In this document: in pieces, positions 1 through 63,090 of the stretch
Layout of the letters: the number at the start of each line of letters is the position of its first letter
Position numbering within the stretch: the first letter of the stretch is position 1
Source: an uncultured Thermomicrobiales bacterium
Lineage (GTDB): Bacteria > Chloroflexota > Chloroflexia > Thermomicrobiales > CADCWN01
DNA: 63,090 nt
Assembly (NCBI GenBank): GCA_902806415.1
Contig: CADCWN010000022.1
Span: forward strand, 1 to 63,090
Direction of reading: 5' to 3'
Notes under the pieces: model-generated
Databases searched by the model: none
Told to the model about the DNA's origin: nothing
The model's input: the letters and a program-made list of their open reading frames with translations, nothing else
Made by a program: the position numbers and the translations under genes

Positions 1-236
1 GGTGAGGCGGCGGCGCTGGCGATGGCCGGGGGCTGATTGGCGGGGAAGAAGCCCGGCGTGGCCGGTCCGCCGGCGATGGCGTACACCGTCGCGGTCGCGG
101 CGAGTGCGCTCGCGCGTGCCGCGATCGTCGGTGCGGGCGGCGTCGCCGTCCCCACGCGCCCACAGGCCGCCAGGAGCAGGACTACCAGCACGGCGCACCA
201 GGTCAGGATTCGCCGCCGACTTGCTCGGATGTCCAT
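1..236 (-). CDS. Lipoprotein, N-terminal part (runs off the window start)
   Basis: Manual translation: MDIRASRRRILTWCAVLVVLLLAACGRVGTATPP..., with lipobox LAAC; GGGGGAGG SD upstream of the ATG at 236. Not in the ORF track. Confidence 0.75.
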   Translation of the reverse strand, partial: MDIRASRRRILTWCAVLVVLLLAACGRVGTATPPAPTIAARASALAATATVYAIAGGPATPGFFPANQPPAIASAAAS

Positions 237-291
237 CGACCTCCCCCGCAATCACCGCGTTGTCCCTCGCGTAGCCCGCCAGCCGCTTTGT

Positions 292-307
292 TGCAATCAG
301 TGTGCCA
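292..307 (-). promoter_or_regulatory. Sigma-54 -24/-12 promoter
   Basis: TGGCACACTGATTGCA (TGGCAC-N5-TTGCA), about 55 nt upstream of the lipoprotein ATG. Confidence 0.8.
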
Positions 308-330
308 GTGGGCGCGGCGGTACGACGGGC

Positions 331-366
331 AAAAAAAGCGGGCGGCCTTTGGGGGGAGGCCGCCCG
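331..366 (-). terminator. Rho-independent terminator
   Basis: 10-bp GC stem followed by a T7 tract on the minus strand. Confidence 0.85.
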
Positions 367-405
367 TGGATCGTGATGCGGGGGCATCACGGAGATGGGG
401 TTAAG
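331..405 (-). ncRNA. Candidate small RNA with two C-rich-loop hairpins
   Basis: CGUGAUGC-CCCC-GCAUCACG and CGGGCGGCCU-CCCCCCAA-AGGCCGCCCG followed by U7; ECF-like promoter directly upstream; no plausible ORF. Confidence 0.6.
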
Positions 406-410
406 AGAGA

Positions 411-436
411 GACGATGGCCGGGCGAGAAAAGTTCC
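411..436 (-). promoter_or_regulatory. ECF-sigma-type promoter
   Basis: GGAAC-N17-CGTC on the minus strand. Confidence 0.6.
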
Positions 437-437
437 C

Positions 438-571
438 TGGCGAGTGGGCGAGTGGGCCAGTGGGCCAGTGGGCCAGTGACGAGTACGGCGAGCAATTAAG
501 TGATGGGCGGGCGCTGGTATATAGTCCAGCGCCCGGCCCTGTTTCTCCGCCCACTGGCCCACTGGCCCACT
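438..571. repeat. Inverted array of 8-mer tandem repeats (AGTGGGCC)n ... (GCCCACTG)n
   Basis: About 5 units at 438-480 and about 3 complementary units at 548-571, with an internal GC hairpin near 504-539. Confidence 0.85.
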
Positions 572-3500
572 AATCTACTTGTTGCCGATTCATGCGCCGG
601 CGGCGGCTGTTGCGATCGGGGCTATTCAGGCTCGCTTCGCGCAGCGGGGCCTCGTAGCGCCACTCGTAATAGTGCTGACCCACATTGCCCAACTCGATCT
701 GCCAACCCTCGGGGTTGTGCGGACTGTAGGTCAGGGTCCAGCGCTCGAAGACCTGGACGAGGATCATCCGGTCGATCCCATCAATGGTCACCTCGACCCA
801 GAACGGGTCGGTCAGCGGGTGGCCGGGGTCGAGCCCCGCCGTGTTCCCCTGCAACTGAGCGTAGAGGGTGTGCTGCGGATTGTCGTCCGGGCTGGTCATG
901 AACGTTTGCAGATACCATCGGGCGAAGACATCGGCGACGTTGTGGCCGGAAACCTCGTCGTAGCCGGTCAGCGTGACGAGCGCAGGCGGCTGTGTCCCCT
1001 CGGCGAACGGCTCGATCTTGCCGCCGGGCCGCAGGAGCCAGTTGATCGGTGCGCCCGCGTAGTTTTCGGTCCGCTTCGCGGCCTCGACGGTGGCGTCGGC
1101 GTAGGTCGGCGCGAGTTTGTCCGGCGCGGGCTGGCCGAGCGTGAGCGCCGCGAGGTTGCGGTCGGTCTCCTTGGCCGGGCCGACGAGCGGGATCTTGGCC
1201 GGGCCGACCTCGGTGCTGGCGTTGTCGCCGAGGTCGATCTTGCCGGTCAGCATCTCCCAGGCCAGCATGCCGACGCTGGTGAGGAAGCCGCCCTTGCCAT
1301 CGGCCACCCGCTCCATCCGGCCCTTATCCCAATACTGCGCGACCCGGACAGCGTTCTTGTCCTTGCCGTAGCTTTCCAGGGTTGACCCGGCGAACGGCTG
1401 CGGCCCCCAGAGCCAGGACTGGCGCTGGTTGGTATAGACCTGGCGGTCGGTCGTGTTCCAGGAGGTGTCGAACGCCGCCTTGTTCGCCGGGTCGTTGTGA
1501 CTGACGAGGGCGAGCCCGTTCTTCAGGAATTGCCCTTCCAGCGGCTCGGGACGAATCGAGAGCCAGCCATTGTCCTCCCAGATCGCGAGGCCGAAGTGGA
1601 GGTGCGCGCCGGTGGAGGTGGAGCCGGTATTGCCGACGAAGCCGATCGTCGTGCCGTGCGAGACGACCTGATTGACCTTGATCCCGGCGCTGACGCGCGG
1701 GTCGTCCTTGAGGTGGAGGTAGTGACTCCGCAGCAGCGTCCCCTGCGGCGAGCGATGGTAGAGTTCCACCGTCCAGCCGCCGCCAGCGGTGGCGTAGACG
1801 TTATTGATCAGGCCATCGGCCACCGCCAGGACCGGCGAGCCCTCGCCGTTCTCGCCGCGCGGCCACACGCCCTTGTTGAAGTCCACGTCATAGTGCATCC
1901 CCGCGCCATCGTTGTGGAAACCCTCACCGTAGAAGGAGCCGTCGCCGCCCGCGTACCAGGTCTCGCCCGCCCGGAAGGGGAGGTAGAGCGGGATCGAGGA
2001 GAGGGCGTCCAGATGGCGACCGGTGATCGCGGGTTGCAGAGGGTTCTCCGGTGCAACGGTGAAGATCGGCTGCCCGCCGCCGCCGGGGGAGAGATTGAAG
2101 TTCGGGTCGGTGATGAGGCCGCCCGCGTAGCTGGCCGCCCAGGAGAGGATGAGATTGACGTACCAGTCGGCGTTGTTGTAGGAGAAGAGCGCGCGGCGCA
2201 TGTCGCCCGGGGCACCGCTGGCCTGCAAGTAGAAGGCGGCGGCGTAGATCGACGATTCCGCATCCCAAATCCCCGCCATCCCGAGACCCTTGCTGGTGAT
2301 CGCGTCGATCTGCGCGGCATAGGGCCGGTAGCTGGAAGGGAGGAACTGCATCATGCCGAGCGCGTGCTGATCCTCGGTCCCGGCGAACTGCGCCAGATAC
2401 GGTCCGACCGCGCGCGGATCGAAGCCCGACTCGACCTTGGCGATCGCCAATAGGATCTCCTTCGGCACACCGGATCGCGCGGCGGCCTTCTCGAAGGTCG
2501 GCATCAACTGCGCTGGCGCGACCGCCGGGCCTGCGGGCGGCATCGGCACGCCGGGATTATTGGCCGGTGTGCCGCCGCCGCTGCTCGCGGCTGTTTCCGC
2601 GAGCGGCCGCCGGGCACCGGCGTAATGCTGCTGGTAGTAGGCCTCGCCCAGGCTGCTGATGACCGTCCCCGAGCCGATCGCCGAGGCGTGGATGAAGCGA
2701 CCCCCCCCGAGGGCGATCCCGGCGTGGCTGATCCCCGGCGCGTAGGTATCCTTGAAGAAGACCAGATCGCCCGGTTTGATGTTCGCCGGTTGCACGTTGA
2801 CGCCGACGCCCGCCTGGTCCCCGGCGACGCGAGGGAGCGTCACCCCGGCGGCCTTCTGGAAGATCCAGAGGACGAAGCCGGAGCAGTCCCAACCGACCGG
2901 CGACTGTGCTCCCCAAACATAGGGGACACCGAGGTGCTTCTGCGCCTCGGTCACGACCGCGGTGCGCCAATCGCCGCTGGCTGGCAGGACGCCGCCATCA
3001 CCCGGCATTTCGAGCGGGCCGGCGGGGATCTGCGGATCGAAGAGCGGCGAAGGGCTGGGCGAAGGACTCGGTGACGGGCTGGGAGACGGGCTCGGTGACG
3101 GGCTCGCCGAGGGGCTGGGCGACGGGGAAGTCGTGGCCTGCGGAGTCGCGGCGCGCGGCGTGCCGCGACCGCCCGGATTGACGATCGCGCCGCCGTTGGC
3201 CGGGATCGCCGTCGGCGATGGACTGGCCGCGACGGTTGGTGCCGCCTGGGTTGGGGCAGCCGCTGGCGCGGGGGTGGGCGTCGGCTGCGGTGCCGCCGAC
3301 TGCTGCGGTACGGCCGACTGCTGCGGCGCGGCCGAGGGTTTGGGCGTGGTTGAGGGGGCGATTTTAGGTGCCGTGGAGGGTACGCTCTTTGGTGCGGTCG
3401 AAGGGGCGGTCGAAGGGGCGGTCGAAGGGGCGCCCGGTTTGACCGTCGCCGTGGCGACAGTCTGCGCGCCGATGGTCGGCGTTCCCGCCACGCGCGTGGG

Positions 3501-3644
3501 GAGCGCGTTCGGATTATTGGTTGTCAACGGACTGCCGGGATCGTCGTCCGGTGCCGCACTCGCGCTCTGGAGCCCCGGCATGAGCGGGCTGAGCAGTGTC
3601 ACCAGCAGCGCGATCGCCACGAAGAATCGCGAGAGCGTCATCAT
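570..3644 (-). CDS. Secreted multi-domain peptidoglycan hydrolase (NlpC/P60 + SLT transglycosylase + M23 peptidase + C-terminal surface module)
   Basis: Signal peptide; Pro/Ser/Thr linker; PYVWG...DCSG...H (NlpC/P60); AIAKVES...GMMQF...YN (SLT); H...D, HYLHL, TGAHLHF (M23). Confidence 0.9.
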   Translation of the reverse strand: MMTLSRFFVAIALLVTLLSPLMPGLQSASAAPDDDPGSPLTTNNPNALPTRVAGTPTIGAQTVATATVKPGAPSTAPSTAPSTAPKSVPSTAPKIAPSTTPKPSAAPQQSAVPQQSAAPQPTPTPAPAAAPTQAAPTVAASPSPTAIPANGGAIVNPGGRGTPRAATPQATTSPSPSPSASPSPSPSPSPSPSPSPSPSPLFDPQIPAGPLEMPGDGGVLPASGDWRTAVVTEAQKHLGVPYVWGAQSPVGWDCSGFVLWIFQKAAGVTLPRVAGDQAGVGVNVQPANIKPGDLVFFKDTYAPGISHAGIALGGGRFIHASAIGSGTVISSLGEAYYQQHYAGARRPLAETAASSGGGTPANNPGVPMPPAGPAVAPAQLMPTFEKAAARSGVPKEILLAIAKVESGFDPRAVGPYLAQFAGTEDQHALGMMQFLPSSYRPYAAQIDAITSKGLGMAGIWDAESSIYAAAFYLQASGAPGDMRRALFSYNNADWYVNLILSWAASYAGGLITDPNFNLSPGGGGQPIFTVAPENPLQPAITGRHLDALSSIPLYLPFRAGETWYAGGDGSFYGEGFHNDGAGMHYDVDFNKGVWPRGENGEGSPVLAVADGLINNVYATAGGGWTVELYHRSPQGTLLRSHYLHLKDDPRVSAGIKVNQVVSHGTTIGFVGNTGSTSTGAHLHFGLAIWEDNGWLSIRPEPLEGQFLKNGLALVSHNDPANKAAFDTSWNTTDRQVYTNQRQSWLWGPQPFAGSTLESYGKDKNAVRVAQYWDKGRMERVADGKGGFLTSVGMLAWEMLTGKIDLGDNASTEVGPAKIPLVGPAKETDRNLAALTLGQPAPDKLAPTYADATVEAAKRTENYAGAPINWLLRPGGKIEPFAEGTQPPALVTLTGYDEVSGHNVADVFARWYLQTFMTSPDDNPQHTLYAQLQGNTAGLDPGHPLTDPFWVEVTIDGIDRMILVQVFERWTLTYSPHNPEGWQIELGNVGQHYYEWRYEAPLREASLNSPDRNSRRRRMNRQQVD

Positions 3645-4053
3645 CGGTCATTCCCTCGACTGCACAAACTACCAATATCCGCCCGCCCGGAGCTGATCTT
3701 TGTGTGCTGCCACTGCTGATCGCAGTGTACCAGCTATTCGTACTCCCAGTCATTCCCGCCGCCATCGCCGTACGCGATGGGCCATTTCTCGGCGGTGTAC
3801 TGGGGTCAGGGACCTCACTATACGGCATAATCGGGCCGTTCTTGCGTACCGTAGTACCAATTATCCAGAGGGGTCAGGGGGGGAAGGAGATTTGCTCCCA
3901 GTACGCGGGTCTACATTCTAGGACCGCAGTCCCGGTTTCTTGGCCCGAGGAGGGGTGGCAAGGTGAGTACGGATCGCGACAGGAGTCCCGACGGCCTGCT
4001 TGCCAAGGCGCGAGGGTAATCTAAGGGCGGCGCATTCGTGGAGGAGGAAACCG

Positions 4054-4524
4054 ATGGCAGAAGTTGATTGGCGACGTGATCGGCTCGGGTCGGCGGAGCG
4101 TGGTGACAATCCGCTGGTACTGGCGCGCGTGCGGAGCGGCTTCGTGGTGCTGGGCGACACGCAATTCCTGCCGGGTTATTGCCTGCTCCTGCGCTCGCCG
4201 CGCGTGACCCACCTCAGCGATTTGGGGCCGACCGAGCGCCGCGAATTTCTATTCGAGATGAGTCTGATCGGGGAGGCAGTCGAGCGGGTCTGTCGCCCGC
4301 GCGGGCTGCGACGGGTGAACTACGAGATCGCTGGGAATAGCGATCCGTTCGTCCACGCTCACGTCATCCCGCGTTACGAATGGTAGCCCACCGAGTATCG
4401 CGGCGTACCGGCCATCATCTATCCCGCCGCGGCCCGCAACGATCCGGCGCAGCAGTTCTCGCCCGAGCGGCATGGCCCCTTAAGGGCAGAACTCGGCGAG
4501 GTGCTGCGAGAGCTATTGCGCTGA
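4054..4524 (+). pseudogene. HIT-family (diadenosine tetraphosphate hydrolase-like) protein interrupted by an in-frame TAG at 4384-4386
   Basis: GAGGAGG SD; QFLPGYCLLL, VNYEIAGN and HAHVIPRY motifs; the frame continues 45 codons past the TAG to a TGA at 4522-4524. Confidence 0.7.
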
Positions 4525-4535
4525 CACCGCTGGTG

Positions 4536-4835
4536 TTAGGAGGCGCGGAGATCGGGGTGGTGCGGGACCCCTTCCACGTCGAGGAAGTCGATGAAGTCGG
4601 ACCACGCGCCGAGGGCCAGCGCGCGATCGATCCGGTCCTGGGCCGCGACGGCGAGGGTGCGATCGACGATCGCAGGGGTGAGATCGGCGATCCTGGTCTT
4701 GCCCATGCCGGCGAGCCGACCGAGGGCCGGGTGAATCACGAAGGCGAAGAGATCCATCGCCTCCCACTGCTCCGTCTCGCGGAGCCAGCGAGCATAGCGG
4801 AAGGCGACACCCATCAGCGAGTTGGGGTCATGCAT
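4536..4835 (-). CDS. Small hypothetical protein (weak integrase N-terminal SAM-like pattern)
   Basis: 99-aa ORF, AGGTGG SD, typical codon usage. Confidence 0.65.
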   Translation of the reverse strand: MHDPNSLMGVAFRYARWLRETEQWEAMDLFAFVIHPALGRLAGMGKTRIADLTPAIVDRTLAVAAQDRIDRALALGAWSDFIDFLDVEGVPHHPDLRAS

Positions 4836-5121
4836 CGGGCCGCCACCTAGCTTCGCTCAAGTCGCCGTGGGGACCGCGTGCCATCGACCTGCCCCATCCC
4901 TTCGGCAACGTCAGCCCTACCGTCGGCAGGCGTATAGCTGGCACCGCCGTCGCGCCTGTCCCGCGCTGGTGCTTCGGTCGACTCCACAGTCGTTACCGGG
5001 GAGTCGTATAGTACCGAGTTGGCGCGGTCCTGTCCAGGTGTCGGGGCGGGCAGTGCGGGTGCGTCATGGCCCCCGATCCTCGGTGCGCTCGGCCTGGATT
5101 GCGCCGCGCGCCGCGCGTCGG

Positions 5122-5727
5122 CTAGCGACCCTCGCGCATGGCGCGCACGATGATCGCGCCCTGACGTGTCGCTACGGCGATCACGCGGAACGGCTCATCC
5201 TGGACCGCCCCGGCTATCCGGGCATTGAGCGGATCTTCCAGCAAGCGCCCCAGATTGGGAGGGGTTGGCAGCGGTCCGAGCCCGGCGCGCACGACCGCAA
5301 CGGTCAATTTCCCATCCTGCACGCCCGGCCGCAGCACGATCTCGCCGGGTATGGCGAGGCCAGCCCCGCCCGATGGCGGATTGATCGGCAAGGGGATAGG
5401 CGGCCCCGGTCGCCCGGCTGTTGGGGTGCGCGTCACCCCCCCGGGCGTCGGGGAAACGGTGGCGTTGATCAGGACCGTGCCGTCATCGCGCGACGTGACC
5501 CGCACGTCGCGCAGGGCGATCGGGTTGTCCTGGCCCCCCGCGTTGATCCGGTCGGCCAAGAAGCTGTCGGTCAGTTCCAGCGTGATCTCCCACTCCTGCA
5601 CCGCCGCCGCCGGGGTGAGCGGCGGCGTGGCGCGCAGCAGCCCGAGGGTGAGGATCCCCCCGAGCCCTGACGCCAGTCCGAACACGCACGCCAGCGCGAG
5701 GGCGATTCCCCGACCGATCCCGATCAT
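5122..5727 (-). CDS. Membrane-anchored hypothetical protein
   Basis: ATG at 5727 overlaps the upstream stop (ATGA); AGGAGGGG SD; N-terminal hydrophobic helix. Confidence 0.75.
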   Translation of the reverse strand: MIGIGRGIALALACVFGLASGLGGILTLGLLRATPPLTPAAAVQEWEITLELTDSFLADRINAGGQDNPIALRDVRVTSRDDGTVLINATVSPTPGGVTRTPTAGRPGPPIPLPINPPSGGAGLAIPGEIVLRPGVQDGKLTVAVVRAGLGPLPTPPNLGRLLEDPLNARIAGAVQDEPFRVIAVATRQGAIIVRAMREGR

Positions 5728-6719
5728 GGCGCTATGCCCCTCCTTTCGCGCGGGCGCGGCGCGGTGAACCCGGCGAGGCGCGCGATGGTCGCCTCTGCCT
5801 GCGCGACGATCGACCGCACAAGTTCGCCCGCCGGACTGATCTCGCGAATTGCCCCGACGCCGCTGCCGGCCATCAGCGCGAAGAGCGACGGGTCGTCTTC
5901 GCGCTCGGCCCGCCACACCGCCCGCTGCACCGCGTCACGGCTCGCCAGCAACGCCTCCTCGCGCCCGGCCCACTCGTCGGTGAAGCGGTTCCTGAGGGCG
6001 CGAACGCGCGCACCGGGCCAGGGGCGACCCCATAGCCGATCGAACGCCTCGGTGTGGATCGTGTCGCCCGCCCGCGCCGCCAGGATGGCCGCTTGCCAGG
6101 CCGGGCTGATCGGCGCCTCGGGTGTCGCCAGGAAGCGCGTCCCGAGCCAGCCGCCCGCCGCCCCGAGGGCGAGTGCCGCCGCCAGGCCGTGCCCGTCGAC
6201 GATACCGCCCGCCGCCAGGACCGGCGTCCCCCCCGCCGCAGCGGCGACCGCAGGCAGTAACTGCGCCAGCGGCACGAAACCGCTGTGTCCCCCGCCCTCC
6301 GTCCCCTGCGCCACGATCGCGTCCACGCCCGCGGCCAGCGCCGTCGGAACTTCGGCGACAGTCGTGACTTGTGCGATGACCCGCGCGCCGCTCGCACGCA
6401 CCTGTCGCACCCATGGCCCCGGATCGCCCCAGGAGAAGCAGTAAATCGGCACCCGCTCCGCCAGGCAGACCGCGAACGCTGCCTCATCAAGGCGACTGAG
6501 CACGAGGTTGACGCCGAATGGTTCCCCGTCGAGTAGATCCCGCGTCGCGCGGAGGACCGCCTGCAACGCTTCCGGCGGGCGGTCCAGGGTGCCGTGGACC
6601 CCGAGGCCGCCCGCCCGCGAGACCGCCGCGACCAACTCTGGCGAGGTGTAGTTCGCCATCCCCGCCTGGCAGATCGGGTGCGCGATCCCGAGGGCGTCAC
6701 AGAGTGGTGTGCGCAGCAT
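5724..6719 (-). CDS. Nitronate monooxygenase / FabK-like flavin oxidoreductase
   Basis: PICQAGM, EGGGH, AAGGIVDG and GTRFLAT motifs. Confidence 0.9.
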   Translation of the reverse strand: MLRTPLCDALGIAHPICQAGMANYTSPELVAAVSRAGGLGVHGTLDRPPEALQAVLRATRDLLDGEPFGVNLVLSRLDEAAFAVCLAERVPIYCFSWGDPGPWVRQVRASGARVIAQVTTVAEVPTALAAGVDAIVAQGTEGGGHSGFVPLAQLLPAVAAAAGGTPVLAAGGIVDGHGLAAALALGAAGGWLGTRFLATPEAPISPAWQAAILAARAGDTIHTEAFDRLWGRPWPGARVRALRNRFTDEWAGREEALLASRDAVQRAVWRAEREDDPSLFALMAGSGVGAIREISPAGELVRSIVAQAEATIARLAGFTAPRPRERRGIAP

Positions 6720-6746
6720 CAGCTTCCCTGTCCCGGAACGTCGCGC

Positions 6747-7862
6747 TTACAGGCCGCCCAGCGGGGCGAACTTCAGGCAGACCGGCGACGGCACGGGCGT
6801 CACCTGCCCGGTGGGCGTGAGCCTGCCGGTCGTCGGGTCGAGCCGGAAGGTGACGATCGTGTCGGTGTTCTGGTTCGCCGCGAAGAGGAACTGCCCGCTC
6901 GGGTCGATGGCGAAGTTGCGCGGCGTGCGCCCGCCGGTCGGGGTGTGGCCGAGCGGCGTGAGAGTGCCGGTCGCCTCGTCGATCGCGAAGGCGGCGATGC
7001 TGTCGTGGCCGCGATTCGAGCCGTAGACAAAGCGCCCCGTCGGATCGACATGGATGTCGGCGCAGGTCGTCTCCTCCGCGAATCCTTCCGGTAGGGTGGA
7101 AATGGTCTGGAGTTCGCGCAGCGTCCCGGCGGCGGCATCCCAGGCGAATGTCGTCACGGTCGAGCCGAGTTCGTTGATGACGTAGGCGAGCGGCTTGCTG
7201 GGGTGGAAGTCGAGGTGGCGCGGGCCTGCACCGGGCGTGAGCTTCGCCCCGACCGGATCGTTGTGCTGCAATCGCCCCGCCGCCGCGTCGAGCTGATAGA
7301 CGAAGACCTGATCCATCCCGAGGTCGGGGCAGAGCGCGAACTGCCCCGAGGGATCGATAGGGATCGCATGGGCGTGCGCCCCCTGTTGCCGTCGGGGGTT
7401 GATGCTCGACCCCTCGTGCTGATCGACGTAACTTGCCGGTTTCAGCCGACCATCCTCGCCGAGCGGCAGGACGGCCACGCTGCCGCTCGAATAGTTCGCC
7501 ACCAGGACACAGCGCCCCGTCGGATCGACGGTGAGGAAGCAGGGATCGGTGCCGTGCGACGGTTCGCGGTTGAGGAAGGTCAGATCGCCGGTTTCGGGAT
7601 CGCGCGCGAAGGCGCTGACCCCGCCGCCCGGCTGCCCGTCGGTTTCCAGCGCCTCATTGACGGTGTAGACGAAGCGACCGTTCGGGTGGAAGGCGAGGAA
7701 CGACGGGTTCGCCACCCCGGCGACGGTGTGCAGGGGGGTCAGCGCGCCCGACTGCGGATCGACGCTGTAGACGTAGAGCCCCTCGGCCCTTCCCCGCCCC
7801 GGCTGGCCGATCGCGGTGTAGGTGCCGACATACATCAGCAGCGGTGTTGTCGTCGTGCTCAT
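6747..7862 (-). CDS. pgl: 6-phosphogluconolactonase (YbhE/Pgl beta-propeller lactonase family)
   Basis: YVGTYT, ANYSSGS, HAH, GAGPRH, SNRGHDS and TPRNF motifs; AAGGAG SD. Confidence 0.9.
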   Translation of the reverse strand: MSTTTTPLLMYVGTYTAIGQPGRGRAEGLYVYSVDPQSGALTPLHTVAGVANPSFLAFHPNGRFVYTVNEALETDGQPGGGVSAFARDPETGDLTFLNREPSHGTDPCFLTVDPTGRCVLVANYSSGSVAVLPLGEDGRLKPASYVDQHEGSSINPRRQQGAHAHAIPIDPSGQFALCPDLGMDQVFVYQLDAAAGRLQHNDPVGAKLTPGAGPRHLDFHPSKPLAYVINELGSTVTTFAWDAAAGTLRELQTISTLPEGFAEETTCADIHVDPTGRFVYGSNRGHDSIAAFAIDEATGTLTPLGHTPTGGRTPRNFAIDPSGQFLFAANQNTDTIVTFRLDPTTGRLTPTGQVTPVPSPVCLKFAPLGGL

Positions 7863-8001
7863 CAACTCTTCTCCTTCGTGTAGCGGGTTCGCAGTCTGTC
7901 ACGGCCTGGGGTTGCGCGCTGCGGTAGCCGGATTATGCGCCACTCGTCCGCAGCGCGTCGTCTCGTCACGGGTCACGTCGGGACGCGCAGGGGAATGTGT
8001 C

Positions 8002-8889
8002 TCATGGATTCGGCTTGAGTTGCAAATTCTTGAAGGCGAACTCCGCCGATGGCACCCCCGCCGGCGTCTTGGCGAAAATCCCGATCTCGCCCGCCTGGGT
8101 GATGGTGGCGTTGTTCAGGGTGTACACGCTCGTGCCATTGATCGCCAGCACGATCTGGTTGCCGCGCGAGGTCACCTGCAGGCGGTTCGGCGCGTCGCCG
8201 ACCTTGATCACCCCCTGCTGATTCGGGGCGTCGAGTGGTCGCAAGGTGCGCGAGGTGCCATCCGCCGTGACCTGGAAGAGCGAGAATCGCCCCTGCGCGG
8301 TGACATAGAAGATGTAGCGCTCGCTCGCCTTGTCTCCCTGGCGCGGTTGGCGGCGGAAGACGAGACCGTAGCCGGCCGAATCGTCGCCGTCCACCTTGCG
8401 CCCCTCGACCTCCAGGGTGAAGTCCTGGAATTTCTGGCCTTCGGGTGCGAAGAACGACCACTCCTGATCGTCGGCTAGCACGGCGACCCGGTATTCGTTC
8501 TGCGCCGCGTCGTAGGTGCGCCGCAGCTTGTTGGTCGTGTCCTCGCCCGATTCCCAGCTTCGCCAGTTGCTCGTATAGCCGCCGACCGTCGTCGCCACCG
8601 CCACCGGCGTCGTCGGGCGGGGAGCAACTGTCGCCGTCGCGGTTGGGGAGCGCGTGGGGACGCGGGTCGGTGTCGCGGTCGGTGTCGGTGTCGGGGGGAC
8701 GGTCGGTGTCGGTGTCGGTGTCGGTGTCGCGGTCGCTGTTGCTGTCGCGGTCGCGGTCGGCGGGACGAGCGCCGCGATGGCAGTCCCTTCCGGCGCACCG
8801 CAGGCGGTTATCGCCAGCGTGAGCAGGAGGAGCGTCAACGCCCTGGCAACCCCGCGCCAGTTGGGATAGCGCCGCAAAGAGACGCGCAT
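8002..8889 (-). CDS. Lipoprotein with Thr/Pro linker and C-terminal concanavalin/DUF1080-like beta-sandwich
   Basis: Lipobox ITAC; TATA/TPTP repeats; DFTLEVE...GYGLVFR...NRLQV...GEIGI pattern; GGAGGGGG SD. Confidence 0.8.
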   Translation of the reverse strand: MRVSLRRYPNWRGVARALTLLLLTLAITACGAPEGTAIAALVPPTATATATATATPTPTPTPTVPPTPTPTATPTRVPTRSPTATATVAPRPTTPVAVATTVGGYTSNWRSWESGEDTTNKLRRTYDAAQNEYRVAVLADDQEWSFFAPEGQKFQDFTLEVEGRKVDGDDSAGYGLVFRRQPRQGDKASERYIFYVTAQGRFSLFQVTADGTSRTLRPLDAPNQQGVIKVGDAPNRLQVTSRGNQIVLAINGTSVYTLNNATITQAGEIGIFAKTPAGVPSAEFAFKNLQLKPNP

Positions 8890-9003
8890 CAGCACCCCCT
8901 CCCGAGTACGAGACCCGCTATCGAGATCCTCGCGCCGCGCATTTATGCGCGTTTCGCCGCGGATGTTGCCTTCCGGCCCTGTGTCTGCGTCACTATATAG
9001 CAT

Positions 9004-9029
9004 GACGAGTCTTCATGCCGTGTTGTTTC
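9004..9029 (-). promoter_or_regulatory. Candidate ECF-sigma promoter
   Basis: GAAAC-N17-CGTC upstream of the lipoprotein; same spacing as the 411-436 site. Confidence 0.4.
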
Positions 9030-9055
9030 TCACGAGCACGACATTCGTGTCCGAC

Positions 9056-9109
9056 TGGTACGACCGGGGGCCGGGCGGGTAGCTACCCGCCCGGCCCCCG
9101 GTCGTACCA
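9056..9109. repeat. 54-bp perfect palindrome with no spacer (possible terminator)
   Basis: TGGTACGACCGGGGGCCGGGCGGGTAG followed directly by its exact reverse complement. Confidence 0.9.
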
Positions 9110-9127
9110 ACTATTGCTGCCGCTCGA

Positions 9128-10213
9128 TTACCGTCCCTTGCTCGGACTTGTCTTCCACTCTTGTCGCGCCTGCCTGATGGTGCGGTCGAGGTGGACGTGG
9201 GTATCGACGCGGGCGACCCAGCCGCGTGGTAACCAGTGGTGCTTGCCCTGGCCGTCCTTCGTCAGCTTGATGCTCCCGTCGGCTTCGACCCGATCGACCG
9301 CGCCCACGCGCGCGCCCTTGCTATCGAGCACCGCCATGCGCGCCACGATCCGCGCCGCCAATTGGGGGCCGCTGGCCCGCGCCGCGCTGGTCACACTCGC
9401 CGCTACCCCCTCGGCGGTCACGCCACCCTTGGTCGCGCCGGGGGCTGTGGTGCCGGATGACATCGTTGGGCGTTGCGGCTGCGCTTCTACTTGCTCGCCC
9501 AATTGTGGGGCGCTGCTCGCTGCGACATCCCGCGCGTTGTCCTCGATCCGCTTCGCCGTGTTCAACCGCTCTCGACTGTCGGCGATCGGTTCCCCAACCA
9601 CTGCCTTCGCTCGCGTGGCGATGTCAGTGCGCTCCTCTTGCGCCCGGAAGCCTGTGTTCAGCGCGGTCCCCTCCGCGCTCACCGCCCTGTCCGTCGTCCG
9701 CAAGTTCAGATTTTTTGCCCCTTCCTGTGCGCGCTGAGTTAGGTTTGCCGCACCCTGCCGGAGTGTGTCGGTTGCCCGACGCATTTGCTCGCGCATCGCG
9801 TCATCCCGGCGCGATAGGTAGAAGAGGGTCGCGCCACCACCCAGCAGCGTGCTGAGCAGGAGTGGGGGCCACAGGGTCCGGCTCCTCTGTTGGGGCTGCG
9901 GCAGGGTTCGCGCGACTGACCCCTGCTGTCGGGCGGGGTCACCCCGCTCGGCCCGCACCGCGCGCCAGAGCTGTCGGCGGATACTCGGGACTGTTAGCGT
10001 GGCCAGTGGTAGCAGCGTCCCCATCCCGGTGATCAGGAGTCGCGGACGCCCGATCGTCGGCACCCCTCGACTCGGCTCGGGCGACAGGGTGGGGCGGTTG
10101 CGCCGATAGCCGATTCCGGGGAGCTGGCGGTCGTCCCCTTGCGGCCCCTTCCCAACGAGGAAGCCGTCCGGGTGGTACAACCCCTGGTCGTCTTGCTGTT
10201 CATGCTCGTTCAT
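9128..10213 (-). CDS. Membrane protein with C-terminal DUF2171-like domain
   Basis: C-terminal VGAVDRVE..IKLTKDG..HHWLP..WV..VD..VHL; central hydrophobic helix; GGAG SD before the ATG at 10213. Confidence 0.75.
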   Translation of the reverse strand: MNEHEQQDDQGLYHPDGFLVGKGPQGDDRQLPGIGYRRNRPTLSPEPSRGVPTIGRPRLLITGMGTLLPLATLTVPSIRRQLWRAVRAERGDPARQQGSVARTLPQPQQRSRTLWPPLLLSTLLGGGATLFYLSRRDDAMREQMRRATDTLRQGAANLTQRAQEGAKNLNLRTTDRAVSAEGTALNTGFRAQEERTDIATRAKAVVGEPIADSRERLNTAKRIEDNARDVAASSAPQLGEQVEAQPQRPTMSSGTTAPGATKGGVTAEGVAASVTSAARASGPQLAARIVARMAVLDSKGARVGAVDRVEADGSIKLTKDGQGKHHWLPRGWVARVDTHVHLDRTIRQARQEWKTSPSKGR

Positions 10214-10309
10214 GGTCTCCACTCTTCGGTGTTCCGTGTTTTTGTTCGTCCCCGCATCAGCCCATTCGGGCGAGGGGTGCGGGCCATCCCGCACCATAGC
10301 TTAAGGGGG

Positions 10310-10325
10310 AGCAAAAATCTTGCCA
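10310..10325 (-). promoter_or_regulatory. Sigma-54 -24/-12 promoter
   Basis: TGGCAAGATTTTTGCT (GG-N10-GC), about 95 nt upstream of the DUF2171 gene. Confidence 0.7.
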
Positions 10326-10464
10326 GTAGCACTCATACGAATGCGATGAAACGTCGTCGCGCGCGAACAGCGGCGGAAAATTGGTGTATGATGCGTATTG
10401 CTACGGCAGCGCCGTATGGTTCGACGCCGCTGCCGCAGGCCATCTCTACTGCGGGGGAAAGGTG

Positions 10465-12243
10465 ATGTCCGACCAATATAGTGTCCGTTACCTGATCCGA
10501 CGCCTGCTCATGTTGATGGGCGAGAGCAAGGGGGCGACCGCGCTCGCCGCGGTGAGCATCCTCACCAGCATCGGCTTTTCACTCGCCTTGCCGCTGCTGA
10601 TCCGCGCGCTGATCAATAACGGTGTGGCGACCGGGGATATGCGGGTCGTCGTTCGGCTGGGCGTCGCGATCATGGTCGTTTCGCTGCTCGCCGCCTCCTC
10701 GGCCTATCTACGCGGTGTGACGACCCAGTGGGTGGGCGAGCGGGTCTCCTACGCCCTGCGAAATCGCCTCTTCCGCCACCTCGAAGGGCTTTCCTTCTCA
10801 TTCTACGACACGGCGCAATCGGGCCAACTCCTCTCGGTCCTCACCGAAGACATCCGCAATATTCGCCGCTTTTACTCCCCGGCCCTGCGGATGCTCGTGC
10901 AGACGGCGATCCTGATCGTTGGCAGCGTGGTGATCATGTTCACCCTGGAATGGCGTCTCGCGCTGATCGCGCTGATCATGGTGCCGCTCCTCCTCACCCT
11001 GACCCTCTTCTTCGGCGCGCGCGTCCGCCCGCGCTACCTGCGTACCCAGCGCCAGTTCGGCGAGGCGATGACGGTCGTGCAGGAGAATCTGGCCGGGACG
11101 CGCCTAGTCCGCGCCTTCGGGCGCGAGAAGTTCGAGGAGGCGAAGTTCATCGCCGCCGGTGAGACCCTCTTCGCGCGACAGCTCGACGCCGCGCGCCTCT
11201 CGACCTTCGCCAACGCCAACTTGCCGTTCATCACCGGTGTCGGCACGGTCCTGATCGTCGCGATCGGCGCCTGGCAGGTGATCAATGGGCAGTTGCAGGT
11301 CGGCACGCTGCTCGCGTTCTATCTGTACTTGCAGCAACTCACCGATCCGATCCGCCAGATCGGGCCGATCATGAACAACGTCGCGCTCGCGCTCGCCTCG
11401 ACCGAGCGGGTCTACGAGCTCCTCGCCCGCCGCCCGCGGGTCGCGAGCCCGGCGGAGCCGCATACGCCCGCGACGGTGGAGGGACACGTCAGCTTCCAGG
11501 ACGTATCGTTCGCGTATGCGCGCGACGGGCGGAAGGTGCTGCGAGGGGTCACGATCGACGCCCCCCCCGGCGCGATCGTCGGGCTTGTCGGGGAGACTGG
11601 CAGTGGCAAGACTAGTATCGTGCAGCTGATGGCGCGCTTCTACGACGTGACGAGCGGCAGCGTCCTCATCGACGGGGTCGATGTGCGCCAGTGGGATCTG
11701 CCCACGCTGCGCGCCAATGTCGGTTTTGTCTTGCAGGAGACGTTCCTCTTCTCCGACTCGATCCGCGATAACATCGCCTACGGGCGTCCCGACGCCTCGC
11801 TAGAGGATGTCGTCGCGGCGGCGCGGGCGGCGCAGGCGGACGATTTCATCTCGCGCCTGCCGGAGGGCTATGATACGGTCCTCGGTGAGCGCGGCGTGAA
11901 CCTCTCCGGCGGGCAGAAACAGCGCCTCTCGATCGCCCGCGCCCTGCTGCTCGACCCGCGCATCCTCGTCCTCGACGAGGCGACGTCGAGCGTCGATATG
12001 GAGACTGAGCGCGAGATTCAGGCCGCGCTGGCGACGTTGATGGCGGGGCGCACGACGTTCATCATCGCGCAACGCGTCAGCAGCGTCCTCAATGCCGACC
12101 AAATCTGCGTCCTGGCCGATGGCCGGATCGTCGAGCGTGGCACGCACGCCGAGCTCGTGCTGCACGGCGGCCTCTACCGCCAGACCTACGATCTGCAGAC
12201 GCGCGACGCCGAGGTGGTGGAGCGCCTGGCGGCGGACGATTGA
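10465..12243 (+). CDS. ABC exporter half-transporter (TMD+NBD), heterodimer subunit 1
   Basis: Six TM helices, Walker A GETGSGKT, LSGGQ, LDEATS; H-loop His replaced by Gln (IAQR). Confidence 0.92.
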   Translation: MSDQYSVRYLIRRLLMLMGESKGATALAAVSILTSIGFSLALPLLIRALINNGVATGDMRVVVRLGVAIMVVSLLAASSAYLRGVTTQWVGERVSYALRNRLFRHLEGLSFSFYDTAQSGQLLSVLTEDIRNIRRFYSPALRMLVQTAILIVGSVVIMFTLEWRLALIALIMVPLLLTLTLFFGARVRPRYLRTQRQFGEAMTVVQENLAGTRLVRAFGREKFEEAKFIAAGETLFARQLDAARLSTFANANLPFITGVGTVLIVAIGAWQVINGQLQVGTLLAFYLYLQQLTDPIRQIGPIMNNVALALASTERVYELLARRPRVASPAEPHTPATVEGHVSFQDVSFAYARDGRKVLRGVTIDAPPGAIVGLVGETGSGKTSIVQLMARFYDVTSGSVLIDGVDVRQWDLPTLRANVGFVLQETFLFSDSIRDNIAYGRPDASLEDVVAAARAAQADDFISRLPEGYDTVLGERGVNLSGGQKQRLSIARALLLDPRILVLDEATSSVDMETEREIQAALATLMAGRTTFIIAQRVSSVLNADQICVLADGRIVERGTHAELVLHGGLYRQTYDLQTRDAEVVERLAADD

Positions 12244-12338
12244 GCCGACCCCTGTTGCCCTTATGATTCTTCCGGTTGATGACAGCCAGGGATAGACTCA
12301 CCTATTCGCGACAAACACTGGAAAGTGAGACGCCCCCC

Positions 12339-14216
12339 ATGACCATGTCCCCTGTTCAGCAAGCGCCCGCCGCGAAGCGCTACCAGTCGCTCGACAATCG
12401 GGAGAATGATCTCGGCAGCGGCTTGAATCGCCGGAGTTTGCGGCGGCTCTTCGGGTACCTACTGCCCTATCGGGTCCAGGGGCTCGTCGCGCTGGTCGCT
12501 ATCGCGCTGCAGACGCTGGGGGAGTTGGCCCTGCCGCGCCTGCTCGGCCTGATCATCGACGGCGCGACGGTCGCGGCGAGTCGTTCCGGCAACGCTCGGC
12601 AGGATGGCATCCGCTCGCTGTTCACCACGGTCGGCCTCTTCCTGGCCTGCGTCGTCGGCGTCTTCTTCGCCCGCTGGGTTCAGGGGGCCACGACGACCCG
12701 TCTCGGGTATCGGGTCATCTTCGATCTGCGCTTCGCCCTCTTCCAGCATATGCAGCTGATCGGCCTGCGCACGTTCGATCGGCTCGGCGTCGGTCGTCTC
12801 ATCTCGCGCATCCAGAGCGATGTGTCGGTGCTGCAAGACTTGCTGACCGACGGGATCATCGGCCTTTTCGCCGACATGATGGTGCTGATCGGCATCATCA
12901 TCGCGATGCTCCTGCTCGACCGCGAACTGGCGCTGCTCACGTTCGCCATCCTGCCGATCATGATCGGGATCGTCCTTGTCTGGCGCCGCTATGCCATCCC
13001 GGTCTACCGCACCCTGCGCGTGGCGACCAGCCGTCTGACCGGCTACTCGGCGGAGAGTATCAGCGGGATGCGGGTGATCCAGTCGTTCCGGCGCGAGGTG
13101 GAGAATTTCGAGCGCTTCGAGCGGCTCAATCGCGAGGTCTACGGCACGAACACCCTGGCGATCCGGCTCAACTCCGTCCTCGCCCCGGCGGTCGAGTTGC
13201 TCAGCGGCACCGCCACGGTGATCATCCTCGTCGTCGGTGGGCAGCGGGCGATCGCCGGTGGGCTGACGATCGGCGCGTTGACCGCCTTCATCGGCTATAT
13301 CAATCGCTTCTTCAGCCCGGTGCGCACCCTCTCCGAGCGCTACAACTCGCTCCAGTCCGCGACCGTCGCCGCCGAGCGGATCTTCGAGGTGCTGGATGAG
13401 GATCTGGAGATCACCGATAAGCCCGGTGTGTATCCGTTGCCGCAGATCAACGGCGAGGTGGCTTTCGAGGGGGTGACGTTCGGCTACACCGATCGCCCGA
13501 TCATCAACGACCTCAACCTGACGATCAAGCCCGGCATGACCGTCGCCTTCGTCGGCCCGACCGGCGCAGGGAAGTCGAGCATCATCAATCTGGTGCCGCG
13601 CTTCTACGATGTCTGGGAGGGGCGCGTCGCGATCGACGGCCACGATGTGCGTGACGTGACCCTCGCGTCGCTGCGCCGCCAGTTCGGGATCGTCTTGCAG
13701 GACACGTTCCTCTTCTCGATGACGATCGGCGAGAATATCCGCTACGGTCGACTCGAAGCGACCGATGCCGAGGTCGAGGATGCGGCGCGGGCGGTCGGGA
13801 TCCACGACTTCATCGCCGCGCTCCCGGCGGGCTACGCCACCAAGGTCGGTGAGCGCGGCAGTGGCCTGAGCGTCGGGCAGCGGCAGTTGATCGCCTTCGC
13901 GCGGGTGATGCTCGCCAATCCCCGGATCGTGGTCCTCGACGAGGCGACGAGCAGCGTCGACACGCGCACCGAGCAGATCGTCCAGGCGGCGTTGCGCCGC
14001 ACCCTTCAGGGCCGCACCGCCCTGGTGATCGCCCACCGCCTCTCCACGATCATCGAGGCCGATCTCATTGTCGTGATCGATGCGGGGCGGATCGTGGAGC
14101 AAGGCCGCCACGCCGAACTGATCGCCCAGCGCGGGGCGTATTACCGGCTCTATACCGCCGCCCAGTTGCGCGAGAAGACGATCATCCCCGAAGGAGATCC
14201 GGTGCGCGAGGGCTGA
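12339..14216 (+). CDS. ABC exporter half-transporter, heterodimer subunit 2
   Basis: GPTGAGKS, degenerate signature LSVGQ, LDEATS, IAHR; start codon uncertain. Confidence 0.92.
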   Translation: MTMSPVQQAPAAKRYQSLDNRENDLGSGLNRRSLRRLFGYLLPYRVQGLVALVAIALQTLGELALPRLLGLIIDGATVAASRSGNARQDGIRSLFTTVGLFLACVVGVFFARWVQGATTTRLGYRVIFDLRFALFQHMQLIGLRTFDRLGVGRLISRIQSDVSVLQDLLTDGIIGLFADMMVLIGIIIAMLLLDRELALLTFAILPIMIGIVLVWRRYAIPVYRTLRVATSRLTGYSAESISGMRVIQSFRREVENFERFERLNREVYGTNTLAIRLNSVLAPAVELLSGTATVIILVVGGQRAIAGGLTIGALTAFIGYINRFFSPVRTLSERYNSLQSATVAAERIFEVLDEDLEITDKPGVYPLPQINGEVAFEGVTFGYTDRPIINDLNLTIKPGMTVAFVGPTGAGKSSIINLVPRFYDVWEGRVAIDGHDVRDVTLASLRRQFGIVLQDTFLFSMTIGENIRYGRLEATDAEVEDAARAVGIHDFIAALPAGYATKVGERGSGLSVGQRQLIAFARVMLANPRIVVLDEATSSVDTRTEQIVQAALRRTLQGRTALVIAHRLSTIIEADLIVVIDAGRIVEQGRHAELIAQRGAYYRLYTAAQLREKTIIPEGDPVREG

Positions 14217-14341
14217 GCGGGCGGGCACGGGTGCGCTCGCCACCTGGGCGGTCGTTCTGTGCTACTATCCGGTTGATGACATAAGCAAGAGGCGCTCGCG
14301 GTCGTGTCTCCGTTGGGGCGGCAGAGAAGCCGGGGTGAGTC

Positions 14342-14818
14342 ATGGAGCGGCGGGTAGAGGGGCGACTGGTCTACGGGATCGTGCGGGCCGAGCATGAGTT
14401 GCGCGTCGTCCTCGACAACGCCCTGCGCGATCTCGGTGTGACCCTGACCCAGTGGACCGTCCTCTCGTTCCTCTTGCGCGAACCGGGCCTCTCGGCGGCC
14501 GATCTCGCCCGGCGCAGCTTCATCTCCCAGCAGGGGGTCGCCGGGATCCTGACGCGCCTCGAGCGCGCCGGGCTGGTCGCGCGCACGCCGCACCCGACCC
14601 ACGGTCGGATCGTCGAGGTGACGGTCACCTCCGCCGGCAGGGCGCTCGCCGAATACTGCGATGAGCAGGTGGATGCGCTCGAGGCGCGTTTGTCCGAAGC
14701 GCTCGGCGAGGGGGGGCGGGAGCGGTGCAGCGCCGACCTCGCGCGCTGTCGAAGCGCGTTCCGCACGTTCGGCGCGGAGGGTGCCGGCCGGGTGCCGGGG
14801 TTGCCAGCGGGAGTGTAG
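14342..14818 (+). CDS. MarR-family transcriptional regulator
   Basis: LTQWTVL...ADLARR...LERAGLV.R..HP..GR winged-HTH pattern. Confidence 0.9.
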   Translation: MERRVEGRLVYGIVRAEHELRVVLDNALRDLGVTLTQWTVLSFLLREPGLSAADLARRSFISQQGVAGILTRLERAGLVARTPHPTHGRIVEVTVTSAGRALAEYCDEQVDALEARLSEALGEGGRERCSADLARCRSAFRTFGAEGAGRVPGLPAGV

Positions 14819-14821
14819 TCC

Positions 14822-14845
14822 CACGCAGCCTCCGGAGGCTGCGTG
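14822..14845. terminator. 24-bp perfect palindrome between convergent genes
   Basis: CACGCAGCCTCC|GGAGGCTGCGTG. Confidence 0.6.
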
Positions 14846-14857
14846 AACCCGTTATCC

Positions 14858-17401
14858 TTACGGTCCCGCCGCGACGAGTCCGCTGCGGTAGAGCGCGTTG
14901 AAGAGCAGGCGATAGGTGCCGCGCGTCTGGGCGCGGAAGTGGGGGCGGAAGCCAAAGAGGATCGCCCGCCCGCGCCCGACCGGCACCTCGACGATCGCCG
15001 CCTTCCCGGAGATGTGCTGCGGCCCGAGAACCCAGCCGCTGAGGAGCGGACTGCTGAGCGGGTAGCGCGCCACGACCTCCGGCTGCTCATGTTCGCTCGG
15101 CGGCGTGCCGAGGTCGAACGCCGGGCCGTTGAGGTACATGGCCGCCACGTCGCGCTCGAAGCCCCAACCGAGCGGGTGGGTCGGGTCCACGATGATCCGG
15201 AAGAGCGCGCCGGGGGCGTAGAACTGCTCCGCCTTCAGCCCGGTGAGCGCGTTCGTCACCGGCAAATACAGCCGCTCGATCGCCAACTCGCAGGCGGCGT
15301 CGAGCGCGACGAGTGTGCCGCCCTCCTCGACGAAGCGGCGCAGATTGGCCGCGCCCCCCTCGCCGATTCCGCCGCTCCATTCGGGCGGGTATTCCCGCGC
15401 GCTGTTCCCTTCCAGGATCTCTTTCGCGCTCTGGTGTGCGAGGATGATGCAATCGAATCGCTCGGCGAGGCCGCCCTGGCGGATCTCGGGGTCGCGCATC
15501 GTCTCGAAGGCGAAATCGTACTCTTCGAGGACGAAGCGCGCCCAACCCTCGTCCATCCCGTTCGGCCGATAGGAACGGTAGAGGCCGATCCGCGGGCGGC
15601 GTAACCGCTGCGCCGTGTGCGGCAGCGTCTCGGTCGCGAGGAAGTCGAGGCGCAAGCCATGCTGCCGCGCGAGTGCCGTCAGCACCCCGGGCGGGTAGCC
15701 TCGCAGGGCGAAGGTGCCGGGCGCATATTCGGCCCCTTCGGTCATCCACGCCTCGGTGAGCCGGAAGATTTCGCCCGTCCCGTCCGCCGAACCCGCTAAG
15801 AGGGTGTTGATCGCGCGGGTGCTGTCGTTCGTTTCCGCGCCGAGCAGGGCGAGAGAGGCCGGTTGACCGCCGATCTGCGCCGATGGCGATGCCAATTCGT
15901 CGGGCGCGATGCGCCGGAGATCGGCCCCGAACGGGTGATCAATTTGGGCCGTCTCGACGCCGAACTGCAAGCCGAGCGTCTGCGCGGTGATGTCGTACGG
16001 CGGCTTCGGCGGCCCGCCCGGATAGAGGCGGAGATCGGGATAGGTCTGCACCTCCAGCAGCGTCTTGGCGAATGCGCCATACGGCTGGGCGAGGCGGATG
16101 ACGTGGGTGCCGACCTCGTAGCGCACCCCGGCGGCGGTGAAGGGGGCGGTCGCGTGCTCGATCTCGACGCCGCCAATCTGGAGCGCCGCGAGCATCTCGC
16201 GCGTCGCGCCGGGATCGCGCCCCCCGTCCGGGATGACGAATGCGTAGGGGCTGGCGCGCTCGACCGCCGCCTTGTGGACGAGGTAGAAGTTGCGCAGCCA
16301 GCGGTCCCGCTCGCGCGCCGCGTTGTTCAGTAGGGCGTAGGTGGCGATCCGCTCGTAGGCGACGATATCGGCGATTGTCCATTCGCCGCCCGGCCAGGGG
16401 AGGGGATGGTTCGCGGTGGCGGTTCGCGGGTTAAAGCCGCGCACCTCGCGCAGCAGCTCTTTCGGGACCGTGATCGGCGTGCAGATCTTGGCGGAGGCCG
16501 CCTCGCTGAGGATGCGCACGCCGCCGTGATAGTGCTGGTAGGCGCGCGAGGGGGAGAAGGCGTCGAAGATGATCGCCGTCGCCACCCCCGCTTTGCCCGT
16601 CGCCGTCAGATCGGAGACCATCGCGTAGCCCAATTGGTTGATCTGCTGCTGGAGGATCGGGTCGACGTTCGGGTCGTAGGGATCGATGTACGGCGGGACG
16701 AAGAACCTGGCCCCCTCGGAGCCCATCTGGTGTTGATCGAAGACGATCTGCGGATGCCAGCGGTTATGGATCCGGTCGATCGCGTGGCGCGTCTCGACCT
16801 GGGTGAACATGAACCAGTCGCGGTTGTTATCGTGCCCAGTGTAGGTGTGGTAGAGGGTCGGCGGCGCGGTCCCCTCGTGCGGGGTGCCCAGCGTCTCCCC
16901 GTACCACTCGTAGACCTTCTGCCAGCCATCCGGGTTGAGCGAGGGGACGATCAGCAGGATGACGTTATCGAGGATGGCGCGCGTCTGCTCGTCGTCGCCG
17001 GTCGCCAACTCGTGCGCCAGGGTCAGCGCCATCAGCGTCGAGCCAACCTCCGTGGAGTGGATCGAGCAGGTGAGGAGGACGATCGCCTTGCCGTCATGGA
17101 TGAACTGTTCCGCCTCGGTCGGATCGGTGATCCGCGGGTCAGCGAGGCGGCGCTGGATCTCGCGATACCGTTCCAGATCGGCCAGCACGCCCGGTGCGGC
17201 GATCGTCGCCAGCACGAGCGGCTGCCCCTCGGTCGCCGGGCCAAGTTCGTCGAAGCGCACACGGTCGCTCGTCGCGGCCAACTCGTGGAAATAGGCGACC
17301 ACCTGCGGCCAGGAGGGCAGCTTGCGCGCCTCGCCGGGGACGTAGCCCAGCACCTCCTGCGGGGAGCGGATTGTGGCGCGCGCGCCGTTCTGCCCTGGCA
17401 T
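14858..17401 (-). CDS. M14-family zinc carboxypeptidase with C-terminal GATase-like domain
   Basis: HSTE (HxxE), NPDG, NRDW, DQH zinc motifs; GGAGG SD; no signal peptide. Confidence 0.88.
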   Translation of the reverse strand: MPGQNGARATIRSPQEVLGYVPGEARKLPSWPQVVAYFHELAATSDRVRFDELGPATEGQPLVLATIAAPGVLADLERYREIQRRLADPRITDPTEAEQFIHDGKAIVLLTCSIHSTEVGSTLMALTLAHELATGDDEQTRAILDNVILLIVPSLNPDGWQKVYEWYGETLGTPHEGTAPPTLYHTYTGHDNNRDWFMFTQVETRHAIDRIHNRWHPQIVFDQHQMGSEGARFFVPPYIDPYDPNVDPILQQQINQLGYAMVSDLTATGKAGVATAIIFDAFSPSRAYQHYHGGVRILSEAASAKICTPITVPKELLREVRGFNPRTATANHPLPWPGGEWTIADIVAYERIATYALLNNAARERDRWLRNFYLVHKAAVERASPYAFVIPDGGRDPGATREMLAALQIGGVEIEHATAPFTAAGVRYEVGTHVIRLAQPYGAFAKTLLEVQTYPDLRLYPGGPPKPPYDITAQTLGLQFGVETAQIDHPFGADLRRIAPDELASPSAQIGGQPASLALLGAETNDSTRAINTLLAGSADGTGEIFRLTEAWMTEGAEYAPGTFALRGYPPGVLTALARQHGLRLDFLATETLPHTAQRLRRPRIGLYRSYRPNGMDEGWARFVLEEYDFAFETMRDPEIRQGGLAERFDCIILAHQSAKEILEGNSAREYPPEWSGGIGEGGAANLRRFVEEGGTLVALDAACELAIERLYLPVTNALTGLKAEQFYAPGALFRIIVDPTHPLGWGFERDVAAMYLNGPAFDLGTPPSEHEQPEVVARYPLSSPLLSGWVLGPQHISGKAAIVEVPVGRGRAILFGFRPHFRAQTRGTYRLLFNALYRSGLVAAGP

Positions 17402-17422
17402 GTGGCCTCCTTTGCGCTGGTG

Positions 17423-17471
17423 ACCCCTCCCCCGGCCCCTCCCCTGAAGCGGGAGGGGCCGGGGGAGGGGT
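17423..17471. repeat. REP-like hairpin (21-bp stem)
   Basis: ACCCCTCCCCCGGCCCCTCCC-N7-reverse complement; arm shared with the 27104-27404 element. Confidence 0.85.
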
Positions 17472-17473
17472 TT

Positions 17474-18703
17474 CTATCCCGCCAACGCCCCGGTCAAGAT
17501 CGCCTCAACCTTTTCTCCCGCCTCGAACGGCTCGCGCCGGGCCGGGAGGGCCAGCAGGGCGTTCGCGCCGACCAGCGAGGCGAGGCGCGAGGAGCCTTGC
17601 GCGCCGGTGGTCGTGGCGACGAGTCGCCCGTCCGGCCCTTGGCGCACGGTCGCGCGCTGGAACTCGGGGCGATCACCGGGGGTGATCGGGTGCGCCAGTT
17701 CGACGCTGATGCGCGGGCGGGTTGGCTGGCGATGCCCGGCGAGTTTCAGCAGCGCAGGGCGCACAAAAATCTCGAAGCCGACCAGCGCGGAGACCGGGTT
17801 GCCGGGCAGGCCGAAGATCAGCTTCTCGTCGGCAACCGTGGCGAAGTGGAGCGGCTTGCCGGGTTTCATGAACAGGCGACCGAAGCGGACCGTGGCGAGT
17901 TCGTCGAGCAACCCTTTGACGAGGTCGCGCTGCCCCATCGAGACCCCGCCGGAGGTGATCAGCATGTCGGCGACGGCGAGGGCGTCGAGCAGCGACGCGC
18001 GCGTCGCCCTCTCCTCGTCCGGGGCGATCGTGGAGCGGACGACCGGCAAGCGTAGCTCGGCCAGGGCGACGCCGAGGGCATAGCGATTGGCGTCCCGGAT
18101 TTGCCCCGGCCCCGGCGTCTCCCAGGGCTCGACCAGTTCGTCGCCGGTGCTGAGGACGGCGACGCGCGGGCGCGGGTGGACGATCGGCTCGGCGATGCCG
18201 AGGCTGGCGAGCAGGCCCATCTCCGCCGGACCGATGATCGTCCCGGCGGCGAGGACTTGCTGCCCGCGCGCCATATCGACGCCGATCGGGCGGATATTCT
18301 CGCCGACCTCGATCAGATCTTGCCCGATCTCGACCCGCCCCTCCCGCTCGGTCGTCCGCTCGACCATCACCACCGCGTCGGCCCCAGGGGGCAGCGGCGA
18401 GCCGGTGGTGATCCGCGCTACCGTGCCGGGGCGCACGGCAAGCCCGGCGTCGTACCCGGCGAGTTGCTCGCCAATTAATTCCCGCCAGCCTGCACCATCG
18501 GCCGCGACGACCGCGTACCCATCCATCGTCGCCGCCGGGAAGGGTGGTAAATCTTCGTCCGCGACGATCGCCTCGGCGAGGACCAGCCCGCCCGCTTCGG
18601 CCAGCGGCACCGGGGCGGGTTGGAGGATCGGCGCGGCATCGAGGACACGCCTCAGGGCTTCCTCGACGCTGATGCTGTCGGCGGGAACGGAGAGGATGCT
18701 CAT
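17474..18703 (-). CDS. moeA: Molybdopterin molybdotransferase
   Basis: MDGYAV, TGDEL, SGGVSMG, KPGKP and GLPGNP motifs; GAGGAG SD. Confidence 0.95.
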   Translation of the reverse strand: MSILSVPADSISVEEALRRVLDAAPILQPAPVPLAEAGGLVLAEAIVADEDLPPFPAATMDGYAVVAADGAGWRELIGEQLAGYDAGLAVRPGTVARITTGSPLPPGADAVVMVERTTEREGRVEIGQDLIEVGENIRPIGVDMARGQQVLAAGTIIGPAEMGLLASLGIAEPIVHPRPRVAVLSTGDELVEPWETPGPGQIRDANRYALGVALAELRLPVVRSTIAPDEERATRASLLDALAVADMLITSGGVSMGQRDLVKGLLDELATVRFGRLFMKPGKPLHFATVADEKLIFGLPGNPVSALVGFEIFVRPALLKLAGHRQPTRPRISVELAHPITPGDRPEFQRATVRQGPDGRLVATTTGAQGSSRLASLVGANALLALPARREPFEAGEKVEAILTGALAG

Positions 18704-18976
18704 GGTACTCCTCGCTCGGCGTTGCGTTCGCCCGGCTGTGTACTCGCGGTGGGCGGTCGCCGCGGCGACCGCCCTCATCCCATCATAGCACGAGGCTCCG
18801 CAAGGGCGGGGTGGGCTATTTATGCAAGCTGGGGCGGCGATAGAACGAGATGCGGAAGGGGAGGAGCAAGCAGGCGCGGGTTCTCTCAGTGACGCGGGCA
18901 AATCCGGGCAGGCGAATTGCGCCAGAATGCCGCATCCAGATCGGTTATACGAAAATTTGTTCGGCAACACGGTTAC

Positions 18977-18992
18977 AGCAAGAATTATGCCA
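18977..18992 (-). promoter_or_regulatory. Sigma-54 -24/-12 site in the moeA-rpoN divergent region
   Basis: TGGCATAATTCTTGCT; a weaker plus-strand GG-N10-GC site lies at 18906-18920. Confidence 0.7.
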
Positions 18993-19110
18993 TTACTCGT
19001 GCGCCGCGCGAGGTTTGGCGCTATACTCAGTCTGGTATGGAGCACGAGCGCGGCGCGCCCGAAGGGGCCACGTGCGGCGTCACCCGATGATGATGACGAA
19101 GGGAAACGCG

Positions 19111-20538
19111 ATGAGTATGCGGATGGATGCCGGCATGGACATGTCCGCCGAGATGCGGGCGTGGGTGTCGCCGAGCTTGATCGAGGCGAACTATATCCTC
19201 AGCCTATCGCGGCAGGAGTTGCAAGAGGTCATCCGGGAAGAGATGCTGGCGAACCCGGCGCTGGAGATGGACGACAAGGAGATTTGCCCGCTCTGCGGCG
19301 GCGTTGTGGAAGGGCCGTTCTGCCCGGTCTGCCTCACCAATCAGCAGCTCGAACGGCAAGAGGCGAGCTATGAGGATAATCCCGAGATCATGACGCAGCA
19401 GTCGCCGAACGGGATCGCGGAGGATGATTTCGACCCCCTCACGCTGATCGCCTCGGAGACCAACTTGCCCGATCAGATCCTCTCCGACGTGCGCACCCTC
19501 CTCGACGACAACGAAATCCCGATCGCCGAATACCTGATCGAGAGCCTTGACGACCGCGGCTACCTGACGATCTCGCTGGCGGCGGTGGCGAAAGTCTTTG
19601 GCGAGGCCGAGGAGATGGTCGAGGAGATCCTGGTCCTGATCCAGCAGATCGCCCCGGTGGGGGTGGCGGCGCGCGACATGCGCGAGTGCCTGCTCCTCCA
19701 ACTCGACTATCTGGTTCGCAACAACGCCGAAGTGCCGGTCGCGGTCCAGCAGATCGTCGAGGGCCACCTGGAGGATCTCGGCTCGCACAAGTACGGGTAT
19801 ATCGCCGGGGCGCTGGGGATCGCGACCGAGGAGGTCGAGGCAGCGCGCGACTTCATCCGCAGCCAACTCAGCCCATTCCCGCTCCAGAGCCAGGAGGCGC
19901 GCTCCTGGAAGAGCCCGAACAGCGCGCCATACGTCGCCCCGGACGTGGTGATCTCGCTGCACGAGGGCGAGTTCCTGGTCGAGGTGGTCGAGGCGCGGCA
20001 TTTCTTCCTGCGGATGAGTTCGCTCTACGAGCAGATCGCCGTGTCGCTGTCGCAGAAGGGATCGCAGCCGAACGTCAGCGACTCGGATAAGAAGCACGTC
20101 CGCGACTTCACCTCGCGGGCCAAGGTCTTCATCGCCAATATCCAGCAGCGGCGGGAGACATTGCGGAAGATCGCGCTCTGCCTCGTCGATCTGCAAGAAG
20201 ATTTCCTGCGCGGCGGCGTGCGCGAATTGCGCCCGCTTACCCGCGCGATCGTCGCCCAGCAGGTCGGCGTCCACGAATCGACCGTCAGCCGCGCCACGGC
20301 GAATAAGTACGTGATGCTGCCGACGCGCAAGGTGATCCCGTTCAGCGACTTCTTCACCCCGTCGCTCTCGATCAAGGATGTGATCCGCGAGATGGTCGTC
20401 AAGGAGCGCGCGAAGGGCCAGCCGCTGACCGACCGCGAGATCTGCAGCCGCCTCTTGCAGCAGGGGATCCGCATCGCTCGTCGCACCGTGGCGAAGTACC
20501 GCGCGGAACTCGGTATCCTGCCATCGACGATGCGCTGA
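19111..20538 (+). CDS. rpoN: RNA polymerase sigma-54 factor
   Basis: NPALE, SLDDRGYL, HESTVSRA (HTH) and ARRTVAKYR (RpoN box). Confidence 0.95.
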   Translation: MSMRMDAGMDMSAEMRAWVSPSLIEANYILSLSRQELQEVIREEMLANPALEMDDKEICPLCGGVVEGPFCPVCLTNQQLERQEASYEDNPEIMTQQSPNGIAEDDFDPLTLIASETNLPDQILSDVRTLLDDNEIPIAEYLIESLDDRGYLTISLAAVAKVFGEAEEMVEEILVLIQQIAPVGVAARDMRECLLLQLDYLVRNNAEVPVAVQQIVEGHLEDLGSHKYGYIAGALGIATEEVEAARDFIRSQLSPFPLQSQEARSWKSPNSAPYVAPDVVISLHEGEFLVEVVEARHFFLRMSSLYEQIAVSLSQKGSQPNVSDSDKKHVRDFTSRAKVFIANIQQRRETLRKIALCLVDLQEDFLRGGVRELRPLTRAIVAQQVGVHESTVSRATANKYVMLPTRKVIPFSDFFTPSLSIKDVIREMVVKERAKGQPLTDREICSRLLQQGIRIARRTVAKYRAELGILPSTMR

Positions 20539-20550
20539 GTCGCGCGGACG

Positions 20551-20603
20551 CGGAGGCGGCGAGGGGGCCGGGGATTCACTCCCCGGCCCCCTCGCCGCCT
20601 CCG
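20551..20603. terminator. 24-bp-stem hairpin between convergent genes (probable bidirectional terminator or REP)
   Basis: CGGAGGCGGCGAGGGGGCCGGGGA-N5-reverse complement. Confidence 0.75.
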
Positions 20604-20629
20604 TATTGCCGTGTTTCCGGGTCAGACTG

Positions 20630-21488
20630 TTACGGTGCGGTGGTGCCGCGCGAGCCGTCCGGGCCGAAGGGAATCGTCTCGGCCTGCATGTTGCCGAAGC
20701 CGAAACCAACGTCCTGTGCCGCACCCACTTCCCTGACGACAACCATCCGGAAGGTGTAGGTGCCGGGCTCCAACTCGAAGACGCGCGAGCCGGAGAAGTC
20801 AAGCCGCTCGGCTGGGGCTACCGCCGGTGTCGTCCCTGACGCTGGGGCGCTGACAATCGCGTTGGGGTTCGCGCCAACAACGCTGCGAGTTACAATCTGT
20901 GCCGCGCCAGCCGCCTCCCCATCCCGCCGAATATCACCGCGAAGCAGTGTGGCAGTTCCCGGGACACCAGCGGACGATCGCGCGAAGACGTAGCCGGTGA
21001 AGCTCACCTTGACAAAAACGGTCGCGTCGCCCGTGCGGCCAGGCACGACCAGCGTCACATCCATGTACTCTTTCTCGGTCGCCGCGCCGAGGTTGTCTTC
21101 AGCGCTGGCGGACGAGCGGGAGTCGAAGGCAATGCGGTTGAGTGCTGCGGTGCGGACGAGGAACGAGGACATTTCCTCGCGGGTCACGTTCTGCTTGGGG
21201 TAGTAGAAACGGGTATTCGGATCGTTCGGGTTCTCGAAACCGTTGGCGATCCCGAGATTGTAGGCGGTGTCGATGTCCGGGTCGTGGACAGTTCCCGCGA
21301 GATCGATGAAGGGATTCGCCGCGAAGATCGAGAGGGGCACCAGGGCTATCAACAGGGCCAGGATACCGACCGCGAACTTGCGGCTCTTGCGGGTGCCGGG
21401 CAACTTGGCGCGCCGCGCGCAACTCGCCCAGTTCTTTCTCCTGAGCATCCAAACGGGCAAGGACATCGTGCATAGCCTGGTCGCTCAT
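20630..21488 (-). pseudogene. Secreted SLH-like surface protein, frameshifted near 21391-21393
   Basis: The GGAGG-led ATG at 21488 (MSDQAMHDVLARLDAQEKEL...) is in a different frame from the signal peptide and ANPFIDL...GIANGF...VTREEM SLH-like motif. Confidence 0.7.
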
Positions 21489-21842
21489 CTTGTCCTCCAG
21501 CGTATGTCAGCCAATCATACGCTCGTCTTCCACCGTCCCCGTATACAGCACCTCACCCCTACGGCCAAGATTGGCCCGCTCCAGCCCATCCCCTTGGGCC
21601 ACGCCAGATGGCCTACTCCTCGCCACTAGCATAGTGCTGGAGGGCAGATCTGGCCGGTATTGCAGAGAATATGCGGCGATACCTCGGGCGATGACGGTGG
21701 CAGCGAGGGGAGGCAACGAGAATCGGGCGCACCAGATAGCTGTCGGAGTGCCAGTTTTCACGCTTGTCAGGAAAGTCGTTCGCTCCCTCGACCTGGTACT
21801 TACTACGTGTCTACTCCGGTTTTGGATGCTGGGGAAGTGAGT

Positions 21843-21858
21843 AGCAAGAAAAGTGCCA
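21843..21858 (-). promoter_or_regulatory. Sigma-54 -24/-12 promoter
   Basis: TGGCACTTTTCTTGCT; a weaker second site TGGCACTCCGACAGCT lies at 21738-21753. Confidence 0.75.
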
Positions 21859-22005
21859 TCAAGACCATGAGCGGTCATTGAGTCTGACGAAGTATGTGGC
21901 GCGGCAAAACAGGTTCCCAACCTTCATCAGGAACGGCTCCGCAGGCCGCGAGGCATTGCTGCCGCCACTAGCTCGCTTTCCCAGCGGTGGTGGGGTCGTT
22001 GTGCT

Positions 22006-22395
22006 CTAGCGGCTGCTGTCCGAATCCGTGTCCACTTCTTCCGGCAATGAGGACGTCTCGCCCGCGAGCAGCAACAGCAGGCGCGCTACTTGCGCCTGCG
22101 CGAGCGTCGCATCAGCCTGCGCGAGCGGTCCGTTCAGCGCGGTGTGCAAACCCTGGAGCTCTTCGCGCAGGGCGAGCAGCACCTTTAGGCCGGTCAGATT
22201 CAGCCCGAACTGCTCGACGGTGCCGATGAGATGGCGCAACTGCTCGATGTCGTCCGCCGAATAGAGGCGGCGCCGCCCCTCGGTGCGCGTGGGGCGGAGG
22301 AACCCGGCACGCTCATAGTTCCGCAACGTCTGAGGATGGACATCGAGCAGTCGCGCCGCGACGCTAATGACATAAACCGGCGTTTGTTCGGCCAT
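22006..22395 (-). CDS. HspR-like MerR-family regulator
   Basis: PVYVISVAARLLDVHPQTLRNYER.G...P.RTEG..RLYS; AAGGA SD. Confidence 0.85.
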   Translation of the reverse strand: MAEQTPVYVISVAARLLDVHPQTLRNYERAGFLRPTRTEGRRRLYSADDIEQLRHLIGTVEQFGLNLTGLKVLLALREELQGLHTALNGPLAQADATLAQAQVARLLLLLAGETSSLPEEVDTDSDSSR

Positions 22396-22442
22396 AGACT
22401 ATTCCTTCGTCGGATATGCACAGTGTCCATTACCCAATATCC

Positions 22443-22474
22443 ATAAGCATAATACTTATAAACGCCGTTGTCTA
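22443..22474 (-). promoter_or_regulatory. Sigma-70 promoter with overlapping inverted repeat
   Basis: TAGACA-N17-TATGCT; ATAAG-N7-CTTAT covers the -10. Confidence 0.6.
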
Positions 22475-22648
22475 TTTTTCAGACGAGGGGATTGATACAA
22501 TGCGCGTGACCAGCGCGCCGATCGCACGTTCTATCGTTGGTCGCGCGCGTACCGCCCCTGGTGGTATACTCGGGCGCGCCGCTTATGGATAAGAGCGGGG
22601 TACCGCTACGCCTATCGCCATGCCCGGTGGAGGATTGAGGGGAGAAGA

Positions 22649-22921
22649 ATGTCTCAGAGCCGCATTCTGGCGATCGTATTCATCGTGGTCGGCGTCTTCC
22701 TCGCCCTCCTATCGGCGGTCGCCGATCTGTTCCAGGGGACGATCGGGGCGGTTGATTCGACGTTCGGCTGGAAACAACTCCTCGGGCTGATCCTCGGGAT
22801 CATCTTGATCGTCGCGGGGATTATCCTCCTGCGCCAGGGGGATGTCGAGTACGAGGACGACGAAGACGAAGACGATCTCGAGGCGGAAGTCGTCGAGGAA
22901 GAAGTCGAGCGGCGGGCCTGA
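22649..22921 (+). CDS. Small two-TM membrane protein with acidic tail
   Basis: Two hydrophobic helices, E/D-rich C-terminus, GAGGGGAG SD. Confidence 0.8.
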   Translation: MSQSRILAIVFIVVGVFLALLSAVADLFQGTIGAVDSTFGWKQLLGLILGIILIVAGIILLRQGDVEYEDDEDEDDLEAEVVEEEVERRA

Positions 22922-22950
22922 GTGCGGGCGACGTTGCGCGGGAGGCAGCA

Positions 22951-23718
22951 GTGAAAGGCGTCATCCTGGGCGGCGGGTTGGGGAGTCGGCTCTATCCCCT
23001 GACCCACGCGACCAATAAGCATCTCCTACCGATTTACGACCGACCGATGGTCTACTACCCGATCGCCACACTGGTCAACGCCGGAATCGATGAAGTCATC
23101 ATCGTGACCGGTGGGCCGCACGCCGGCGATTATCTGCGTGTCTTGCAGAATGGTCGACAACTCGGGTTGCGCCATCTCGAATATACCTACCAGGAGCGAG
23201 AGGGCGGCATCGCCGAGGCGCTGGCGCTCTGCGAAGATTTCGCCGATGGCGAGTCGATCGTCGTCATCCTCGGTGATAATACGACCGACGCCGACATCCG
23301 CCCCGCCGTCCAGGATTTTCGCGAGGGTGCGCTGATCTTCTTGAAAGAGGTCCACGACCCGGACCGCTACGGTTGCCCGGTCTTCGATCCCGCCGACCGG
23401 CGGCGCATCTTGCGGATTGAGGAGAAGCCGAAGCAGCCACAGAGTAATCTCGCCGTCAGCGGCCTCTATCTGTACGACGGGCGCGTCTTCGACTACATCA
23501 AGCGCCTGAAGCCATCGGGACGCGGCGAGTTAGAGATCACCGACGTTAACAACTTCTACCTGGAAGATGGCCTGCTGCGCTGGGAAGAATTAGAAGGCTT
23601 CTGGAGCGACGCCGGCACCTTCGAGAGCCTCTATCGTAGTAACGTCTTCTGGGCGGAGAAGGCGCTCGGTGCTCAAGCAGCACAGAGCGGCATCGTGCAG
23701 GAGACCATTCCGCAGTAG
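22951..23718 (+). CDS. Sugar-1-phosphate nucleotidyltransferase (short RmlA/SpsI-like)
   Basis: GGGLGSRLYPLT, KHLLP, LGDN, EEKP, RGELEITD, WSDAGT motifs. Confidence 0.92.
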   Translation: MKGVILGGGLGSRLYPLTHATNKHLLPIYDRPMVYYPIATLVNAGIDEVIIVTGGPHAGDYLRVLQNGRQLGLRHLEYTYQEREGGIAEALALCEDFADGESIVVILGDNTTDADIRPAVQDFREGALIFLKEVHDPDRYGCPVFDPADRRRILRIEEKPKQPQSNLAVSGLYLYDGRVFDYIKRLKPSGRGELEITDVNNFYLEDGLLRWEELEGFWSDAGTFESLYRSNVFWAEKALGAQAAQSGIVQETIPQ

Positions 23719-23751
23719 GGCTCCGCAACTCGTGGCAGATGTGACGATGAC

Positions 23752-23781
23752 GGGACGCGGGGGTAACTCCGCGTCCCTTTG
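23752..23781 (+). terminator. Probable intrinsic terminator
   Basis: GGGACGCGG...CCGCGTCCC followed by TTT. Confidence 0.5.
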
Positions 23782-23782
23782 C

Positions 23783-23897
23783 AGTCGCGAGTCGTGGGCC
23801 GTGGGTCGTGAGAACTGCCTGTCAGTGGTGGTCTTGTTCGCAGACCGATTGCCGCTGGGAGTGAGTTCTCACGACCCACGACCCACGACTCGCGACT
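23783..23897. repeat. Inverted heptamer-array hairpin (GTCGTGG/CCACGAC)
   Basis: 34-nt arms with one mismatch, ending just before the argS SD. Confidence 0.9.
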
Positions 23898-23910
23898 CTC
23901 GGAGGGGGCA

Positions 23911-26058
23911 ATGTCAGCAGAGAAAGAAGGGGCGATCAGAGAGCGGATCGCGCGGGTGCTGGACGAGCTCGGCTATCAGCCGCGCGCCATCGACTTGCGG
24001 CGGATCCCGTTCTCCGGGGCGTGGGGCGCGGCGACCTCAGTCGCCAAGGCGCTGGCCGGGCAGGCCGCCGCCGAGGATATCGCCGCGGCGACGGTGGGCC
24101 TCGACAAGAAAGAGGCGAAGGCGCGGGCCGCCGGGATCACCAATGCGAAGGCGCAGGAGATCGCCGAGCGACTGGCGGCGCGGCTGTTGGCCGACGGCGC
24201 GGTCGATCGGGTCGAGGCGATCAACGGCTTCGTCAACATCTATTTCGATGCCGCCTCCGCCGCGTTGCAGACGGTGCGGCGGGTTCTCGCCGAGGGGGCC
24301 GAGTACGGTCGCGGCGCGGCGCTCAACGAGAAGGTGATGGTCGAGTTCTCGCAGCCGAACACCCACAAGGCGTTCCACGTCGGTCACCTGCGCAATGCCG
24401 CGCTGGGCAACGCCCTCTGCAACATCCTGGAGCGCGCCGGCTTCGGCGTGATCCGGGCGAATTATATCGGCGACATCGGCAAGCATGTCATCTCCTGCCT
24501 CTGGTGCTACCGCGCCTTCCATCTCGGCCAGGAGCCGACGGAAGGGAAGGGCCGCTGGCTGGGGCAGATTTATACCGAGAGTTTGCAGCGGCTGTCCTAT
24601 CGCCAGGAGGTCGTCGATTTCATCAACAAGCTCAGTAAGGAGGATGAGGCGTTCAAGGCGTCCTCGGACCGGATGATCAAGGAACTCTGGCGGCGCAAGG
24701 TCGCTTCCGGTGAGGATATCGCCTACCTGCTCGGCCAGCTCAGCGGCAAGGGTGACCTGGATCTGGCGAAGGTCTACAACCCCGATTGTATCGCCGAGCT
24801 CTGGCAGATTATCGGCGCGCAGTTGCAGCAGGAAGTGCGACCGACGCGGACGACCGGCCCGGTGACCGACGAGGCGACCGCGCGGGCGTATCTCGACGAG
24901 TGGCGCCGGATCAACATCCACGCCGACTGGTGGATCCCCGCCGGGGAGTGGGAGCGCCAGTATCGCGAGACGTGGCTGGAGTGGGAGCGCAAAGACCCCG
25001 CCCTCGTCACCCTCTGGGAGCAGACCAAAGCCTGGAGTATGGAGGAGTTCGGCCGAATCTACGGCGAACTCGGCGTCCGCTTCGACCGCTGGTTCTACGA
25101 GAGCGAGGTCGAGGAGCCGGGCCGCGCGATCGTGCAGGAACTCCTCGACAAAGGGATCGCCGAGATCAGCGAGGGCTTGCCGGTCGTCAAGATCGACGAG
25201 AAGCTGGGGCTGGAGAAGGAGACCTATCGGGTGCTGCCGATCCTCCGCTCCGATGGCACGACCCTCTACTCGACGAAAGACCTCTCGCTGACGAAGGAGA
25301 AGTTCGAGCGCTACGGGGTCGATCGGGCGATCTGGGTGATCGACGTGCGGCAGTCGCTCTACATGCAGCAGATCTTCAAGATCATGGAACTGTGGGGTTT
25401 CCCGCAAGCCGATAAGTGCTTCCACCTCGGCTACGAGATGGTCGCGCTGCCCGAGGGGGCGATGAGCTCGCGGAGCGGCAAGACAATCCTCTATGACGAC
25501 ATCGCCCCCGAAGTCTTCCGCCGGGCGCGGGCGGTCATCGACGAGAAAAACCCCGAGATGCCGGACGAGCGCAAGGCGATCGTGGCGAAGCAGATCGGCG
25601 CGGGTGCGCTCCTCTACGGGATGCTCGACCGCGACAACAACCGCCTGCTGATCTTCGACGCCGAGGAGGCGCTGAGCCTGCACGGGCAGTCGGCCCCGTA
25701 CATCCAGTACGCCCATGCGCGGGCCTGCCGCCTCCTGGAGCGGGCCGATGGCGTGCCGGACCTGGACACGGCCCCCCCCGAGTTGGGCGAGTTGACCGCC
25801 CACGAGATCAATCTGATCGAGCAGATCGCGCTGCTGCCCGCCGAGGTGCAGCGCGCCGCGCGCGAGTACAAGCCGCTGGTGATCGCCACCTATGCCTACA
25901 ATCTCGCCGTGCGCACCAACGAATTCTACGAGCATTGTCGCGTCCTCGACGCCCCCGAGCCGCAGCGCAGCGCGCGCCTGGCGCTCGTCGCGGCGGCGCG
26001 GCAGGCCCTCGCCGCCACCCTCGGCCTGCTCGGCATCGCCGCGCCGGAGGCGATGTGA
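23911..26058 (+). CDS. argS: Arginine--tRNA ligase (with large insertion)
   Basis: VEFSQPN..K.FHVGHLRN, RSDGT..Y, MSSRSG, YIQYAHAR, FYE.C.V motifs. Confidence 0.95.
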   Translation: MSAEKEGAIRERIARVLDELGYQPRAIDLRRIPFSGAWGAATSVAKALAGQAAAEDIAAATVGLDKKEAKARAAGITNAKAQEIAERLAARLLADGAVDRVEAINGFVNIYFDAASAALQTVRRVLAEGAEYGRGAALNEKVMVEFSQPNTHKAFHVGHLRNAALGNALCNILERAGFGVIRANYIGDIGKHVISCLWCYRAFHLGQEPTEGKGRWLGQIYTESLQRLSYRQEVVDFINKLSKEDEAFKASSDRMIKELWRRKVASGEDIAYLLGQLSGKGDLDLAKVYNPDCIAELWQIIGAQLQQEVRPTRTTGPVTDEATARAYLDEWRRINIHADWWIPAGEWERQYRETWLEWERKDPALVTLWEQTKAWSMEEFGRIYGELGVRFDRWFYESEVEEPGRAIVQELLDKGIAEISEGLPVVKIDEKLGLEKETYRVLPILRSDGTTLYSTKDLSLTKEKFERYGVDRAIWVIDVRQSLYMQQIFKIMELWGFPQADKCFHLGYEMVALPEGAMSSRSGKTILYDDIAPEVFRRARAVIDEKNPEMPDERKAIVAKQIGAGALLYGMLDRDNNRLLIFDAEEALSLHGQSAPYIQYAHARACRLLERADGVPDLDTAPPELGELTAHEINLIEQIALLPAEVQRAAREYKPLVIATYAYNLAVRTNEFYEHCRVLDAPEPQRSARLALVAAARQALAATLGLLGIAAPEAM

Positions 26059-26159
26059 ACGCGGAACGGGGAACGCGGAACGCGGAATTTGCTCTGGAGC
26101 AACCGCACTCAGCGGGGGCTCCGTCAACCTTAATTCCGCGTTCCGCGTTCCCCGTTCCG
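26058..26159. repeat. Inverted heptamer-array hairpin (AACGCGG/CCGCGTT)
   Basis: Perfect 28-bp arms at 26062-26089 and 26132-26159. Confidence 0.9.
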
Positions 26160-26174
26160 ACTTCGGGGAATTGG

Positions 26175-27098
26175 TTGCGCGGGGCGCGGATCGCGCCGAT
26201 CGCGGTGCCGATGGGGCTCGGGGTCTGCGAGTTCGGGCCGGAGATCGGGCCATACGCGCTTGATGCGGGGCTGCGTGATCGGACAGCCGCGACCCCCTCC
26301 GGCTGGCCGGGCGCGGGTCGGTTGGAACCGCTGACGATCACCGATGTGCCGCCGTCGCTCCCGTCGCCGCTCTACGGCGACCCACGCCTGAAGAATCGCG
26401 AGCCGATCCTGACCGCCTGTAAGCGCCTGGCACGCTACACCCAGGCCGCCATCGCCGACGGTCGCCTGGCGCTGGCGCTCGGCGGGGACCACGCCCTCTC
26501 GATCGGCTCGATCGCCGGGGCGGCGGCGACCTGCGAGCGCCTGGGAATCCTCTGGATTGACACGCACGCCGACCTGAACACCCCCGAGACGACGCCGAGC
26601 GGCAATATCCACGGGATGCCAATGGCGCTCGCGCTCGGGCATGGCAACCGCGCCCTGGCGACGATCGCCGGAGCCGCGCCGAAGGTGCGCCCCGAGGATG
26701 TGACGATGATCGGCCTGCGGGATCTCGACGCCGGTGAGGAGGCGTTCCTGGCGCGCCACCCGGTGCGGGTCTATCGGATGGCCCAGATCGACGCGCTCGG
26801 CGGCTTCGCGGCGACGGTGGCGCGGGCGATCGACGAGTTGGCCGCGAGCGGGGTCGACGCCGTCCACCTCTCCTTCGATCTCGACGTCCTCGACCCTTCG
26901 TGCTTCACGGCCACCAGCACACCCGTCCCCGGTGGGCTGATTGTCCGCGAGGCGCTGGCCGGGCTGCGCCTCCTGCGCGAGAGCACCTTGCCGATCCGCT
27001 CCGTCGATTGGGTCGAGTTGAACCCCCTGCTCGACACGCGCGGGGCCAGCACCGGCGTGGCGGTCCGCCTGCTCAAAGGCTTGCTCGGCGACGATTGA
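26175..27098 (+). CDS. rocF: Arginase
   Basis: GGDHA, DTHAD, SGNIHGMP, SFDLDVLDP, VELNP motifs; TTG start inferred. Confidence 0.88.
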   Translation: MRGARIAPIAVPMGLGVCEFGPEIGPYALDAGLRDRTAATPSGWPGAGRLEPLTITDVPPSLPSPLYGDPRLKNREPILTACKRLARYTQAAIADGRLALALGGDHALSIGSIAGAAATCERLGILWIDTHADLNTPETTPSGNIHGMPMALALGHGNRALATIAGAAPKVRPEDVTMIGLRDLDAGEEAFLARHPVRVYRMAQIDALGGFAATVARAIDELAASGVDAVHLSFDLDVLDPSCFTATSTPVPGGLIVREALAGLRLLRESTLPIRSVDWVELNPLLDTRGASTGVAVRLLKGLLGDD

Positions 27099-27103
27099 GG
27101 CAG

Positions 27104-27404
27104 GGCGTGACCTCTCCCCCGGCCCCTCCCCTAATGGCGGTGGCGAACTTAACGACCCTATGGCCCGTCAAGGCTCGGCCTCCCGATCGCGCGGCACCGA
27201 TGGCGCTCCTCACAGGGAGGATGCGGTAATCAAGTTCGCCACCGCCATCAAGGGAGGGGTGCCTCGCTATGAGGTTTGCGCTCGTCGGATTGGTTGAGCG
27301 GCGACAAGTACCTTGATTTGTACTATCGCCCTCCCCGTAAGCCACCGCGCATCATCAAGGCACCCGTCTCCGCGTCGGGGAGGGGCCGGGGGAGAGGTCA
27401 CGCC
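27104..27404. mobile_element. Composite REP/MITE-like element with 28-bp perfect terminal inverted repeats
   Basis: 27104-27131 is the reverse complement of 27377-27404; nested 17-bp IR at 27134-27150 / 27232-27248; no transposase. Confidence 0.65.
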
Positions 27405-28388
27405 TCAATTCCTGAAGAGCTGGACGATCATCAGGCCGTGGTAGCGGCTACGGATCACCGCCATCCCGGCCCGGCCGAATTTGGGGGAGAGGATGTTGGC
27501 TCGATGGCCGGGGCTGTCCATCAGCCCGCGATGCGCGGTGACGACATCCGGCGCGAAGGCCAGGTTCTCGCCCGCCGTCAGGTAGGCGATATTGGCGTCG
27601 GCGAGCCGATCGAACGGATCGCCCGTCACCTGGGACTCGTGCGCGAAATAGCCGCGTTCGAACATCTCGACCGCGTGCGCGTGTCCGACCGGCACCAGCG
27701 CCCGATCGAATTCGAGGGCCGGCAAACCGACGCGCGCCCGCTCTTCGTTGACCAGCGCCAGGATCTGTGCCTCCGCCGCCGGATCGGGGGCGAGTTCAGT
27801 CGCCGCCACGCTGAACGGGAGTTCGCGCCCCGCCTCGCCCTCGTTGACCGGCGAGGGCAGGGCCAGGGTATCGGCGGCGGTCTGCAGCAGCGGTCGGATG
27901 CGTGCCATTTGGAGGAAGCGCGCATCCCCTTCGAGGAGGAGGGAGGCCAGGCGCGCCTCGCGCAGCGCCGGGCCGAGCCCTAGTGCGGGTGCGGCGACCG
28001 CGAGCGGGGCCAGCAGCAATCCGGCGAGGAGGCAGCCGACGATCGCGCCCGGCACCGCGCCAAGGAGGCGATCGAGTCGGCGCAGGCCACGCCGCTGCCC
28101 CAGCAGGCCGAGCAGCGGTCCGAGCGGACGCTGGAACGTCAGCACGGCGATCACCTGCCCGACGATCGCCAGCAATCCGAAGGCGAGTATGGTGGTAACC
28201 CTGGGATTGAGGCCGGGCAAGCGTGCCAGCGTGGTCGCCAGCGGCGCATACCCGAGCAGCATCAGGGTCACGATAATGCCGGTGCAGATCAGGCCGCTAG
28301 TCGCGCGCAACGCCCCGAAGCCCATCCCGACGATCGCCGCGAGCGCGACGAATCCCATCACTATCAGATCGATCGCCTGCCCGCCCAC
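27405..28388 (-). CDS. CvpA-family membrane domain fused to a CAP/SCP domain
   Basis: N-terminal TM helices with DRLLGA; C-terminal VNEER, YFAH, GENLA, SPGHRANIL. Confidence 0.88.
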   Translation of the reverse strand: MGGQAIDLIVMGFVALAAIVGMGFGALRATSGLICTGIIVTLMLLGYAPLATTLARLPGLNPRVTTILAFGLLAIVGQVIAVLTFQRPLGPLLGLLGQRRGLRRLDRLLGAVPGAIVGCLLAGLLLAPLAVAAPALGLGPALREARLASLLLEGDARFLQMARIRPLLQTAADTLALPSPVNEGEAGRELPFSVAATELAPDPAAEAQILALVNEERARVGLPALEFDRALVPVGHAHAVEMFERGYFAHESQVTGDPFDRLADANIAYLTAGENLAFAPDVVTAHRGLMDSPGHRANILSPKFGRAGMAVIRSRYHGLMIVQLFRN

Positions 28389-28530
28389 CCCGCCCTCGCC
28401 AGCCTGCCCTATTCGTGACGCCCGACGCGCCTGTCGATCAAACTATACTGTCCCCGAGCCGTTCGCGTCACAGGGAAAGGGCGCGAACGGCGCGATCTTC
28501 TGGTTCGCGATCAGGGAAGGTGGAGGGACG

Positions 28531-29820
28531 CTGACCGTATCATCGGGCGACTATCTCAATCGCCTCGCCCCACCGGGGCGGCGGCTGCTCGATCAGACCG
28601 CCACGGTCGCGCGCGAACGAGGAGTCGCGGCCTACCTCGTTGGCGGGAGTGTGCGCGACCTATTGCTGGGGCGCGACACGGTCGATCTCGACATCGTCGT
28701 GGTCGACGATGCTGTGGCGCTCGCCCGCGCGCTCCACGCCGAACCGGGCGGCGACGGCGCGACCCGGCTGCGCGTCCACGACGCTTTCGGCACGGCGACG
28801 CTGATTCTCGCCGAGGGCTGGTCGCTCGATCTGATCACCGCCCGCCGCGAACACTACCCCTCCCCTGGGGCGCTCCCGATCGTCACCCCAGGCACGCTCG
28901 CCGACGATCTGCGCCGCCGCGATTTCACGATTAATGCGATGGCGCTCACCCTCGACGCTGCTCAGCCGGGCCTCTTGCTCGATCCGCTCGGCGGGCGGGC
29001 CGATCTCGCGGATGGCGTGGTGCGCGTCCTCCACGACGGCAGTTTCGCCGACGACCCGACTCGCATCCTGCGGGGGCTGCGCTACGGCGGCCGCCTCGCG
29101 TTCGCGTTCGATCCGCACACCGCCGCGCTCTGCCGCGCCGCCGTCGCCGGGGGGGCGCTCGGCACCGTGTCCGCCCAACGCCTCGGCCACGAGTTCGTCC
29201 GCACCTTGGCGGAAGGGCGCGCGGCGGCGATCCTCGATCGCTTCGTCGCCTATGATCTCCTCGCGCGGTTCCCGGTGCCGCTGCGCTGGGACGGGGCGAC
29301 GGCGCGCGCCGTCGCCCACCTGGACGATCTCTGGGCGACCTTGCCCCCCGATCGGCGGCGGTTCGCGCTCTGGGAAGCGCGCTTCGCCCTGCTCACGGCG
29401 ACCTTCCCGCCCGGCGAGGCACGCGCCGCCGCCGCCGGGCTGCACCTCACCGCCGGGGCCGCCGCCCTCGCCGAGCAGGTCGCGCGCCTGCGTGCCGTTG
29501 TCGATTCGGCGACCCTGCCCGCCTCGAACTCCGCGCTGGGGCAGTTGCTCGATCCGTTCGCGCCCGAGGCGCTCATCGCGGTCGCCGCGAGCTCTGCGGA
29601 TGATTCCACCCGCGCGATCCTGCTGCGCTACCTGACGACGGTGCGCCCGCTCGCCCCGGCGCTCAACGGCGACGCGCTGGTCGCGCTCGGCGTCCCGCCC
29701 GGCCCGCTCTACCGCGAGGCGCTGGACGCCTTGCGAGGATACAAGCGCGACCACCCGAGTGTCACCGCCGACGATGAGCGAGCGTTCTTGTTGATGTGGT
29801 TGGCGGAGCGCCCGAACTGA
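28531..29820 (+). CDS. cca: CCA tRNA nucleotidyltransferase / poly(A) polymerase family
   Basis: VGGSVRD..LG...DLD, ARRE.Y, DL.RRDFTINAMA, DDPTRILR motifs; start probably a non-canonical CTG. Confidence 0.88.
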   Translation: MTVSSGDYLNRLAPPGRRLLDQTATVARERGVAAYLVGGSVRDLLLGRDTVDLDIVVVDDAVALARALHAEPGGDGATRLRVHDAFGTATLILAEGWSLDLITARREHYPSPGALPIVTPGTLADDLRRRDFTINAMALTLDAAQPGLLLDPLGGRADLADGVVRVLHDGSFADDPTRILRGLRYGGRLAFAFDPHTAALCRAAVAGGALGTVSAQRLGHEFVRTLAEGRAAAILDRFVAYDLLARFPVPLRWDGATARAVAHLDDLWATLPPDRRRFALWEARFALLTATFPPGEARAAAAGLHLTAGAAALAEQVARLRAVVDSATLPASNSALGQLLDPFAPEALIAVAASSADDSTRAILLRYLTTVRPLAPALNGDALVALGVPPGPLYREALDALRGYKRDHPSVTADDERAFLLMWLAERPN

Positions 29821-30102
29821 TTTCTCACCAGATCCATTCGGGCCGCGATGGGCGGTTTTTCTCTGCGGGCTGATGCCGCCGATCACCGCGTGGGAACGCA
29901 GCAGATCACCCGATTGCCGCGCTCGATGCGGGAAGTCCCGGCGCGATCAGCGGGCAGTTCGTAGCGCGCGCGTGGTATCGTGCGTAGATACGAGGGATGG
30001 GCGACTTGCAGCCCGTGGGGTATTGTGTCTGCGCGCCCCTCGCGCCGAGTTCGCCGGGGCGGTGGGGACACTCGTATCGGAGTGGAAAGGAACATCAGCG
30101 GC

Positions 30103-32199
30103 ATGCGCGATCTCTCCGAACAGACCTTCGGGTCGTATCGTCTCGAAGGGTTGCTCGGGCGCGGGGGGATGGGCGAGGTCTATCGCGCCCGTCACCTCCG
30201 CCTGTCGGGTCGCCTCGCCGCCGTCAAAGTCCTGCCCGCATCCCTCGCCAGCGAGCCCGACTTCCTGCGCCGCTTCGAGCAGGAGGCCAATTCCGCCGCC
30301 TCGCTCGATCATCCCAATATCCTGCCGGTCTGGGACTACGGCGAGCAAGACGGGACGCCGTATCTCGCCATGCCGCTGATGCCGAGCGGTAGCCTGAAGG
30401 AATTGCTGGAGCGCCAGGGAGCGCTCTCACCGGATGAGGCAGAGCGCTACCTGACCCCGATCGCCGAGGCGCTCGACTATGCGCACTCGCGTGGCTTGTT
30501 GCACCGCGACGTGAAACCGGCCAATATCCTGCTGCGCGACGATGGTCGCCCGCTGCTCGCCGATTTCGGGATCGCCAAGGCGATCGAGGCGGGGCAGACC
30601 GGCGGGCTGACCCAGGCCGGCGGCGGGATCGGCACGCCGGAGTACATGGCCCCCGAGCAGATCGAGGGCCGGGCCGAGAAGAGGAGCGATCTCTACTCCC
30701 TGGGGGTGGCCCTCTATCAGATGCTCAGCGGTCGCGTCCCCTACGATGGCGCGACGCCATACGAGATCGCGCTGAAGCAACTGGGTACCCCGCTGCCGCC
30801 GATCCGCCAGTTTCGCCCGGACCTCTCGCCGACGATCGAGGCGGTCCTGCACAGGGCGCTGGCGAAAGACCCGGCGGCGCGGTATGGCTCAGGGCGAGAA
30901 CTTGCCGCCGCCTTCCGCGAGGCGATCGCGCGACCGGCTGGCACCGCGCCGACGATCATCGGCGCGCCCTACGCCCAGCGCACGACCCCGCTCAATCTCC
31001 CGCCCCCCGTGCCGGTGCCGGTGGGAGGGTCACCGGTGGCCCAGCAGCAGCTCCCGCTCGTTTCCCCCGTGCCGGATACGAGGGGATCGCGCACCGGGCG
31101 TGGCACGTCGTGGCCGCTGATCGCCGCCGCGATCATCGCGGCGGGCCTCATCCTCATCATCGGCGGGCTCGGGGCGTATACCGCCTTCTTCCAGGGTGCC
31201 ACGCCCACTCCCCCGCCGCCGCCGACCAATACCCCCGTGGCGGCGCCGCTGATCGGGGCGACGCAGACGGCGGCGGCGCTCGCCACGGCGGGCGCGATCA
31301 CGCCCACCCTCGCCGCAACCGCCACCGCCACGCCGAATCTGACCGCGACCGAGGCCGCCATCGCCGGTGCGACCGCGACGGCGAACGCGATCGGCGGGGC
31401 GACGGCGACAGCGAACGCGGCCAACGAGGCGACCGCCACCGCGAACGCCGCGCGCGCCTCGGCCAGCGCTGCGACGAATGCGACCGCGACCGCGAATGCC
31501 AACGCCGCCGCCTCTGCGACGGCGCGGGCGGCGCGCTCGGCGACCGTCGCCGCCGGGCTGACCGCGACCGCCGCCGCCCAGCCGACGGCAACGCCGGTGC
31601 GCACGGCAACTAACACCCCCGTGCCGTCGACAGTGACACCGATCCCGCCGACGGCCACGCCGGTCCCGCCGACCCCCGCCCCGACCCGCGCGCCGACGAC
31701 CGGCCCTGTCGCCACCGCCGCCCCGCCAGCGGGCAACTGGGGGCCTGCACTGGCCCCGCTCAATGGGGGCAAGCAATATAGCGATCCTGATGGCCGTTTC
31801 TCTTTCAGCGTCCCGGCGAACTGGGTGCAGGGGACCGCGAACAACAGCGCGGTCGCGTTCGGTCCGCCGGACAATTCGGCGAACTTCACCGTCAGCCTCG
31901 ATCGTGTGCCGGGGAATACGACGATCGACGCCTACAACGCGGCGGTCGAGCAGCAACTCCGAGCACAGTTCGCCGACTACACGGCGGTGAGCCTCGATAA
32001 GGTCACGATCGGCAACCAGCGCGCCTATAAGCGTGTCTCGCGCGCCACCGTCCAGGGGCAGGTGATCCAGTTCGTCCAGGTCTACTTCATCGCCGATAAC
32101 CAGGCCCACGTCCTCACTTTTGCCAGCCTCCCGGCGAACTTCGACCGGCTCGTGCCGGTTTTCGACGGGATCGCCGGTTCGTACAGGGTGGGCGGTTAA
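30103..32199 (+). CDS. Membrane Ser/Thr protein kinase with Ala/Thr-rich linker and PsbP/DcrB-like extracellular domain
   Basis: GRGGMG, AVK, HRDVKPAN, DFG, GTPEYMAPE; one TM helix. Confidence 0.92.
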   Translation: MRDLSEQTFGSYRLEGLLGRGGMGEVYRARHLRLSGRLAAVKVLPASLASEPDFLRRFEQEANSAASLDHPNILPVWDYGEQDGTPYLAMPLMPSGSLKELLERQGALSPDEAERYLTPIAEALDYAHSRGLLHRDVKPANILLRDDGRPLLADFGIAKAIEAGQTGGLTQAGGGIGTPEYMAPEQIEGRAEKRSDLYSLGVALYQMLSGRVPYDGATPYEIALKQLGTPLPPIRQFRPDLSPTIEAVLHRALAKDPAARYGSGRELAAAFREAIARPAGTAPTIIGAPYAQRTTPLNLPPPVPVPVGGSPVAQQQLPLVSPVPDTRGSRTGRGTSWPLIAAAIIAAGLILIIGGLGAYTAFFQGATPTPPPPPTNTPVAAPLIGATQTAAALATAGAITPTLAATATATPNLTATEAAIAGATATANAIGGATATANAANEATATANAARASASAATNATATANANAAASATARAARSATVAAGLTATAAAQPTATPVRTATNTPVPSTVTPIPPTATPVPPTPAPTRAPTTGPVATAAPPAGNWGPALAPLNGGKQYSDPDGRFSFSVPANWVQGTANNSAVAFGPPDNSANFTVSLDRVPGNTTIDAYNAAVEQQLRAQFADYTAVSLDKVTIGNQRAYKRVSRATVQGQVIQFVQVYFIADNQAHVLTFASLPANFDRLVPVFDGIAGSYRVGG

Positions 32200-32357
32200 T
32201 CGCGGTGTGGAGATCGGCGCATTGCGACCTCACCCTCGACCTCGCTCATTGCCAGTTCCCCCGGTGGGGAGGCTACGGGAGGGCGTGCTATACTCTCGCC
32301 ACGAACCGCTAATTCATCGGGCGGACATGGCTGGTCGCAAAGGTCGGGTGTCGGGCT

Positions 32358-33179
32358 GTGGACAGACAAGCATTGCGGAATGAGGATGGCCCTGACCGCG
32401 ACGGCGCGCAACCGCTGGGCAAGGCCGATCTGCACATCCACACCTCCCATGGCGACGGTTTGGATTCCGCCGAGGCGATCGTCGATTGGGCCGAAACCCG
32501 GACGGATCTCGATCTGATCGCGATCACCGATCACGACGAGGTCGCGGCCGGCCTGCGCGCGCGCGATTACGCCTTGCGGCGGGGCTATCGCGTCCAGGTC
32601 GTGCCAGGCGTGGAGATCACCACGCGCGGCGGGCACCTCCTCGCGCTCGATGTCGATCGGACCTTTCGGATGCTGCGGCCCCTGGAAGAGAGCGTCGACG
32701 AGGTCCGCGCCGCCGGTGGGATTTGCATCGCCCCGCACCCCTATAGCTGGCTGACGACGAGTATCGGCGAGCGCGGCCTGCGCCGCCTGCTGCCCGACGG
32801 GGTCGCCGGGAAGCTGGCCGGGATCGAGGTCTGGAATCCGTCACTGGCCGGCCTGGTCTGCCACGAGCGGACGAAGGTGGCGAACGCCCGGCGCTGGAAT
32901 CTGGCCGAGGTCGGCGGCAGCGATGCGCACGCGGCGGTCTTCATCGGCAGCGCATTCACCACCTTCCCCGGTCAGGGTTGGGACGAGTTCAAGGTCGCGC
33001 TCAACGCGCGCACGACGCGGGCTTATGGGCGCTTCTGGTCCGCCGCCGAGGTGCGCCCGATCGCGATCAAGCAGACGGCGCGCGCCTGGTTTGTCAGCCC
33101 GGTGACGAAGGTCCGCCGCACCATCGCCCGCCGCGAGGGCCGGGTTGCCGTAGCACTGCCGGGGCGGGGGGCGGAATGA
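32358..33179 (+). CDS. PHP-domain metal-dependent phosphoesterase
   Basis: DLHIHT..GDG, ITDHD, GHLL, PHP, GGSDAH motifs. Confidence 0.9.
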   Translation: MDRQALRNEDGPDRDGAQPLGKADLHIHTSHGDGLDSAEAIVDWAETRTDLDLIAITDHDEVAAGLRARDYALRRGYRVQVVPGVEITTRGGHLLALDVDRTFRMLRPLEESVDEVRAAGGICIAPHPYSWLTTSIGERGLRRLLPDGVAGKLAGIEVWNPSLAGLVCHERTKVANARRWNLAEVGGSDAHAAVFIGSAFTTFPGQGWDEFKVALNARTTRAYGRFWSAAEVRPIAIKQTARAWFVSPVTKVRRTIARREGRVAVALPGRGAE

Positions 33180-34330
33180 AAATCCTCCTCGTCTCGCCCT
33201 ACGACTTCACCTATCCGGGCGGCGCGAACGAGCATATCCACTACCTCGCCGCCGAGTACCGCGAGTGGGGCCACGAGGTTCGCATCCTCGCGCCGGCCTC
33301 GCCGAATCGCCCGCTGCCGGACGAGCCGGGGCTGCACATCATCGGCAAGCCGGTGCCGATCCACGCCAATGGCTCGAACGCGCGGATCTCCCTCTCGCTG
33401 CGGCTCTCGGGCCGAGTCAAGAGGTACCTGGCGCTCGAGCAGCCCGATGTCATCCACTTGCACGAGCCGCTGATGCCGGCGCTCCCGCTGACGGTCCTCT
33501 ATCATGCTAAGGCGCGCAAGGTCGGGACGTTCCACGCCTTCGCCGAGTCCAACCTGGGCTACTTCTACGCGCGGCCCCTCTTGCAGCCGATGTTCGAGCG
33601 TCTCGACGCGCGGATCGCCGTCTCCCCGCCCGCCGCCAACTTCATCGGGCGCTATTTCGGCGGCGAATATCAGATCATCCCGAATGGGATCGAGATCGGG
33701 GGTCTGGGCGATCTCACACCCCTGCCGCAATATCGCGACGGTCGCCCGACGATCCTGTTCCTCGGGCGCTTCGAGGAGCCACGCAAAGGCTTCCGCTACC
33801 TCCTGCGTGCCTTCGCGCTGGTGCGCGAGCAATTCCCGGATGCCCGACTCCTGGTCGTCGGCGGCGGCGATGTGCAGCGCTACAGCGAGGAATTGGGGCG
33901 CGGCGGCGCGGCGGGGGTCGAGTTCACCGGCTACGTCGATAACGAGGTCAAGCCGCGCTACTACGCGAGTTGCGACGTCTTCTGTTCGCCCTCCACGAAA
34001 GGCGAGAGTTTCGGGCTGATCTTGCTGGAGGCGATGGCGTCCGGTCGCCCGGTCGTCGCCTCGCGCATTCCCGGCCACGCCAGCGTGATCACGCACGGCG
34101 AGGATGGCTGGCTGGTGGCCCCGCAAGACCCGGTCGCGCTGGCGCTGGCCCTGGTGCGGATGCTGGCCGATCGCGAATTGCGCGAGCGGATCGCCGGTGC
34201 CGGTCGGGTCACCGCCCAACGCTACGCCTGGTCGGCGATCGCCCAGCGCGTCCTGACGGTCTATCGCGGGGAGTCGGAGCCCGCCGTCAAGGCCGACGCC
34301 ACCCTCGCCCTCCCGGCGGGTGTCTCATGA
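33176..34330 (+). CDS. GT4 glycosyltransferase, PimA-like phosphatidylinositol mannosyltransferase
   Basis: SPYD..PGG, NGS.A, HLHEP, TFH, EPRKG, GESFG.ILLEAMA motifs. Confidence 0.85.
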   Translation: MKILLVSPYDFTYPGGANEHIHYLAAEYREWGHEVRILAPASPNRPLPDEPGLHIIGKPVPIHANGSNARISLSLRLSGRVKRYLALEQPDVIHLHEPLMPALPLTVLYHAKARKVGTFHAFAESNLGYFYARPLLQPMFERLDARIAVSPPAANFIGRYFGGEYQIIPNGIEIGGLGDLTPLPQYRDGRPTILFLGRFEEPRKGFRYLLRAFALVREQFPDARLLVVGGGDVQRYSEELGRGGAAGVEFTGYVDNEVKPRYYASCDVFCSPSTKGESFGLILLEAMASGRPVVASRIPGHASVITHGEDGWLVAPQDPVALALALVRMLADRELRERIAGAGRVTAQRYAWSAIAQRVLTVYRGESEPAVKADATLALPAGVS

Positions 34331-34938
34331 TCAACGAGCGGATGCAGGAGTGGGGTCGGGTGCAAGCCCGCAGAGTCGCCGTCTGGATTCGCTGGACCGG
34401 CCTCACGCCGAATGCGCTGACGATCATCGGGCTCCTGCTCAATTGCATCGTCGCGGCGATCCTCGGGCGTGGGTTCCTGTTCATTGGCGGTATCCTCGTC
34501 CTCGTCGCGGGCCTGTTCGATCTGCTCGACGGGGCGATGGCGAAGATTACCGATCAGATGACGCCGTTCGGCTCATTCCTCGACTCCACCCTCGATCGCT
34601 ACTCCGAGGTGATCCTCTATGGCGGGCTGCTGGTTTACATCCTCTCGACCCCGGACGCCAAGGTTGGCGCGATCCTCATCCACCTGACGATCTGCGGCTC
34701 GATCCTGGTGTCGTATGCCCGCGCCCGCGCCGAGTCATTGGGCTACAAGTTGCAGGTCGGCCTCCTGGCCCGCCCGGAGCGGATCCTCATCCTCGCTGTC
34801 GGGCTGATCCTCGGCCACCCGATCTGGGCGCTCTGGCTGCTGGCGATCTTCACCAATATCACCGCCGTGCAGCGGATCTACCACCTGTGGAGTACCACCA
34901 CGCATCCCTCGCGCGGTGCCTCGGCGCACGAGAGTTAG
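34327..34938 (+). CDS. CDP-alcohol phosphatidyltransferase (PIP synthase/PgsA1-like)
   Basis: TPNALT, D..DG.MA.......FG.FLDS..DR, SYARARAE, RPER motifs. Confidence 0.9.
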   Translation: MINERMQEWGRVQARRVAVWIRWTGLTPNALTIIGLLLNCIVAAILGRGFLFIGGILVLVAGLFDLLDGAMAKITDQMTPFGSFLDSTLDRYSEVILYGGLLVYILSTPDAKVGAILIHLTICGSILVSYARARAESLGYKLQVGLLARPERILILAVGLILGHPIWALWLLAIFTNITAVQRIYHLWSTTTHPSRGASAHES

Positions 34939-34945
34939 TCGCGGC

Positions 34946-35884
34946 GTGGCACCGCCCGAGGCCACCGTTCGCGACCTCGCTCGGGGCGCCTTCCCGACGG
35001 GACCGCCGCTCTTCGTAGAGCGGGTGCCGGAGGGCGGTTCCACACTCGTTTACCGCGTGTGGCGCAGCGACGAACCGTACTACCTGCGGATTTTGCCGGA
35101 GGTGGGCAAGACGTTCGCGCCGGAAGTACGGGCGCACACGTTGCTGCGCGAGCGCGGCGCGCGCGTCCCCGAGGTCATCTTCTACGAGCCGTGCGATGCT
35201 ATGCTCGGCCTCTCGGTGATGGTCACGACGGCGATTGCCGGGCAGTCGTGCGCGCGCGAGGGGCTCGGCCCCACCGCCCGGGCGATCGTCGCGGAGGCGG
35301 GGCGCGATCTGGCGCTCATCAACAGTCTGGTGGTCTCCGGCTTTGGCTGGATCGACCGCGACCCGCCGCATGTCGCCGCGCTCACTGCGGAACACCCCAC
35401 GAATCGCGCCTTCCTCACCGAAGGTCTGGAGCGCCACCTCGCCATACTCGGCGGGGGGATACTCGATCCCGCTGAAGTGGCCGCCGTCCAGACCGTACTC
35501 GCGCGACACGAGGCGTGGCTAGACGCATCGGGTGGTCACTTCGCGCACGGCAACCTCGACGCCACCCACATCTTCCAGCGGGGCGGGCGCTACACCGGCA
35601 TCATCGACTTCGGGGAGATCCGTGGCACCGACCGCTGGTACGATCTCGGCCACTTCGCCTTGCGCGACGGTGAGCGCTTCGCCACGCCCCTGCTCCCCTG
35701 GCTCCTCGACGGCTACGGTGAGGTCGTGCCGCTCCCGCCCGATCATCGGCAACGGATCGACTTCGCCGCCCTGCTGATCGGCCTGCGCCTCCTCGCGCGT
35801 TCCGTGGAAAAGCGCGGCCCGTCACATCCCGACCCGAGCGCCTTGCGCGCGATCAGGCGTGCGCTGGTCACGCTGCCGTCGTAA
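34946..35884 (+). CDS. Aminoglycoside phosphotransferase (APH/choline kinase) family protein
   Basis: RVPEV, HGNLD (HGD-like), IIDFG, DLG motifs; start uncertain. Confidence 0.8.
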   Translation: MAPPEATVRDLARGAFPTGPPLFVERVPEGGSTLVYRVWRSDEPYYLRILPEVGKTFAPEVRAHTLLRERGARVPEVIFYEPCDAMLGLSVMVTTAIAGQSCAREGLGPTARAIVAEAGRDLALINSLVVSGFGWIDRDPPHVAALTAEHPTNRAFLTEGLERHLAILGGGILDPAEVAAVQTVLARHEAWLDASGGHFAHGNLDATHIFQRGGRYTGIIDFGEIRGTDRWYDLGHFALRDGERFATPLLPWLLDGYGEVVPLPPDHRQRIDFAALLIGLRLLARSVEKRGPSHPDPSALRAIRRALVTLPS

Positions 35885-35897
35885 GGGAAGTCTTCTT

Positions 35898-35955
35898 CCC
35901 CCTCTCTCAGAATTGGGAGAGGGGGTGCCGAGCGCAGCGAGGCGGGGGTGAGGGC
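35898..35955. repeat. REP-like element (CCCCCTCTC...GGGAGAGGGGG...GGGGGTGAGGG)
   Basis: Hairpin plus G-rich tail between convergent genes. Confidence 0.7.
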
Positions 35956-35968
35956 CGCCCGCCCGCAC

Positions 35969-37507
35969 CTACCCCGCCGTGACCGCACCCTGCTCTTGCA
36001 GCCACTCATGGGCCGCCCCCAGCCGGGCCACGCACGTCTCCTGGCCGAGGACGTGCATCATCTCGAAGAGGCCGGGGGTCGCCGTGCGCCCGCTGAGGGC
36101 GACGCGGATCGGCATGAAGACCTGACCGGCCTTTAGCCCGAGTTCGTCGGCGAGGCCGCGCAGTCGTGTCTCCATCCCGGCGAGATCGGCGACATCCCCC
36201 CCGGCCACCGCGTCGCGCGTCGCCGCCAGCACCCGCAGGGTCAGCTCCGGCGTCAGCTTCTGCTTCTTCGACACCAGCGCATCGATGGTGTACTCGACCG
36301 TCGGCGTGAAGAAGTAGGCGGTCATCTCGGGGACCTCGCTCAGGCGCTTGATCCGCTCCTTCTCCAGCGCGACGACAGTTTTGACATAATCGGGCGACGT
36401 GTCGTCAGTCACGAATCCAGCTTCGCGCAGGTAGGGGAGGGCGCGGGCGGTCACCTCGTCGAGGGTCAGGATGTGGTTGATGTACTGCCCGTTCATCCAT
36501 TCGAGCTTCTGGTGATCGAAGATCGCCGACGACGCCTTGACCCGATCGAGGTCGAACTTCTCGATCAACTCTTCCTTGGAGAAGATCTCGGTCTTGTCAT
36601 CCCAGGACCAGCCGATGATCGCCAGATAGTTCAGCAGCGCCTCGGGGATAATCCCGTTGGCGCGGAACTCCTGCACGCTGGTGGAGCCGTGGCGCTTCGA
36701 GAGTTTCTTGCGGTCGGTGCCGAGGAGCAGGACCATGTGGGCGATCTGCGGCATCTCCCAGTCGAATGCGCGATAGAGCAGCACATGGAGCGGCGCAGTC
36801 GGGATCCACTCCTCGGCGCGGAGGATGTGGGTGATCGCCATCAGGTGATCATCCACCACGTTCGCCAGATGATAGGTCGGGAAGCCGTCGGACTTCAGCA
36901 GGACCGCATCTTCCAGCGTCCGCGCGTCAACCGCGATCTCGCCACGGACGAGATCGGTGAAGCTGATCACGCCTTCGAGCGGCACCTTGAGGCGCACCAC
37001 CGCCCCCTCGCCCGCCGCGAGTCGGCGCTGAACGTCCTCCGGTGCCAGATCGCGACAGTGGCGATCGTACCCGGACGGCAGGATATTCTTCGCCTGGCGC
37101 TCCTGGCGGACTTGCGCCAGTCGCTCGGGAGAGCAGAAGCAGTAGTAGGCATGACCGTGCTCCACCAGCCACTCGGCCGACTGCCGGTAGAGTTCCTGCC
37201 GCTCGCTCTGCATGTAGGGGCCGTAGTCGCCGCGCTCCCGGTCGGGGAGCGGGTTGGCCTGCTCGTCGATCTCGATCCCCTCGTCCCAGTCGAGGCCGAG
37301 CCAGGTCAGGCCGTCCGTAATGCTGCCGAGCGAGCGCTCCACGAGTCGCTTGCGGTCGGTGTCCTCGATCCGCAAGACGACCGTGCCGCCATGATGGCGG
37401 GTGAACAACCAGTTGAAGAGCGTCGTGTGCGCCGAGCCGACGTGGAGGTCCCCGGTGGGACTCGGCGCGAAGCGCGTGCGGATCGGCTTCGTCATCTCCC
37501 CGGTCAT
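35969..37507 (-). CDS. gltX: Glutamate--tRNA ligase
   Basis: RFAPSPTG, HVGS, RIEDTD, CFC, PTYHLANVVDD, KLSKR motifs. Confidence 0.96.
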   Translation of the reverse strand: MTGEMTKPIRTRFAPSPTGDLHVGSAHTTLFNWLFTRHHGGTVVLRIEDTDRKRLVERSLGSITDGLTWLGLDWDEGIEIDEQANPLPDRERGDYGPYMQSERQELYRQSAEWLVEHGHAYYCFCSPERLAQVRQERQAKNILPSGYDRHCRDLAPEDVQRRLAAGEGAVVRLKVPLEGVISFTDLVRGEIAVDARTLEDAVLLKSDGFPTYHLANVVDDHLMAITHILRAEEWIPTAPLHVLLYRAFDWEMPQIAHMVLLLGTDRKKLSKRHGSTSVQEFRANGIIPEALLNYLAIIGWSWDDKTEIFSKEELIEKFDLDRVKASSAIFDHQKLEWMNGQYINHILTLDEVTARALPYLREAGFVTDDTSPDYVKTVVALEKERIKRLSEVPEMTAYFFTPTVEYTIDALVSKKQKLTPELTLRVLAATRDAVAGGDVADLAGMETRLRGLADELGLKAGQVFMPIRVALSGRTATPGLFEMMHVLGQETCVARLGAAHEWLQEQGAVTAG

Positions 37508-37749
37508 CGTTCTCGTCCCCTTCCCCGCCCGGCAGACTTGTCGGGCCATGCCACTACGCCACTGTATTGTTCGGAATCGTACAGGGAACGGGTTGCTCGC
37601 GGCAAACGGGGCGCGTGTAGCCCTTTTGGGCTGTCCGCGTAACCAATGGGCTTGCCGTGTGTTAGAATGATGTGGATTGAGCGTGAATTCGGCGAGTGAT
37701 GTCCGGGGCAATCCGGCCAAGGCTCGCGTCGCGACGGAGGTTGACACCC

Positions 37750-39219
37750 TTGCGCCTGAGACCGTGGTATATGCTGGTCGTGATCATCCTGCTCTCGCTG
37801 ATCGCGGGATGGGTCGTCTATCCGGGGCCTGTCCTCGATCCGTTCCGCTGGAAGCAGGATCTCGCCATTCGCGAGGGTCTGGACTTGCAAGGTGGGCTCC
37901 AGGTGCTGCTGGAAGCGCGCCCGCCCGCCGGACAGACGGTTGGCGAGAGCGAGTTGGCCGGCACGCGCGATACGATCGAGCGCCGCGTCAGCGGCCTCGG
38001 TGTCAGCGAGCCGGTGATCCAGACGCGCGGCAATAATCAGATCATCGTAGAACTGCCCGGTATCAAGGATCCGCAGGAGGCGGTGCAGACGCTGCGCGAG
38101 ACGGCGCTGCTCGAAATCGTTTCCACCGGGGCGACCCCCCTAAACCCGGGTCAAACGATCACCACCTCGCTCGGCGGGCCGGAGACGCTGGGCGGTGCGC
38201 GCGCCGCAACCCCCGGCGCGAACGGGACGCCCGGCGCGAACGGGACACCGGGTACCCCGGTCGCGGCGACGCCGGTCGCCTCGCCAACACCCGCCGCCGC
38301 GGCCGGCCCGGTCTACCAGACCGTGATCCAGGGGAAGGATCTCGATGATGCGTTCCCGACCACCGATCAGGTCGGCACCCTCGTCGTCGGTTTCCGGCTG
38401 AAGGGCGATGCGGCGGATGATTTCTACCAATTCACCAGCTCCAACATCGGCAAGTATATGTCGGTGGTGGTCGATAAGCAGGTCATCAATACCGCCTCGA
38501 TCAACGGCGCGATCAGCACGCAGGGGATTATCCAGGGGATGAGCCAGGATGAGGTGAACAAGCTCGTCTTGCAGTTGAAGTCCGGCGCGCTGGAAGTGCC
38601 GCTCGAAGTGGTGCAGAGCCGCACGGTCGGCCCGACCCTCGGTGCCGACTCGATCCGCAAGAGTATTGAGGCCGGGATCGTCGGCCTGTCGATCGTGGCG
38701 CTCTTCATGATCCTCTTCTATCGACTGCCCGGCCTGCTCTCGGTCCTCGCGCTGCTGCTCTACACCCTCTTCTCGGTCGCCGTCTACAAGATCCTCGGGG
38801 TCGTCCTGACCCTCGCCGGGCTCGCGGGCTTCATCCTCTCGATCGGCATGGCGGTCGACGCCAACGTGCTGATCTTCGCGCGGATGAAGGAGGAGTTGCG
38901 CCTCGGGCGGACCCTCTCCTCCGCGATCGAAGGGGGCTTCCACCACGCCTGGCCGTCGATCCGCGACTCCAACATCTCGACGATGATCACTTGCGGCATC
39001 CTCTACTGGTTCGGGCGCTACGTCGGGGCGAGTATCATCCAGGGCTTCGCCCTGACCCTCTTCCTCGGTGTGGCGGTCAGTATGTTCACCGCCGTGACGG
39101 TGAGCCGGACCTTCCTGCGACTGATGGTCGACGCTGGCGTTGCGCGCCATCCCCGCTGGTACGGCACCGACGTCGTCGCCCCGGCGCGAACCTCGGCCTC
39201 GGTCCCGACCGGCGACTGA
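37750..39219 (+). CDS. secD: Protein translocase subunit SecD
   Basis: GLDLQGG, RV.GLGVSEP, VGPTLG, GMAVDANVLIF; GGAGG SD then TTG. Confidence 0.95.
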   Translation: MRLRPWYMLVVIILLSLIAGWVVYPGPVLDPFRWKQDLAIREGLDLQGGLQVLLEARPPAGQTVGESELAGTRDTIERRVSGLGVSEPVIQTRGNNQIIVELPGIKDPQEAVQTLRETALLEIVSTGATPLNPGQTITTSLGGPETLGGARAATPGANGTPGANGTPGTPVAATPVASPTPAAAAGPVYQTVIQGKDLDDAFPTTDQVGTLVVGFRLKGDAADDFYQFTSSNIGKYMSVVVDKQVINTASINGAISTQGIIQGMSQDEVNKLVLQLKSGALEVPLEVVQSRTVGPTLGADSIRKSIEAGIVGLSIVALFMILFYRLPGLLSVLALLLYTLFSVAVYKILGVVLTLAGLAGFILSIGMAVDANVLIFARMKEELRLGRTLSSAIEGGFHHAWPSIRDSNISTMITCGILYWFGRYVGASIIQGFALTLFLGVAVSMFTAVTVSRTFLRLMVDAGVARHPRWYGTDVVAPARTSASVPTGD

Positions 39220-39299
39220 CGAAGTACGAAGTTGGAAGTACGAAATAAGGGCGCGGTGCCGTTCCCCAATTCGTACTTCGTAGTTCGTACCTCGTACTT
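39219..39299. repeat. Inverted heptamer-array hairpin (ACGAAGT/ACTTCGT)
   Basis: About 4 units per arm, between the secD stop and the secF SD. Confidence 0.85.
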
Positions 39300-39313
39300 T
39301 ACTTGGGGGAAAT

Positions 39314-40246
39314 GTGTTCGATATTGTCAACAAGCGCAAGTGGTTCTTCCTCTTCTCGGGGCTGATCATGGTGCCGGGGATCGTCTTCCTGCTGCTCGGC
39401 GGGTTAAAGCTCGGCATCGACTTCACCGGCGGCACGATCTGGGAGATGCAATTCAACGCGCCGGTCGAATCGCTGGCGGTGCGCGCGGTCCTCGAAGAGA
39501 ATGATTACGAGGGCGCATCGGTCCAGTTAGCCGAGGGGAACACGGTCCTCATTCGCGGGCGCGAGTTGAAAGAGGGCTCGGACGAGAAAGAGCGGCTGGC
39601 GACCGCCCTACGGTCGCGCTACGGCGATTTCACCGAGTTGCAGATCCAGACGGTCGGCCCGACGGTCGGCACCTCGATCAGCCAGCGCGCCTTCCTGGCC
39701 GTCGCGCTGACCTCGATCGGTATCCTGCTCTACCTCGCCTACGCCTTCCGCAACGCACCCCACCCGTTCCGTTACGGCGTCTGCGCCGTCGCGGCGATGT
39801 TGCACGATGTCGTCGTGGTCGTCGGGGTCTTCGCCATCCTGGGCTACTTCTTCGGGGTGGAAGTTGACGCCCTCTTCGTGACCGCGCTGCTGACGATCAT
39901 CGGCTTCTCGGTCCACGACACGATCGTCGTCTTTGACCGGATCCGCGAGAACGCGAGTCGTCGCGGCGCGCCGGAATTCAGCGAGACGGTCAACTACAGC
40001 CTGGTGCAGACGTTGGTCCGCTCCCTCAATACGTCGCTGACCGTCGTCTTCACCCTGCTGGCGCTGTACCTCTTCGGTGGCGAGACGATCAAGAACTTCA
40101 TCCTCGCCCTCCTGATCGGGATCATCAGCGGCACCTATTCCTCGATTTTCAACGCCAGTCTGCTGCTGGTCGTCTGGGAGCGCGGCGATTTCGGTCGACT
40201 CTTCGGTCGCTTCCGTCGGGGGCGCACCGCGACATCGGCGGCATAG
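39314..40246 (+). CDS. secF: Protein translocase subunit SecF
   Basis: GIDFTGG, VGPTVG, HD, GFSVHDTIVVFDRIREN, GTYSSIF motifs. Confidence 0.95.
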   Translation: MFDIVNKRKWFFLFSGLIMVPGIVFLLLGGLKLGIDFTGGTIWEMQFNAPVESLAVRAVLEENDYEGASVQLAEGNTVLIRGRELKEGSDEKERLATALRSRYGDFTELQIQTVGPTVGTSISQRAFLAVALTSIGILLYLAYAFRNAPHPFRYGVCAVAAMLHDVVVVVGVFAILGYFFGVEVDALFVTALLTIIGFSVHDTIVVFDRIRENASRRGAPEFSETVNYSLVQTLVRSLNTSLTVVFTLLALYLFGGETIKNFILALLIGIISGTYSSIFNASLLLVVWERGDFGRLFGRFRRGRTATSAA

Positions 40247-40415
40247 TGCCGACCTCGCCACTCACCCGTTATTGCTCGCCTCCTGTCGCTGGGGAGTGTG
40301 CTTTAGCGGGCGAGGGGCGATGTCTCTTTGTTGCGCGGCGCGCTGTACTATACTTTCGCTGCGTCGCGGTGGGTGGCGTGGTTCGGCGGCGAGATTCCTC
40401 GGGGATGCAACGCAA

Positions 40416-41249
40416 TTGCAGCTAAAGACGCAGCGTGCGGGTGCAGCGAGAGAACCTGAACCGGTCGCGGCAACCGCCGTGTCGCCCGCCCGACCGCTCT
40501 TTTCCCTGATTATCCCCGCTTATAACGAAGGTCGGCGCCTCGGCGGCTCGTTGCACGTGCTGGCCGATTACTTGGGCGGGGTCGGCTATCCCTACGAGAT
40601 TCTGATCGTGGATGACGGTAGCACCGACGACACCCCGTCGGTGATCGCCGAGGTGGCGGCGAGCAACCCGGCAGTGCGGGCCATCGTCCACCGCCCGAAT
40701 CGCGGCAAGGGCCACGCCGTGCGCGCGGGGATGCTGGCGGCGCGCGGCGACTACCTGATGTTCACCGACGCCGACCTCTCCATCCCGATCACGATCACCG
40801 CCGACTTCCTCGCCGCGCTGCGGGGCGGCTACGACATCGCGATCGCCTCGCGCTGGCATCCGGACTCCTCGAATATCGTGCCGCCCCCCTTGCCGCGCCG
40901 GATCATGGGCGCGATCTTCCGCTGGTGCGTGCGCCGACTCGTCATCAGCGACGTGCGCGATACCCAATGCGGCTGCAAGGGGTATCGCGCCGATGTCGCG
41001 CGGCGGCTCTTCGGGCAGAGCCGGATCGATCGCTTCAGCTTCGATGCCGAGGTGATCTTCCTGGCGGCGCGCGCTGGCTACCGGATCAAGGAAGTCCCGT
41101 TCGCGCTCCGCTACACCCCCGGCAGCAGCGTCCGCCCGATTCGCGACTCGCTGCTGATGCTGCGCGATCTCGCCCGGATTCGGATCAATGCGGCGCGCGG
41201 CCTCTACGGGCGACTCGACGCCGTCGATCCGGCGCGGCGGGCGGGATGA
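40416..41249 (+). CDS. GT2 polyprenol-phosphate glycosyltransferase (Dol-P-Glc synthase-like)
   Basis: IPAYNE, DDGSTD, NRGKG.AV, DAD, DTQCG.K, FD.E motifs; start uncertain. Confidence 0.88.
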   Translation: MQLKTQRAGAAREPEPVAATAVSPARPLFSLIIPAYNEGRRLGGSLHVLADYLGGVGYPYEILIVDDGSTDDTPSVIAEVAASNPAVRAIVHRPNRGKGHAVRAGMLAARGDYLMFTDADLSIPITITADFLAALRGGYDIAIASRWHPDSSNIVPPPLPRRIMGAIFRWCVRRLVISDVRDTQCGCKGYRADVARRLFGQSRIDRFSFDAEVIFLAARAGYRIKEVPFALRYTPGSSVRPIRDSLLMLRDLARIRINAARGLYGRLDAVDPARRAG

Positions 41250-42172
41250 GCGAGCGGGCGCGGATGCTGGTCGTCAACGCCGATGACTTCGGGTTGACCC
41301 CCGGCGTCAATGCCGGGATCATCGGCGCGTTCGCGCGCGGCATCGTGCGGAGCGCGTCGCTGCTGGTGACGACGCCCGGTTTCGAGGATGCGGTCGCGCT
41401 GGCCCGGGAGCACCCAGAGCTCGATCTCGGCCTCCACCTCGCCCTGACAAATCTGCGCCCCGCCCTCCCCCCCGCCCGGATCCCCAGTCTGGTCGGGCGG
41501 GGGGGGCGCTTCCCCGCGCTCGGAACTTGGCAGCGCCGGGCGGCCCTGCGGCAGTTGCACCCGGCGGAGTTGCGCGCCGAACTGTTCGCCCAGGTGGCGC
41601 GCGCGCGCCGCACCGGCCTGCGCTTCACCCACCTCGACGGGCATCACCATGTCCACCTCTTCGGGCCGGTCGCCGCGATCGTCGCCGACATCGCGCGCAC
41701 GCACAAGCTGCCGATCGTGCGGCGCGTCAAGGACGCCCCCTGCGGGACGGGGGACGCCGCCCCGCCCGCCCCGCCCATGCCGCGCTCGGCGGGGGAGGCG
41801 ATCAAGCGCGGCTGGCTGGAAGGGGCGGATCGGCTCGCGGAGGGTGCCCTGCGCGGCCTATCGCGCACCGACGCCTTCCGCGGCTTCGCCTTCCCGGGGA
41901 CGCCGGGTGCCTGGTGGGTCCTGGCACGCTCGCTGCCGCGCGGCGTGACCGAGATGATGTGCCACCCCGGCCTGCGCGACGAGGCGGTCCGCGCGCTCGA
42001 CCCGTATGTCGCGGAGCGCGAGCGGGAGTTGCGCCTGCTCTGCGATCCGCGCGTCGCCGCGATCCTGGCGGAAGAAGGGGTCACACTGACGAGCTTCCGG
42101 GAGTTGCTCGGGATCGCCGTGCCGGGGCGGGCTCCCGCGATCACAGAGCGCGATGCGGTTGTCACCCAATAG
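41246..42172 (+). CDS. YdjC/ChbG/HpnK-family carbohydrate deacetylase
   Basis: NADDFG, GLHL, HLDGHHHVH, EMMCHPG motifs. Confidence 0.9.
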   Translation: MSERARMLVVNADDFGLTPGVNAGIIGAFARGIVRSASLLVTTPGFEDAVALAREHPELDLGLHLALTNLRPALPPARIPSLVGRGGRFPALGTWQRRAALRQLHPAELRAELFAQVARARRTGLRFTHLDGHHHVHLFGPVAAIVADIARTHKLPIVRRVKDAPCGTGDAAPPAPPMPRSAGEAIKRGWLEGADRLAEGALRGLSRTDAFRGFAFPGTPGAWWVLARSLPRGVTEMMCHPGLRDEAVRALDPYVAERERELRLLCDPRVAAILAEEGVTLTSFRELLGIAVPGRAPAITERDAVVTQ

Positions 42173-42197
42173 ATTGCGCGTGGGGCGAGGGGCGCGA

Positions 42198-43790
42198 GTG
42201 ATCGGTGAACGACACGAATCGGCACCCGCCGCCTCGCCCTCACCTGCCCGCACCCTGCCCGCCGCCCGACCCGCCCCACTCTGGCAGCCGTTCGATTGGT
42301 TGGTCGCTCTCGGGTTTGTCCTCCTCACCGCCCTCAGTCGCTGGCCGTTCCGCTCGCGGATGATTTATGCCTGGGATGGTGGCCTCTTCGCCCAGGCGTT
42401 GCGCGATTACAACGTCGTGCCGCACCACCCGCAGCCACCCGGCTACATCTTCTATGTCGGGGCGGGCAAGCTGGTCGGCGCGCTGACCGGCCTCGACGCG
42501 AACGGCGCCCTCGTCCTGGTGAGCCTCGGCGCGGCGAGCCTGACCGTCGGGGTGGTGTATCTCCTGACGACCCTGATCTTCGGTCGCCTCGCTGCGATCC
42601 TGGCGGCGGGGCTCGGCTTGACATCGGTCTCGTTCTGGTTTTTCTCCGAGATCGCCTACCCCTACACCGTCCTGGCGCTCGGCTCGACCATCCTGGCCCT
42701 GATCTGCTGGACCCTCGCGCTCCGGCACTTCCCGTGGCCGCCGCTCGCCGCCCTCGCCTTCGGGCTGATCGCCGGTTTTCGTCAGGATCTCCTGTTGTTC
42801 CTCGGCCCGCTCTTCGCGGTCTGCTACCTCCTGGCGATCGGCTTCCCCGCGCGCCGGAGTTGGGCGCAACTCGCGCTCGGCCTGCTCGGCGGCGCGGCGG
42901 GGATCGCGACGTGGTGGATCGCGACTGACCTCGCCTCGGAAGGTCCCGGCTCGCTCTGGCGTGCGCTGACTATCCAGTCGACGAATGTCGAGCGCGGGAC
43001 CTCGGCCTTCGCGGTCGGCGAAACCGGGTTGCGAGGGAACGGGACGCTGCTCATCTGGTTCACCAAGGACGCACTGCACCTCGCGGCGTTCCCGATCCTC
43101 GCCTATTTCCTCCAATGGCCGCTGCACGCACGGCGCGAGGGCTGGCGACCGCCATTCCTCCTCCTCTGGCTGAGCCCCGCCGCCCTCTTCTACCTCCTCG
43201 TCCACATCGGCGAGGCGGGCTATGTTTTCAGCTTCCTCCCGGCCACGCTCGTCGCGGCGGGGGGCGGGATCGTACGGGCGGCGGAGGCGATCGTCGAGAA
43301 CCTGCCGCGCGCCTGGCGGGCGACGCGCTGGCCGCTCTTGCGCGTCGGGCTGGCGACCGCGCTGGCCGCGCTCATCCTGCCGTATCACGCCTGGCTCTTC
43401 GTCGGCAGCGCGCGATTGGTCTCCGCCGAGCGACTAGCCTGCAAAGACGAGGCGATCGCGCGGGCGGTGGCGACGATTGTCGCCGACTATCCCCCGGCGA
43501 CGACGGAGATCGTCACCTCGACCTATTTACAACACCTGGCGATCTATCTGCCGCAGTATCGCCAGGTGCGCTTCCTCGATCCCGATCGCGACCTCGGCTG
43601 GACCCCCGCCCCCGGCATGGAGCGCGTCGTCGTCTTCGATCTGGAATTGGTCCAGCGCTCCGCGCAGCGCGACCGCTGGACGACCGTGCCGCTCGCCTGC
43701 GCCGGGCGATATGACTTGGCGACGGTGCCCGCAGGGGGCGCGAGTTTCCGCTTCGACGCGAGGCGATTCACCTTGGAGGTGACCAGATGA
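42198..43790 (+). CDS. Multi-pass membrane GT-C/PMT-like glycosyltransferase
   Basis: WD...F early-loop acidic motif, HPQPPGY, about 11 TM helices. Confidence 0.75.
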   Translation: MIGERHESAPAASPSPARTLPAARPAPLWQPFDWLVALGFVLLTALSRWPFRSRMIYAWDGGLFAQALRDYNVVPHHPQPPGYIFYVGAGKLVGALTGLDANGALVLVSLGAASLTVGVVYLLTTLIFGRLAAILAAGLGLTSVSFWFFSEIAYPYTVLALGSTILALICWTLALRHFPWPPLAALAFGLIAGFRQDLLLFLGPLFAVCYLLAIGFPARRSWAQLALGLLGGAAGIATWWIATDLASEGPGSLWRALTIQSTNVERGTSAFAVGETGLRGNGTLLIWFTKDALHLAAFPILAYFLQWPLHARREGWRPPFLLLWLSPAALFYLLVHIGEAGYVFSFLPATLVAAGGGIVRAAEAIVENLPRAWRATRWPLLRVGLATALAALILPYHAWLFVGSARLVSAERLACKDEAIARAVATIVADYPPATTEIVTSTYLQHLAIYLPQYRQVRFLDPDRDLGWTPAPGMERVVVFDLELVQRSAQRDRWTTVPLACAGRYDLATVPAGGASFRFDARRFTLEVTR

Positions 43791-44446
43791 CGGCATCCGC
43801 GCGCTCGGCGGAACTCCTGCGGCGCACCCTGGCCCTCTACGATGGCTCGCCGCAGGCCGAGCGCCTCTTCGTGCGCGCGCGCGCCCTCCTCAGCGATCTC
43901 GCGCTGCTCGAGCGCCACGCGCCGCGCGCCGGGGCGATCCTCGATCTCGGCTGCGGGCATGGCCTGGTCTCGAATCTGCTGTCCCTCGGCGGCGCCGCGC
44001 GCGACGTGACCGGGATTGACATCGCCGAGGAGAAGGTTGCGGCGGCCCGGCGCACGGTCGGCGCGCGCCCCAACGTCCGTTTCCTGACCGCCGACGCGAC
44101 CACTTTCGGCGGCGGACCCTACGCGGCGATCACCGTCGCCGATGTCTTCTACCTGATCCCGCCGGAGGGCCAGCGCGCCCTGCTCGCCTCCTGCGCCCGG
44201 ATGCTCGCCCCCGACGGGGTGCTGATCTGGAAGAGTCAGGTCCGCCATCCGCGCTGGAAGTACGCCATCACGCGCGGGCAGGAATGGCTGATGACGACCC
44301 TCGGCCCGACGCAAGGGCATGGCCTCTACTTCCTTGACACCGATGAATCGCTCGTTGCCCTGCGCGCCGCCGGGTTGCGCGCCGTGGCGTTGCCCCTGCG
44401 CTCCTGGCGACCGTATACGGATGTGTTGTTCCTGGCGTATCGGTAG
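43787..44446 (+). CDS. Class I SAM-dependent methyltransferase
   Basis: ILDLGCGHG and GIDI motifs; GGAGG SD. Confidence 0.9.
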   Translation: MTASARSAELLRRTLALYDGSPQAERLFVRARALLSDLALLERHAPRAGAILDLGCGHGLVSNLLSLGGAARDVTGIDIAEEKVAAARRTVGARPNVRFLTADATTFGGGPYAAITVADVFYLIPPEGQRALLASCARMLAPDGVLIWKSQVRHPRWKYAITRGQEWLMTTLGPTQGHGLYFLDTDESLVALRAAGLRAVALPLRSWRPYTDVLFLAYR

Positions 44447-44570
44447 AACCTCGCCCCGCCACCCCGACGGCGAAGGACCCTCAAGCGGGGGAGTAAGACA
44501 TTGCGCCTGCACTTACAGGCGAACGCGAGACCTAGCGCCACGCCGTATCCGCGTCCTCCTCCCGTTTCTT

Positions 44571-44602
44571 CTCCGTGCGCTCTGTGCACTCTGTGGTTCA
44601 AT
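44571..44602. repeat. 9-mer tandem repeat (CTCYGTGNN)x3, single arm
   Basis: CTCCGTGCG CTCTGTGCA CTCTGTGGT. Confidence 0.55.
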
Positions 44603-44701
44603 CCTGGTCGCGGAACGCGCCCAATAGTGCTGAGTTGAGGGGTTTTGTTCGATTTCTCCCCTTTCCTGGTGGATTCGGGAGAGTCGTGGTAGCTTTAAGT
44701 T

Positions 44702-45334
44702 ATGAGCGAGTTCCGTGGCACCTCCGTGGTCGCCCAAACGACTGGCACAAGCAATTCGCCTTCGGACTGGTTAACGCTCCACGAGGCGAGCGAACTCCTT
44801 GGCGTTGCGCCCTCGACGGTGAGGCGCTGGGCCGATGCGGGCCGGATCCCGATCCGGCGCACCGAGGGGGGGCATCGGCGCTTCGAGGCGGTCGCCGTGC
44901 GCGCCCTGCGCCCGGCCACACCGGCACCGCGCGAGGGTGGCTCGGTGCTGGCGCTGCCGCAGCAGCGCCCGGCGCAGCAGGCGTGGCACGCCCACTTCGC
45001 GAGTGCGGCGGTCGCCGATCAGATGCGCGAACTCGGCCAGCGGCTGCTCGGTCTGCTGATCCAGTATCTCGTCTGGCAAGGGGATAACAACCGCTTCCTC
45101 GATGACGGGCGGCAGGTCGGGGTGAGCTACGGTGCGGTCGCGCGCGATGCCGGGATCACGATGCGCGAGACGGTGGAAGCGTTCTTGTACTTCCGTCAGA
45201 CGTTCTGGCGTACCGCGCTGCAGATGCCCGCCGTGACCGAGGCGAGCGATGTCGCCGAGGTGATGCGGATCGCGGAGCGGATCGACCGCTTCATGAACGA
45301 GGTATTGCTCAGCACGATCTCCGCCTACGAGTAG
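44702..45334 (+). CDS. Excisionase/MerR-like HTH regulator with helical (RsbRD-N/globin-like) C-terminal domain
   Basis: WLTLHEASELLGV.PSTVRRWAD.G.I...RT.GGHRRF. Confidence 0.85.
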   Translation: MSEFRGTSVVAQTTGTSNSPSDWLTLHEASELLGVAPSTVRRWADAGRIPIRRTEGGHRRFEAVAVRALRPATPAPREGGSVLALPQQRPAQQAWHAHFASAAVADQMRELGQRLLGLLIQYLVWQGDNNRFLDDGRQVGVSYGAVARDAGITMRETVEAFLYFRQTFWRTALQMPAVTEASDVAEVMRIAERIDRFMNEVLLSTISAYE

Positions 45335-45357
45335 AGTGGGGGGGAGGGATAGGAAAC

Positions 45358-46377
45358 GTGTCGATGACTGGGGGACTGTACGTGAAGAGCGACGCACCGA
45401 TCGGCGTGCTACTGATGGCCTACGGCACGCCGGAGACGCCCGATCAGGTCGAGGCGTATTTCACCCACATTCGCGGCGGGCGGGTGCCGTCGCCGGAATC
45501 GGTGGCGCACTTGCAGCACCGCTACGAGTTGGTCGGCGGGCAGACGCCGCTGCTGGCGATCACCGAGGCGACCCGCGCGGCCTTGGAGCGGGAGCTGAAC
45601 GAAGGCCCCGACACCCAATACCGCGTCTACGCCGGGATGAAGCACTGGCACCCCTATATCGCGGATGTGCTGGCGCGGATGGCGGCGGATGGGATCAAGC
45701 ACTTTCTGGCCGTGGCGTTGGCCCCGCACTATTCGCGGATCAGCATCGGCGGCTATCGCCGGGCGGTGGAAGAGGGCGCGGCGGCGCTCGGCAACCCGTT
45801 CGAGTCGATCACGATGGTCGAGAGCTGGCACCTCCAGCCCGAGTACCTGGACCTGATGGCCGAGCATATCCGCGTCGCCCGCGAGAAGTTCGCCCCCGAG
45901 GAGCGCGCGGCGATCCTGACCGTCTTCAGCGCGCACAGCCTCCCCGAGCGGATACGCACCTGGGATGACCCATACGAGTCGCAGTTGCTGGCGAGCAGCG
46001 CGGCGGTCGCCGAGCGCCTGGGCCTGGGCGACTGGCGCTTCGCCTGGCAGAGCGAAGGCAATACCGGAGAGCCGTGGATCGGCCCGGATATCCTCGACTA
46101 CCTCGAAACGCTGCACGCGGAGGGGATCACGACGGTCCTCCAGGTGCCGATCGGCTTCGTCGCCGAGCACCTCGAAATCCTCTTCGACATCGACTACGAG
46201 GCGAAGCAGAAGGCGGGCGAACTGGGGATGCACCTCGAGCGGACGGCGATGCCGAACGCGACTCCCGGCTTCATCCGCACGCTGGCGGCGATCGTGGCGG
46301 CGAACGATCCGCGCGAGGCAGTCCCGACCGATCGCCCTTTCGTGACCCAATTGCAGCCCGCGCTGGCCGGGCGCTGA
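45358..46377 (+). CDS. hemH: Ferrochelatase (coproporphyrin ferrochelatase, CpfC-like)
   Basis: LMAYGTP, GMKHWHP, FSAHSLP, WQS..W.GP, GFVAEHLE.LFD.D motifs. Confidence 0.93.
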   Translation: MSMTGGLYVKSDAPIGVLLMAYGTPETPDQVEAYFTHIRGGRVPSPESVAHLQHRYELVGGQTPLLAITEATRAALERELNEGPDTQYRVYAGMKHWHPYIADVLARMAADGIKHFLAVALAPHYSRISIGGYRRAVEEGAAALGNPFESITMVESWHLQPEYLDLMAEHIRVAREKFAPEERAAILTVFSAHSLPERIRTWDDPYESQLLASSAAVAERLGLGDWRFAWQSEGNTGEPWIGPDILDYLETLHAEGITTVLQVPIGFVAEHLEILFDIDYEAKQKAGELGMHLERTAMPNATPGFIRTLAAIVAANDPREAVPTDRPFVTQLQPALAGR

Positions 46378-46414
46378 GCGAGTTAGACCGAGCGAAGATG
46401 AGCGAGGAATACAG

Positions 46415-47248
46415 ATGAGCGATCGGCAGCACGACGAGGACCACGACCACGACCACGACGCGGATAAGTCCGGGAAGGTTGTCGATGAGGGGTTGCAAGT
46501 CCGCCTGGGTCGCGCCCCGCGCGAGCCGCGCCAGGTGGTGAAGTACACCTTCTTCACCCTCGACCCGGCGTGGCGACGCCTGCCGATGGAGGAGCGCGAG
46601 GCGGCGAAGGCCGAATTCGCGCGGGTCGTCTCAGAGAGTGTGCCGGAGTTCATCGTCCTCCGCACCTACAACCTGATCGGGATGCACCACGACACCGACT
46701 TCATGCTCTGGTCGGTCAGCGACACGCTGGAGCGGCAGAGCGCGCTGCTGTCGCGGATCTACAACACCGCGTTCGGCGCGTGGCTGCGGATCTCCTACTC
46801 CTTCCTGGCGATGACCAAGCACTCGCAGTACGTGCGCGACCATGTCCACGAGGGCCAGGAAGGGACGCGCTTGACGATCTTGCCGGAGGGCAAGAAATAC
46901 CTGTTCGTCTACCCGCTCGATAAGAAGCGCGAGTGGTACTCGGAGCCGTTCGAGACGCGCAATACGGTGATGCGCGAGCATATCAAGATCGGCCATCGCT
47001 ACCCGACGGTGAAGATCAACACCACCTACTCGTTCGGCCTGGACGACCAGGAGTTTGTCGTCGCCTTCGAGTCCGATTACGCCGAAGATTTCATGGACTG
47101 CGTCGAGGAGTTGCGCGGCTCCATCTCCAGCTCCTTCACGGCGCGCGATGTGCCGATCTTCACCTGCATCGCGACCGATATTCGCGAGATCCTCGACGCG
47201 CTCGGCGGCGCACCCGCTACGACGGCGGTTCCCGCAGGCCGCTGGTAA
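46415..47248 (+). CDS. hemQ: Chlorite dismutase-family protein, probable coproheme decarboxylase (ChdC)
   Basis: VYP..K..EWY, proximal His (REHIKIG), SFGLDDQEF; Ile at the position of the Cld distal Arg; adjacent to hemH. Confidence 0.85.
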   Translation: MSDRQHDEDHDHDHDADKSGKVVDEGLQVRLGRAPREPRQVVKYTFFTLDPAWRRLPMEEREAAKAEFARVVSESVPEFIVLRTYNLIGMHHDTDFMLWSVSDTLERQSALLSRIYNTAFGAWLRISYSFLAMTKHSQYVRDHVHEGQEGTRLTILPEGKKYLFVYPLDKKREWYSEPFETRNTVMREHIKIGHRYPTVKINTTYSFGLDDQEFVVAFESDYAEDFMDCVEELRGSISSSFTARDVPIFTCIATDIREILDALGGAPATTAVPAGRW

Positions 47249-47326
47249 TGCTCGTCGCCCGATAGCCGATCATTCTCGCTGGCGAGGGCGACCGCCCGGT
47301 CGCGCCTCGATGAAAGGATTTTGTCT

Positions 47327-48427
47327 GTGTCGCGCCCGCGCCCGACCGTCATCGCGCTCTTCCTCCTCTGCACGCTCCTGCTCGCCGCCTGTGGTGGTGC
47401 CGCGCCGACCGTTGGCCCCACACCCGTCGCCTCGACTACCGGGACAAGCGCGCCGACGGTCGGGGCGGCGACCGCGCGTCCCGCCACCGCCATCGTCAGT
47501 GGCACTGCCACCCGCGGCGGCGTGGCGACCGCGACCCGCAGTGGCGCGGCCACGGCGGCTTCTGGCTCGACCGTCGCGCCGAAGTCGCAACTGCCCGTGA
47601 CGGTGAAGGACAAAGACGGGCGCTCGGTCACGATCACCGACGTGAGCCGCACCATCGCGCTGACCGGCGATATGGCGGAGATCATCTGGGCGCTCGGGAT
47701 GAGTGGCAGCGTCATCGCCACCGATACGAGCGTGACCTATCCCCCCGAGGCGCAGGCCGCCCCGAAGATCGGCTATATGCGCACCTTGGCGGCCGAAGGG
47801 ATCCTGGCGCAGAAGCCGACGCTGCTGATCGGTGGCGAGAGCGCCGGGCCACCGGCGGTCCTTGAGCAGTTGCGCGGTGCGGGGATCCCGGTCGTGATCG
47901 TCGCCAGCCCCACGACCCTCGACGCCCCCGCGCAGAAGATCCGCGCGGTCGCCGCCGCGATGGGCGTCCCCGCCGAGGGCGAGCGTCTGGCGGGCAAGAC
48001 GCAGGCCGAGATCGACGCCGCGCGCGCCCGGGCGGCGAAGGCGACGACGAAGCCGCGCGTGATGTTCCTCAACGTGCGCGGCAATCAGGTGCAGCAGATC
48101 AGCGGCAAGGGCGCGCCGGCGCAGTCGATCATCGAGGCGGCGGGCGGGATCGACGCCGGCACCGAGGCAGGGGTGACCGGCTATAAGTCGATCACCCCCG
48201 AGGCACTGGTCACCGGCCAGCCGGACTTCTATCTCCTCTTCACCCTCGGCCTGAACTCGGTTGGCGGGGTCGATGGCCTGCTGAAGATTCCCGGCGTCGA
48301 TCAGACCCCCGCCGGGCAGGGGCGGCGCGTGCTGAACTACGAGGACCAGTATCTCCTGGGCCTCGGGCCGCGCACCGGGCAGATGCTGAATGAACTGGTC
48401 TTGGCGCTGCACCCGGAGTTGCGCTAA
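47327..48427 (+). CDS. Heme/porphyrin ABC transporter substrate-binding lipoprotein (HmuT-like)
   Basis: Lipobox LAAC; D.S..YP, IGYMR.LAAEGIL, GPR motifs. Confidence 0.85.
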   Translation: MSRPRPTVIALFLLCTLLLAACGGAAPTVGPTPVASTTGTSAPTVGAATARPATAIVSGTATRGGVATATRSGAATAASGSTVAPKSQLPVTVKDKDGRSVTITDVSRTIALTGDMAEIIWALGMSGSVIATDTSVTYPPEAQAAPKIGYMRTLAAEGILAQKPTLLIGGESAGPPAVLEQLRGAGIPVVIVASPTTLDAPAQKIRAVAAAMGVPAEGERLAGKTQAEIDAARARAAKATTKPRVMFLNVRGNQVQQISGKGAPAQSIIEAAGGIDAGTEAGVTGYKSITPEALVTGQPDFYLLFTLGLNSVGGVDGLLKIPGVDQTPAGQGRRVLNYEDQYLLGLGPRTGQMLNELVLALHPELR

Positions 48428-48500
48428 CGCCCATCCGGCGACGACCGCCTTGGTCGCCGCCTCGCGCCGACTCGGGCTGTCGGACTGGTGGAGGTATTGC

Positions 48501-49604
48501 ATGGCGGCGGTCAACGTTGGCGGGCGCGCATTCGAGCCGACGCGCGCCCGCTGGAGTCGTGTCTGGGGTGGCGTGGGGAGCCGGGCGGCGCTGCTGTTGC
48601 CGACGCTGACCCTCCTGCTCGTGGCGGCGGCGCTGTTCAGCGTGGGGCGCGGGGCGGTGGCGATCAGCCCGGCGCAAGTGCTCGCCATCCTGCTCGGCAA
48701 GGTGGGGATCGCGACCGACACGGCCTACACGGCCCAGCAGGCGGCGGTCCTCTGGAATATCCGCCTGCCGCGCGTCCTGCTCGGGATGCTAGTCGGCGGA
48801 GGGCTGGCGATCTCCGGCGCGGCGCTCCAGGGGATTTTCCGCAATCCGCTGACGGACCCCGGACTGATCGGCGTCTCCAGCGGCGCGGCGCTCGGCGCGG
48901 TCGGCGCGATCATCCTCGGTATCACCGCGTTCGGCGCGTTCGTGATGCCACTCGCGGCGTTCATCGGCGGCCTGCTCGCGACGCTGCTCGTCTACGGTCT
49001 CGCGCGCCACGGCGGGCGGGCGGAGGTGGTGACGCTGCTGCTGACCGGGATCGCGGTCAATGCGATCTGCGGGGCCGCGGTCGGTTTCCTGATCTTCCTG
49101 GCCTCCGACGCCCAGTTGCGCTCGATCGTCTTCTGGTCGTTCGGCAGTCTCGGCGGCGCGACCTGGAGCGCGACGCTCGCCGTCGCGCCGCTGATCATCG
49201 TCGGCACCATGCTCCTGCCGCGCTGGGGGCGGGCGTTGAACCTGCTATCACTCGGTGAGCGCGAGGCGCGACATCTCGGCGTGGAGACCGAGCGCGTGCG
49301 CCTCGCCCTGATCGTCCTGACCGCGCTGATCACCGGCGCGGCGGTCGCGGTCTGCGGCACGATCGGTTTCGTCGGGCTGGTCGTCCCGCACCTGTTGCGG
49401 CTGATCGCCGGGCCGGATCACCGCACGCTGCTGCCCGCGAGCGCGATCGGCGGCGCGGCGCTGCTGACGCTGGCGGACCTCTTCGCGCGCACGGTCGCCG
49501 CGCCGGTAGAAATCCCGCTCGGGGTGATCACGGCGTTGGCCGGTGGTCCGTTCTTCCTCTGGCTCCTCTGCCGCACGCGGCGCGCACACGGCGGATGGGG
49601 ATAG
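48501..49604 (+). CDS. FecCD-family ABC permease (HmuU-like)
   Basis: RLPR, FRNPL.DP, GFVGLVVPH, EIPLG motifs. Confidence 0.92.
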   Translation: MAAVNVGGRAFEPTRARWSRVWGGVGSRAALLLPTLTLLLVAAALFSVGRGAVAISPAQVLAILLGKVGIATDTAYTAQQAAVLWNIRLPRVLLGMLVGGGLAISGAALQGIFRNPLTDPGLIGVSSGAALGAVGAIILGITAFGAFVMPLAAFIGGLLATLLVYGLARHGGRAEVVTLLLTGIAVNAICGAAVGFLIFLASDAQLRSIVFWSFGSLGGATWSATLAVAPLIIVGTMLLPRWGRALNLLSLGEREARHLGVETERVRLALIVLTALITGAAVAVCGTIGFVGLVVPHLLRLIAGPDHRTLLPASAIGGAALLTLADLFARTVAAPVEIPLGVITALAGGPFFLWLLCRTRRAHGGWG

Positions 49605-49694
49605 TGACGAGTGACGAGTGGCGAGTAGAGGGCGCTGAAGACAAGTGATCTTAAAAGGTCTTCCGCCAAACCTATTCGTCACTCGTCACTCGTC
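49603..49694. repeat. Inverted heptamer-array hairpin (AGTGACG/CGTCACT)
   Basis: Between the permease stop and the GGAGG SD of the ATPase. Confidence 0.85.
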
Positions 49695-49709
49695 TTTGGA
49701 GGCTTGTAA

Positions 49710-50519
49710 GTGGGTTTGGTCGCGCGCGGGGTTGGCGTCAGGGTGGGCGAGCGGGCGTTGCTGGATGGGGTCAGCCTCGCGATCGCGCCCGGCGAGGTGG
49801 TGGCGCTGGCCGGGCCGAACGGGGCGGGGAAATCGACCTTGCTGCGCGTGCTGGCCGGTGATCTGGTGCCGTCCAGCGGCGAGGTGCTGCTGGACGGGCG
49901 AGCACTGTCGCGCTTCCGGGCGCGCGACCTGGCGCTGCGTCGGGCGGTCCTGCCGCAGCAGACGATCATGCAGTTCGCCTTCGCCGCGCGGGAGGTGGTG
50001 GCGATGGGGCGACACCCACACACCGGGCGCCGGGGTGAACTCGATCACGACGAGGCGATCATCGCCGCCGCGATGCTCAGAACCGAGACCGCCGACTTGG
50101 CCGATCGCGCCTATCCCTCGCTCTCGGGTGGCGAGCAGAGCCGCGTCTCGCTGGCGCGCGTGCTGGCGCAGGAGGCCCCGATCCTCCTCCTCGACGAGCC
50201 GACCGCTGCGCTCGACCTCCGCCATCAGCAGACGGTGCTGGCGACCGCGCGCGAGTTGGCGAGCGGCGGTGCGGCGGTGCTGGTGGTCCTCCACGATCTC
50301 AATCTCGCCGCCGCCTATGCCGACAGGGTCGCGCTCCTCTCGACGAGTCGCCTGGCGGCGATCGGGCGACCGTGGGAGGTGCTGACCGCCGAGACCCTCT
50401 CGGCGATCTTCGAGCACCCGATCATCACCGTGCCGCACCCGGCGCGCGACTGCCCCCTGGTCATCCCGCTGCCGCGCGAGGCGGCGGTGGCGGCACCGCT
50501 ACAGGAGCGCGCGGGCTGA
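49710..50519 (+). CDS. Heme ABC transporter ATP-binding protein (HmuV-like)
   Basis: GPNGAGKST, RAVLPQ, LSGGE..RV.LARVLAQ, LDEPT, HDLN motifs. Confidence 0.92.
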   Translation: MGLVARGVGVRVGERALLDGVSLAIAPGEVVALAGPNGAGKSTLLRVLAGDLVPSSGEVLLDGRALSRFRARDLALRRAVLPQQTIMQFAFAAREVVAMGRHPHTGRRGELDHDEAIIAAAMLRTETADLADRAYPSLSGGEQSRVSLARVLAQEAPILLLDEPTAALDLRHQQTVLATARELASGGAAVLVVLHDLNLAAAYADRVALLSTSRLAAIGRPWEVLTAETLSAIFEHPIITVPHPARDCPLVIPLPREAAVAAPLQERAG

Positions 50520-50562
50520 TCCCGCCCGCGCATCGTCGCCGGACCGTAACCGCCGCCCCGGA

Positions 50563-50883
50563 TCAGCGTTGATCGGTCGGTGATGGCGCGATCGTCTCGG
50601 CCTCCTGTTGTTCGCCCTTCGCCGCCCAGTCGGTGAGCACGCCGAGGAGCCCGGCAACAAGCGCGCCGAGCGCGCCGAGCACGAGCGCCGTCCGTAGCGG
50701 CTCGACAGGCGGGATGGGGAGGGAAGCCGGATGCGGGAGCGCCCCGCTGCTCATCAACCAGCCGGAGATACCACCGATGATCCCGCCGAGCAAGGCGAGT
50801 GGCCCGGCCTGGCTGCCGGTGAATTCCGCCCCGCTGACACCTTCATCGCGCGCTCGTTGCCCTCTCCAGCCCCATTTCACCAC
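50563..50883 (-). CDS. Small two-TM hypothetical protein
   Basis: Two hydrophobic segments; start uncertain. Confidence 0.55.
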   Translation of the reverse strand: MVKWGWRGQRARDEGVSGAEFTGSQAGPLALLGGIIGGISGWLMSSGALPHPASLPIPPVEPLRTALVLGALGALVAGLLGVLTDWAAKGEQQEAETIAPSPTDQR

Positions 50884-51019
50884 TCTATACCCCCGGTCGC
50901 CATCCTAATATCGCCCGTATCGCGTACAATTTGGCATACCCCCCTATACGGGAGCAAATGTCGCGCCTCGGCGTATGACCATGCCGCCCGCAAAGTCGAG
51001 TCCGCAGGGAGAAGGATAG

Positions 51020-53158
51020 GTGATCGGACGGATGCGCGTACGCAATACCCCTTTCCGGCGGCCTGTGGCGTTACACGGCATCGCCCGCGCGGCACGTCGC
51101 CGGCGCTGGCTCCTCGCGCTGCTGCTGGCCGCCTGGAGTCTGGTCGTCGGCCTGCCCGCCTTGCCGCCCGCGCGCGTGGCGGCGGCGGGCAAGGCGCGAT
51201 CCGCCGAACTTGTTGTCTTGCCCCGCTCGGCGGCGCAGGCTACATCGGTCGCGCGGGGGTTGTCGACCAGGCATGGCGACGAGGTGCAGACCGGGGCGGT
51301 CGGACTTTCCGGTCGCGTGCTGCTGGTCCGGGTGCCGCCCGGTCGCGAGGATGAGTACAAGGCGCAGTTGGCCGCCGACCCGAACATCGCGGCGGTCGCC
51401 CGTAATCACGAGGTGCGCGCCGAGGCCGCGCCGCTGACGCCGAACGACCCGCATTTCTCCCAGCAGTGGGGCTTGACGATGATCCGCGCGCCGGAAGCCT
51501 GGGGTGACGGCGCACGCGCGGATGGCGTCACGGTCGCCGTGATCGATTCCGGTGCCGACTACGGCCATCCCGATCTGACGGGCGTCCTCCTGCCGGGTTG
51601 CACCTTCGTGGTCACGCCGTCGTCGTGCGGGCCGACGGCGGCGGCGGACGATAACGGGCATGGCACCCATGTCGCCGGGACGATCGCCGCGCTCGCTGAC
51701 AATGGGATCGGCGTGGCCGGGCTCGCCCGGGGGGCGTCGATCCTCCCCTTGAAGGCGCTCGACTCGGGTGGCACCGGTAATTGGTTCGCGATCGCCGATG
51801 CGATCGGCTATGCCAGCAATCAGCCGGGCGTTCGTGTGATCAATATGAGCCTCGGTAGCGATCCCGGCTTCCCTCCCGACGCCAGCGACCGCGCCCTCTT
51901 ACAGACGATGATCGACGGCGCGCGGGCCAAGGGGATCGTCGTCGTCGTCGCGTCCGGTAATGCGGGCGCGAACCTCGACCTGACGCCGGTCTACCCGGCC
52001 TCGCTGGCCGACGTGGTCGCGGTGACCGCCGTGGCGCAGGACGGCTCGAAGCCGGGGTGGGCGAACTACGGTTCGGCAGTCGCCGTCGCCGCGCCGGGGG
52101 CCGGAATCCTCTCCACCCTCTGCGCGTACAGCTTCTCCGCGAAGAGTTGTAATCACACGTATGGCCTGAAGAGCGGCACGTCGATGGCCTCGCCCCACGT
52201 CGCCGCCCTCGCCGCGCTGCTGCTGGCGCGCACGCCGACACTGACGCCCGATGGCGTCGCGGCGACGTTGCGCGCGACCGCGACTGATCTCGGCCCCGTC
52301 GGGACCGACACGACCTTCGGTGCCGGGCGGATCGATGTCGCCGCCGCGCTCGCCGGGCGCTCCCTCACGCTGACGAGCAGCGGGCCTGGTGCGATCGCGA
52401 CCGACCCGGCGGCGAGTTCAGTCGGGCCGGGGACGACCGTGACGCTCACGGCAATAGCGAATCCGGATGCCCTCTTCACCGGCTGGTCGGTTGACGGGGT
52501 GTTCAGCGGTTGGGCCTCGTCGCTGACCCTGCGGATGGACACCAGCCACGTCGTCAGCGCGACCTTCGCCCCCCGCGTCTCGTTCGCCGATCTCGCCAAC
52601 AGCCCGAGTGGTGAGGCGGTCGTCCAACTCGCCTCGCGTGAGATCGTGCGCGGCTATGAGGACGGCACCTATGGCCCGAGTGACATCGTCCTCCGCGCCC
52701 AGGTGGCCGGGCTGTTGGTGCGCGCGATGGACTGGGAGGGCGAGGCACACCCCGCGACATTCAGTGATCAGGGCACGGTAGACGATGGGCTCTGGGCGGC
52801 GGTCGGCACGCTGGCCCACTATCAGGTCGCGAAAGGCTATGGTGACGGCACCTATCATCCGATCGGTGAGCTGCTCCATATCCAGGCGATCAGCGTGATC
52901 ACCCGCGCGATGGTCGCGCGCGGGTATTGGGCCGAGGCGACCGTCGATGACGGTATCATCTACCCGAACGTGCCAGCCTCGTCCGGCCATCGCCCCGATC
53001 TTGTCACCTTCGTCCAGAACGCCGGTGCGGTCCCCGATCGCCCGACCGCCAATCGTGCGAATTGGGACGATTGGAACACCCCCGCCAGCCGCGGCTGGTT
53101 CGCCCTGCTGCTCTGGCAAGCGCTTGATGCCACATTCGGCACCAATACCGGGCCGTAG
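51020..53158 (+). CDS. Secreted S8 subtilisin-like protease with B-repeat and SLH-like domains
   Basis: Catalytic triad IDSG / HGTHVAG / GTSMASPH; FTGW repeat; GIV.GY.DGTY.P-like SLH motifs. Confidence 0.92.
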   Translation: MIGRMRVRNTPFRRPVALHGIARAARRRRWLLALLLAAWSLVVGLPALPPARVAAAGKARSAELVVLPRSAAQATSVARGLSTRHGDEVQTGAVGLSGRVLLVRVPPGREDEYKAQLAADPNIAAVARNHEVRAEAAPLTPNDPHFSQQWGLTMIRAPEAWGDGARADGVTVAVIDSGADYGHPDLTGVLLPGCTFVVTPSSCGPTAAADDNGHGTHVAGTIAALADNGIGVAGLARGASILPLKALDSGGTGNWFAIADAIGYASNQPGVRVINMSLGSDPGFPPDASDRALLQTMIDGARAKGIVVVVASGNAGANLDLTPVYPASLADVVAVTAVAQDGSKPGWANYGSAVAVAAPGAGILSTLCAYSFSAKSCNHTYGLKSGTSMASPHVAALAALLLARTPTLTPDGVAATLRATATDLGPVGTDTTFGAGRIDVAAALAGRSLTLTSSGPGAIATDPAASSVGPGTTVTLTAIANPDALFTGWSVDGVFSGWASSLTLRMDTSHVVSATFAPRVSFADLANSPSGEAVVQLASREIVRGYEDGTYGPSDIVLRAQVAGLLVRAMDWEGEAHPATFSDQGTVDDGLWAAVGTLAHYQVAKGYGDGTYHPIGELLHIQAISVITRAMVARGYWAEATVDDGIIYPNVPASSGHRPDLVTFVQNAGAVPDRPTANRANWDDWNTPASRGWFALLLWQALDATFGTNTGP

Positions 53159-53189
53159 GCGCTGCGCTGCCGCCTTGCACACGGTCCGC

Positions 53190-54053
53190 TCACCACAGGG
53201 GCCAGCGGTAATAGTTGTAGGCCAGCACCTCGCGGAAGCCGACCGAGCGGTAGAGCGAGAGGGCGTTGCTGTTGTTCGTGACGACATCGAGCGCGAACTC
53301 GCGCCAGCCTTCGTTCCACAGCCGGGCGATCGTCGCGGCCAGGAGGGCGCGCCCGACGCCGCGCCCGCGCTCCTCCGGCAAGACCCCGAACGAGCGGAGG
53401 TAGACCCCCTCGTCCTCGATGAGGGCGCTGAGCCGCCCGATCGGCCTGCCGTCGCGCTCGGCCAGATAGGCGCGCGCGCCGCCGCCCCGCAGTTCGCCCT
53501 CGCCGAGTCGCCGGGCCTCATCCTCAAGAATATCGAACGAGAGAGCCGCGATTCGGATCAGGAACGGCAGATCGGATAGTGTGGCCTGGCGAAACTGGAG
53601 CAAGCTGTCGGGGACCGACGGCGGCACGATAGCGGCCCATTCCAGATGATACTCCGAGAAGTCGAGCGGGTGGCCGAGCGCCGCCGCGAATGCTCGACCG
53701 GTCGCCGAGGTGCGCACATTCACCAGTAGCAATTCGGTGCAGCCCGATGGTTGCGCCGCGCGATGGGCGGCGGCGGTGACCGCGCGCCCGATACCCCGCC
53801 GCCGGAAGTCCGGGTGGACGAGCGCTGTCACCTCGCCCGAGGGACCGAAGCGATCGAGCGGCGCGTAGCCCGCGAGTTGTCCACTCTCGTACCAGCAGAA
53901 GTCACTCACCTGCCCCGATTGGCGTCCGGCCATCATTCGCCAGTTCAGCTTGACGCCGTGCCCATCGTGCGCCTCGCAAACCGCCGCCAACTCTCTGACT
54001 GCGGGGAGCTCCGTGTCGGAGAGCGATTCTTTCGCGATGAGACCCTGCTGCAA
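53190..54053 (-). CDS. Tandem GNAT acetyltransferase
   Basis: VHPDFRRRGIG and VLPEERGRGVG, N..A..LY..VGF; TTG start with GGGAG SD. Confidence 0.88.
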   Translation of the reverse strand: MQQGLIAKESLSDTELPAVRELAAVCEAHDGHGVKLNWRMMAGRQSGQVSDFCWYESGQLAGYAPLDRFGPSGEVTALVHPDFRRRGIGRAVTAAAHRAAQPSGCTELLLVNVRTSATGRAFAAALGHPLDFSEYHLEWAAIVPPSVPDSLLQFRQATLSDLPFLIRIAALSFDILEDEARRLGEGELRGGGARAYLAERDGRPIGRLSALIEDEGVYLRSFGVLPEERGRGVGRALLAATIARLWNEGWREFALDVVTNNSNALSLYRSVGFREVLAYNYYRWPLW

Positions 54054-54055
54054 CC

Positions 54056-56512
54056 TTATACTCCCGTCTGCCGCCCCGGTCCCGTCCGCCGAAAGGGACG
54101 TTTCCCGCGCCGACCGAGCGTTATTGCCAGCAACCCGATGATCGTCAGGCCGGTCAGGATGAGTCCGATGAAGAATGAGCGCGGCGCGTAGGTCAGGCGC
54201 ACCTTGTGCGACCCCGCCGGGACCACCACCCCCCGCGCGAGGGCGTTGGCGCGGAGGACCGGCGTCGCGCGCCCGTCGACCGTCGCGGTCCAGCCGGGAG
54301 CCCAGGAGTGGTTCAGGATTAAGAGCCCCGCGCAGGCGCTCGTGGTGCGAATCGTGACGGTGTTGGCCGACTGCACCGCGATCGGTTGGGCGGTGCGGTT
54401 CGCGCCCTCGCAGCGCCCCCCTGCGGGCAGGCCCAGCGCTGCGCCGTTTGGCCCTTGCACCACTTCGACGTCGTCGGGTTGCCGATCGGTGACGCGCGCC
54501 AGCGCCGCGCGCTCGTCGGGGATCGATTCGACCGCATAACCGAGATAGGCGACTGGGCGGGCGTCGGGTAGCCGGTAGGTCCAGCCGCCGTCGTCGCGGT
54601 AGATCGGCTCGACGCGCAGGGTCGGCCAGTTGGCGGCGAGCCACTCCGGCGTGACATCCGGCACCGCCGCGATCAGGTTGACGCCGAGCGTCGGCAGCAG
54701 ATCAGAGCGGACACGGCGCGGGTAATAGTTCAGTACGATCGCATCCTCGACCGGGTGATTGAGCACGTAATCGATCTCTTCGCCGCGCACGACCCGCCAG
54801 AAGTCGGCCTCGTGCGCCGGGAGCAGGCTCTCGTAGCCGCCGACCGTCCGCAGCCCGAGGCTCTGGGGGACCGAGCCCGCGAACATCGGCGGCGCCCAGC
54901 TCTCCGGGCCGTTGATCGTGCGGAGCATCGCGATCCGCGCGTCCGGCCCCTCGGCCAACAGGCGTTCGATAAGCGGGGTGTGCGGGTAGAGTGCCGCCGT
55001 CGTGCGCGGCTGGAACGGCGGGTTGATCGCGCGCCCGTAGCCGATCAACTGCGTCGCCGTGAGGAGCGTGATCAGGATGCCAAGCCCCGCGATCGGGCGC
55101 CGCAGGGTCGGCCAGCGCCCGATCAGCAGCCGCGCCAGCATGTCGTAGCCGAGCGCGCCGCCGATCGCCAGGGCCAGCGCCCAGACGAAGAGCATCCGTC
55201 CCAGGGGGCGGAAATAGGCGAGGCCGGGGACAAACTGGGTGCCGAGCCAGGTCAGGGGCGTGCCGACGACGTAGAGGGCCAGGGTGAGCGCCGCGAGGAG
55301 CCACCAGCGCCCCTCGCGGCGCGCGAGGGCGAACGGCGCGAGGGCGAGCGGCAGCCAGCCGACGAACCAGAGACCGTTGTTGAGGGTGCGGTCGGTCGCG
55401 ATCAGGTCGGGGAGGACGATCGCGCGCAGATCGCCGGGTCCGACACGCCAGAGGCGCAGGTAGCGCGCGTAGTCGGGCGGGACGCGCGCCCCCTGCCCGG
55501 CCAGTTCCAGCGTCGGCAGGAGTTGCACCGCGCTGATCCCCAGTCCGACGAGCGCGGTCAGCAATGGCAGGCCGAGCAGCGCGAGGATCGCGCGGGATCG
55601 TCCGTGCCGTGCGCCGCGCGTGGTCCGCCACCCCTCCCATAGCAGGAGGCTGCCGAAGTACGCCCCGACCGTCAGCCAGGCTACCAGGGTCATCAAGATA
55701 TTGCTGCCGAGGATCATCAGGCCAAGGATCGCGCCGAGCCAAGCCGCACGGATCGCCGAGCGGCGACCCGCCGCGTCGCGCGCCAGCAGCAGTGCCAGCG
55801 GCAGCAGGGCGGTGATCGCCGCGATGTGGCCGAGCAGCAACCAGCCCAGCGTGAAGCTATTGAACATCCAGACGGTCGCGCCGAAGGTCGCGGCGATCTG
55901 GCCCACCCCCAGCCGCCGCAGGAAGAGGCGCATCGTCACGCCGCTGATCCAGACGTGCAGGAGCAGGAACAGGTCCTGCGCCCACGACGCCGAGAAGGCG
56001 CGCGTGAGGATCAGGCGCGGCGGGTAGAGGAGGTTCGTCTCGCCGTTGGCGAAGAAGGGGTGGCCGCCGAAGCTGTAAGGGTCCCAGAGGGGCAACTCAC
56101 CCCCGCGCAGCGCCCGCCCGGTGAAGACGATCCAGGGGTAGAACGTATCGGCCTGATCGCTCTGCGGGTACTGACGCGGCAGCGGCTCCCCCGGCTGATG
56201 CCACGGTTCGAGGATCGCCTGGGTGCGCGAGACGGCGGAGAAAGTCTGGCCGCGCAGGACCGGCGCGAAGAAGGCCAGGGTCGCGCAGAGGAGGAGCAGC
56301 GCGGCGAGGCTGTCGGTCCGCCACCCCTGTAGCCAGGGCGCGGCCACCGCCGGACGTGGGGTCGCCGCGTGTGCCGGACCCGTGCCAGGGGAGGGAACGG
56401 CGGGCGTCGCGCGCGGCTCCGGCTCTGGCTGTCGCTGGCTTACCGTCACCCTCCGGCCCCCGACCACGGCGAGCCAACGGCGGCGCGAATACGCCGACAT
56501 CGGCATCGGCAC
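54056..56512 (-). CDS. YfhO-family membrane protein (GT-C fold glycosyltransferase)
   Basis: PLWDPY..GG.PF, AVQLLPT.E, PGW.A.VDG, G.H.V...Y.P motifs; start uncertain. Confidence 0.85.
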   Translation of the reverse strand: MPMPMSAYSRRRWLAVVGGRRVTVSQRQPEPEPRATPAVPSPGTGPAHAATPRPAVAAPWLQGWRTDSLAALLLLCATLAFFAPVLRGQTFSAVSRTQAILEPWHQPGEPLPRQYPQSDQADTFYPWIVFTGRALRGGELPLWDPYSFGGHPFFANGETNLLYPPRLILTRAFSASWAQDLFLLLHVWISGVTMRLFLRRLGVGQIAATFGATVWMFNSFTLGWLLLGHIAAITALLPLALLLARDAAGRRSAIRAAWLGAILGLMILGSNILMTLVAWLTVGAYFGSLLLWEGWRTTRGARHGRSRAILALLGLPLLTALVGLGISAVQLLPTLELAGQGARVPPDYARYLRLWRVGPGDLRAIVLPDLIATDRTLNNGLWFVGWLPLALAPFALARREGRWWLLAALTLALYVVGTPLTWLGTQFVPGLAYFRPLGRMLFVWALALAIGGALGYDMLARLLIGRWPTLRRPIAGLGILITLLTATQLIGYGRAINPPFQPRTTAALYPHTPLIERLLAEGPDARIAMLRTINGPESWAPPMFAGSVPQSLGLRTVGGYESLLPAHEADFWRVVRGEEIDYVLNHPVEDAIVLNYYPRRVRSDLLPTLGVNLIAAVPDVTPEWLAANWPTLRVEPIYRDDGGWTYRLPDARPVAYLGYAVESIPDERAALARVTDRQPDDVEVVQGPNGAALGLPAGGRCEGANRTAQPIAVQSANTVTIRTTSACAGLLILNHSWAPGWTATVDGRATPVLRANALARGVVVPAGSHKVRLTYAPRSFFIGLILTGLTIIGLLAITLGRRGKRPFRRTGPGRQTGV

Positions 56513-56568
56513 CGCTCATTGTTCTCCGTTCTCCGCGACGGAGTGTAACGAACCGTCGCGCGTCGTCG

Positions 56569-57987
56569 CTAGCGTGTCGGCCCGCGCCGGCCCGGCGACA
56601 GGCGGGCTTGCACGCCCCTGAGCGTCTGCCGCGCGGCGGTGCGCCAGGGGTGTCGCCGCCAATCGCCGAGTGTGGCGTCGAGCGCGGCGAGCTGCGACCC
56701 TTGGTCTCGCCAGGCCGCCTCGACCCGCTCGGCATAGGCGCGGCGATCCTCGGCGGCGGCGACATTGCTGGCGAGCTCGATCGTCGTCTCCGCCAGGCGT
56801 TGGACCAGTTCCGGGACGAGCGCGCGCGGGCTGAGGGGGCCGGGCTGTCGGCGCGTCGGCGCGGCGCAGAAAGCGGTCAGCGGCGCGATCGTGCGATCCC
56901 AGGTCAACCGTTCGCGGGCGAGGCGCCGCGCCGCCCGCCCGCGCGCGGCGAGTTCTTCCGGCTCATCGAGGGCCGTTGCGAGCGCCGCCGCGAGCGCTGC
57001 GCTGTCACCCGGTGCGACGACGAATCCGGCCCCATACTCGCGGATCAGCGGCGACAACTCGGCGTAGTCGCCGTAGAGCGGGGGCAGCCCGGCGTGGAGG
57101 AAATCGACCGTGCGCGTGTTGAAGGCCAATTCGCGCTCGACCGTCCGCTCGAAGAGATCGAGCGCCAGATCGGCGGTGCGATACGCCTCGCGCAGCACGT
57201 CGTAGGGCAGGACGCCGCCGAAGGTGACGCGTGGGTGGTCGCGAATCCGCCCTTGGAGCCGGGCGAACCAGGCCGCGCCCTGCGAATGGACGGGGTGGGC
57301 CTCGGCGTGGATGAGCAGACGCCCGCGTCCGCGCCGCTCGATCGCGTCGAGCGCCGCCAGGAGCGCGCGCGAGGGGTCCTGCCAGGCGTAGACCATCCCC
57401 GCGTAGAGGATTTGCGGCTCCGCGTGCGGCGGCGCGTCTGGTCGCCCCTGCGGGTCGCAGCTGATCGGCACGACGGCGAGCCGCGTCAGGCAATCATCGG
57501 GGCTGAAGCCGCCGAGGAGCAGCCAGGGCTGGAAGTAGGGGCGCTGGCGCTCGCCCGCGCAAATGACATAATCCGCGCGGGCCAGGGCGTCGGTCTTGAG
57601 GTGGGCGAGCGCGGCCCCTTTGTCCCAGCCCTGCGCCAGGAATTCCAGCAGCAGCGGCCCGGCGAGATCGACGACCAGCGGCACCGGGCAGAGACGGATC
57701 TGCCCGGCGAGGATCCAACTCGACGCGACGACGACGTCCGGCGCGACCCGCGCGATCGCCGCGTCCACGTCGGCCCACTCGTAGGTCAGCGGCAGGGCCG
57801 CCGCGCGCGCTCCCGCCGCGATCGGGATCAGTTGCTCGTCCAGACTGTGGCGCGGGAAGAGGAGGGTGACGGTGTGACCGGCGGTTTCCAGGCCGCGCGC
57901 GAGCGTCCAGGCGCGCAGCCCCCCACCGTTCGTCGGCAGGCCGGGGAGGGGGATGATCGAGTTGGCGAGGACGAGTACCTTGCTCAT
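56569..57987 (-). CDS. GT4 glycosyltransferase with C-terminal coiled-coil tail
   Basis: GGGLRAW, ERQR, ERELAFNTRTVD motifs; paralog of the adjacent gene. Confidence 0.85.
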   Translation of the reverse strand: MSKVLVLANSIIPLPGLPTNGGGLRAWTLARGLETAGHTVTLLFPRHSLDEQLIPIAAGARAAALPLTYEWADVDAAIARVAPDVVVASSWILAGQIRLCPVPLVVDLAGPLLLEFLAQGWDKGAALAHLKTDALARADYVICAGERQRPYFQPWLLLGGFSPDDCLTRLAVVPISCDPQGRPDAPPHAEPQILYAGMVYAWQDPSRALLAALDAIERRGRGRLLIHAEAHPVHSQGAAWFARLQGRIRDHPRVTFGGVLPYDVLREAYRTADLALDLFERTVERELAFNTRTVDFLHAGLPPLYGDYAELSPLIREYGAGFVVAPGDSAALAAALATALDEPEELAARGRAARRLARERLTWDRTIAPLTAFCAAPTRRQPGPLSPRALVPELVQRLAETTIELASNVAAAEDRRAYAERVEAAWRDQGSQLAALDATLGDWRRHPWRTAARQTLRGVQARLSPGRRGPTR

Positions 57988-58042
57988 CGAACGCCCCGAC
58001 GGTGCGGCAGGCCGCGCGCGATTCGGCCAATGTGGGTCGCGC

Positions 58043-59494
58043 TCATGCGGGGCGCTGACCATCCCGCGCGCGCCCCGCACGATCCCCAAGAGTCTGCCGG
58101 AAGGCCGACCGCCAGGGCGAGCGTCGCCACCCGGCGGCGGCCTCGCCCGCCGCCAGCGCCGCGCCGCGTTCTTGCCAGGCCGTCTCGACGTGGCGGGCAT
58201 AGGCTTCGCGCTCTTCCGCGAGCGTTCGCCAGTGTGCAGCCTCTGCCTGGGCTGCGGCGAGTTCCGTCGTTGGGGTGGTGGGTGTCGGCGGGAGCAGCGC
58301 GGCGAGATCGAGCGCCTGTGTATCTCGCGTGCGTCGCGTCGGCGTCGCACACCAGCGCGCCAGCGGGGCGACGGTGCGATCCCAGGTGAGGAGATCGTCC
58401 ACCAGTCGGCGCGCGGCGCGGCGACGTCGCGCCAGCGCCGCCGGCTCGTCGAGCGCCTCGCCGACGGCGGCGGCGACCTCCACCGGATCGCCGGGATCGA
58501 CGACGATGCCGGCTTCGTAGCGCGCGATCGGCCCCGCCAATTCCGCGTAGTCGCTGTAGAGCGGCGGCAGCCCGCAGGCGAGATAGTCGACCGTGCGCGT
58601 GTTAAACGCCAACTCGCGCTCGGGATTGCGGGCGAAGAGATCGAAGGCGAGGTCGGCCCCGCGATAGATCGCGAGTAGTTCGGCGTAGGGGCGCAGCTGC
58701 CCTTCGTGGAGTCGGAGGCGCGGGCGGGTTTGCGCTTGCTCGCGGATCCAGGCCAACCAGCGGACCCCGCGCGAATGCTCGGGATGGGCGTAGAGGTAGA
58801 GATCGAGGGTGCCGGAACCGCGCCGCTCGATCGTTTCCAGCGTGGCCTGGAGGGGCGGCAGCGGGTCTTGCCACGGCAGTGCGACCCCGGCGAAGAGGAT
58901 CGACGGCTCCCCATGCTGCGGCGCGGTCGTCTCCGCCACCGAATCGGGCGCGGTCGAGATCGGCACCGTGGCGACGCGCGCGGCCAGGTCGCCCTGATCG
59001 AACCCGGCCAGGATCAGCCAGGGGTAGAAATAGGCCCGTTGCCGCTCCCCGGCGCAGGTGATGAAGTCCGCCGCCGCGAGGCCGCGCGGCTTCAGCGGTG
59101 CGAATGCCCGCGCCTTCGCCCGGTCCTGATAGAGGAATTCGAGCAGGATCGGCCCCGCCAGATCGACCGCCAGCGGCACCGGGCAGGGGCCGAGCTGGGC
59201 CGCGAGGAACCAGCTGCAGCAGACGACCACATCCGGCTGGTGCCGGCGGATCGCCGCACCGGGATCGGCCCAGGAGAAGGTGTGCGGTCGGGCGGCGGCG
59301 ATGGCGTCCGGGTCGAGCCCCGGCGCGAGCGCTTCCAACGGCTCGACTGGGAAGACGAGGGTGACCGCCAACCCGGCGGCTTCCAGGCCGCGCGCGATTG
59401 TCCAGCCGCGCACCCCGCCGCCGACCGTCGACAAGCCGGGCAGCGGCACGACCTCGGTCGCCATGACCAGGACGCGCGGCGCGCGGGCGCTCAT
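58043..59494 (-). CDS. GT4 glycosyltransferase with C-terminal coiled-coil tail
   Basis: GGGVRGW, ERQR, ERELAFNTRTVDY motifs. Confidence 0.85.
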   Translation of the reverse strand: MSARAPRVLVMATEVVPLPGLSTVGGGVRGWTIARGLEAAGLAVTLVFPVEPLEALAPGLDPDAIAAARPHTFSWADPGAAIRRHQPDVVVCCSWFLAAQLGPCPVPLAVDLAGPILLEFLYQDRAKARAFAPLKPRGLAAADFITCAGERQRAYFYPWLILAGFDQGDLAARVATVPISTAPDSVAETTAPQHGEPSILFAGVALPWQDPLPPLQATLETIERRGSGTLDLYLYAHPEHSRGVRWLAWIREQAQTRPRLRLHEGQLRPYAELLAIYRGADLAFDLFARNPERELAFNTRTVDYLACGLPPLYSDYAELAGPIARYEAGIVVDPGDPVEVAAAVGEALDEPAALARRRRAARRLVDDLLTWDRTVAPLARWCATPTRRTRDTQALDLAALLPPTPTTPTTELAAAQAEAAHWRTLAEEREAYARHVETAWQERGAALAAGEAAAGWRRSPWRSAFRQTLGDRAGRARDGQRPA

Positions 59495-60612
59495 CCCGCG
59501 CGCTGGGCGCGACGGCGCAGGGTCGCTAGCAGCGCCCGCGCCAACTTCGGCGCGCGGGCGCGCAGCTGATTCTTCAGCGGGTTCGCCCGCCGCAGCGCCC
59601 GGTCGAGTTCTCCCGCGTGGGCGGCGAGGCCGCTGTGGGCCGCTTCGAGTTGCGCGACGCGCTCTTCCAGGCGCAGGGCGTAGGTCTCGGCGTCGTAGAA
59701 TTGGCGCTCGATACTCTCGCGGTAGGCGGGCGTGGCCGAGAGTAACTCGTCCAGGTGTTCGGCCCACTCGTCGCCGAAGTGGCCGTGCAGCCCCTGCTCC
59801 AGTCCCGCGACGAAGTAGTAGTCGAGTGCCGCGCCGTAGAACCGGCGCGGGACACCCGGATTCCGCAGCCCGGCCACCCCCGCCTCGACCGCCAGCGCGG
59901 GATGTTTCGTCACCGCGTAGGCGGCCGAGCGACCGTTGACGACCTGGCTGCGGAGCATCCCCTCCAGGCGCATCTCGTGGAGGTGATAGATGATCGCCTC
60001 GCGGTCGTAGGCCAGCCGCACCCCGGCCTTGTGGAGGCGGTAGCCCAACTCGATATCCTCGTAGGCGGCGGCGGGGAAACCCTCGTCGAAGCCCCCGACC
60101 GCGAGCAGATCGGCCCGCCAGGCGGAGACATTGGCGGTGTAGAAGCAGCGGAATGTCGCGTCCGCCGGGTCGGTGATCTGCGCGAAGTTGAAGCGGTAGC
60201 CGGGCGCGAGGAACGCCATGAACGGCGTCACCGCGACCTCCGGGTGCCACGCGATGTAACCGATCGTCGCCACGCCTTGCCTCGACGAGGCGCGGTGCCG
60301 CGCCAGCAGATGCGGGTCGGGGACGCAGTCGTCGTCGGTCAGCGCGACGAGCGGCGCTCGGGCGGCACCGATCCCCATATTGCGCGCGGCGGCGGGGCCT
60401 TTCTTCTCCTGGCGCAGGTAGCGCAGCGCGTAGGGCGCGGTCTCGGCGAAGGCGCGAACCCGGTCGGGCGTCCCATCGTCCGAGGCGTCGTCGCAGACGA
60501 TCACCTCGAATTGGTCGAGGCCGATCGTCTGCTCGCGGTAGCCTTCCAGCACCCGGCTGAGCTGCGCCCAGCGGTTATGCGTCGGCATCACCACGCTGAC
60601 TTGCAACGCCAT
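59491..60612 (-). CDS. GT2 glycosyltransferase with coiled-coil tail
   Basis: SVVMPTHN, DDAS, AARN, DDD, GGFDE..ED.ELG.R motifs. Confidence 0.9.
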   Translation of the reverse strand: MALQVSVVMPTHNRWAQLSRVLEGYREQTIGLDQFEVIVCDDASDDGTPDRVRAFAETAPYALRYLRQEKKGPAAARNMGIGAARAPLVALTDDDCVPDPHLLARHRASSRQGVATIGYIAWHPEVAVTPFMAFLAPGYRFNFAQITDPADATFRCFYTANVSAWRADLLAVGGFDEGFPAAAYEDIELGYRLHKAGVRLAYDREAIIYHLHEMRLEGMLRSQVVNGRSAAYAVTKHPALAVEAGVAGLRNPGVPRRFYGAALDYYFVAGLEQGLHGHFGDEWAEHLDELLSATPAYRESIERQFYDAETYALRLEERVAQLEAAHSGLAAHAGELDRALRRANPLKNQLRARAPKLARALLATLRRRAQRAG

Positions 60613-60656
60613 CCCCGCCCCTTTACTCCCGTTGCCACGCCCATAGCTGGTCGGCA

Positions 60657-60685
60657 ACTATAGGTAATCGCCCATCCTTTGGCAA
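60657..60685 (-). promoter_or_regulatory. Sigma-70 promoter
   Basis: TTGCCA-N17-TATAGT upstream of the GT2 gene. Confidence 0.6.
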
Positions 60686-60749
60686 GCGCGCCCGCGCGAT
60701 CACGCCTATCGGTCGGGGTATCCCCGTTGCGCGCGGCCGCTGTGGGCGA

Positions 60750-61955
60750 CTATCGCCCGGACTTGCCTGACAGCGGGCGTGGGCGAGCGAGGATCGTCTC
60801 GTAGACCTCGCGCGTGTGCGTGGCAGCCCGCTCCCACGAGAAAAGTCTCGCCCGCGCTATCCCGCGCGTGATGAGGTCTTGTCGCAACGTGTCGTTCGAG
60901 AGCACGCGCCCAATCGCCCGCGCGAGGTCGCCGGTCGCGGTCGGCTCCACGGTCAGCGCCGCATCGCCCACCACCTCCGGCAGCGACGAAGTGTTACTCG
61001 TCACCACCGGCGTCCCGCAGGCCATCGCCTCCAACGGTGGCAGACCGAAGCCTTCGTAGAGCGAAGGATAGACGAAAGCGGCGGCGGCGCTGTAGATGGC
61101 CGGTAGGTCGTCCTCCGGCACATAGCCGGTCGCGATCACCTCCGTCTCCAAACCATAGCCCTGAATGGCGGCGAATATCTCCGACTCGCGCCAGAGCGTC
61201 TTGCCGACGAGCACCAGCTTGGCCGTGATCCGCCCGTCGCGGCGCAGCGCGGCGAATGCCTCGATTAGCCGCCGTAGATTCTTGCGGGGTTGGAGATTGC
61301 CCACGGCGAGCAGGTAGGCGTCTGGCAGCCGATAGTGCTGGCGTATGGCCGCGATGCGGGCGGCATCCCGCTCCGGGCGGAAGCGCGCCTCCAGCCCGTT
61401 GGGGATCGCCACAACTTTCGCCGGATCCAGCCGGTAACGCTTCAGGATGTCGCCGCGCGCGTGTTCCGAGACGGTGAGGACCCGATCGGCCCGCCGCATC
61501 GAGAGCGGCACGGCGAGCGAGAGGAGGAGCCGATCGCGCGGCGAGAACGTTTCCGGCAAGATCAAGTAGGAGATGTCGTGGACCGTGACGACCGTGCGGC
61601 AGGGGAGGGCGGGCGGCAGGGTGTAGGTGACATGGAGGAGATCGAGCCGATCGCGGCGCGCGGCGCGCGGCATCCCCCACAGCAGGCGCGGGATATTCGC
61701 CCCCGGCGCGATCCGGCGCGGGCGGAAGCGACCCCCGACCATCGCCGGGGGCAGGAGCGCCGGATCGGTCGTGTAGAGCGCATACTCGTTGCGCCCATCG
61801 ATCTGCCGCAGGCCGCCGACGAGACCGCGCACATAGGTCTCGTTGCCGGTCTCGTGGGTGCCGACCATGTGCGCGTCGATGGCGATGCGGTGTGGTGGCA
61901 CGAGCTGATCATCCTCGCCAGCTTGCTGAGTGGGAGGTGAAGGATAGTGCGGCAT
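60750..61955 (-). CDS. GT4 glycosyltransferase (mannosyltransferase-like)
   Basis: TVHD, PRKN, PSLYEGFGLPPLEAMACG motifs. Confidence 0.92.
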   Translation of the reverse strand: MPHYPSPPTQQAGEDDQLVPPHRIAIDAHMVGTHETGNETYVRGLVGGLRQIDGRNEYALYTTDPALLPPAMVGGRFRPRRIAPGANIPRLLWGMPRAARRDRLDLLHVTYTLPPALPCRTVVTVHDISYLILPETFSPRDRLLLSLAVPLSMRRADRVLTVSEHARGDILKRYRLDPAKVVAIPNGLEARFRPERDAARIAAIRQHYRLPDAYLLAVGNLQPRKNLRRLIEAFAALRRDGRITAKLVLVGKTLWRESEIFAAIQGYGLETEVIATGYVPEDDLPAIYSAAAAFVYPSLYEGFGLPPLEAMACGTPVVTSNTSSLPEVVGDAALTVEPTATGDLARAIGRVLSNDTLRQDLITRGIARARLFSWERAATHTREVYETILARPRPLSGKSGR

Positions 61956-61992
61956 CAGATTTCCATTGCTTGCGGTATGTTCACCGTCTTCC

Positions 61993-63090
61993 TCATGGTA
62001 TCGCCGTACCCGACAGGACCTCGCTCACCTCAACATCGGTGAACCAGGCTTTGCCGGGGCCATTCACGCGTAACCAGATCGTCGCCGCAGTGGTGCCGGG
62101 CGCCGCCGTAACCAGGAATGACCCGGTTGCCCACTCACCGGTTGTTGGGACAACGTAACCCGCGCCCGATGGGAAGTAGTCTTCGGTCGCGCCGCGCGTC
62201 TGCAAGTACACACGCTGTACCCCAGGCGACGCCTCGTTCCGATAGCGGAAGCGGACCAGGTACTGTTTCCCGCCCGAGAGCGGCAATTCTTGGATAACCG
62301 TCATCGAGTAGTTCGGATCCGCGCCGCGCGGACCGAGGATCACCAGTGCCACGCCTTCCTCCCCCTGCTCGACCCTGATGCTCGGACTGGACCCGGATGT
62401 TTGTTTCCAGGCCGCTCGTTCCTTCTCGGTTGTGGCGGCGAAGTTCCCGTTGACGAGCAGATTCGGCCCTACCTTCGGCGGGGCCTGGCGTACGAGCTTG
62501 AGCCCGTCGATTACGATCCCTTGGCGGCTCGCACCATCGGCATACTCCGGCGGTCGATAGACGAGGTAGGTGTCGAGATCGGCGCGGTTGACCGGCGGTT
62601 GACCCTGCAGGCCGAGCAAGTAGCGGTATGGGCTGCTATCGTGCTCGATGCTGCCCGAGGCTGTCAGAAGTCGAAAATTATATGGTCGCCCATTCGTTGT
62701 GGCAAGAATCCGATCGGTCACTCGCTCCACCGCGCCGAGCGAGCCGTCGCTCGAAGTCGCCGTGCGTAAACCACTCAATTCGCTGCCGAATTGTTGATTG
62801 ATCAGCAATCCTACCGTCAGAGCCACCAGGACTGCTACCAGGGGGTGAATGCGCCGAAGAATATCCGCACCCAGCCCGATTAACAGGAACGGAAGAGGGA
62901 GAAGTATGAGCGCGTAATGTATGTGCAACGATCTGGGCCAGAAGCTATACAACAAACTTGTTGCTAACCATAATAGGAGGATAGCGGCTCCATGCTGGAC
63001 CACTCTTCGGCGTAACCACCAGAAAAGAGCGGTGATTCCCAAGAGGGCTAGCCAGCGTGGCAGATCCGCTTTCGTAGCGAATGGTCCGAA
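61993..63090 (-). CDS. Membrane protein (probable GT-C/ArnT-like) with C-terminal carbohydrate-binding beta-sandwich; 5' end outside the window
   Basis: Frame is open to the window end; TM helices, then an NLLVNGNF...WFTDVEV CBM-like domain. Confidence 0.7.
   Translation of the reverse strand, partial: FGPFATKADLPRWLALLGITALFWWLRRRVVQHGAAILLLWLATSLLYSFWPRSLHIHYALILLPLPFLLIGLGADILRRIHPLVAVLVALTVGLLINQQFGSELSGLRTATSSDGSLGAVERVTDRILATTNGRPYNFRLLTASGSIEHDSSPYRYLLGLQGQPPVNRADLDTYLVYRPPEYADGASRQGIVIDGLKLVRQAPPKVGPNLLVNGNFAATTEKERAAWKQTSGSSPSIRVEQGEEGVALVILGPRGADPNYSMTVIQELPLSGGKQYLVRFRYRNEASPGVQRVYLQTRGATEDYFPSGAGYVVPTTGEWATGSFLVTAAPGTTAATIWLRVNGPGKAWFTDVEVSEVLSGTAIP

Follow-up and report, generated by a model that had tools for sequence, protein, structure and literature searches.

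A candidate small-RNA gene with an ECF-type promoter and C-rich unpaired segments in one family of Thermomicrobiales

The closest analogues of the element described here are the C-rich small RNAs of the 6C and RsaE types. RsaE and RoxS of the Firmicutes, in which C-rich unpaired motifs pair with G-rich Shine-Dalgarno regions, are similar to the element in size and in their two-hairpin-plus-terminator layout, and they answer to a two-component system or a redox regulator instead of an ECF sigma factor; the element differs from them in having no Rfam match and in belonging to another lineage. The 6C RNA (B11) of Actinobacteria is Rfam family RF01066. Its C-rich loops are described as binding G-rich ribosome-binding sites without the help of Hfq or ProQ (PMC6486639). 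Like 6C, the element would be a small RNA presenting C-rich loops on stem-loops in a host of high G+C content, and no Hfq was found in that host, although the two lie in different phyla and no covariance-model match connects them. Moreover, loop 1 of the element holds four C residues, its second C-rich loop doubles as the loop of the terminator, and an invariant C-rich 5' tail comes in addition to the features of 6C; the promoter of the element is of the ECF type.

Small RNAs from ECF-type promoters have their own precedent. MicA, RybB, and MicL are sigma-E-dependent small RNAs of Enterobacteria, and MicL has a promoter of its own close to the 3' end of another gene, a position that resembles that of the element behind a hydrolase gene. 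The E. coli sigma-E regulon is described as including small RNAs that down-regulate outer membrane proteins (PMC6767563). The likeness here would lie in small RNAs that are made from ECF-type promoters and form the repressing arm of an envelope-stress regulon; these RNAs, however, are Hfq-dependent, use A/U-rich or mixed seeds, and have no sequence or Rfam relation to the element. The original prediction had also likened the element to the cuckoo RNAs, and ar14 and mmgR do share C-rich loops and a terminal hairpin with it. These are the only small-RNA families whose models give even faint scores, namely 15 bits (E-value 1.4) against a gathering score of 58.8 for ar14 (RF02344) and 12.5 bits (E-value 6.4) against 41 for mmgR (RF00519), so the likeness does not extend to membership; in addition, ar14 is a multi-copy family whereas the element is single-copy in its genome. 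No Rfam 15 family matches the element at gathering thresholds, and 6C and RsaE are absent from the 10 matches obtained for positions 200-600 at E-values up to 10. Judged by its sequence, the element is a putative new family of a known kind, specific to one Thermomicrobiales (Chloroflexota) family. A full-text literature search of limited scope found no small RNA of Thermomicrobiales, and within the limits of that search trans-acting regulatory RNAs appear to be undescribed in this order and scarce in Chloroflexota.

Anatomy of the unit and its promoter

The window, by which we mean the whole 63,090-nt stretch of DNA that was analysed, is contig C22 of a metagenome-assembled genome (G000; 5.16 Mb in 425 contigs, 92.6% complete, 68.6% G+C). 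Along its minus strand a hydrolase gene is followed by an inverted repeat, the promoter boxes, a C-rich tail, two hairpins, a U7 tract, a sigma-54-type box, and a lipoprotein-like gene (Table 1). Promoter-like boxes, a C-rich tail, a hairpin with a CCCC loop, a terminator with a C-rich loop, and a U7 tract had all been proposed for this strand, and each is present at its proposed place, as are the G-rich ribosome-binding sites that the same proposal cited.

Table 1. Positions of the element and of related features in the window
Feature	Position	Strand	Remarks
-35 box GGGAAC, ECF-type	432-437	minus	invariant in 14/14 distinct copies
T tract TTTT, adjoining the -35 box	428-431	minus	T4-T6 in 14/14 copies; one copy with an extra C before the tract
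-10 box CGTC	411-414	minus	invariant; always 17 nt from GGGAAC; T next in most copies
Predicted transcription start	403-405	minus	inferred; invariant sequence from T403, 7-8 nt past the -10 box
5' tail AACCCCAUCUCC, 12 nt, C-rich, candidate seed	391-402	minus	unpaired in MFE and centroid folds; invariant 14/14
Hairpin 1, 8 bp (CGUGAUGC/GCAUCACG)	372-391	minus	loop CCCC at 383-380; single-sequence and alignment folds
Terminator hairpin, 10 bp (9 G-C)	339-366	minus	loop CCCCCCAA at 356-349; fold and terminator scan
U7 tract, RNA 3' end	331-337	minus	weaker in relatives: 3 to 7 U
Peptidoglycan hydrolase gene	573-3644, end at 570	minus	1024 aa, secreted; NlpC/P60, SLT, and M23 domains
Downstream lipoprotein-like gene	ATG at 236	minus	RBS GGGGGAGG at 247-240; continues beyond contig edge
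RBS GGAGGGGG	8902-8895	minus	
RBS GGAGGGGG	23901-23908	plus	

All 14 distinct copies of the element combine AAC in the -35 box, CGTC as the -10 box, a spacer of 17 nt (about 16-17 nt being usual for ECF promoters), and the T tract. The distance from CGTC to the invariant AACCCC is 8-9 nt in each of these copies, and the 13 spacer bases that follow the T tract are only 47% alike among them. Fixed boxes at a fixed distance around a free spacer are the signature of a bipartite site read by a protein and do not point to an RNA helix. For ECF promoters, AAC at -35 is described as the hallmark, accompanied by a group-specific -10 box, and a T tract close to the -35 box is described for the promoters of a subset of ECF groups (PMC5758882); 'CGTC' is given as typical of many ECF promoters (PMC3426412). 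The minimal motif GGAAC-N17-CGTC occurs 77 times in the 5.16-Mb genome, for which base composition leads one to expect about 65 occurrences, and taken on one sequence alone it is not beyond chance. The genome has a single instance of the extended motif GGGAACTTTT-N13-CGTC. Four near matches to it were seen, before two genes for ABC-transporter binding proteins, before a permease gene, and in contig C82; the last of these, which sits behind a convergent membrane-protein gene and is not conserved in relatives, was taken as a chance occurrence. No sigma-70-like promoter was found in positions 1-4000 of the window.

The proposal of an ECF-driven promoter stands as far as the boxes, the N17 spacing, and the T tract are concerned, all of which are kept in every copy, but no ECF gene could be tied to it. 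Above the Pfam cut-off, 26 Sigma70_r4_2 matches were counted in the genome, and the promoter motif was found upstream of none of these 26 genes, so that no cognate sigma factor was identified in G000. In two relatives the extended motif GGGAACTTTT-N13-CGTC lies at the 3' end of an ECF sigma gene, in its last codons (peptide RELFARY.RRYD; positions 1501-1527 of locus L050 in G004 and of L052 in G005), immediately followed in both by an open reading frame for an anti-sigma factor with a zinc-type H-x3-C-x2-C motif. The orthologue of this sigma gene in G000, on contig C285 and 66% identical, is without the motif. Apart from the element itself, this is the only place where the motif recurs in conserved form. 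The intragenic site may drive the anti-sigma gene as an internal, sigma-dependent promoter, or it may reflect no more than coding conservation; since it is coding sequence and absent from the G000 orthologue, we set it aside as evidence for the cognate sigma factor and keep it as a lead only. The extended-motif site of another genome, G006, lies on contig C667 upstream of a TatA-like gene that has sigma-70-like boxes of its own.

An 86-nt stretch folds with a free energy of -35.4 kcal/mol (z = -7.38), and none of 200 dinucleotide shuffles folds as well. The MFE structure makes up 74% of the ensemble, no alternative anti-terminator fold appears for the unit, and RNAalifold, applied to the alignment, recovers both hairpins of the single-sequence fold. 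None of the 8 pairs of hairpin 1 varies, so covariation speaks neither for nor against this stem. In the terminator stem of the relatives one pair appears as U-A, C-G, or U-G and one G-C pair becomes G-U; a compensatory change is seen in only 1 of the 18 pairs of both hairpins. Because covariation is almost absent, the structure rests on thermodynamics. The second stem, of 10 bp with nine G-C pairs and followed by CUUUUUUU, has the form of an intrinsic terminator. A simple terminator scan returned 2 sites in 4 kb against 2.0 expected from shuffled sequences, and by such a scan of one sequence alone the terminator is not beyond chance. Canonical intrinsic terminators are rare in G000, with only 30 strict examples (a perfect stem of at least 7 bp and T5 or more) in the 5.16 Mb. 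A CCCC loop is present in two of these 30, and C-rich loops are not typical of terminators in G000. The case above chance is made by the uniqueness of the extended motif, the scarcity of strict terminators, and the conservation of the whole unit in relatives. Two small open reading frames in the unit were considered and rejected: the frame on the same strand is broken by 1-nt indels between copies, and in relatives the variable base that precedes TAACCCC removes the stop codon of a 12-codon frame on the opposite strand.

Distribution and conservation

BLAST searches with positions 236-575 as the query found the element in five of six other genomes of the same family, across four genera, and in none of 34 genomes that represent four further families of the order. 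All matches are confined to about 437-328, from the -35 box to the U tract. A scan of 185,579 species genomes for the exact pattern gave five Thermomicrobiales or Chloroflexia assemblies and one unrelated chance match, and the corresponding scan of metagenomes placed the element on 11 contigs. Neither BLAST nor the covariance model R1 found the element in G002, which belongs to the same genus and is 96% complete; the hydrolase has no close orthologue there, the best match being 38% identical. G000 itself holds no second copy, a 116-nt query returning one full match and fragments with E-values above 0.01.

The original prediction had proposed a check by covariance model. Model R1 gives 97-102 bits for its matches within the family and no more than 37.6 bits for every other match, the genomes scanned being 151 from the order and 151 from the class. 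All 13 of the weak matches that were inspected, one of them from an unpublished genome (G075) that supports no claim made here, were rejected as generic GC-rich terminators without the tail, hairpin 1, or GGGAAC-N17-CGTC.

Within the element, the 14 distinct copies share 35 consecutive nucleotides, from T403 to C369, without a single difference. Both the C-rich tail and the CCCC loop are identical in all of these copies, as is the core CCCCCAA of the terminator loop. The flanks are alike at the random level only (31% over 70 nt upstream and 28% over 70 nt downstream of the unit). For the adjacent hydrolase gene, compared over its last 600 nt at 10 loci, mean identity is 74%, identity at third codon positions is 61%, and the longest invariant run is 8 nt. 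The unit is discrete, as had been proposed, in that conservation runs from the -35 box to the U tract between unrelated flanks. The original prediction had made itself dependent on the conservation of loops and promoter in relatives, and the boxes, their spacing, and the C-rich cores are kept in 14 of 14 copies; its claim for the C-rich loops holds for the CCCC loop, the tail, and the CCCCCAA core, but the CCUCC part of loop 2 varies.

Other very C-rich stretches with CCCCC-loop terminators occur at G006:C224:16937-16997 (L076), G000:C69:4500-4557 (L078), and G052:C1:654848-654916 (L060), all of them without the promoter and without hairpin 1. One such stretch in G006, at 37.6 bits, has a stem nearly identical to that of the sRNA terminator. 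These stretches may be unrelated 3' ends or further C-rich RNAs.

Proposed mode of action

The unit is probably a real small-RNA gene. For the fuller statement, that it is a self-contained gene (437-331, minus strand) for an sRNA of ~73 nt that has an ECF-type promoter and acts by pairing in trans with G-rich ribosome-binding sites, our confidence is more modest, the balance tipping slightly in its favour. In the mechanism that we infer, an inducing signal, putatively a stress as in the original prediction, would act through an ECF-type sigma factor that reads GGGAAC, the T tract, the N17 spacing, and CGTC, and transcription would start near position 403 and end at the intrinsic terminator (366-331). 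The RNA would then expose three unpaired C-rich segments, namely the tail AACCCCAUCUCC, the CCCC loop, and CCCCCAA in the terminator loop, which would pair in trans with G-rich ribosome-binding stretches of target mRNAs, without Hfq, and thereby lower their translation. This mode of pairing is proposed because it is the mechanism demonstrated for the actinobacterial 6C RNA.

G-rich start regions are common in G000: of 3132 start regions called by a crude procedure, 1134 contain GGGG and 436 contain GGGGG. Hfq was not found in this genome, which is 92.6% complete. Given these two observations and the analogy with 6C, pairing in trans with G-rich start regions is a reasonable reading to favour. 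Searches of the genome for complements of the 5' tail show no enrichment of 10-mers (39, being 43 minus 4 at the element's own locus, versus 32 for reversed controls), and the start regions that pair with the 5' seed at -18 kcal/mol or better number 20, versus 26 +/- 24 for 40 shuffled seeds. The start region of the hydrolase pairs no better than background and does not come out as a predicted target. Near start codons, seed complements had seemed enriched (42/198 versus 3/162 in controls), but this signal was rejected as an artefact of in-frame Glu-Met-Gly codons together with the ATG inside the motif. On the claim that the loops are complementary to the genome's own Shine-Dalgarno sequences, G-rich start regions are common, but the 5' seed pairs with start regions no better than shuffled seeds do. 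The 3' end of 16S rRNA, which would hold the organism's own anti-Shine-Dalgarno sequence, was not found in the G000 assembly. That the RNA acts by anti-Shine-Dalgarno pairing, as the analogy with the described C-rich RNAs would have it, is a tentative reading to which we assign somewhat less than an even chance.

In a more far-reaching version the RNA would be a stress-triggered global brake on translation, its three C-rich segments mimicking the anti-Shine-Dalgarno end of 16S rRNA. The ECF sigma factor would then induce one RNA that covers the large class of mRNAs with runs of four to five G residues at the ribosome-binding site, again with Hfq unneeded, and the total invariance of 35 nt, including both arms of the stem, would reflect many simultaneous pairing partners. 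We consider this version improbable; if true, it would give Chloroflexota their first case of an ECF regulon with a post-transcriptional arm, and the RNA would be a counterpart of 6C that arose by convergence.

For the trans-pairing sRNA in general, the candidate brings unusually clean comparative evidence in the form of its own promoter, its own terminator, and a 35-nt invariant core, and it would link an ECF sigma factor to post-transcriptional control through C-rich seeds, which is a directly testable hypothesis. If confirmed, it would extend the chaperone-free mechanism of sRNAs with C-rich loops beyond Actinobacteria and Firmicutes. The reach of such a finding is limited to one family known only from metagenome-assembled genomes, and nothing in it is mechanistically unprecedented.

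Genomic context and alternative explanations

Genes of four kinds lie upstream of the element. The same NlpC/P60-SLT-M23 hydrolase, on the same strand, is found there in four of the six carrier genomes (G000, G001, G003, and G005) and on most of the metagenome contigs, and among 21 other locus records, 13 have a match to the window's hydrolase reading frame on the upstream side of the element. A SelA-like aminotransferase takes this place in G006, a GNAT acetyltransferase in G004, and an O-methyltransferase in L035, and behind all three of these genes the element is intact, promoter boxes included. The downstream gene encodes an alpha/beta-hydrolase with a lipoprotein-type signal in six locus records and a MoCF-like protein in others, and is convergent in G003 (DHDPS family) and in G005 (RNase T family). 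Because the flanking genes vary in this way, the unit stands alone, in agreement with its description as a standalone gene. A perfect match to a sigma-54-type promoter, TGGCAC-N5-TTGCA, is present at 307-292 (minus strand) of the window and also in L010, L038, L039, L042, L044, and L045. Such boxes follow the sRNA terminator by 25-40 nt and precede the ATG of the alpha/beta-hydrolase lipoprotein gene by about 55 nt; before same-strand downstream genes they are found in strict form in 7 of 16 locus records and in loose form in three more. The window includes rpoN, the gene for sigma-54, at 20095-20535 on the plus strand.

These arrangements bear on two readings in which the unit belongs to a neighbouring gene. 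Were it the 3' end module or terminator of the hydrolase gene, with any small RNA being derived from hydrolase mRNA, one could understand why the hydrolase precedes it on the same strand at so many loci (4/6 carrier genomes, 13/21 other records) and why G002 lacks both the element and a close hydrolase orthologue. The element may also have originated as the 3' end of this gene, or may be shared with it in that role. Conservation, however, sets in at the -35 box instead of the stop codon, which makes a plain hydrolase terminator unlikely; the 130-230 nt from the stop codon to the -35 box are unconserved and hold an unrelated repeat hairpin in the window. Moreover, the element persists behind the three other genes, and the G006 hydrolase (55% identical) is encoded on another contig, away from the element, so that even the broader form of this reading strikes us as quite doubtful. 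The unit might instead be a 5' leader that acts in cis on the downstream gene as an attenuator or riboswitch, and the terminator loop is indeed complementary to the ribosome-binding site of the next gene, which is on the same strand, over 11 nt at 91% (352-362 versus 237-247). We nevertheless discount a leader, and scarcely credit it with any likelihood, because the downstream gene varies in family and is on the opposite strand in G003 and G005. In addition, same-strand downstream genes have the sigma-54-type promoter of their own past the terminator (strict in 7/16 records), the single dominant fold leaves no anti-terminator alternative, and no Rfam cis-regulatory family matches.

The remaining two alternatives turn on the invariance of hairpin 1. 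At the DNA level, the palindrome GTGATGC-N4-GCATCAC could be an operator and the boxes a binding site for control of the neighbouring genes, with no functional RNA being made. The palindrome is perfect and both of its arms are invariant, as would be expected where a dimeric protein binds DNA, but it occurs once in G000, only four other sites come within one mismatch, and these share no common context. Neighbouring genes also differ between genomes, and the strong terminator that follows directly, with its compensatory stem changes, fits an RNA and not an operator; we regard this explanation as very improbable. A reading that is still unlikely, though less so than the other three, accepts the RNA as real and lets it bind a protein or act without pairing to mRNA, hairpin and tail forming a recognition site that might, for example, sequester an RNA-binding regulator. 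Both arms of hairpin 1 and 35 nt in all are fixed in 14/14 copies while adjacent third codon positions are 61% alike, a plain pairing seed needs only its unpaired letters to be fixed, and the searches for pairing partners found no target enrichment. On the other hand, the analysis turned up no protein that might be the partner, 6C RNA is documented to pair through C-rich unpaired runs, and low diversity within one family can also explain invariant stems.

The favoured reading, a small RNA that pairs in trans, was also set beside the available metatranscriptome contigs. Those from the four best of six RNA runs cover positions 1-269 and 554-1485 of the window and leave 270-432 uncovered except for repeat matches; the depth at 433-486 is owed to further copies of the octamer repeat. 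Libraries of this type usually lose RNAs that are short and structured, and repeats cause breaks in the assemblies. These contigs, which cannot show absence, are neither for nor against a transcript.

The hydrolase upstream of the element in the window carries its three peptidoglycan-cleaving domains behind long linkers rich in Pro, Ser, and Ala. Its C-terminal 300 residues form a domain with many paralogues in Thermomicrobiales, with 9-15 matches per genome in G008, G040, and G052. The octamer repeats between this gene and the promoter form tandem arrays of (CCCACTGG)n and its complement at 439-478 and 549-571, giving a 23-bp perfect inverted repeat (549-571 / 451-473) that flanks a 75-nt core and whose arm at 549-571 overlaps the hydrolase stop codon. 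G000 holds 34 octamer arrays in total, among them five inverted pairs 45-77 nt apart with unrelated cores, and BLAST shows the arrays to be dispersed in both G000 and G001. Analogous arrays built of other short units stand beside the sRNA gene in G003 and in L040. The octamer arrays may represent a REP-like class of elements or stabilisers of mRNA 3' ends.

Follow-up and report, generated by a model that had tools for sequence, protein, structure and literature searches.

What kind of sequence are five hairpins that share one build within a single stretch of bacterial DNA (the window, 63,090 nt analysed at full length), each with arms made of a different tandem unit of 7 or 8 nt? Our preferred answer, to which we give a probability of roughly 60%, is that they belong to a genome-wide family of small palindromic insertions, mobile and ORF-less kin of the 23S rRNA intervening sequence (IVS) element.

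The original prediction described five hairpins of one architecture; all five were recovered in place and fold as long hairpins. Element 1 (439-571, no strand assigned) has 8-mer arms, with five copies of GGCCAGTG, or (AGTGGGCC)n, at 439-478 and the reverse complement at 549-571, and its 70-nt centre holds an inner hairpin of its own. Element 2 (23783-23897, + strand) belongs to the AGTCGTG family, with left arm 23783-23810, centre 23811-23869 and right arm 23870-23897. Its left-arm units are AGTCGCG/AGTCGTG/GGCCGTG/GGTCGTG, and the extended arms reach 46 nt with 87% complementarity. It is located before the SD and ATG (23911) of argS and after a terminator-like hairpin (GGGACGCGG...CCGCGTCCC then TTT; 23752-23781, + strand) that lies immediately 5' of it. 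This terminator-like hairpin is kept in the related genomes G001, G004 and G006, with a diverged version in G002.

Element 3 (26057-26164, + strand; AACGCGG family) comprises a left arm at 26057-26087 (GAACGCG x4.4), a centre at 26088-26133 and a right arm at 26134-26159. The unit AACGCGG contains no stop codon; the first unit is overlapped by the argS TGA (26056-26058), and an arginase-family gene follows from a TTG at 26175. Element 4 (39219-39299, + strand; ACGAAGT family) has its left arm at 39219-39244 (ACGAAGT x3.7), its centre at 39245-39269 and its right arm at 39270-39299, between the secD TGA (39217-39219) and the secF GTG (39314). Element 5 (49603-49694, + strand; AGTGACG family) has its left arm at 49603-49626 (AGTGACG x3.4), its centre at 49627-49675 and its right arm at 49676-49694, flanked by the stop of a permease gene (TAG, 49602-49604) and the start of a heme-type ABC ATPase gene (GTG, 49710). 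An overlap of the first unit with a stop codon had been proposed for four elements and is present in four: at the argS TGA (26057), the secD TGA (39219), the permease TAG (49603) and, on the minus strand, the TAG of an NlpC/P60 gene (570-3644) at element 1. Element 2 overlaps no stop codon. The downstream genes had also been named correctly (argS, arginase-family, secF, heme-type ABC ATPase), with starts 11-16 nt past the right arm.

As RNA, elements 1 to 5 fold with energies of -84.2, -91.0, -78.7, -37.2 and -55.4 kcal/mol (z-scores of -9.1, -12.2, -11.6, -5.5 and -9.3), and for none of the five did any of the 200 shuffled controls fold as well as the real element. The centres, of 25-70 nt, contain no ORF in all five cases, and a search of the whole window against Rfam at the gathering score gave no matches. 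Intrinsic terminators were ruled out for the five elements, which lack a T-run and whose stems of 23-46 bp enclose loops of 25-70 nt.

Inverted arrays across the genome

The search for inverted arrays of period 7 or 8 that had been proposed as a check recovered at least 364 pairs in the 5.16-Mb genome, about 7 per 100 kb, so the five hairpins are not isolated. When a second array was sought within 3-130 nt, period-7 arrays genome-wide had an inverted partner 294 times and a direct one 3 times, and period-8 arrays 40 times and never; for other periods the inverted to direct counts were 2:6 (period 6), 1:5 (period 9) and 1:3 (period 12). This pattern of inverted pairs is far beyond chance. The commonest gap is 40-59 nt (233 of 364 pairs), and arm length has its mode at 30-31 nt (206 of 580 arms), corresponding to about 4.4 heptamer units, sometimes octamers. 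The median paired span of the genome's elements is 26 nt, with 95% complementarity. The arms also have a polarity: of 312 5' arms, 223 contain AGT and none contains ACT, while the 3' arm bears ACT, the complement of the AGT of the 5' arm. Both arms are kept complementary to each other, variant units being mirrored across them at 160 positions versus 5.3 expected (368 are one-sided). Elements nested within one another occur.

A conserved architecture with free sequence had been predicted. The architecture stands; the units are not free, since they group into roughly a dozen families that recur, each spanning one or two mutational steps, with the AGT/ACT polarity fixed. The commonest units are AGTCCGT (the most abundant arm family, with 61 copies), AGTCGTG, AGTCGTC, AACGCGG and AAGGTCG. 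In contrast to the arms, which are about 95% consensus, only 87 of 313 centres resemble another centre, a difference that a simple copy-and-drift process leaves unexplained.

These counts bear on whether the arrays could have arisen without a shared origin, through slippage during replication (simple repeats) or as repeats that form G-quadruplexes or bind regulators. Similar heptamers have been read as G-quadruplex formers in Xanthomonas (PMC4692102) and as "global regulator binding sites" in Geobacter (PMC2700814). However, such origins are contradicted by the 294:3 ratio, the fixed arm length, the mirrored variants and the linkage of one gene family, S23p, to the arrays across phyla (see below), and we find them scarcely credible here. 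Most units are also without G-runs (AGTCCGT, AGTCGTG, ACGAAGT): GGG is absent from all five of the commonest, and G-tracts of at least 3 are restricted to certain families, such as AGTGGGCC.

Placement, transcripts and insertion polymorphism

According to crude gene calls made for this analysis, 195 of 227 gene tails have their stop codon at most 20 nt from the element, and 101 of 183 gene heads have their start codon 11-40 nt from it. Co-directional junctions are enriched for elements; divergent ones hold 11 of 200 element sites, versus 568 of 3519 junctions genome-wide. Other copies are in frame inside leuS, carB, purL and a photolyase gene, and the leuS copy is a 36-residue insertion absent from all five orthologues examined. 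The mean fold energy of the elements is -66 kcal/mol, the sense strand being slightly more stable (113:86, p=0.004) and having more G-U pairs in its fold (545 vs 437). The genome contains an RNase III gene (rnc). In one study, two RNA libraries (X2, X6) yielded contigs that run through the junction secD-element 4-secF.

Elements are gained and lost as DNA insertions between close relatives, whose copy number ranges from 0 to hundreds. In the congener G002, which has neither the S23p gene nor elements, we found 0 pairs in 400 kb, versus 28 in a comparable sample of G000. The empty alleles anticipated by the original prediction exist: secD|secF, rmlA|argS and hmuU|hmuV are empty in G002, where the genes at the element 5 site abut without a spacer (TGA-G-ATG), and argS|arginase, the element 3 site, has no heptamer array in G001. 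At rmlA|argS, the element 2 site, G001 has the same arm family in the same place with an unalignable centre, and element 2 is absent in G002, G004 and G006. At secD|secF, the copy of G001 is decayed, and G003, G004 and G006 have other units. The presence of different units at this junction in four independent lineages needs either a strong target preference or replacement of the arms in place. Comparing filled and empty versions of leuS and secD|secF, whose flanks have diverged, no target-site duplication was visible.

Could the host have selected these stems as cis-regulatory structures that set the expression of neighbouring cistrons, by RNase III processing, by 3' protection or by stalling at a stem on the stop codon? 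In E. coli, REP elements at most 15 nt from a stop codon affect translation, and the tight placement against stops and ahead of SDs and starts, the enrichment of co-directional junctions, the sense-strand bias in stability and G-U pairs and the RNA contigs spanning secD and secF would all agree with such a role. However, the same junctions are empty in the congener, and the unit at one junction varies by genome. Nesting, in-frame copies in genes, empty junctions and variable copy number are traits of selfish insertions rather than of conserved regulators, and we regard host-selected regulation as improbable.

If the hairpins are instead palindromic insertions, as we favour, they would persist where they do little harm, that is, right behind stops in operon junctions. 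Units bearing TAG or TGA at a period of 7 would there place stops in all three frames, and stop-free units would also be tolerated in frame, in protein surface loops. By analogy with the literature on the Coxiella IVS, a transcribed perfect stem of 26-30 bp may be a substrate of RNase III, in which case the operon mRNA would be cut between cistrons. Such cleavage could not be efficient everywhere, since the in-frame copies in the single-copy essential genes leuS, carB and purL need translating through.

TIGR02436 cassettes and mobilising enzymes

Versions of the arrays filled with cargo had been proposed, and they do exist: each of the 4 TIGR02436 (S23p) genes in this genome is bracketed by inverted heptamer arrays of the same kind. 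With a family cut-off (TIGR02436/PF05635) of 24 bits, these genes score 124.5, 116.2 and 108.3 bits, and 56.6 + 45.7 bits for a frameshifted copy. In three of the four cassettes the arm units come from abundant short families (AGTCGTC, AGTCGTG, AAGGTCG). The S23p/IVS protein family has solved structures and, to our knowledge, no known function.

Among relatives, 32 of 44 S23p loci are inside such pairs, and each of the remaining 12 has one array or more. In a sample of 80 loci from many phyla, 50 pass a strict test and 72 adjoin one or more period-7 arrays, with a density of 2.19 arrays per kb adjoining the S23p gene versus 0.25 per kb in the outer flanks. The polarity is also found across phyla, with AGT in 28 and ACT in 5 of 59 upstream arrays, and ACT in 31 and AGT in 1 of 62 downstream arrays, and arms there again have their modal length at 4.3-4.4 units. 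S23p is the sole gene consistently linked to the arrays. In 41 related genomes, 18 have both the gene and arrays, 3 only arrays (G010, G011 and G022, in which the S23p gene was undetected), 4 only the gene and 16 neither; leaving out G018 and G034, both unpublished, gives 16/3/4/16.

These data suggest that the arms define the family (about 30 nt, about 4.4 heptamers, AGT/ACT cores) and that the interior could be almost anything. With a TIGR02436/S23p gene as interior, the element would be the same kind of cassette as the 23S rRNA IVS, and the window copies would be an ORF-less form with a poorly conserved centre. A derivation of the short elements by deletion from cassettes was not supported, the short centres having no detectable similarity to cassette interiors (3 marginal matches, vs 4 with shuffled queries). 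For the AGTCCGT family, in spite of its 61 copies, no S23p cassette was found in this 92.6%-complete assembly.

The linkage could also have a functional basis. The arrays may be putative binding sites of the S23p ring protein, each lineage having its own unit, with phased AGU/ACU cores running round a pentamer, by analogy with TRAP and its triplet repeats; hairpin formation and protein binding would then compete. The protein might maintain, protect or spread "its" hairpins, much as RAYT acts on REPINs. The consistent linkage (4/4, 32/44, 50/80), the co-occurrence of gene and arrays in relatives and the arm length and fixed-polarity core common to phyla point in this direction, as does the nearest solved structure of the cargo protein, 2gsc (E 1.6e-21, 5 chains), which is called a homopentamer (PMC4990558). 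The units also co-diverge with the protein: array units are at a distance of at most 1 in 52% of the pairs with 65-80% protein identity, 14% at 55-65%, 6% at 45-55% and 2-3% below 45%. However, this is equally predicted by plain linkage of a gene with its flanks, the gene is undetected in three genomes with arrays, and the phased AGT cores per arm are not sharply five. In Coxiella, S23p is probably untranslated in vivo, according to Warrier et al. (PMC4990558). We consider such binding possible, if rather doubtful.

Concerning the enzymes of mobility, neither a transposase nor a parent element was found for the hairpins. None of the related elements qualifies as the autonomous parent of a MITE, with a transposase gene and matching ends and subterminal sequence: the sole ORF-bearing relatives encode S23p, and the short centres are unlike the cassette interiors. 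It is very unlikely that a RAYT or IS200-like Y1 enzyme mobilises the hairpins as REP/REPIN-type elements, or that they are retro-elements spread by a reverse transcriptase with an Avd-like S23p. The layout is REPIN-like (two conserved inverted arms and a less conserved spacer, about 100 nt), 4 Y1_Tnp matches occur in G000, S23p weakly resembles Avd, a protein of DGRs (E 1.8e-4, 21.8 bits vs a cut-off of 80), and RVT_1 matches are found in 9 of 21 array-bearing genomes vs 2 of 20 others. But Y1_Tnp is about as frequent in array-bearing (12 of 21) as in array-free genomes (9 of 20), and none of the 4 Y1 genes of G000 is flanked by arms or has a period-7/8 array within 500 nt, while all 4 S23p genes do. 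RVT_1 matches are absent from G000 and G001, both rich in elements. For this genome, an origin by RAYT or reverse transcriptase is thus already largely refuted.

Comparison with known repeats

Short, multicopy, bounded by terminal inverted repeats and polymorphic for presence, the hairpins have these features in common with MITEs. Among bacterial MITEs and palindromic repeats, Correia/NEMIS elements are processed by RNase III in mRNA and Rickettsia palindromic elements are found in frame in genes. Like these and the REPIN-RAYT system, the elements described here are hairpins of about 100 nt with high copy number and insertion polymorphism, located at the 3' ends of genes, with in-frame insertion possible and arms better conserved than the spacer. 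They differ in having arms of tandem heptamers rather than unique terminal repeats, in their linkage to a gene for a small four-helix-bundle protein, and in that a partner transposase was not recovered; nor was a target duplication seen, the flanks compared having diverged.

The intergenic tandem heptamers of cyanobacteria are known as STRRs. Read as AGTCCCC, they fit the polarity seen here (AGT in 5' arms, ACT in 3' arms before starts), as do those of Beggiatoaceae, likewise intergenic, read as GATAACT. CCCCAGT/AGTCCCC oligonucleotides appear in PMC4692102. The TAACTGA sets of Beggiatoaceae end just 5' of start codons, like the right arms here (PMC4679880). Unlike our elements, STRR and TAACTGA arrays are mostly direct, with no nearby inverted partner, although one inverted case is reported in a Beggiatoa genome.

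Intergenic tandem heptamers were described by Rehm et al. 2015 (PMC4692102) in Xanthomonas (GGGAATC) and Nostoc (GGGGA(T/C)T); they are transcribed and vary in length among strains, and convergent "inverted repeat" pairs number 70 in X. campestris and 75 in X. axonopodis. Most units here cannot form G-quadruplexes, and a link to S23p is not mentioned in the available portions of that account. In Geobacter metallireducens, families of four tandem heptamers total 49 copies, and one class is drawn as a hairpin with five tandem MTYCTGA heptamers per arm (PMC2700814). These share the heptamers and the hairpin form; their annotation, as regulatory RNA or sites that bind regulators, differs.

For decades the abundance of heptanucleotide tandem repeats in bacteria has seemed odd, and each case has had its own account: G-quadruplexes, regulator sites, STRRs, a peculiarity of the Coxiella IVS. 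Our data tie them to S23p, through inverted pairs, fixed length and polarity and natural S23p flanks in many phyla; in some genomes the arrays reach hundreds of copies that lack an ORF and are located in operon junctions, some even within essential genes. We tentatively raise a broader idea, that S23p/TIGR02436 is the protein partner of heptamer-armed hairpins throughout bacteria (and in archaea), a new kind of protein-repeat partnership in which a pentameric four-helix-bundle ring would match about five phased AGU/ACU cores of its own array and hairpins would be maintained or spread without a conventional transposase. If true, rRNA IVSs, STRRs, the Xanthomonas "G4" repeats, the Geobacter elements and perhaps the Beggiatoa TAACTGA sets would be one class of element, and a single cause would account for the excess of heptanucleotide repeats that has long been remarked on in prokaryotes. 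The elements are relevant to the annotation of starts and stops, to assembly and to the interpretation of mRNA processing in soil bacteria, and they open concrete experiments on an old question, the nature of the IVS and how it moves.

The IVS is the closest of the known systems. In Coxiella, the 23S IVS has a 28-bp stem with tandem GACAGAT heptamers and an S23p ORF, and RNase III cuts at the first repeat; IVSs have been suspected to be mobile since the 1990s, as cited in the same paper (PMC4990558). Our elements share with the IVSs of Coxiella, Leptospira and Brucella (PMC4990558) a stem of the same class, about 28 bp of tandem heptamers in terminal inverted repeats, and an S23p/TIGR02436 gene in the loop, which four other copies in the genome have and the five window copies lack. 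The 23S rRNA is absent from this assembly, and the window copies are in or between protein genes rather than in 23S helix 25 or helix 45. The differences are therefore of location and number: mRNA junctions and protein genes instead of rRNA, and a single genome with hundreds of copies, mostly ORF-less, whose arms belong to roughly a dozen families.

Inverted heptamer arrays in the window and across the genome

The five hairpins predicted in the window were all found in place, at 439-571, 23783-23897, 26057-26164, 39219-39299 and 49603-49694 (elements 1 to 5). In each, an array of 3-5 tandem units (7 nt long, or 8 nt in element 1) and its reverse complement enclose a centre of 25-70 nt. Their RNA folds reach -37 to -91 kcal/mol, with z from -5.5 to -12.2 and 0 of 200 shuffles as good; the hairpin observation is real and statistically overwhelming. 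The neighboring genes had also been guessed correctly (argS, an arginase-family gene, secD/secF, and a BtuC/HmuU-like permease with a heme-type ABC ATPase), and the proposed overlap of the first unit with a stop codon holds in four elements, being in element 1 the TAG of an NlpC/P60 gene on the minus strand. Element 2 has no such overlap and is preceded by a terminator-like hairpin. No family match was found in an Rfam search of the window.

The original prediction proposed a genome-wide search, which we ran on the assembly of the source genome, G000 (5.16 Mb, 425 contigs, 68.6% GC), in which the window is contig C22. Tandem Repeats Finder detected 1309 period-7 arrays, and the pairing of arrays with reverse-complement arrays of equal period, up to 700 nt apart, left 364 non-overlapping elements, 233 of them with a gap of 40-59 nt. 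When partners at gaps of 3-130 nt were counted as a control, inverted and direct pairs numbered 294 and 3 for period 7 and 40 and 0 for period 8, with 2:6, 1:5 and 1:3 for periods 6, 9 and 12. By this count a further 366 period-7 arrays remained unpaired; 216 are intergenic without a partner inside 260 nt, and many of these are outer arms of bigger nested elements. The claim that unit sequences are free fails, as the units form recurrent families, many only 1-2 substitutions from one another. The commonest are AGTCCGT (61 elements), AGTCGTG (53), AGTCGTC (42), AACGCGG (28) and AAGGTCG (27), accompanied by around ten smaller families, for a total of 43 canonical units.

Arm length has its mode at 30-31 nt, about 4.4 units (206 of 580 arms), and complementarity between arms is 95% across a median of 26 nt. 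Within period-7 elements, AGT is found in the 5' arm of 223 from 312 and ACT in the 5' arm of none (0/312), a polarity that belongs to the element and not to the strand read, since the element is a palindrome. Off-consensus unit positions recur as mirror images in the other arm in 160 cases, where 5.3 are expected, and are one-sided in 368; either selection maintains arm pairing, therefore, or one arm is copied from the other. Centres are far less conserved than arms: a blastn match (E<1e-3) with another centre exists for only 87 of 313 (0/313 when shuffled), and those that match cluster in groups of up to 10, in either orientation, with roughly 65-80% identity by eye. The contrast between highly similar arms across loci and divergent centres requires that the unit sequence is under selection, that correction occurs from arm to arm and from copy to copy, or that centres are often replaced.

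Nesting of elements is frequent, and for this reason hairpin loops and the sites behind hairpins are candidate targets. One composite family has ten members in the source genome (C15:40705-40843, C15:79908-80049, C15:111242-111386, C366:17258-17410 and six more), with outer arms that are mostly AGTCGTC and inner arms of AGTCCGT on one side and the complement of AGTGCCG on the other. These inner arms pair incompletely, as they are drawn from two different unit families. Two large-gap elements, L005 (C37:5425-5803) and L006 (C43:18973-19432), hold in their interiors copies of a further small palindrome, roughly GGGCGTATGCNATACGCCC, and long perfect inverted repeats; in L006 there are three levels of nesting, with AATGACG arms around AGTGGGCC arms around the interior.

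The window also contains other repeats. A second palindromic family is represented at 27106-27405, with 28-nt arms (GCGTGACCTCTCCCCCGGCCCCTCCCC and its complement) enclosing about 244 nt, and an inner inverted repeat at 27123-27157 and 27225-27259. In contigs from a DNA run (X1) and an RNA-library run (X2), 27133 and 27378 are joined through CAA alone, and this joint, whose sides have just 21-23 nt, weakly suggests a short-hairpin allele lacking the interior. Perfect GC-rich palindromes are found at 9056-9109, 17423-17471 and 20551-20603 (arms of 27, 21 and 24 nt, loops of 0-7 nt), two of them of the GGGGAGGGGCCGGGGG type, kin to the arms of the 27106-27405 element. Tandem repeats of period 6, 12, 18, 24 and 30 at 3045-3432, 8666-8760 and 31341-31449 lie inside long reading frames and are probably low-complexity protein segments, unrelated to the hairpins.

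Placement within the genome and junctions in relatives

Placement was assessed with a crude GC3-based gene calling of our own, which gave 3942 calls and 78% coverage. Among the short elements, 210 of 330 overlap no gene call by more than 15 nt; beside these, the element lies no more than 20 nt from the gene end at 195 of 227 gene tails, and 11-40 nt from the gene start at 101 of 183 gene heads. Junctions holding elements are co-directional in 156 cases, convergent in 33 and divergent in 11, the genome-wide numbers being 2365, 586 and 568. Solo arrays, placed by the same rule, are of the AGT type in 52 cases and of the ACT type in 2 behind stops, and before starts of the ACT type in 40 and of the AGT type in 13.

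Most overlaps with gene calls can be put down to over-called starts (76 + 14) or to a stop codon within the first arm (30); 10 copies are internal to a call. A Pfam-domain scan covered 8 of these 10, and 4 of the 8 sit in frame between Pfam domains of single genes: leuS (leucyl-tRNA synthetase; C369:3670-3776), carB (carbamoyl-phosphate synthase large subunit; C382:37538-37642), purL (C120:55893-55971) and a photolyase gene (C305:1689-1814). From the other four, two are in PMT_2 family proteins, one is in a reading frame without a Pfam match, and the last is in a GT2-GT4 frame, possibly a fusion of two gene calls. The leuS copy, encoded by an AACGCGG element, is a 36-residue insertion in a variable loop directly before the conserved IPVFTTRPDT motif, and it is absent in the orthologues of the related genomes G001, G002, G003, G004 and G006. 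Internal copies are more frequent in stop-free unit families (8/143) than in the others (2/187; Fisher p=0.023), which fits random insertion followed by selection. Stop-bearing period-7 units would end all three frames and survive only behind genes, and stop-free units could persist in frame.

The alignment of junctions across relatives, also proposed in the original prediction, revealed both array-free and filled alleles. At secD/secF, the congener G002 has only TAA, 26 nt and GTG, without the array, G000 carries the ACGAAGT element, and G001 a decayed remnant of the same family. The units differ in G003 (GAGTAAC, with nested GTGATGA), G004 (CTGAGGA) and G006 (TAGGCGT). As far as these alignments go, the different units in four lineages would imply a strong target preference or successive replacement. 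The junction between the rmlA-like gene and argS is array-free in G002, G004 and G006; G000 and G001 have a common arm family there, with unalignable centres. Between argS and the arginase gene, G001 is array-free, G003 has a small period-8 pair, G006 a GGACTCA array, and G004 reads N. The genes hmuU and hmuV abut in G002 (TGA-G-ATG), and in G000 an element and a new SD lie in between. We looked for target-site duplications at the filled and empty secD/secF and leuS sites and none was recognizable in their diverged flanks.

Within the genus the contrast with the congener G002 is clean: it has no TIGR02436 match, no AGTC array and, in a 400-kb sample, no inverted period-7/8 pair, against 28 such pairs in an equivalent sample of G000. 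In these samples (loci L179-L198 for G002) GC content is 58.4% in G002 and 68.3% in G000, a large gap for congeners.

S23p cassettes and the mobility of the elements

Arrays flanking cassettes of the four-helix-bundle protein S23p (TIGR02436, PF05635) had been mentioned in the original prediction, and the source genome bears this out: it has four S23p genes, three intact (C78, C186 and C402) and one frameshifted, and each sits between inverted heptamer arrays. Arm units from the five commonest families occur in three of these cassettes, which is uninformative since those families hold 211 of 364 copies. Counting the four genes of the source genome, matching inverted arrays surround the gene in 32 of 44 loci from relatives, and the remaining 12 have one array or more each. 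In 41 genomes of the same order, given without a test statistic because the genomes are kin, the TIGR02436 gene and AGTC-type arrays are both present in 18, arrays only in 3, the gene only in 4 and neither in 16 (16/3/4/16 without the unpublished G018 and G034).

The association holds across phyla. A wider scan, with one genome per species, returned 602 relatives, from which 80 loci were kept, from Acidobacteriota, Planctomycetota, Chloroflexota, Bacteroidota, Clostridia, Proteobacteria, Elusimicrobiota, Gemmatimonadota and two archaeal MAGs. Matching inverted period-7 arrays were found in 50 of them, at least one adjoining period-7 array in 72, and arrays on both sides in 49. At the 70 loci of standard layout, the density of period-7 arrays is 2.19 per kb beside the S23p gene versus 0.25 per kb in the outer flanks, and 115 of the 128 adjoining arrays have period 7. 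The polarity is also maintained across phyla, with AGT in 28 and ACT in 5 of 59 upstream arrays, and ACT in 31 and AGT in 1 of 62 downstream arrays; the arm mode is shared as well, the 4.5-copy bin holding 52 of 135 arrays. In L031, a Planctomycetota MAG contig, the two arrays beside the S23p gene have grown to 34.7 and 34.3 copies, near-equal numbers that suggest arms copied from each other, not independently expanded.

Units drift together with the protein: units at most 1 position apart occur in 52% of locus pairs with S23p identity of 65-80%, in 14% at 55-65%, in 6% at 45-55% and in 2-3% below. This is no proof of unit recognition by S23p, because linkage alone predicts such co-drift. The number of phased AGT cores per arm, which bears on the idea of an S23p pentamer, has a broad spread from 1 to 5, blurred by variant units.

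We conclude that the window elements are ORF-less members of a class of heptamer-armed hairpins whose full form is the S23p/IVS cassette (IVS, intervening sequence of 23S rRNA genes), and that they behave as mobile, largely selfish insertions. The earlier proposal of empty sites of a mobile cassette is sustained in part: cargo-filled forms and array-free junctions exist, but the centres are unlike cassette interiors. The short centres gave 3 marginal blastn hits, versus 4 with shuffled queries, and a reading of them as remnants of cassette ends was rejected as unsupported. Other cargo was sought in 11 ORFs of large-gap elements, without any Pfam match at E<=0.01; the interiors of these elements contain other nested palindromes. 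A true IVS was sought as well, and no 23S rRNA is assembled in G000.

Candidate partners for movement were considered in the source genome. The Y1 transposase was rejected, being present in 12 of 21 genomes with arrays versus 9 of 20 without, and none of the four Y1 genes of G000 is flanked by arrays. Reverse transcriptase was also rejected, since RVT_1 is absent from G000 and G001; RVT_1 matches occur in 9 of 21 array-bearing genomes versus 2 of 20 others, with none in these two, which have many elements. The match of S23p to the DGR protein Avd is weak.

RNA-level observations and known systems

For 200 elements between co-directional genes, the mean fold energy is -66.5 kcal/mol in the sense strand and -65.2 in the antisense. 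In 113 of them the sense strand folds more stably and in 86 less so (Wilcoxon p=0.004), and its G-U pairs number 545 versus 437. This bias is a weak hint of constraint at the RNA level, and strand composition could also cause it.

DNA of the organism turns up in runs from biocrust and soil, four of which are RNA libraries from a single study. Assembled contigs from two of the RNA-library runs bridge secD, the element and secF (X2 record 15, 38998-39903; X6 record 31, 38823-40141), although such contigs show no starts, ends, strand or level and such libraries may contain DNA. Contigs of X2, X6 and the DNA run X1 all end at 23889, in element 2's right arm, where their loose ends diverge; such ends are the usual effect of a repeat on an assembler and do not speak for RNA processing. 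A joint from 26091 to 26128 in the centre of element 3, with a side of 32, appears in contigs of the same three runs and may represent an alternative centre or a flipped one. Within 6 nt after the only RNase III gene in the assembly (C45:8120-8818) comes a GAACGCG-armed element (L015, C45:8824-9138) with an interior of 259 nt. We reasonably infer that element hairpins may be processed by RNase III.

Comparison systems for these elements include Correia/NEMIS, Rickettsia palindromic elements, REPIN-RAYT, TRAP and STRR. Our literature search, mostly outside subscription journals, found no paper that connects the S23p family with heptamer arrays at large. The present finding has real potential to unify several scattered observations. 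In Xanthomonas, inverted pairs of heptamer arrays (70 and 75) are interpreted as G-quadruplex repeats (PMC4692102); Geobacter metallireducens has heptanucleotide elements, one class of them with a hairpin layout (PMC2700814); and sets of TAACTGA precede start codons in Beggiatoaceae (PMC4679880). The 23S IVS of Coxiella is described with a 28-bp terminal stem, an S23p ORF and tandem GACAGAT heptamers whose number varies among strains, and its stem is cleaved by RNase III at the first of these heptamers (Warrier et al. 2016, PMC4990558). As described there, its architecture is the same as that of the heptamer-armed elements found here.
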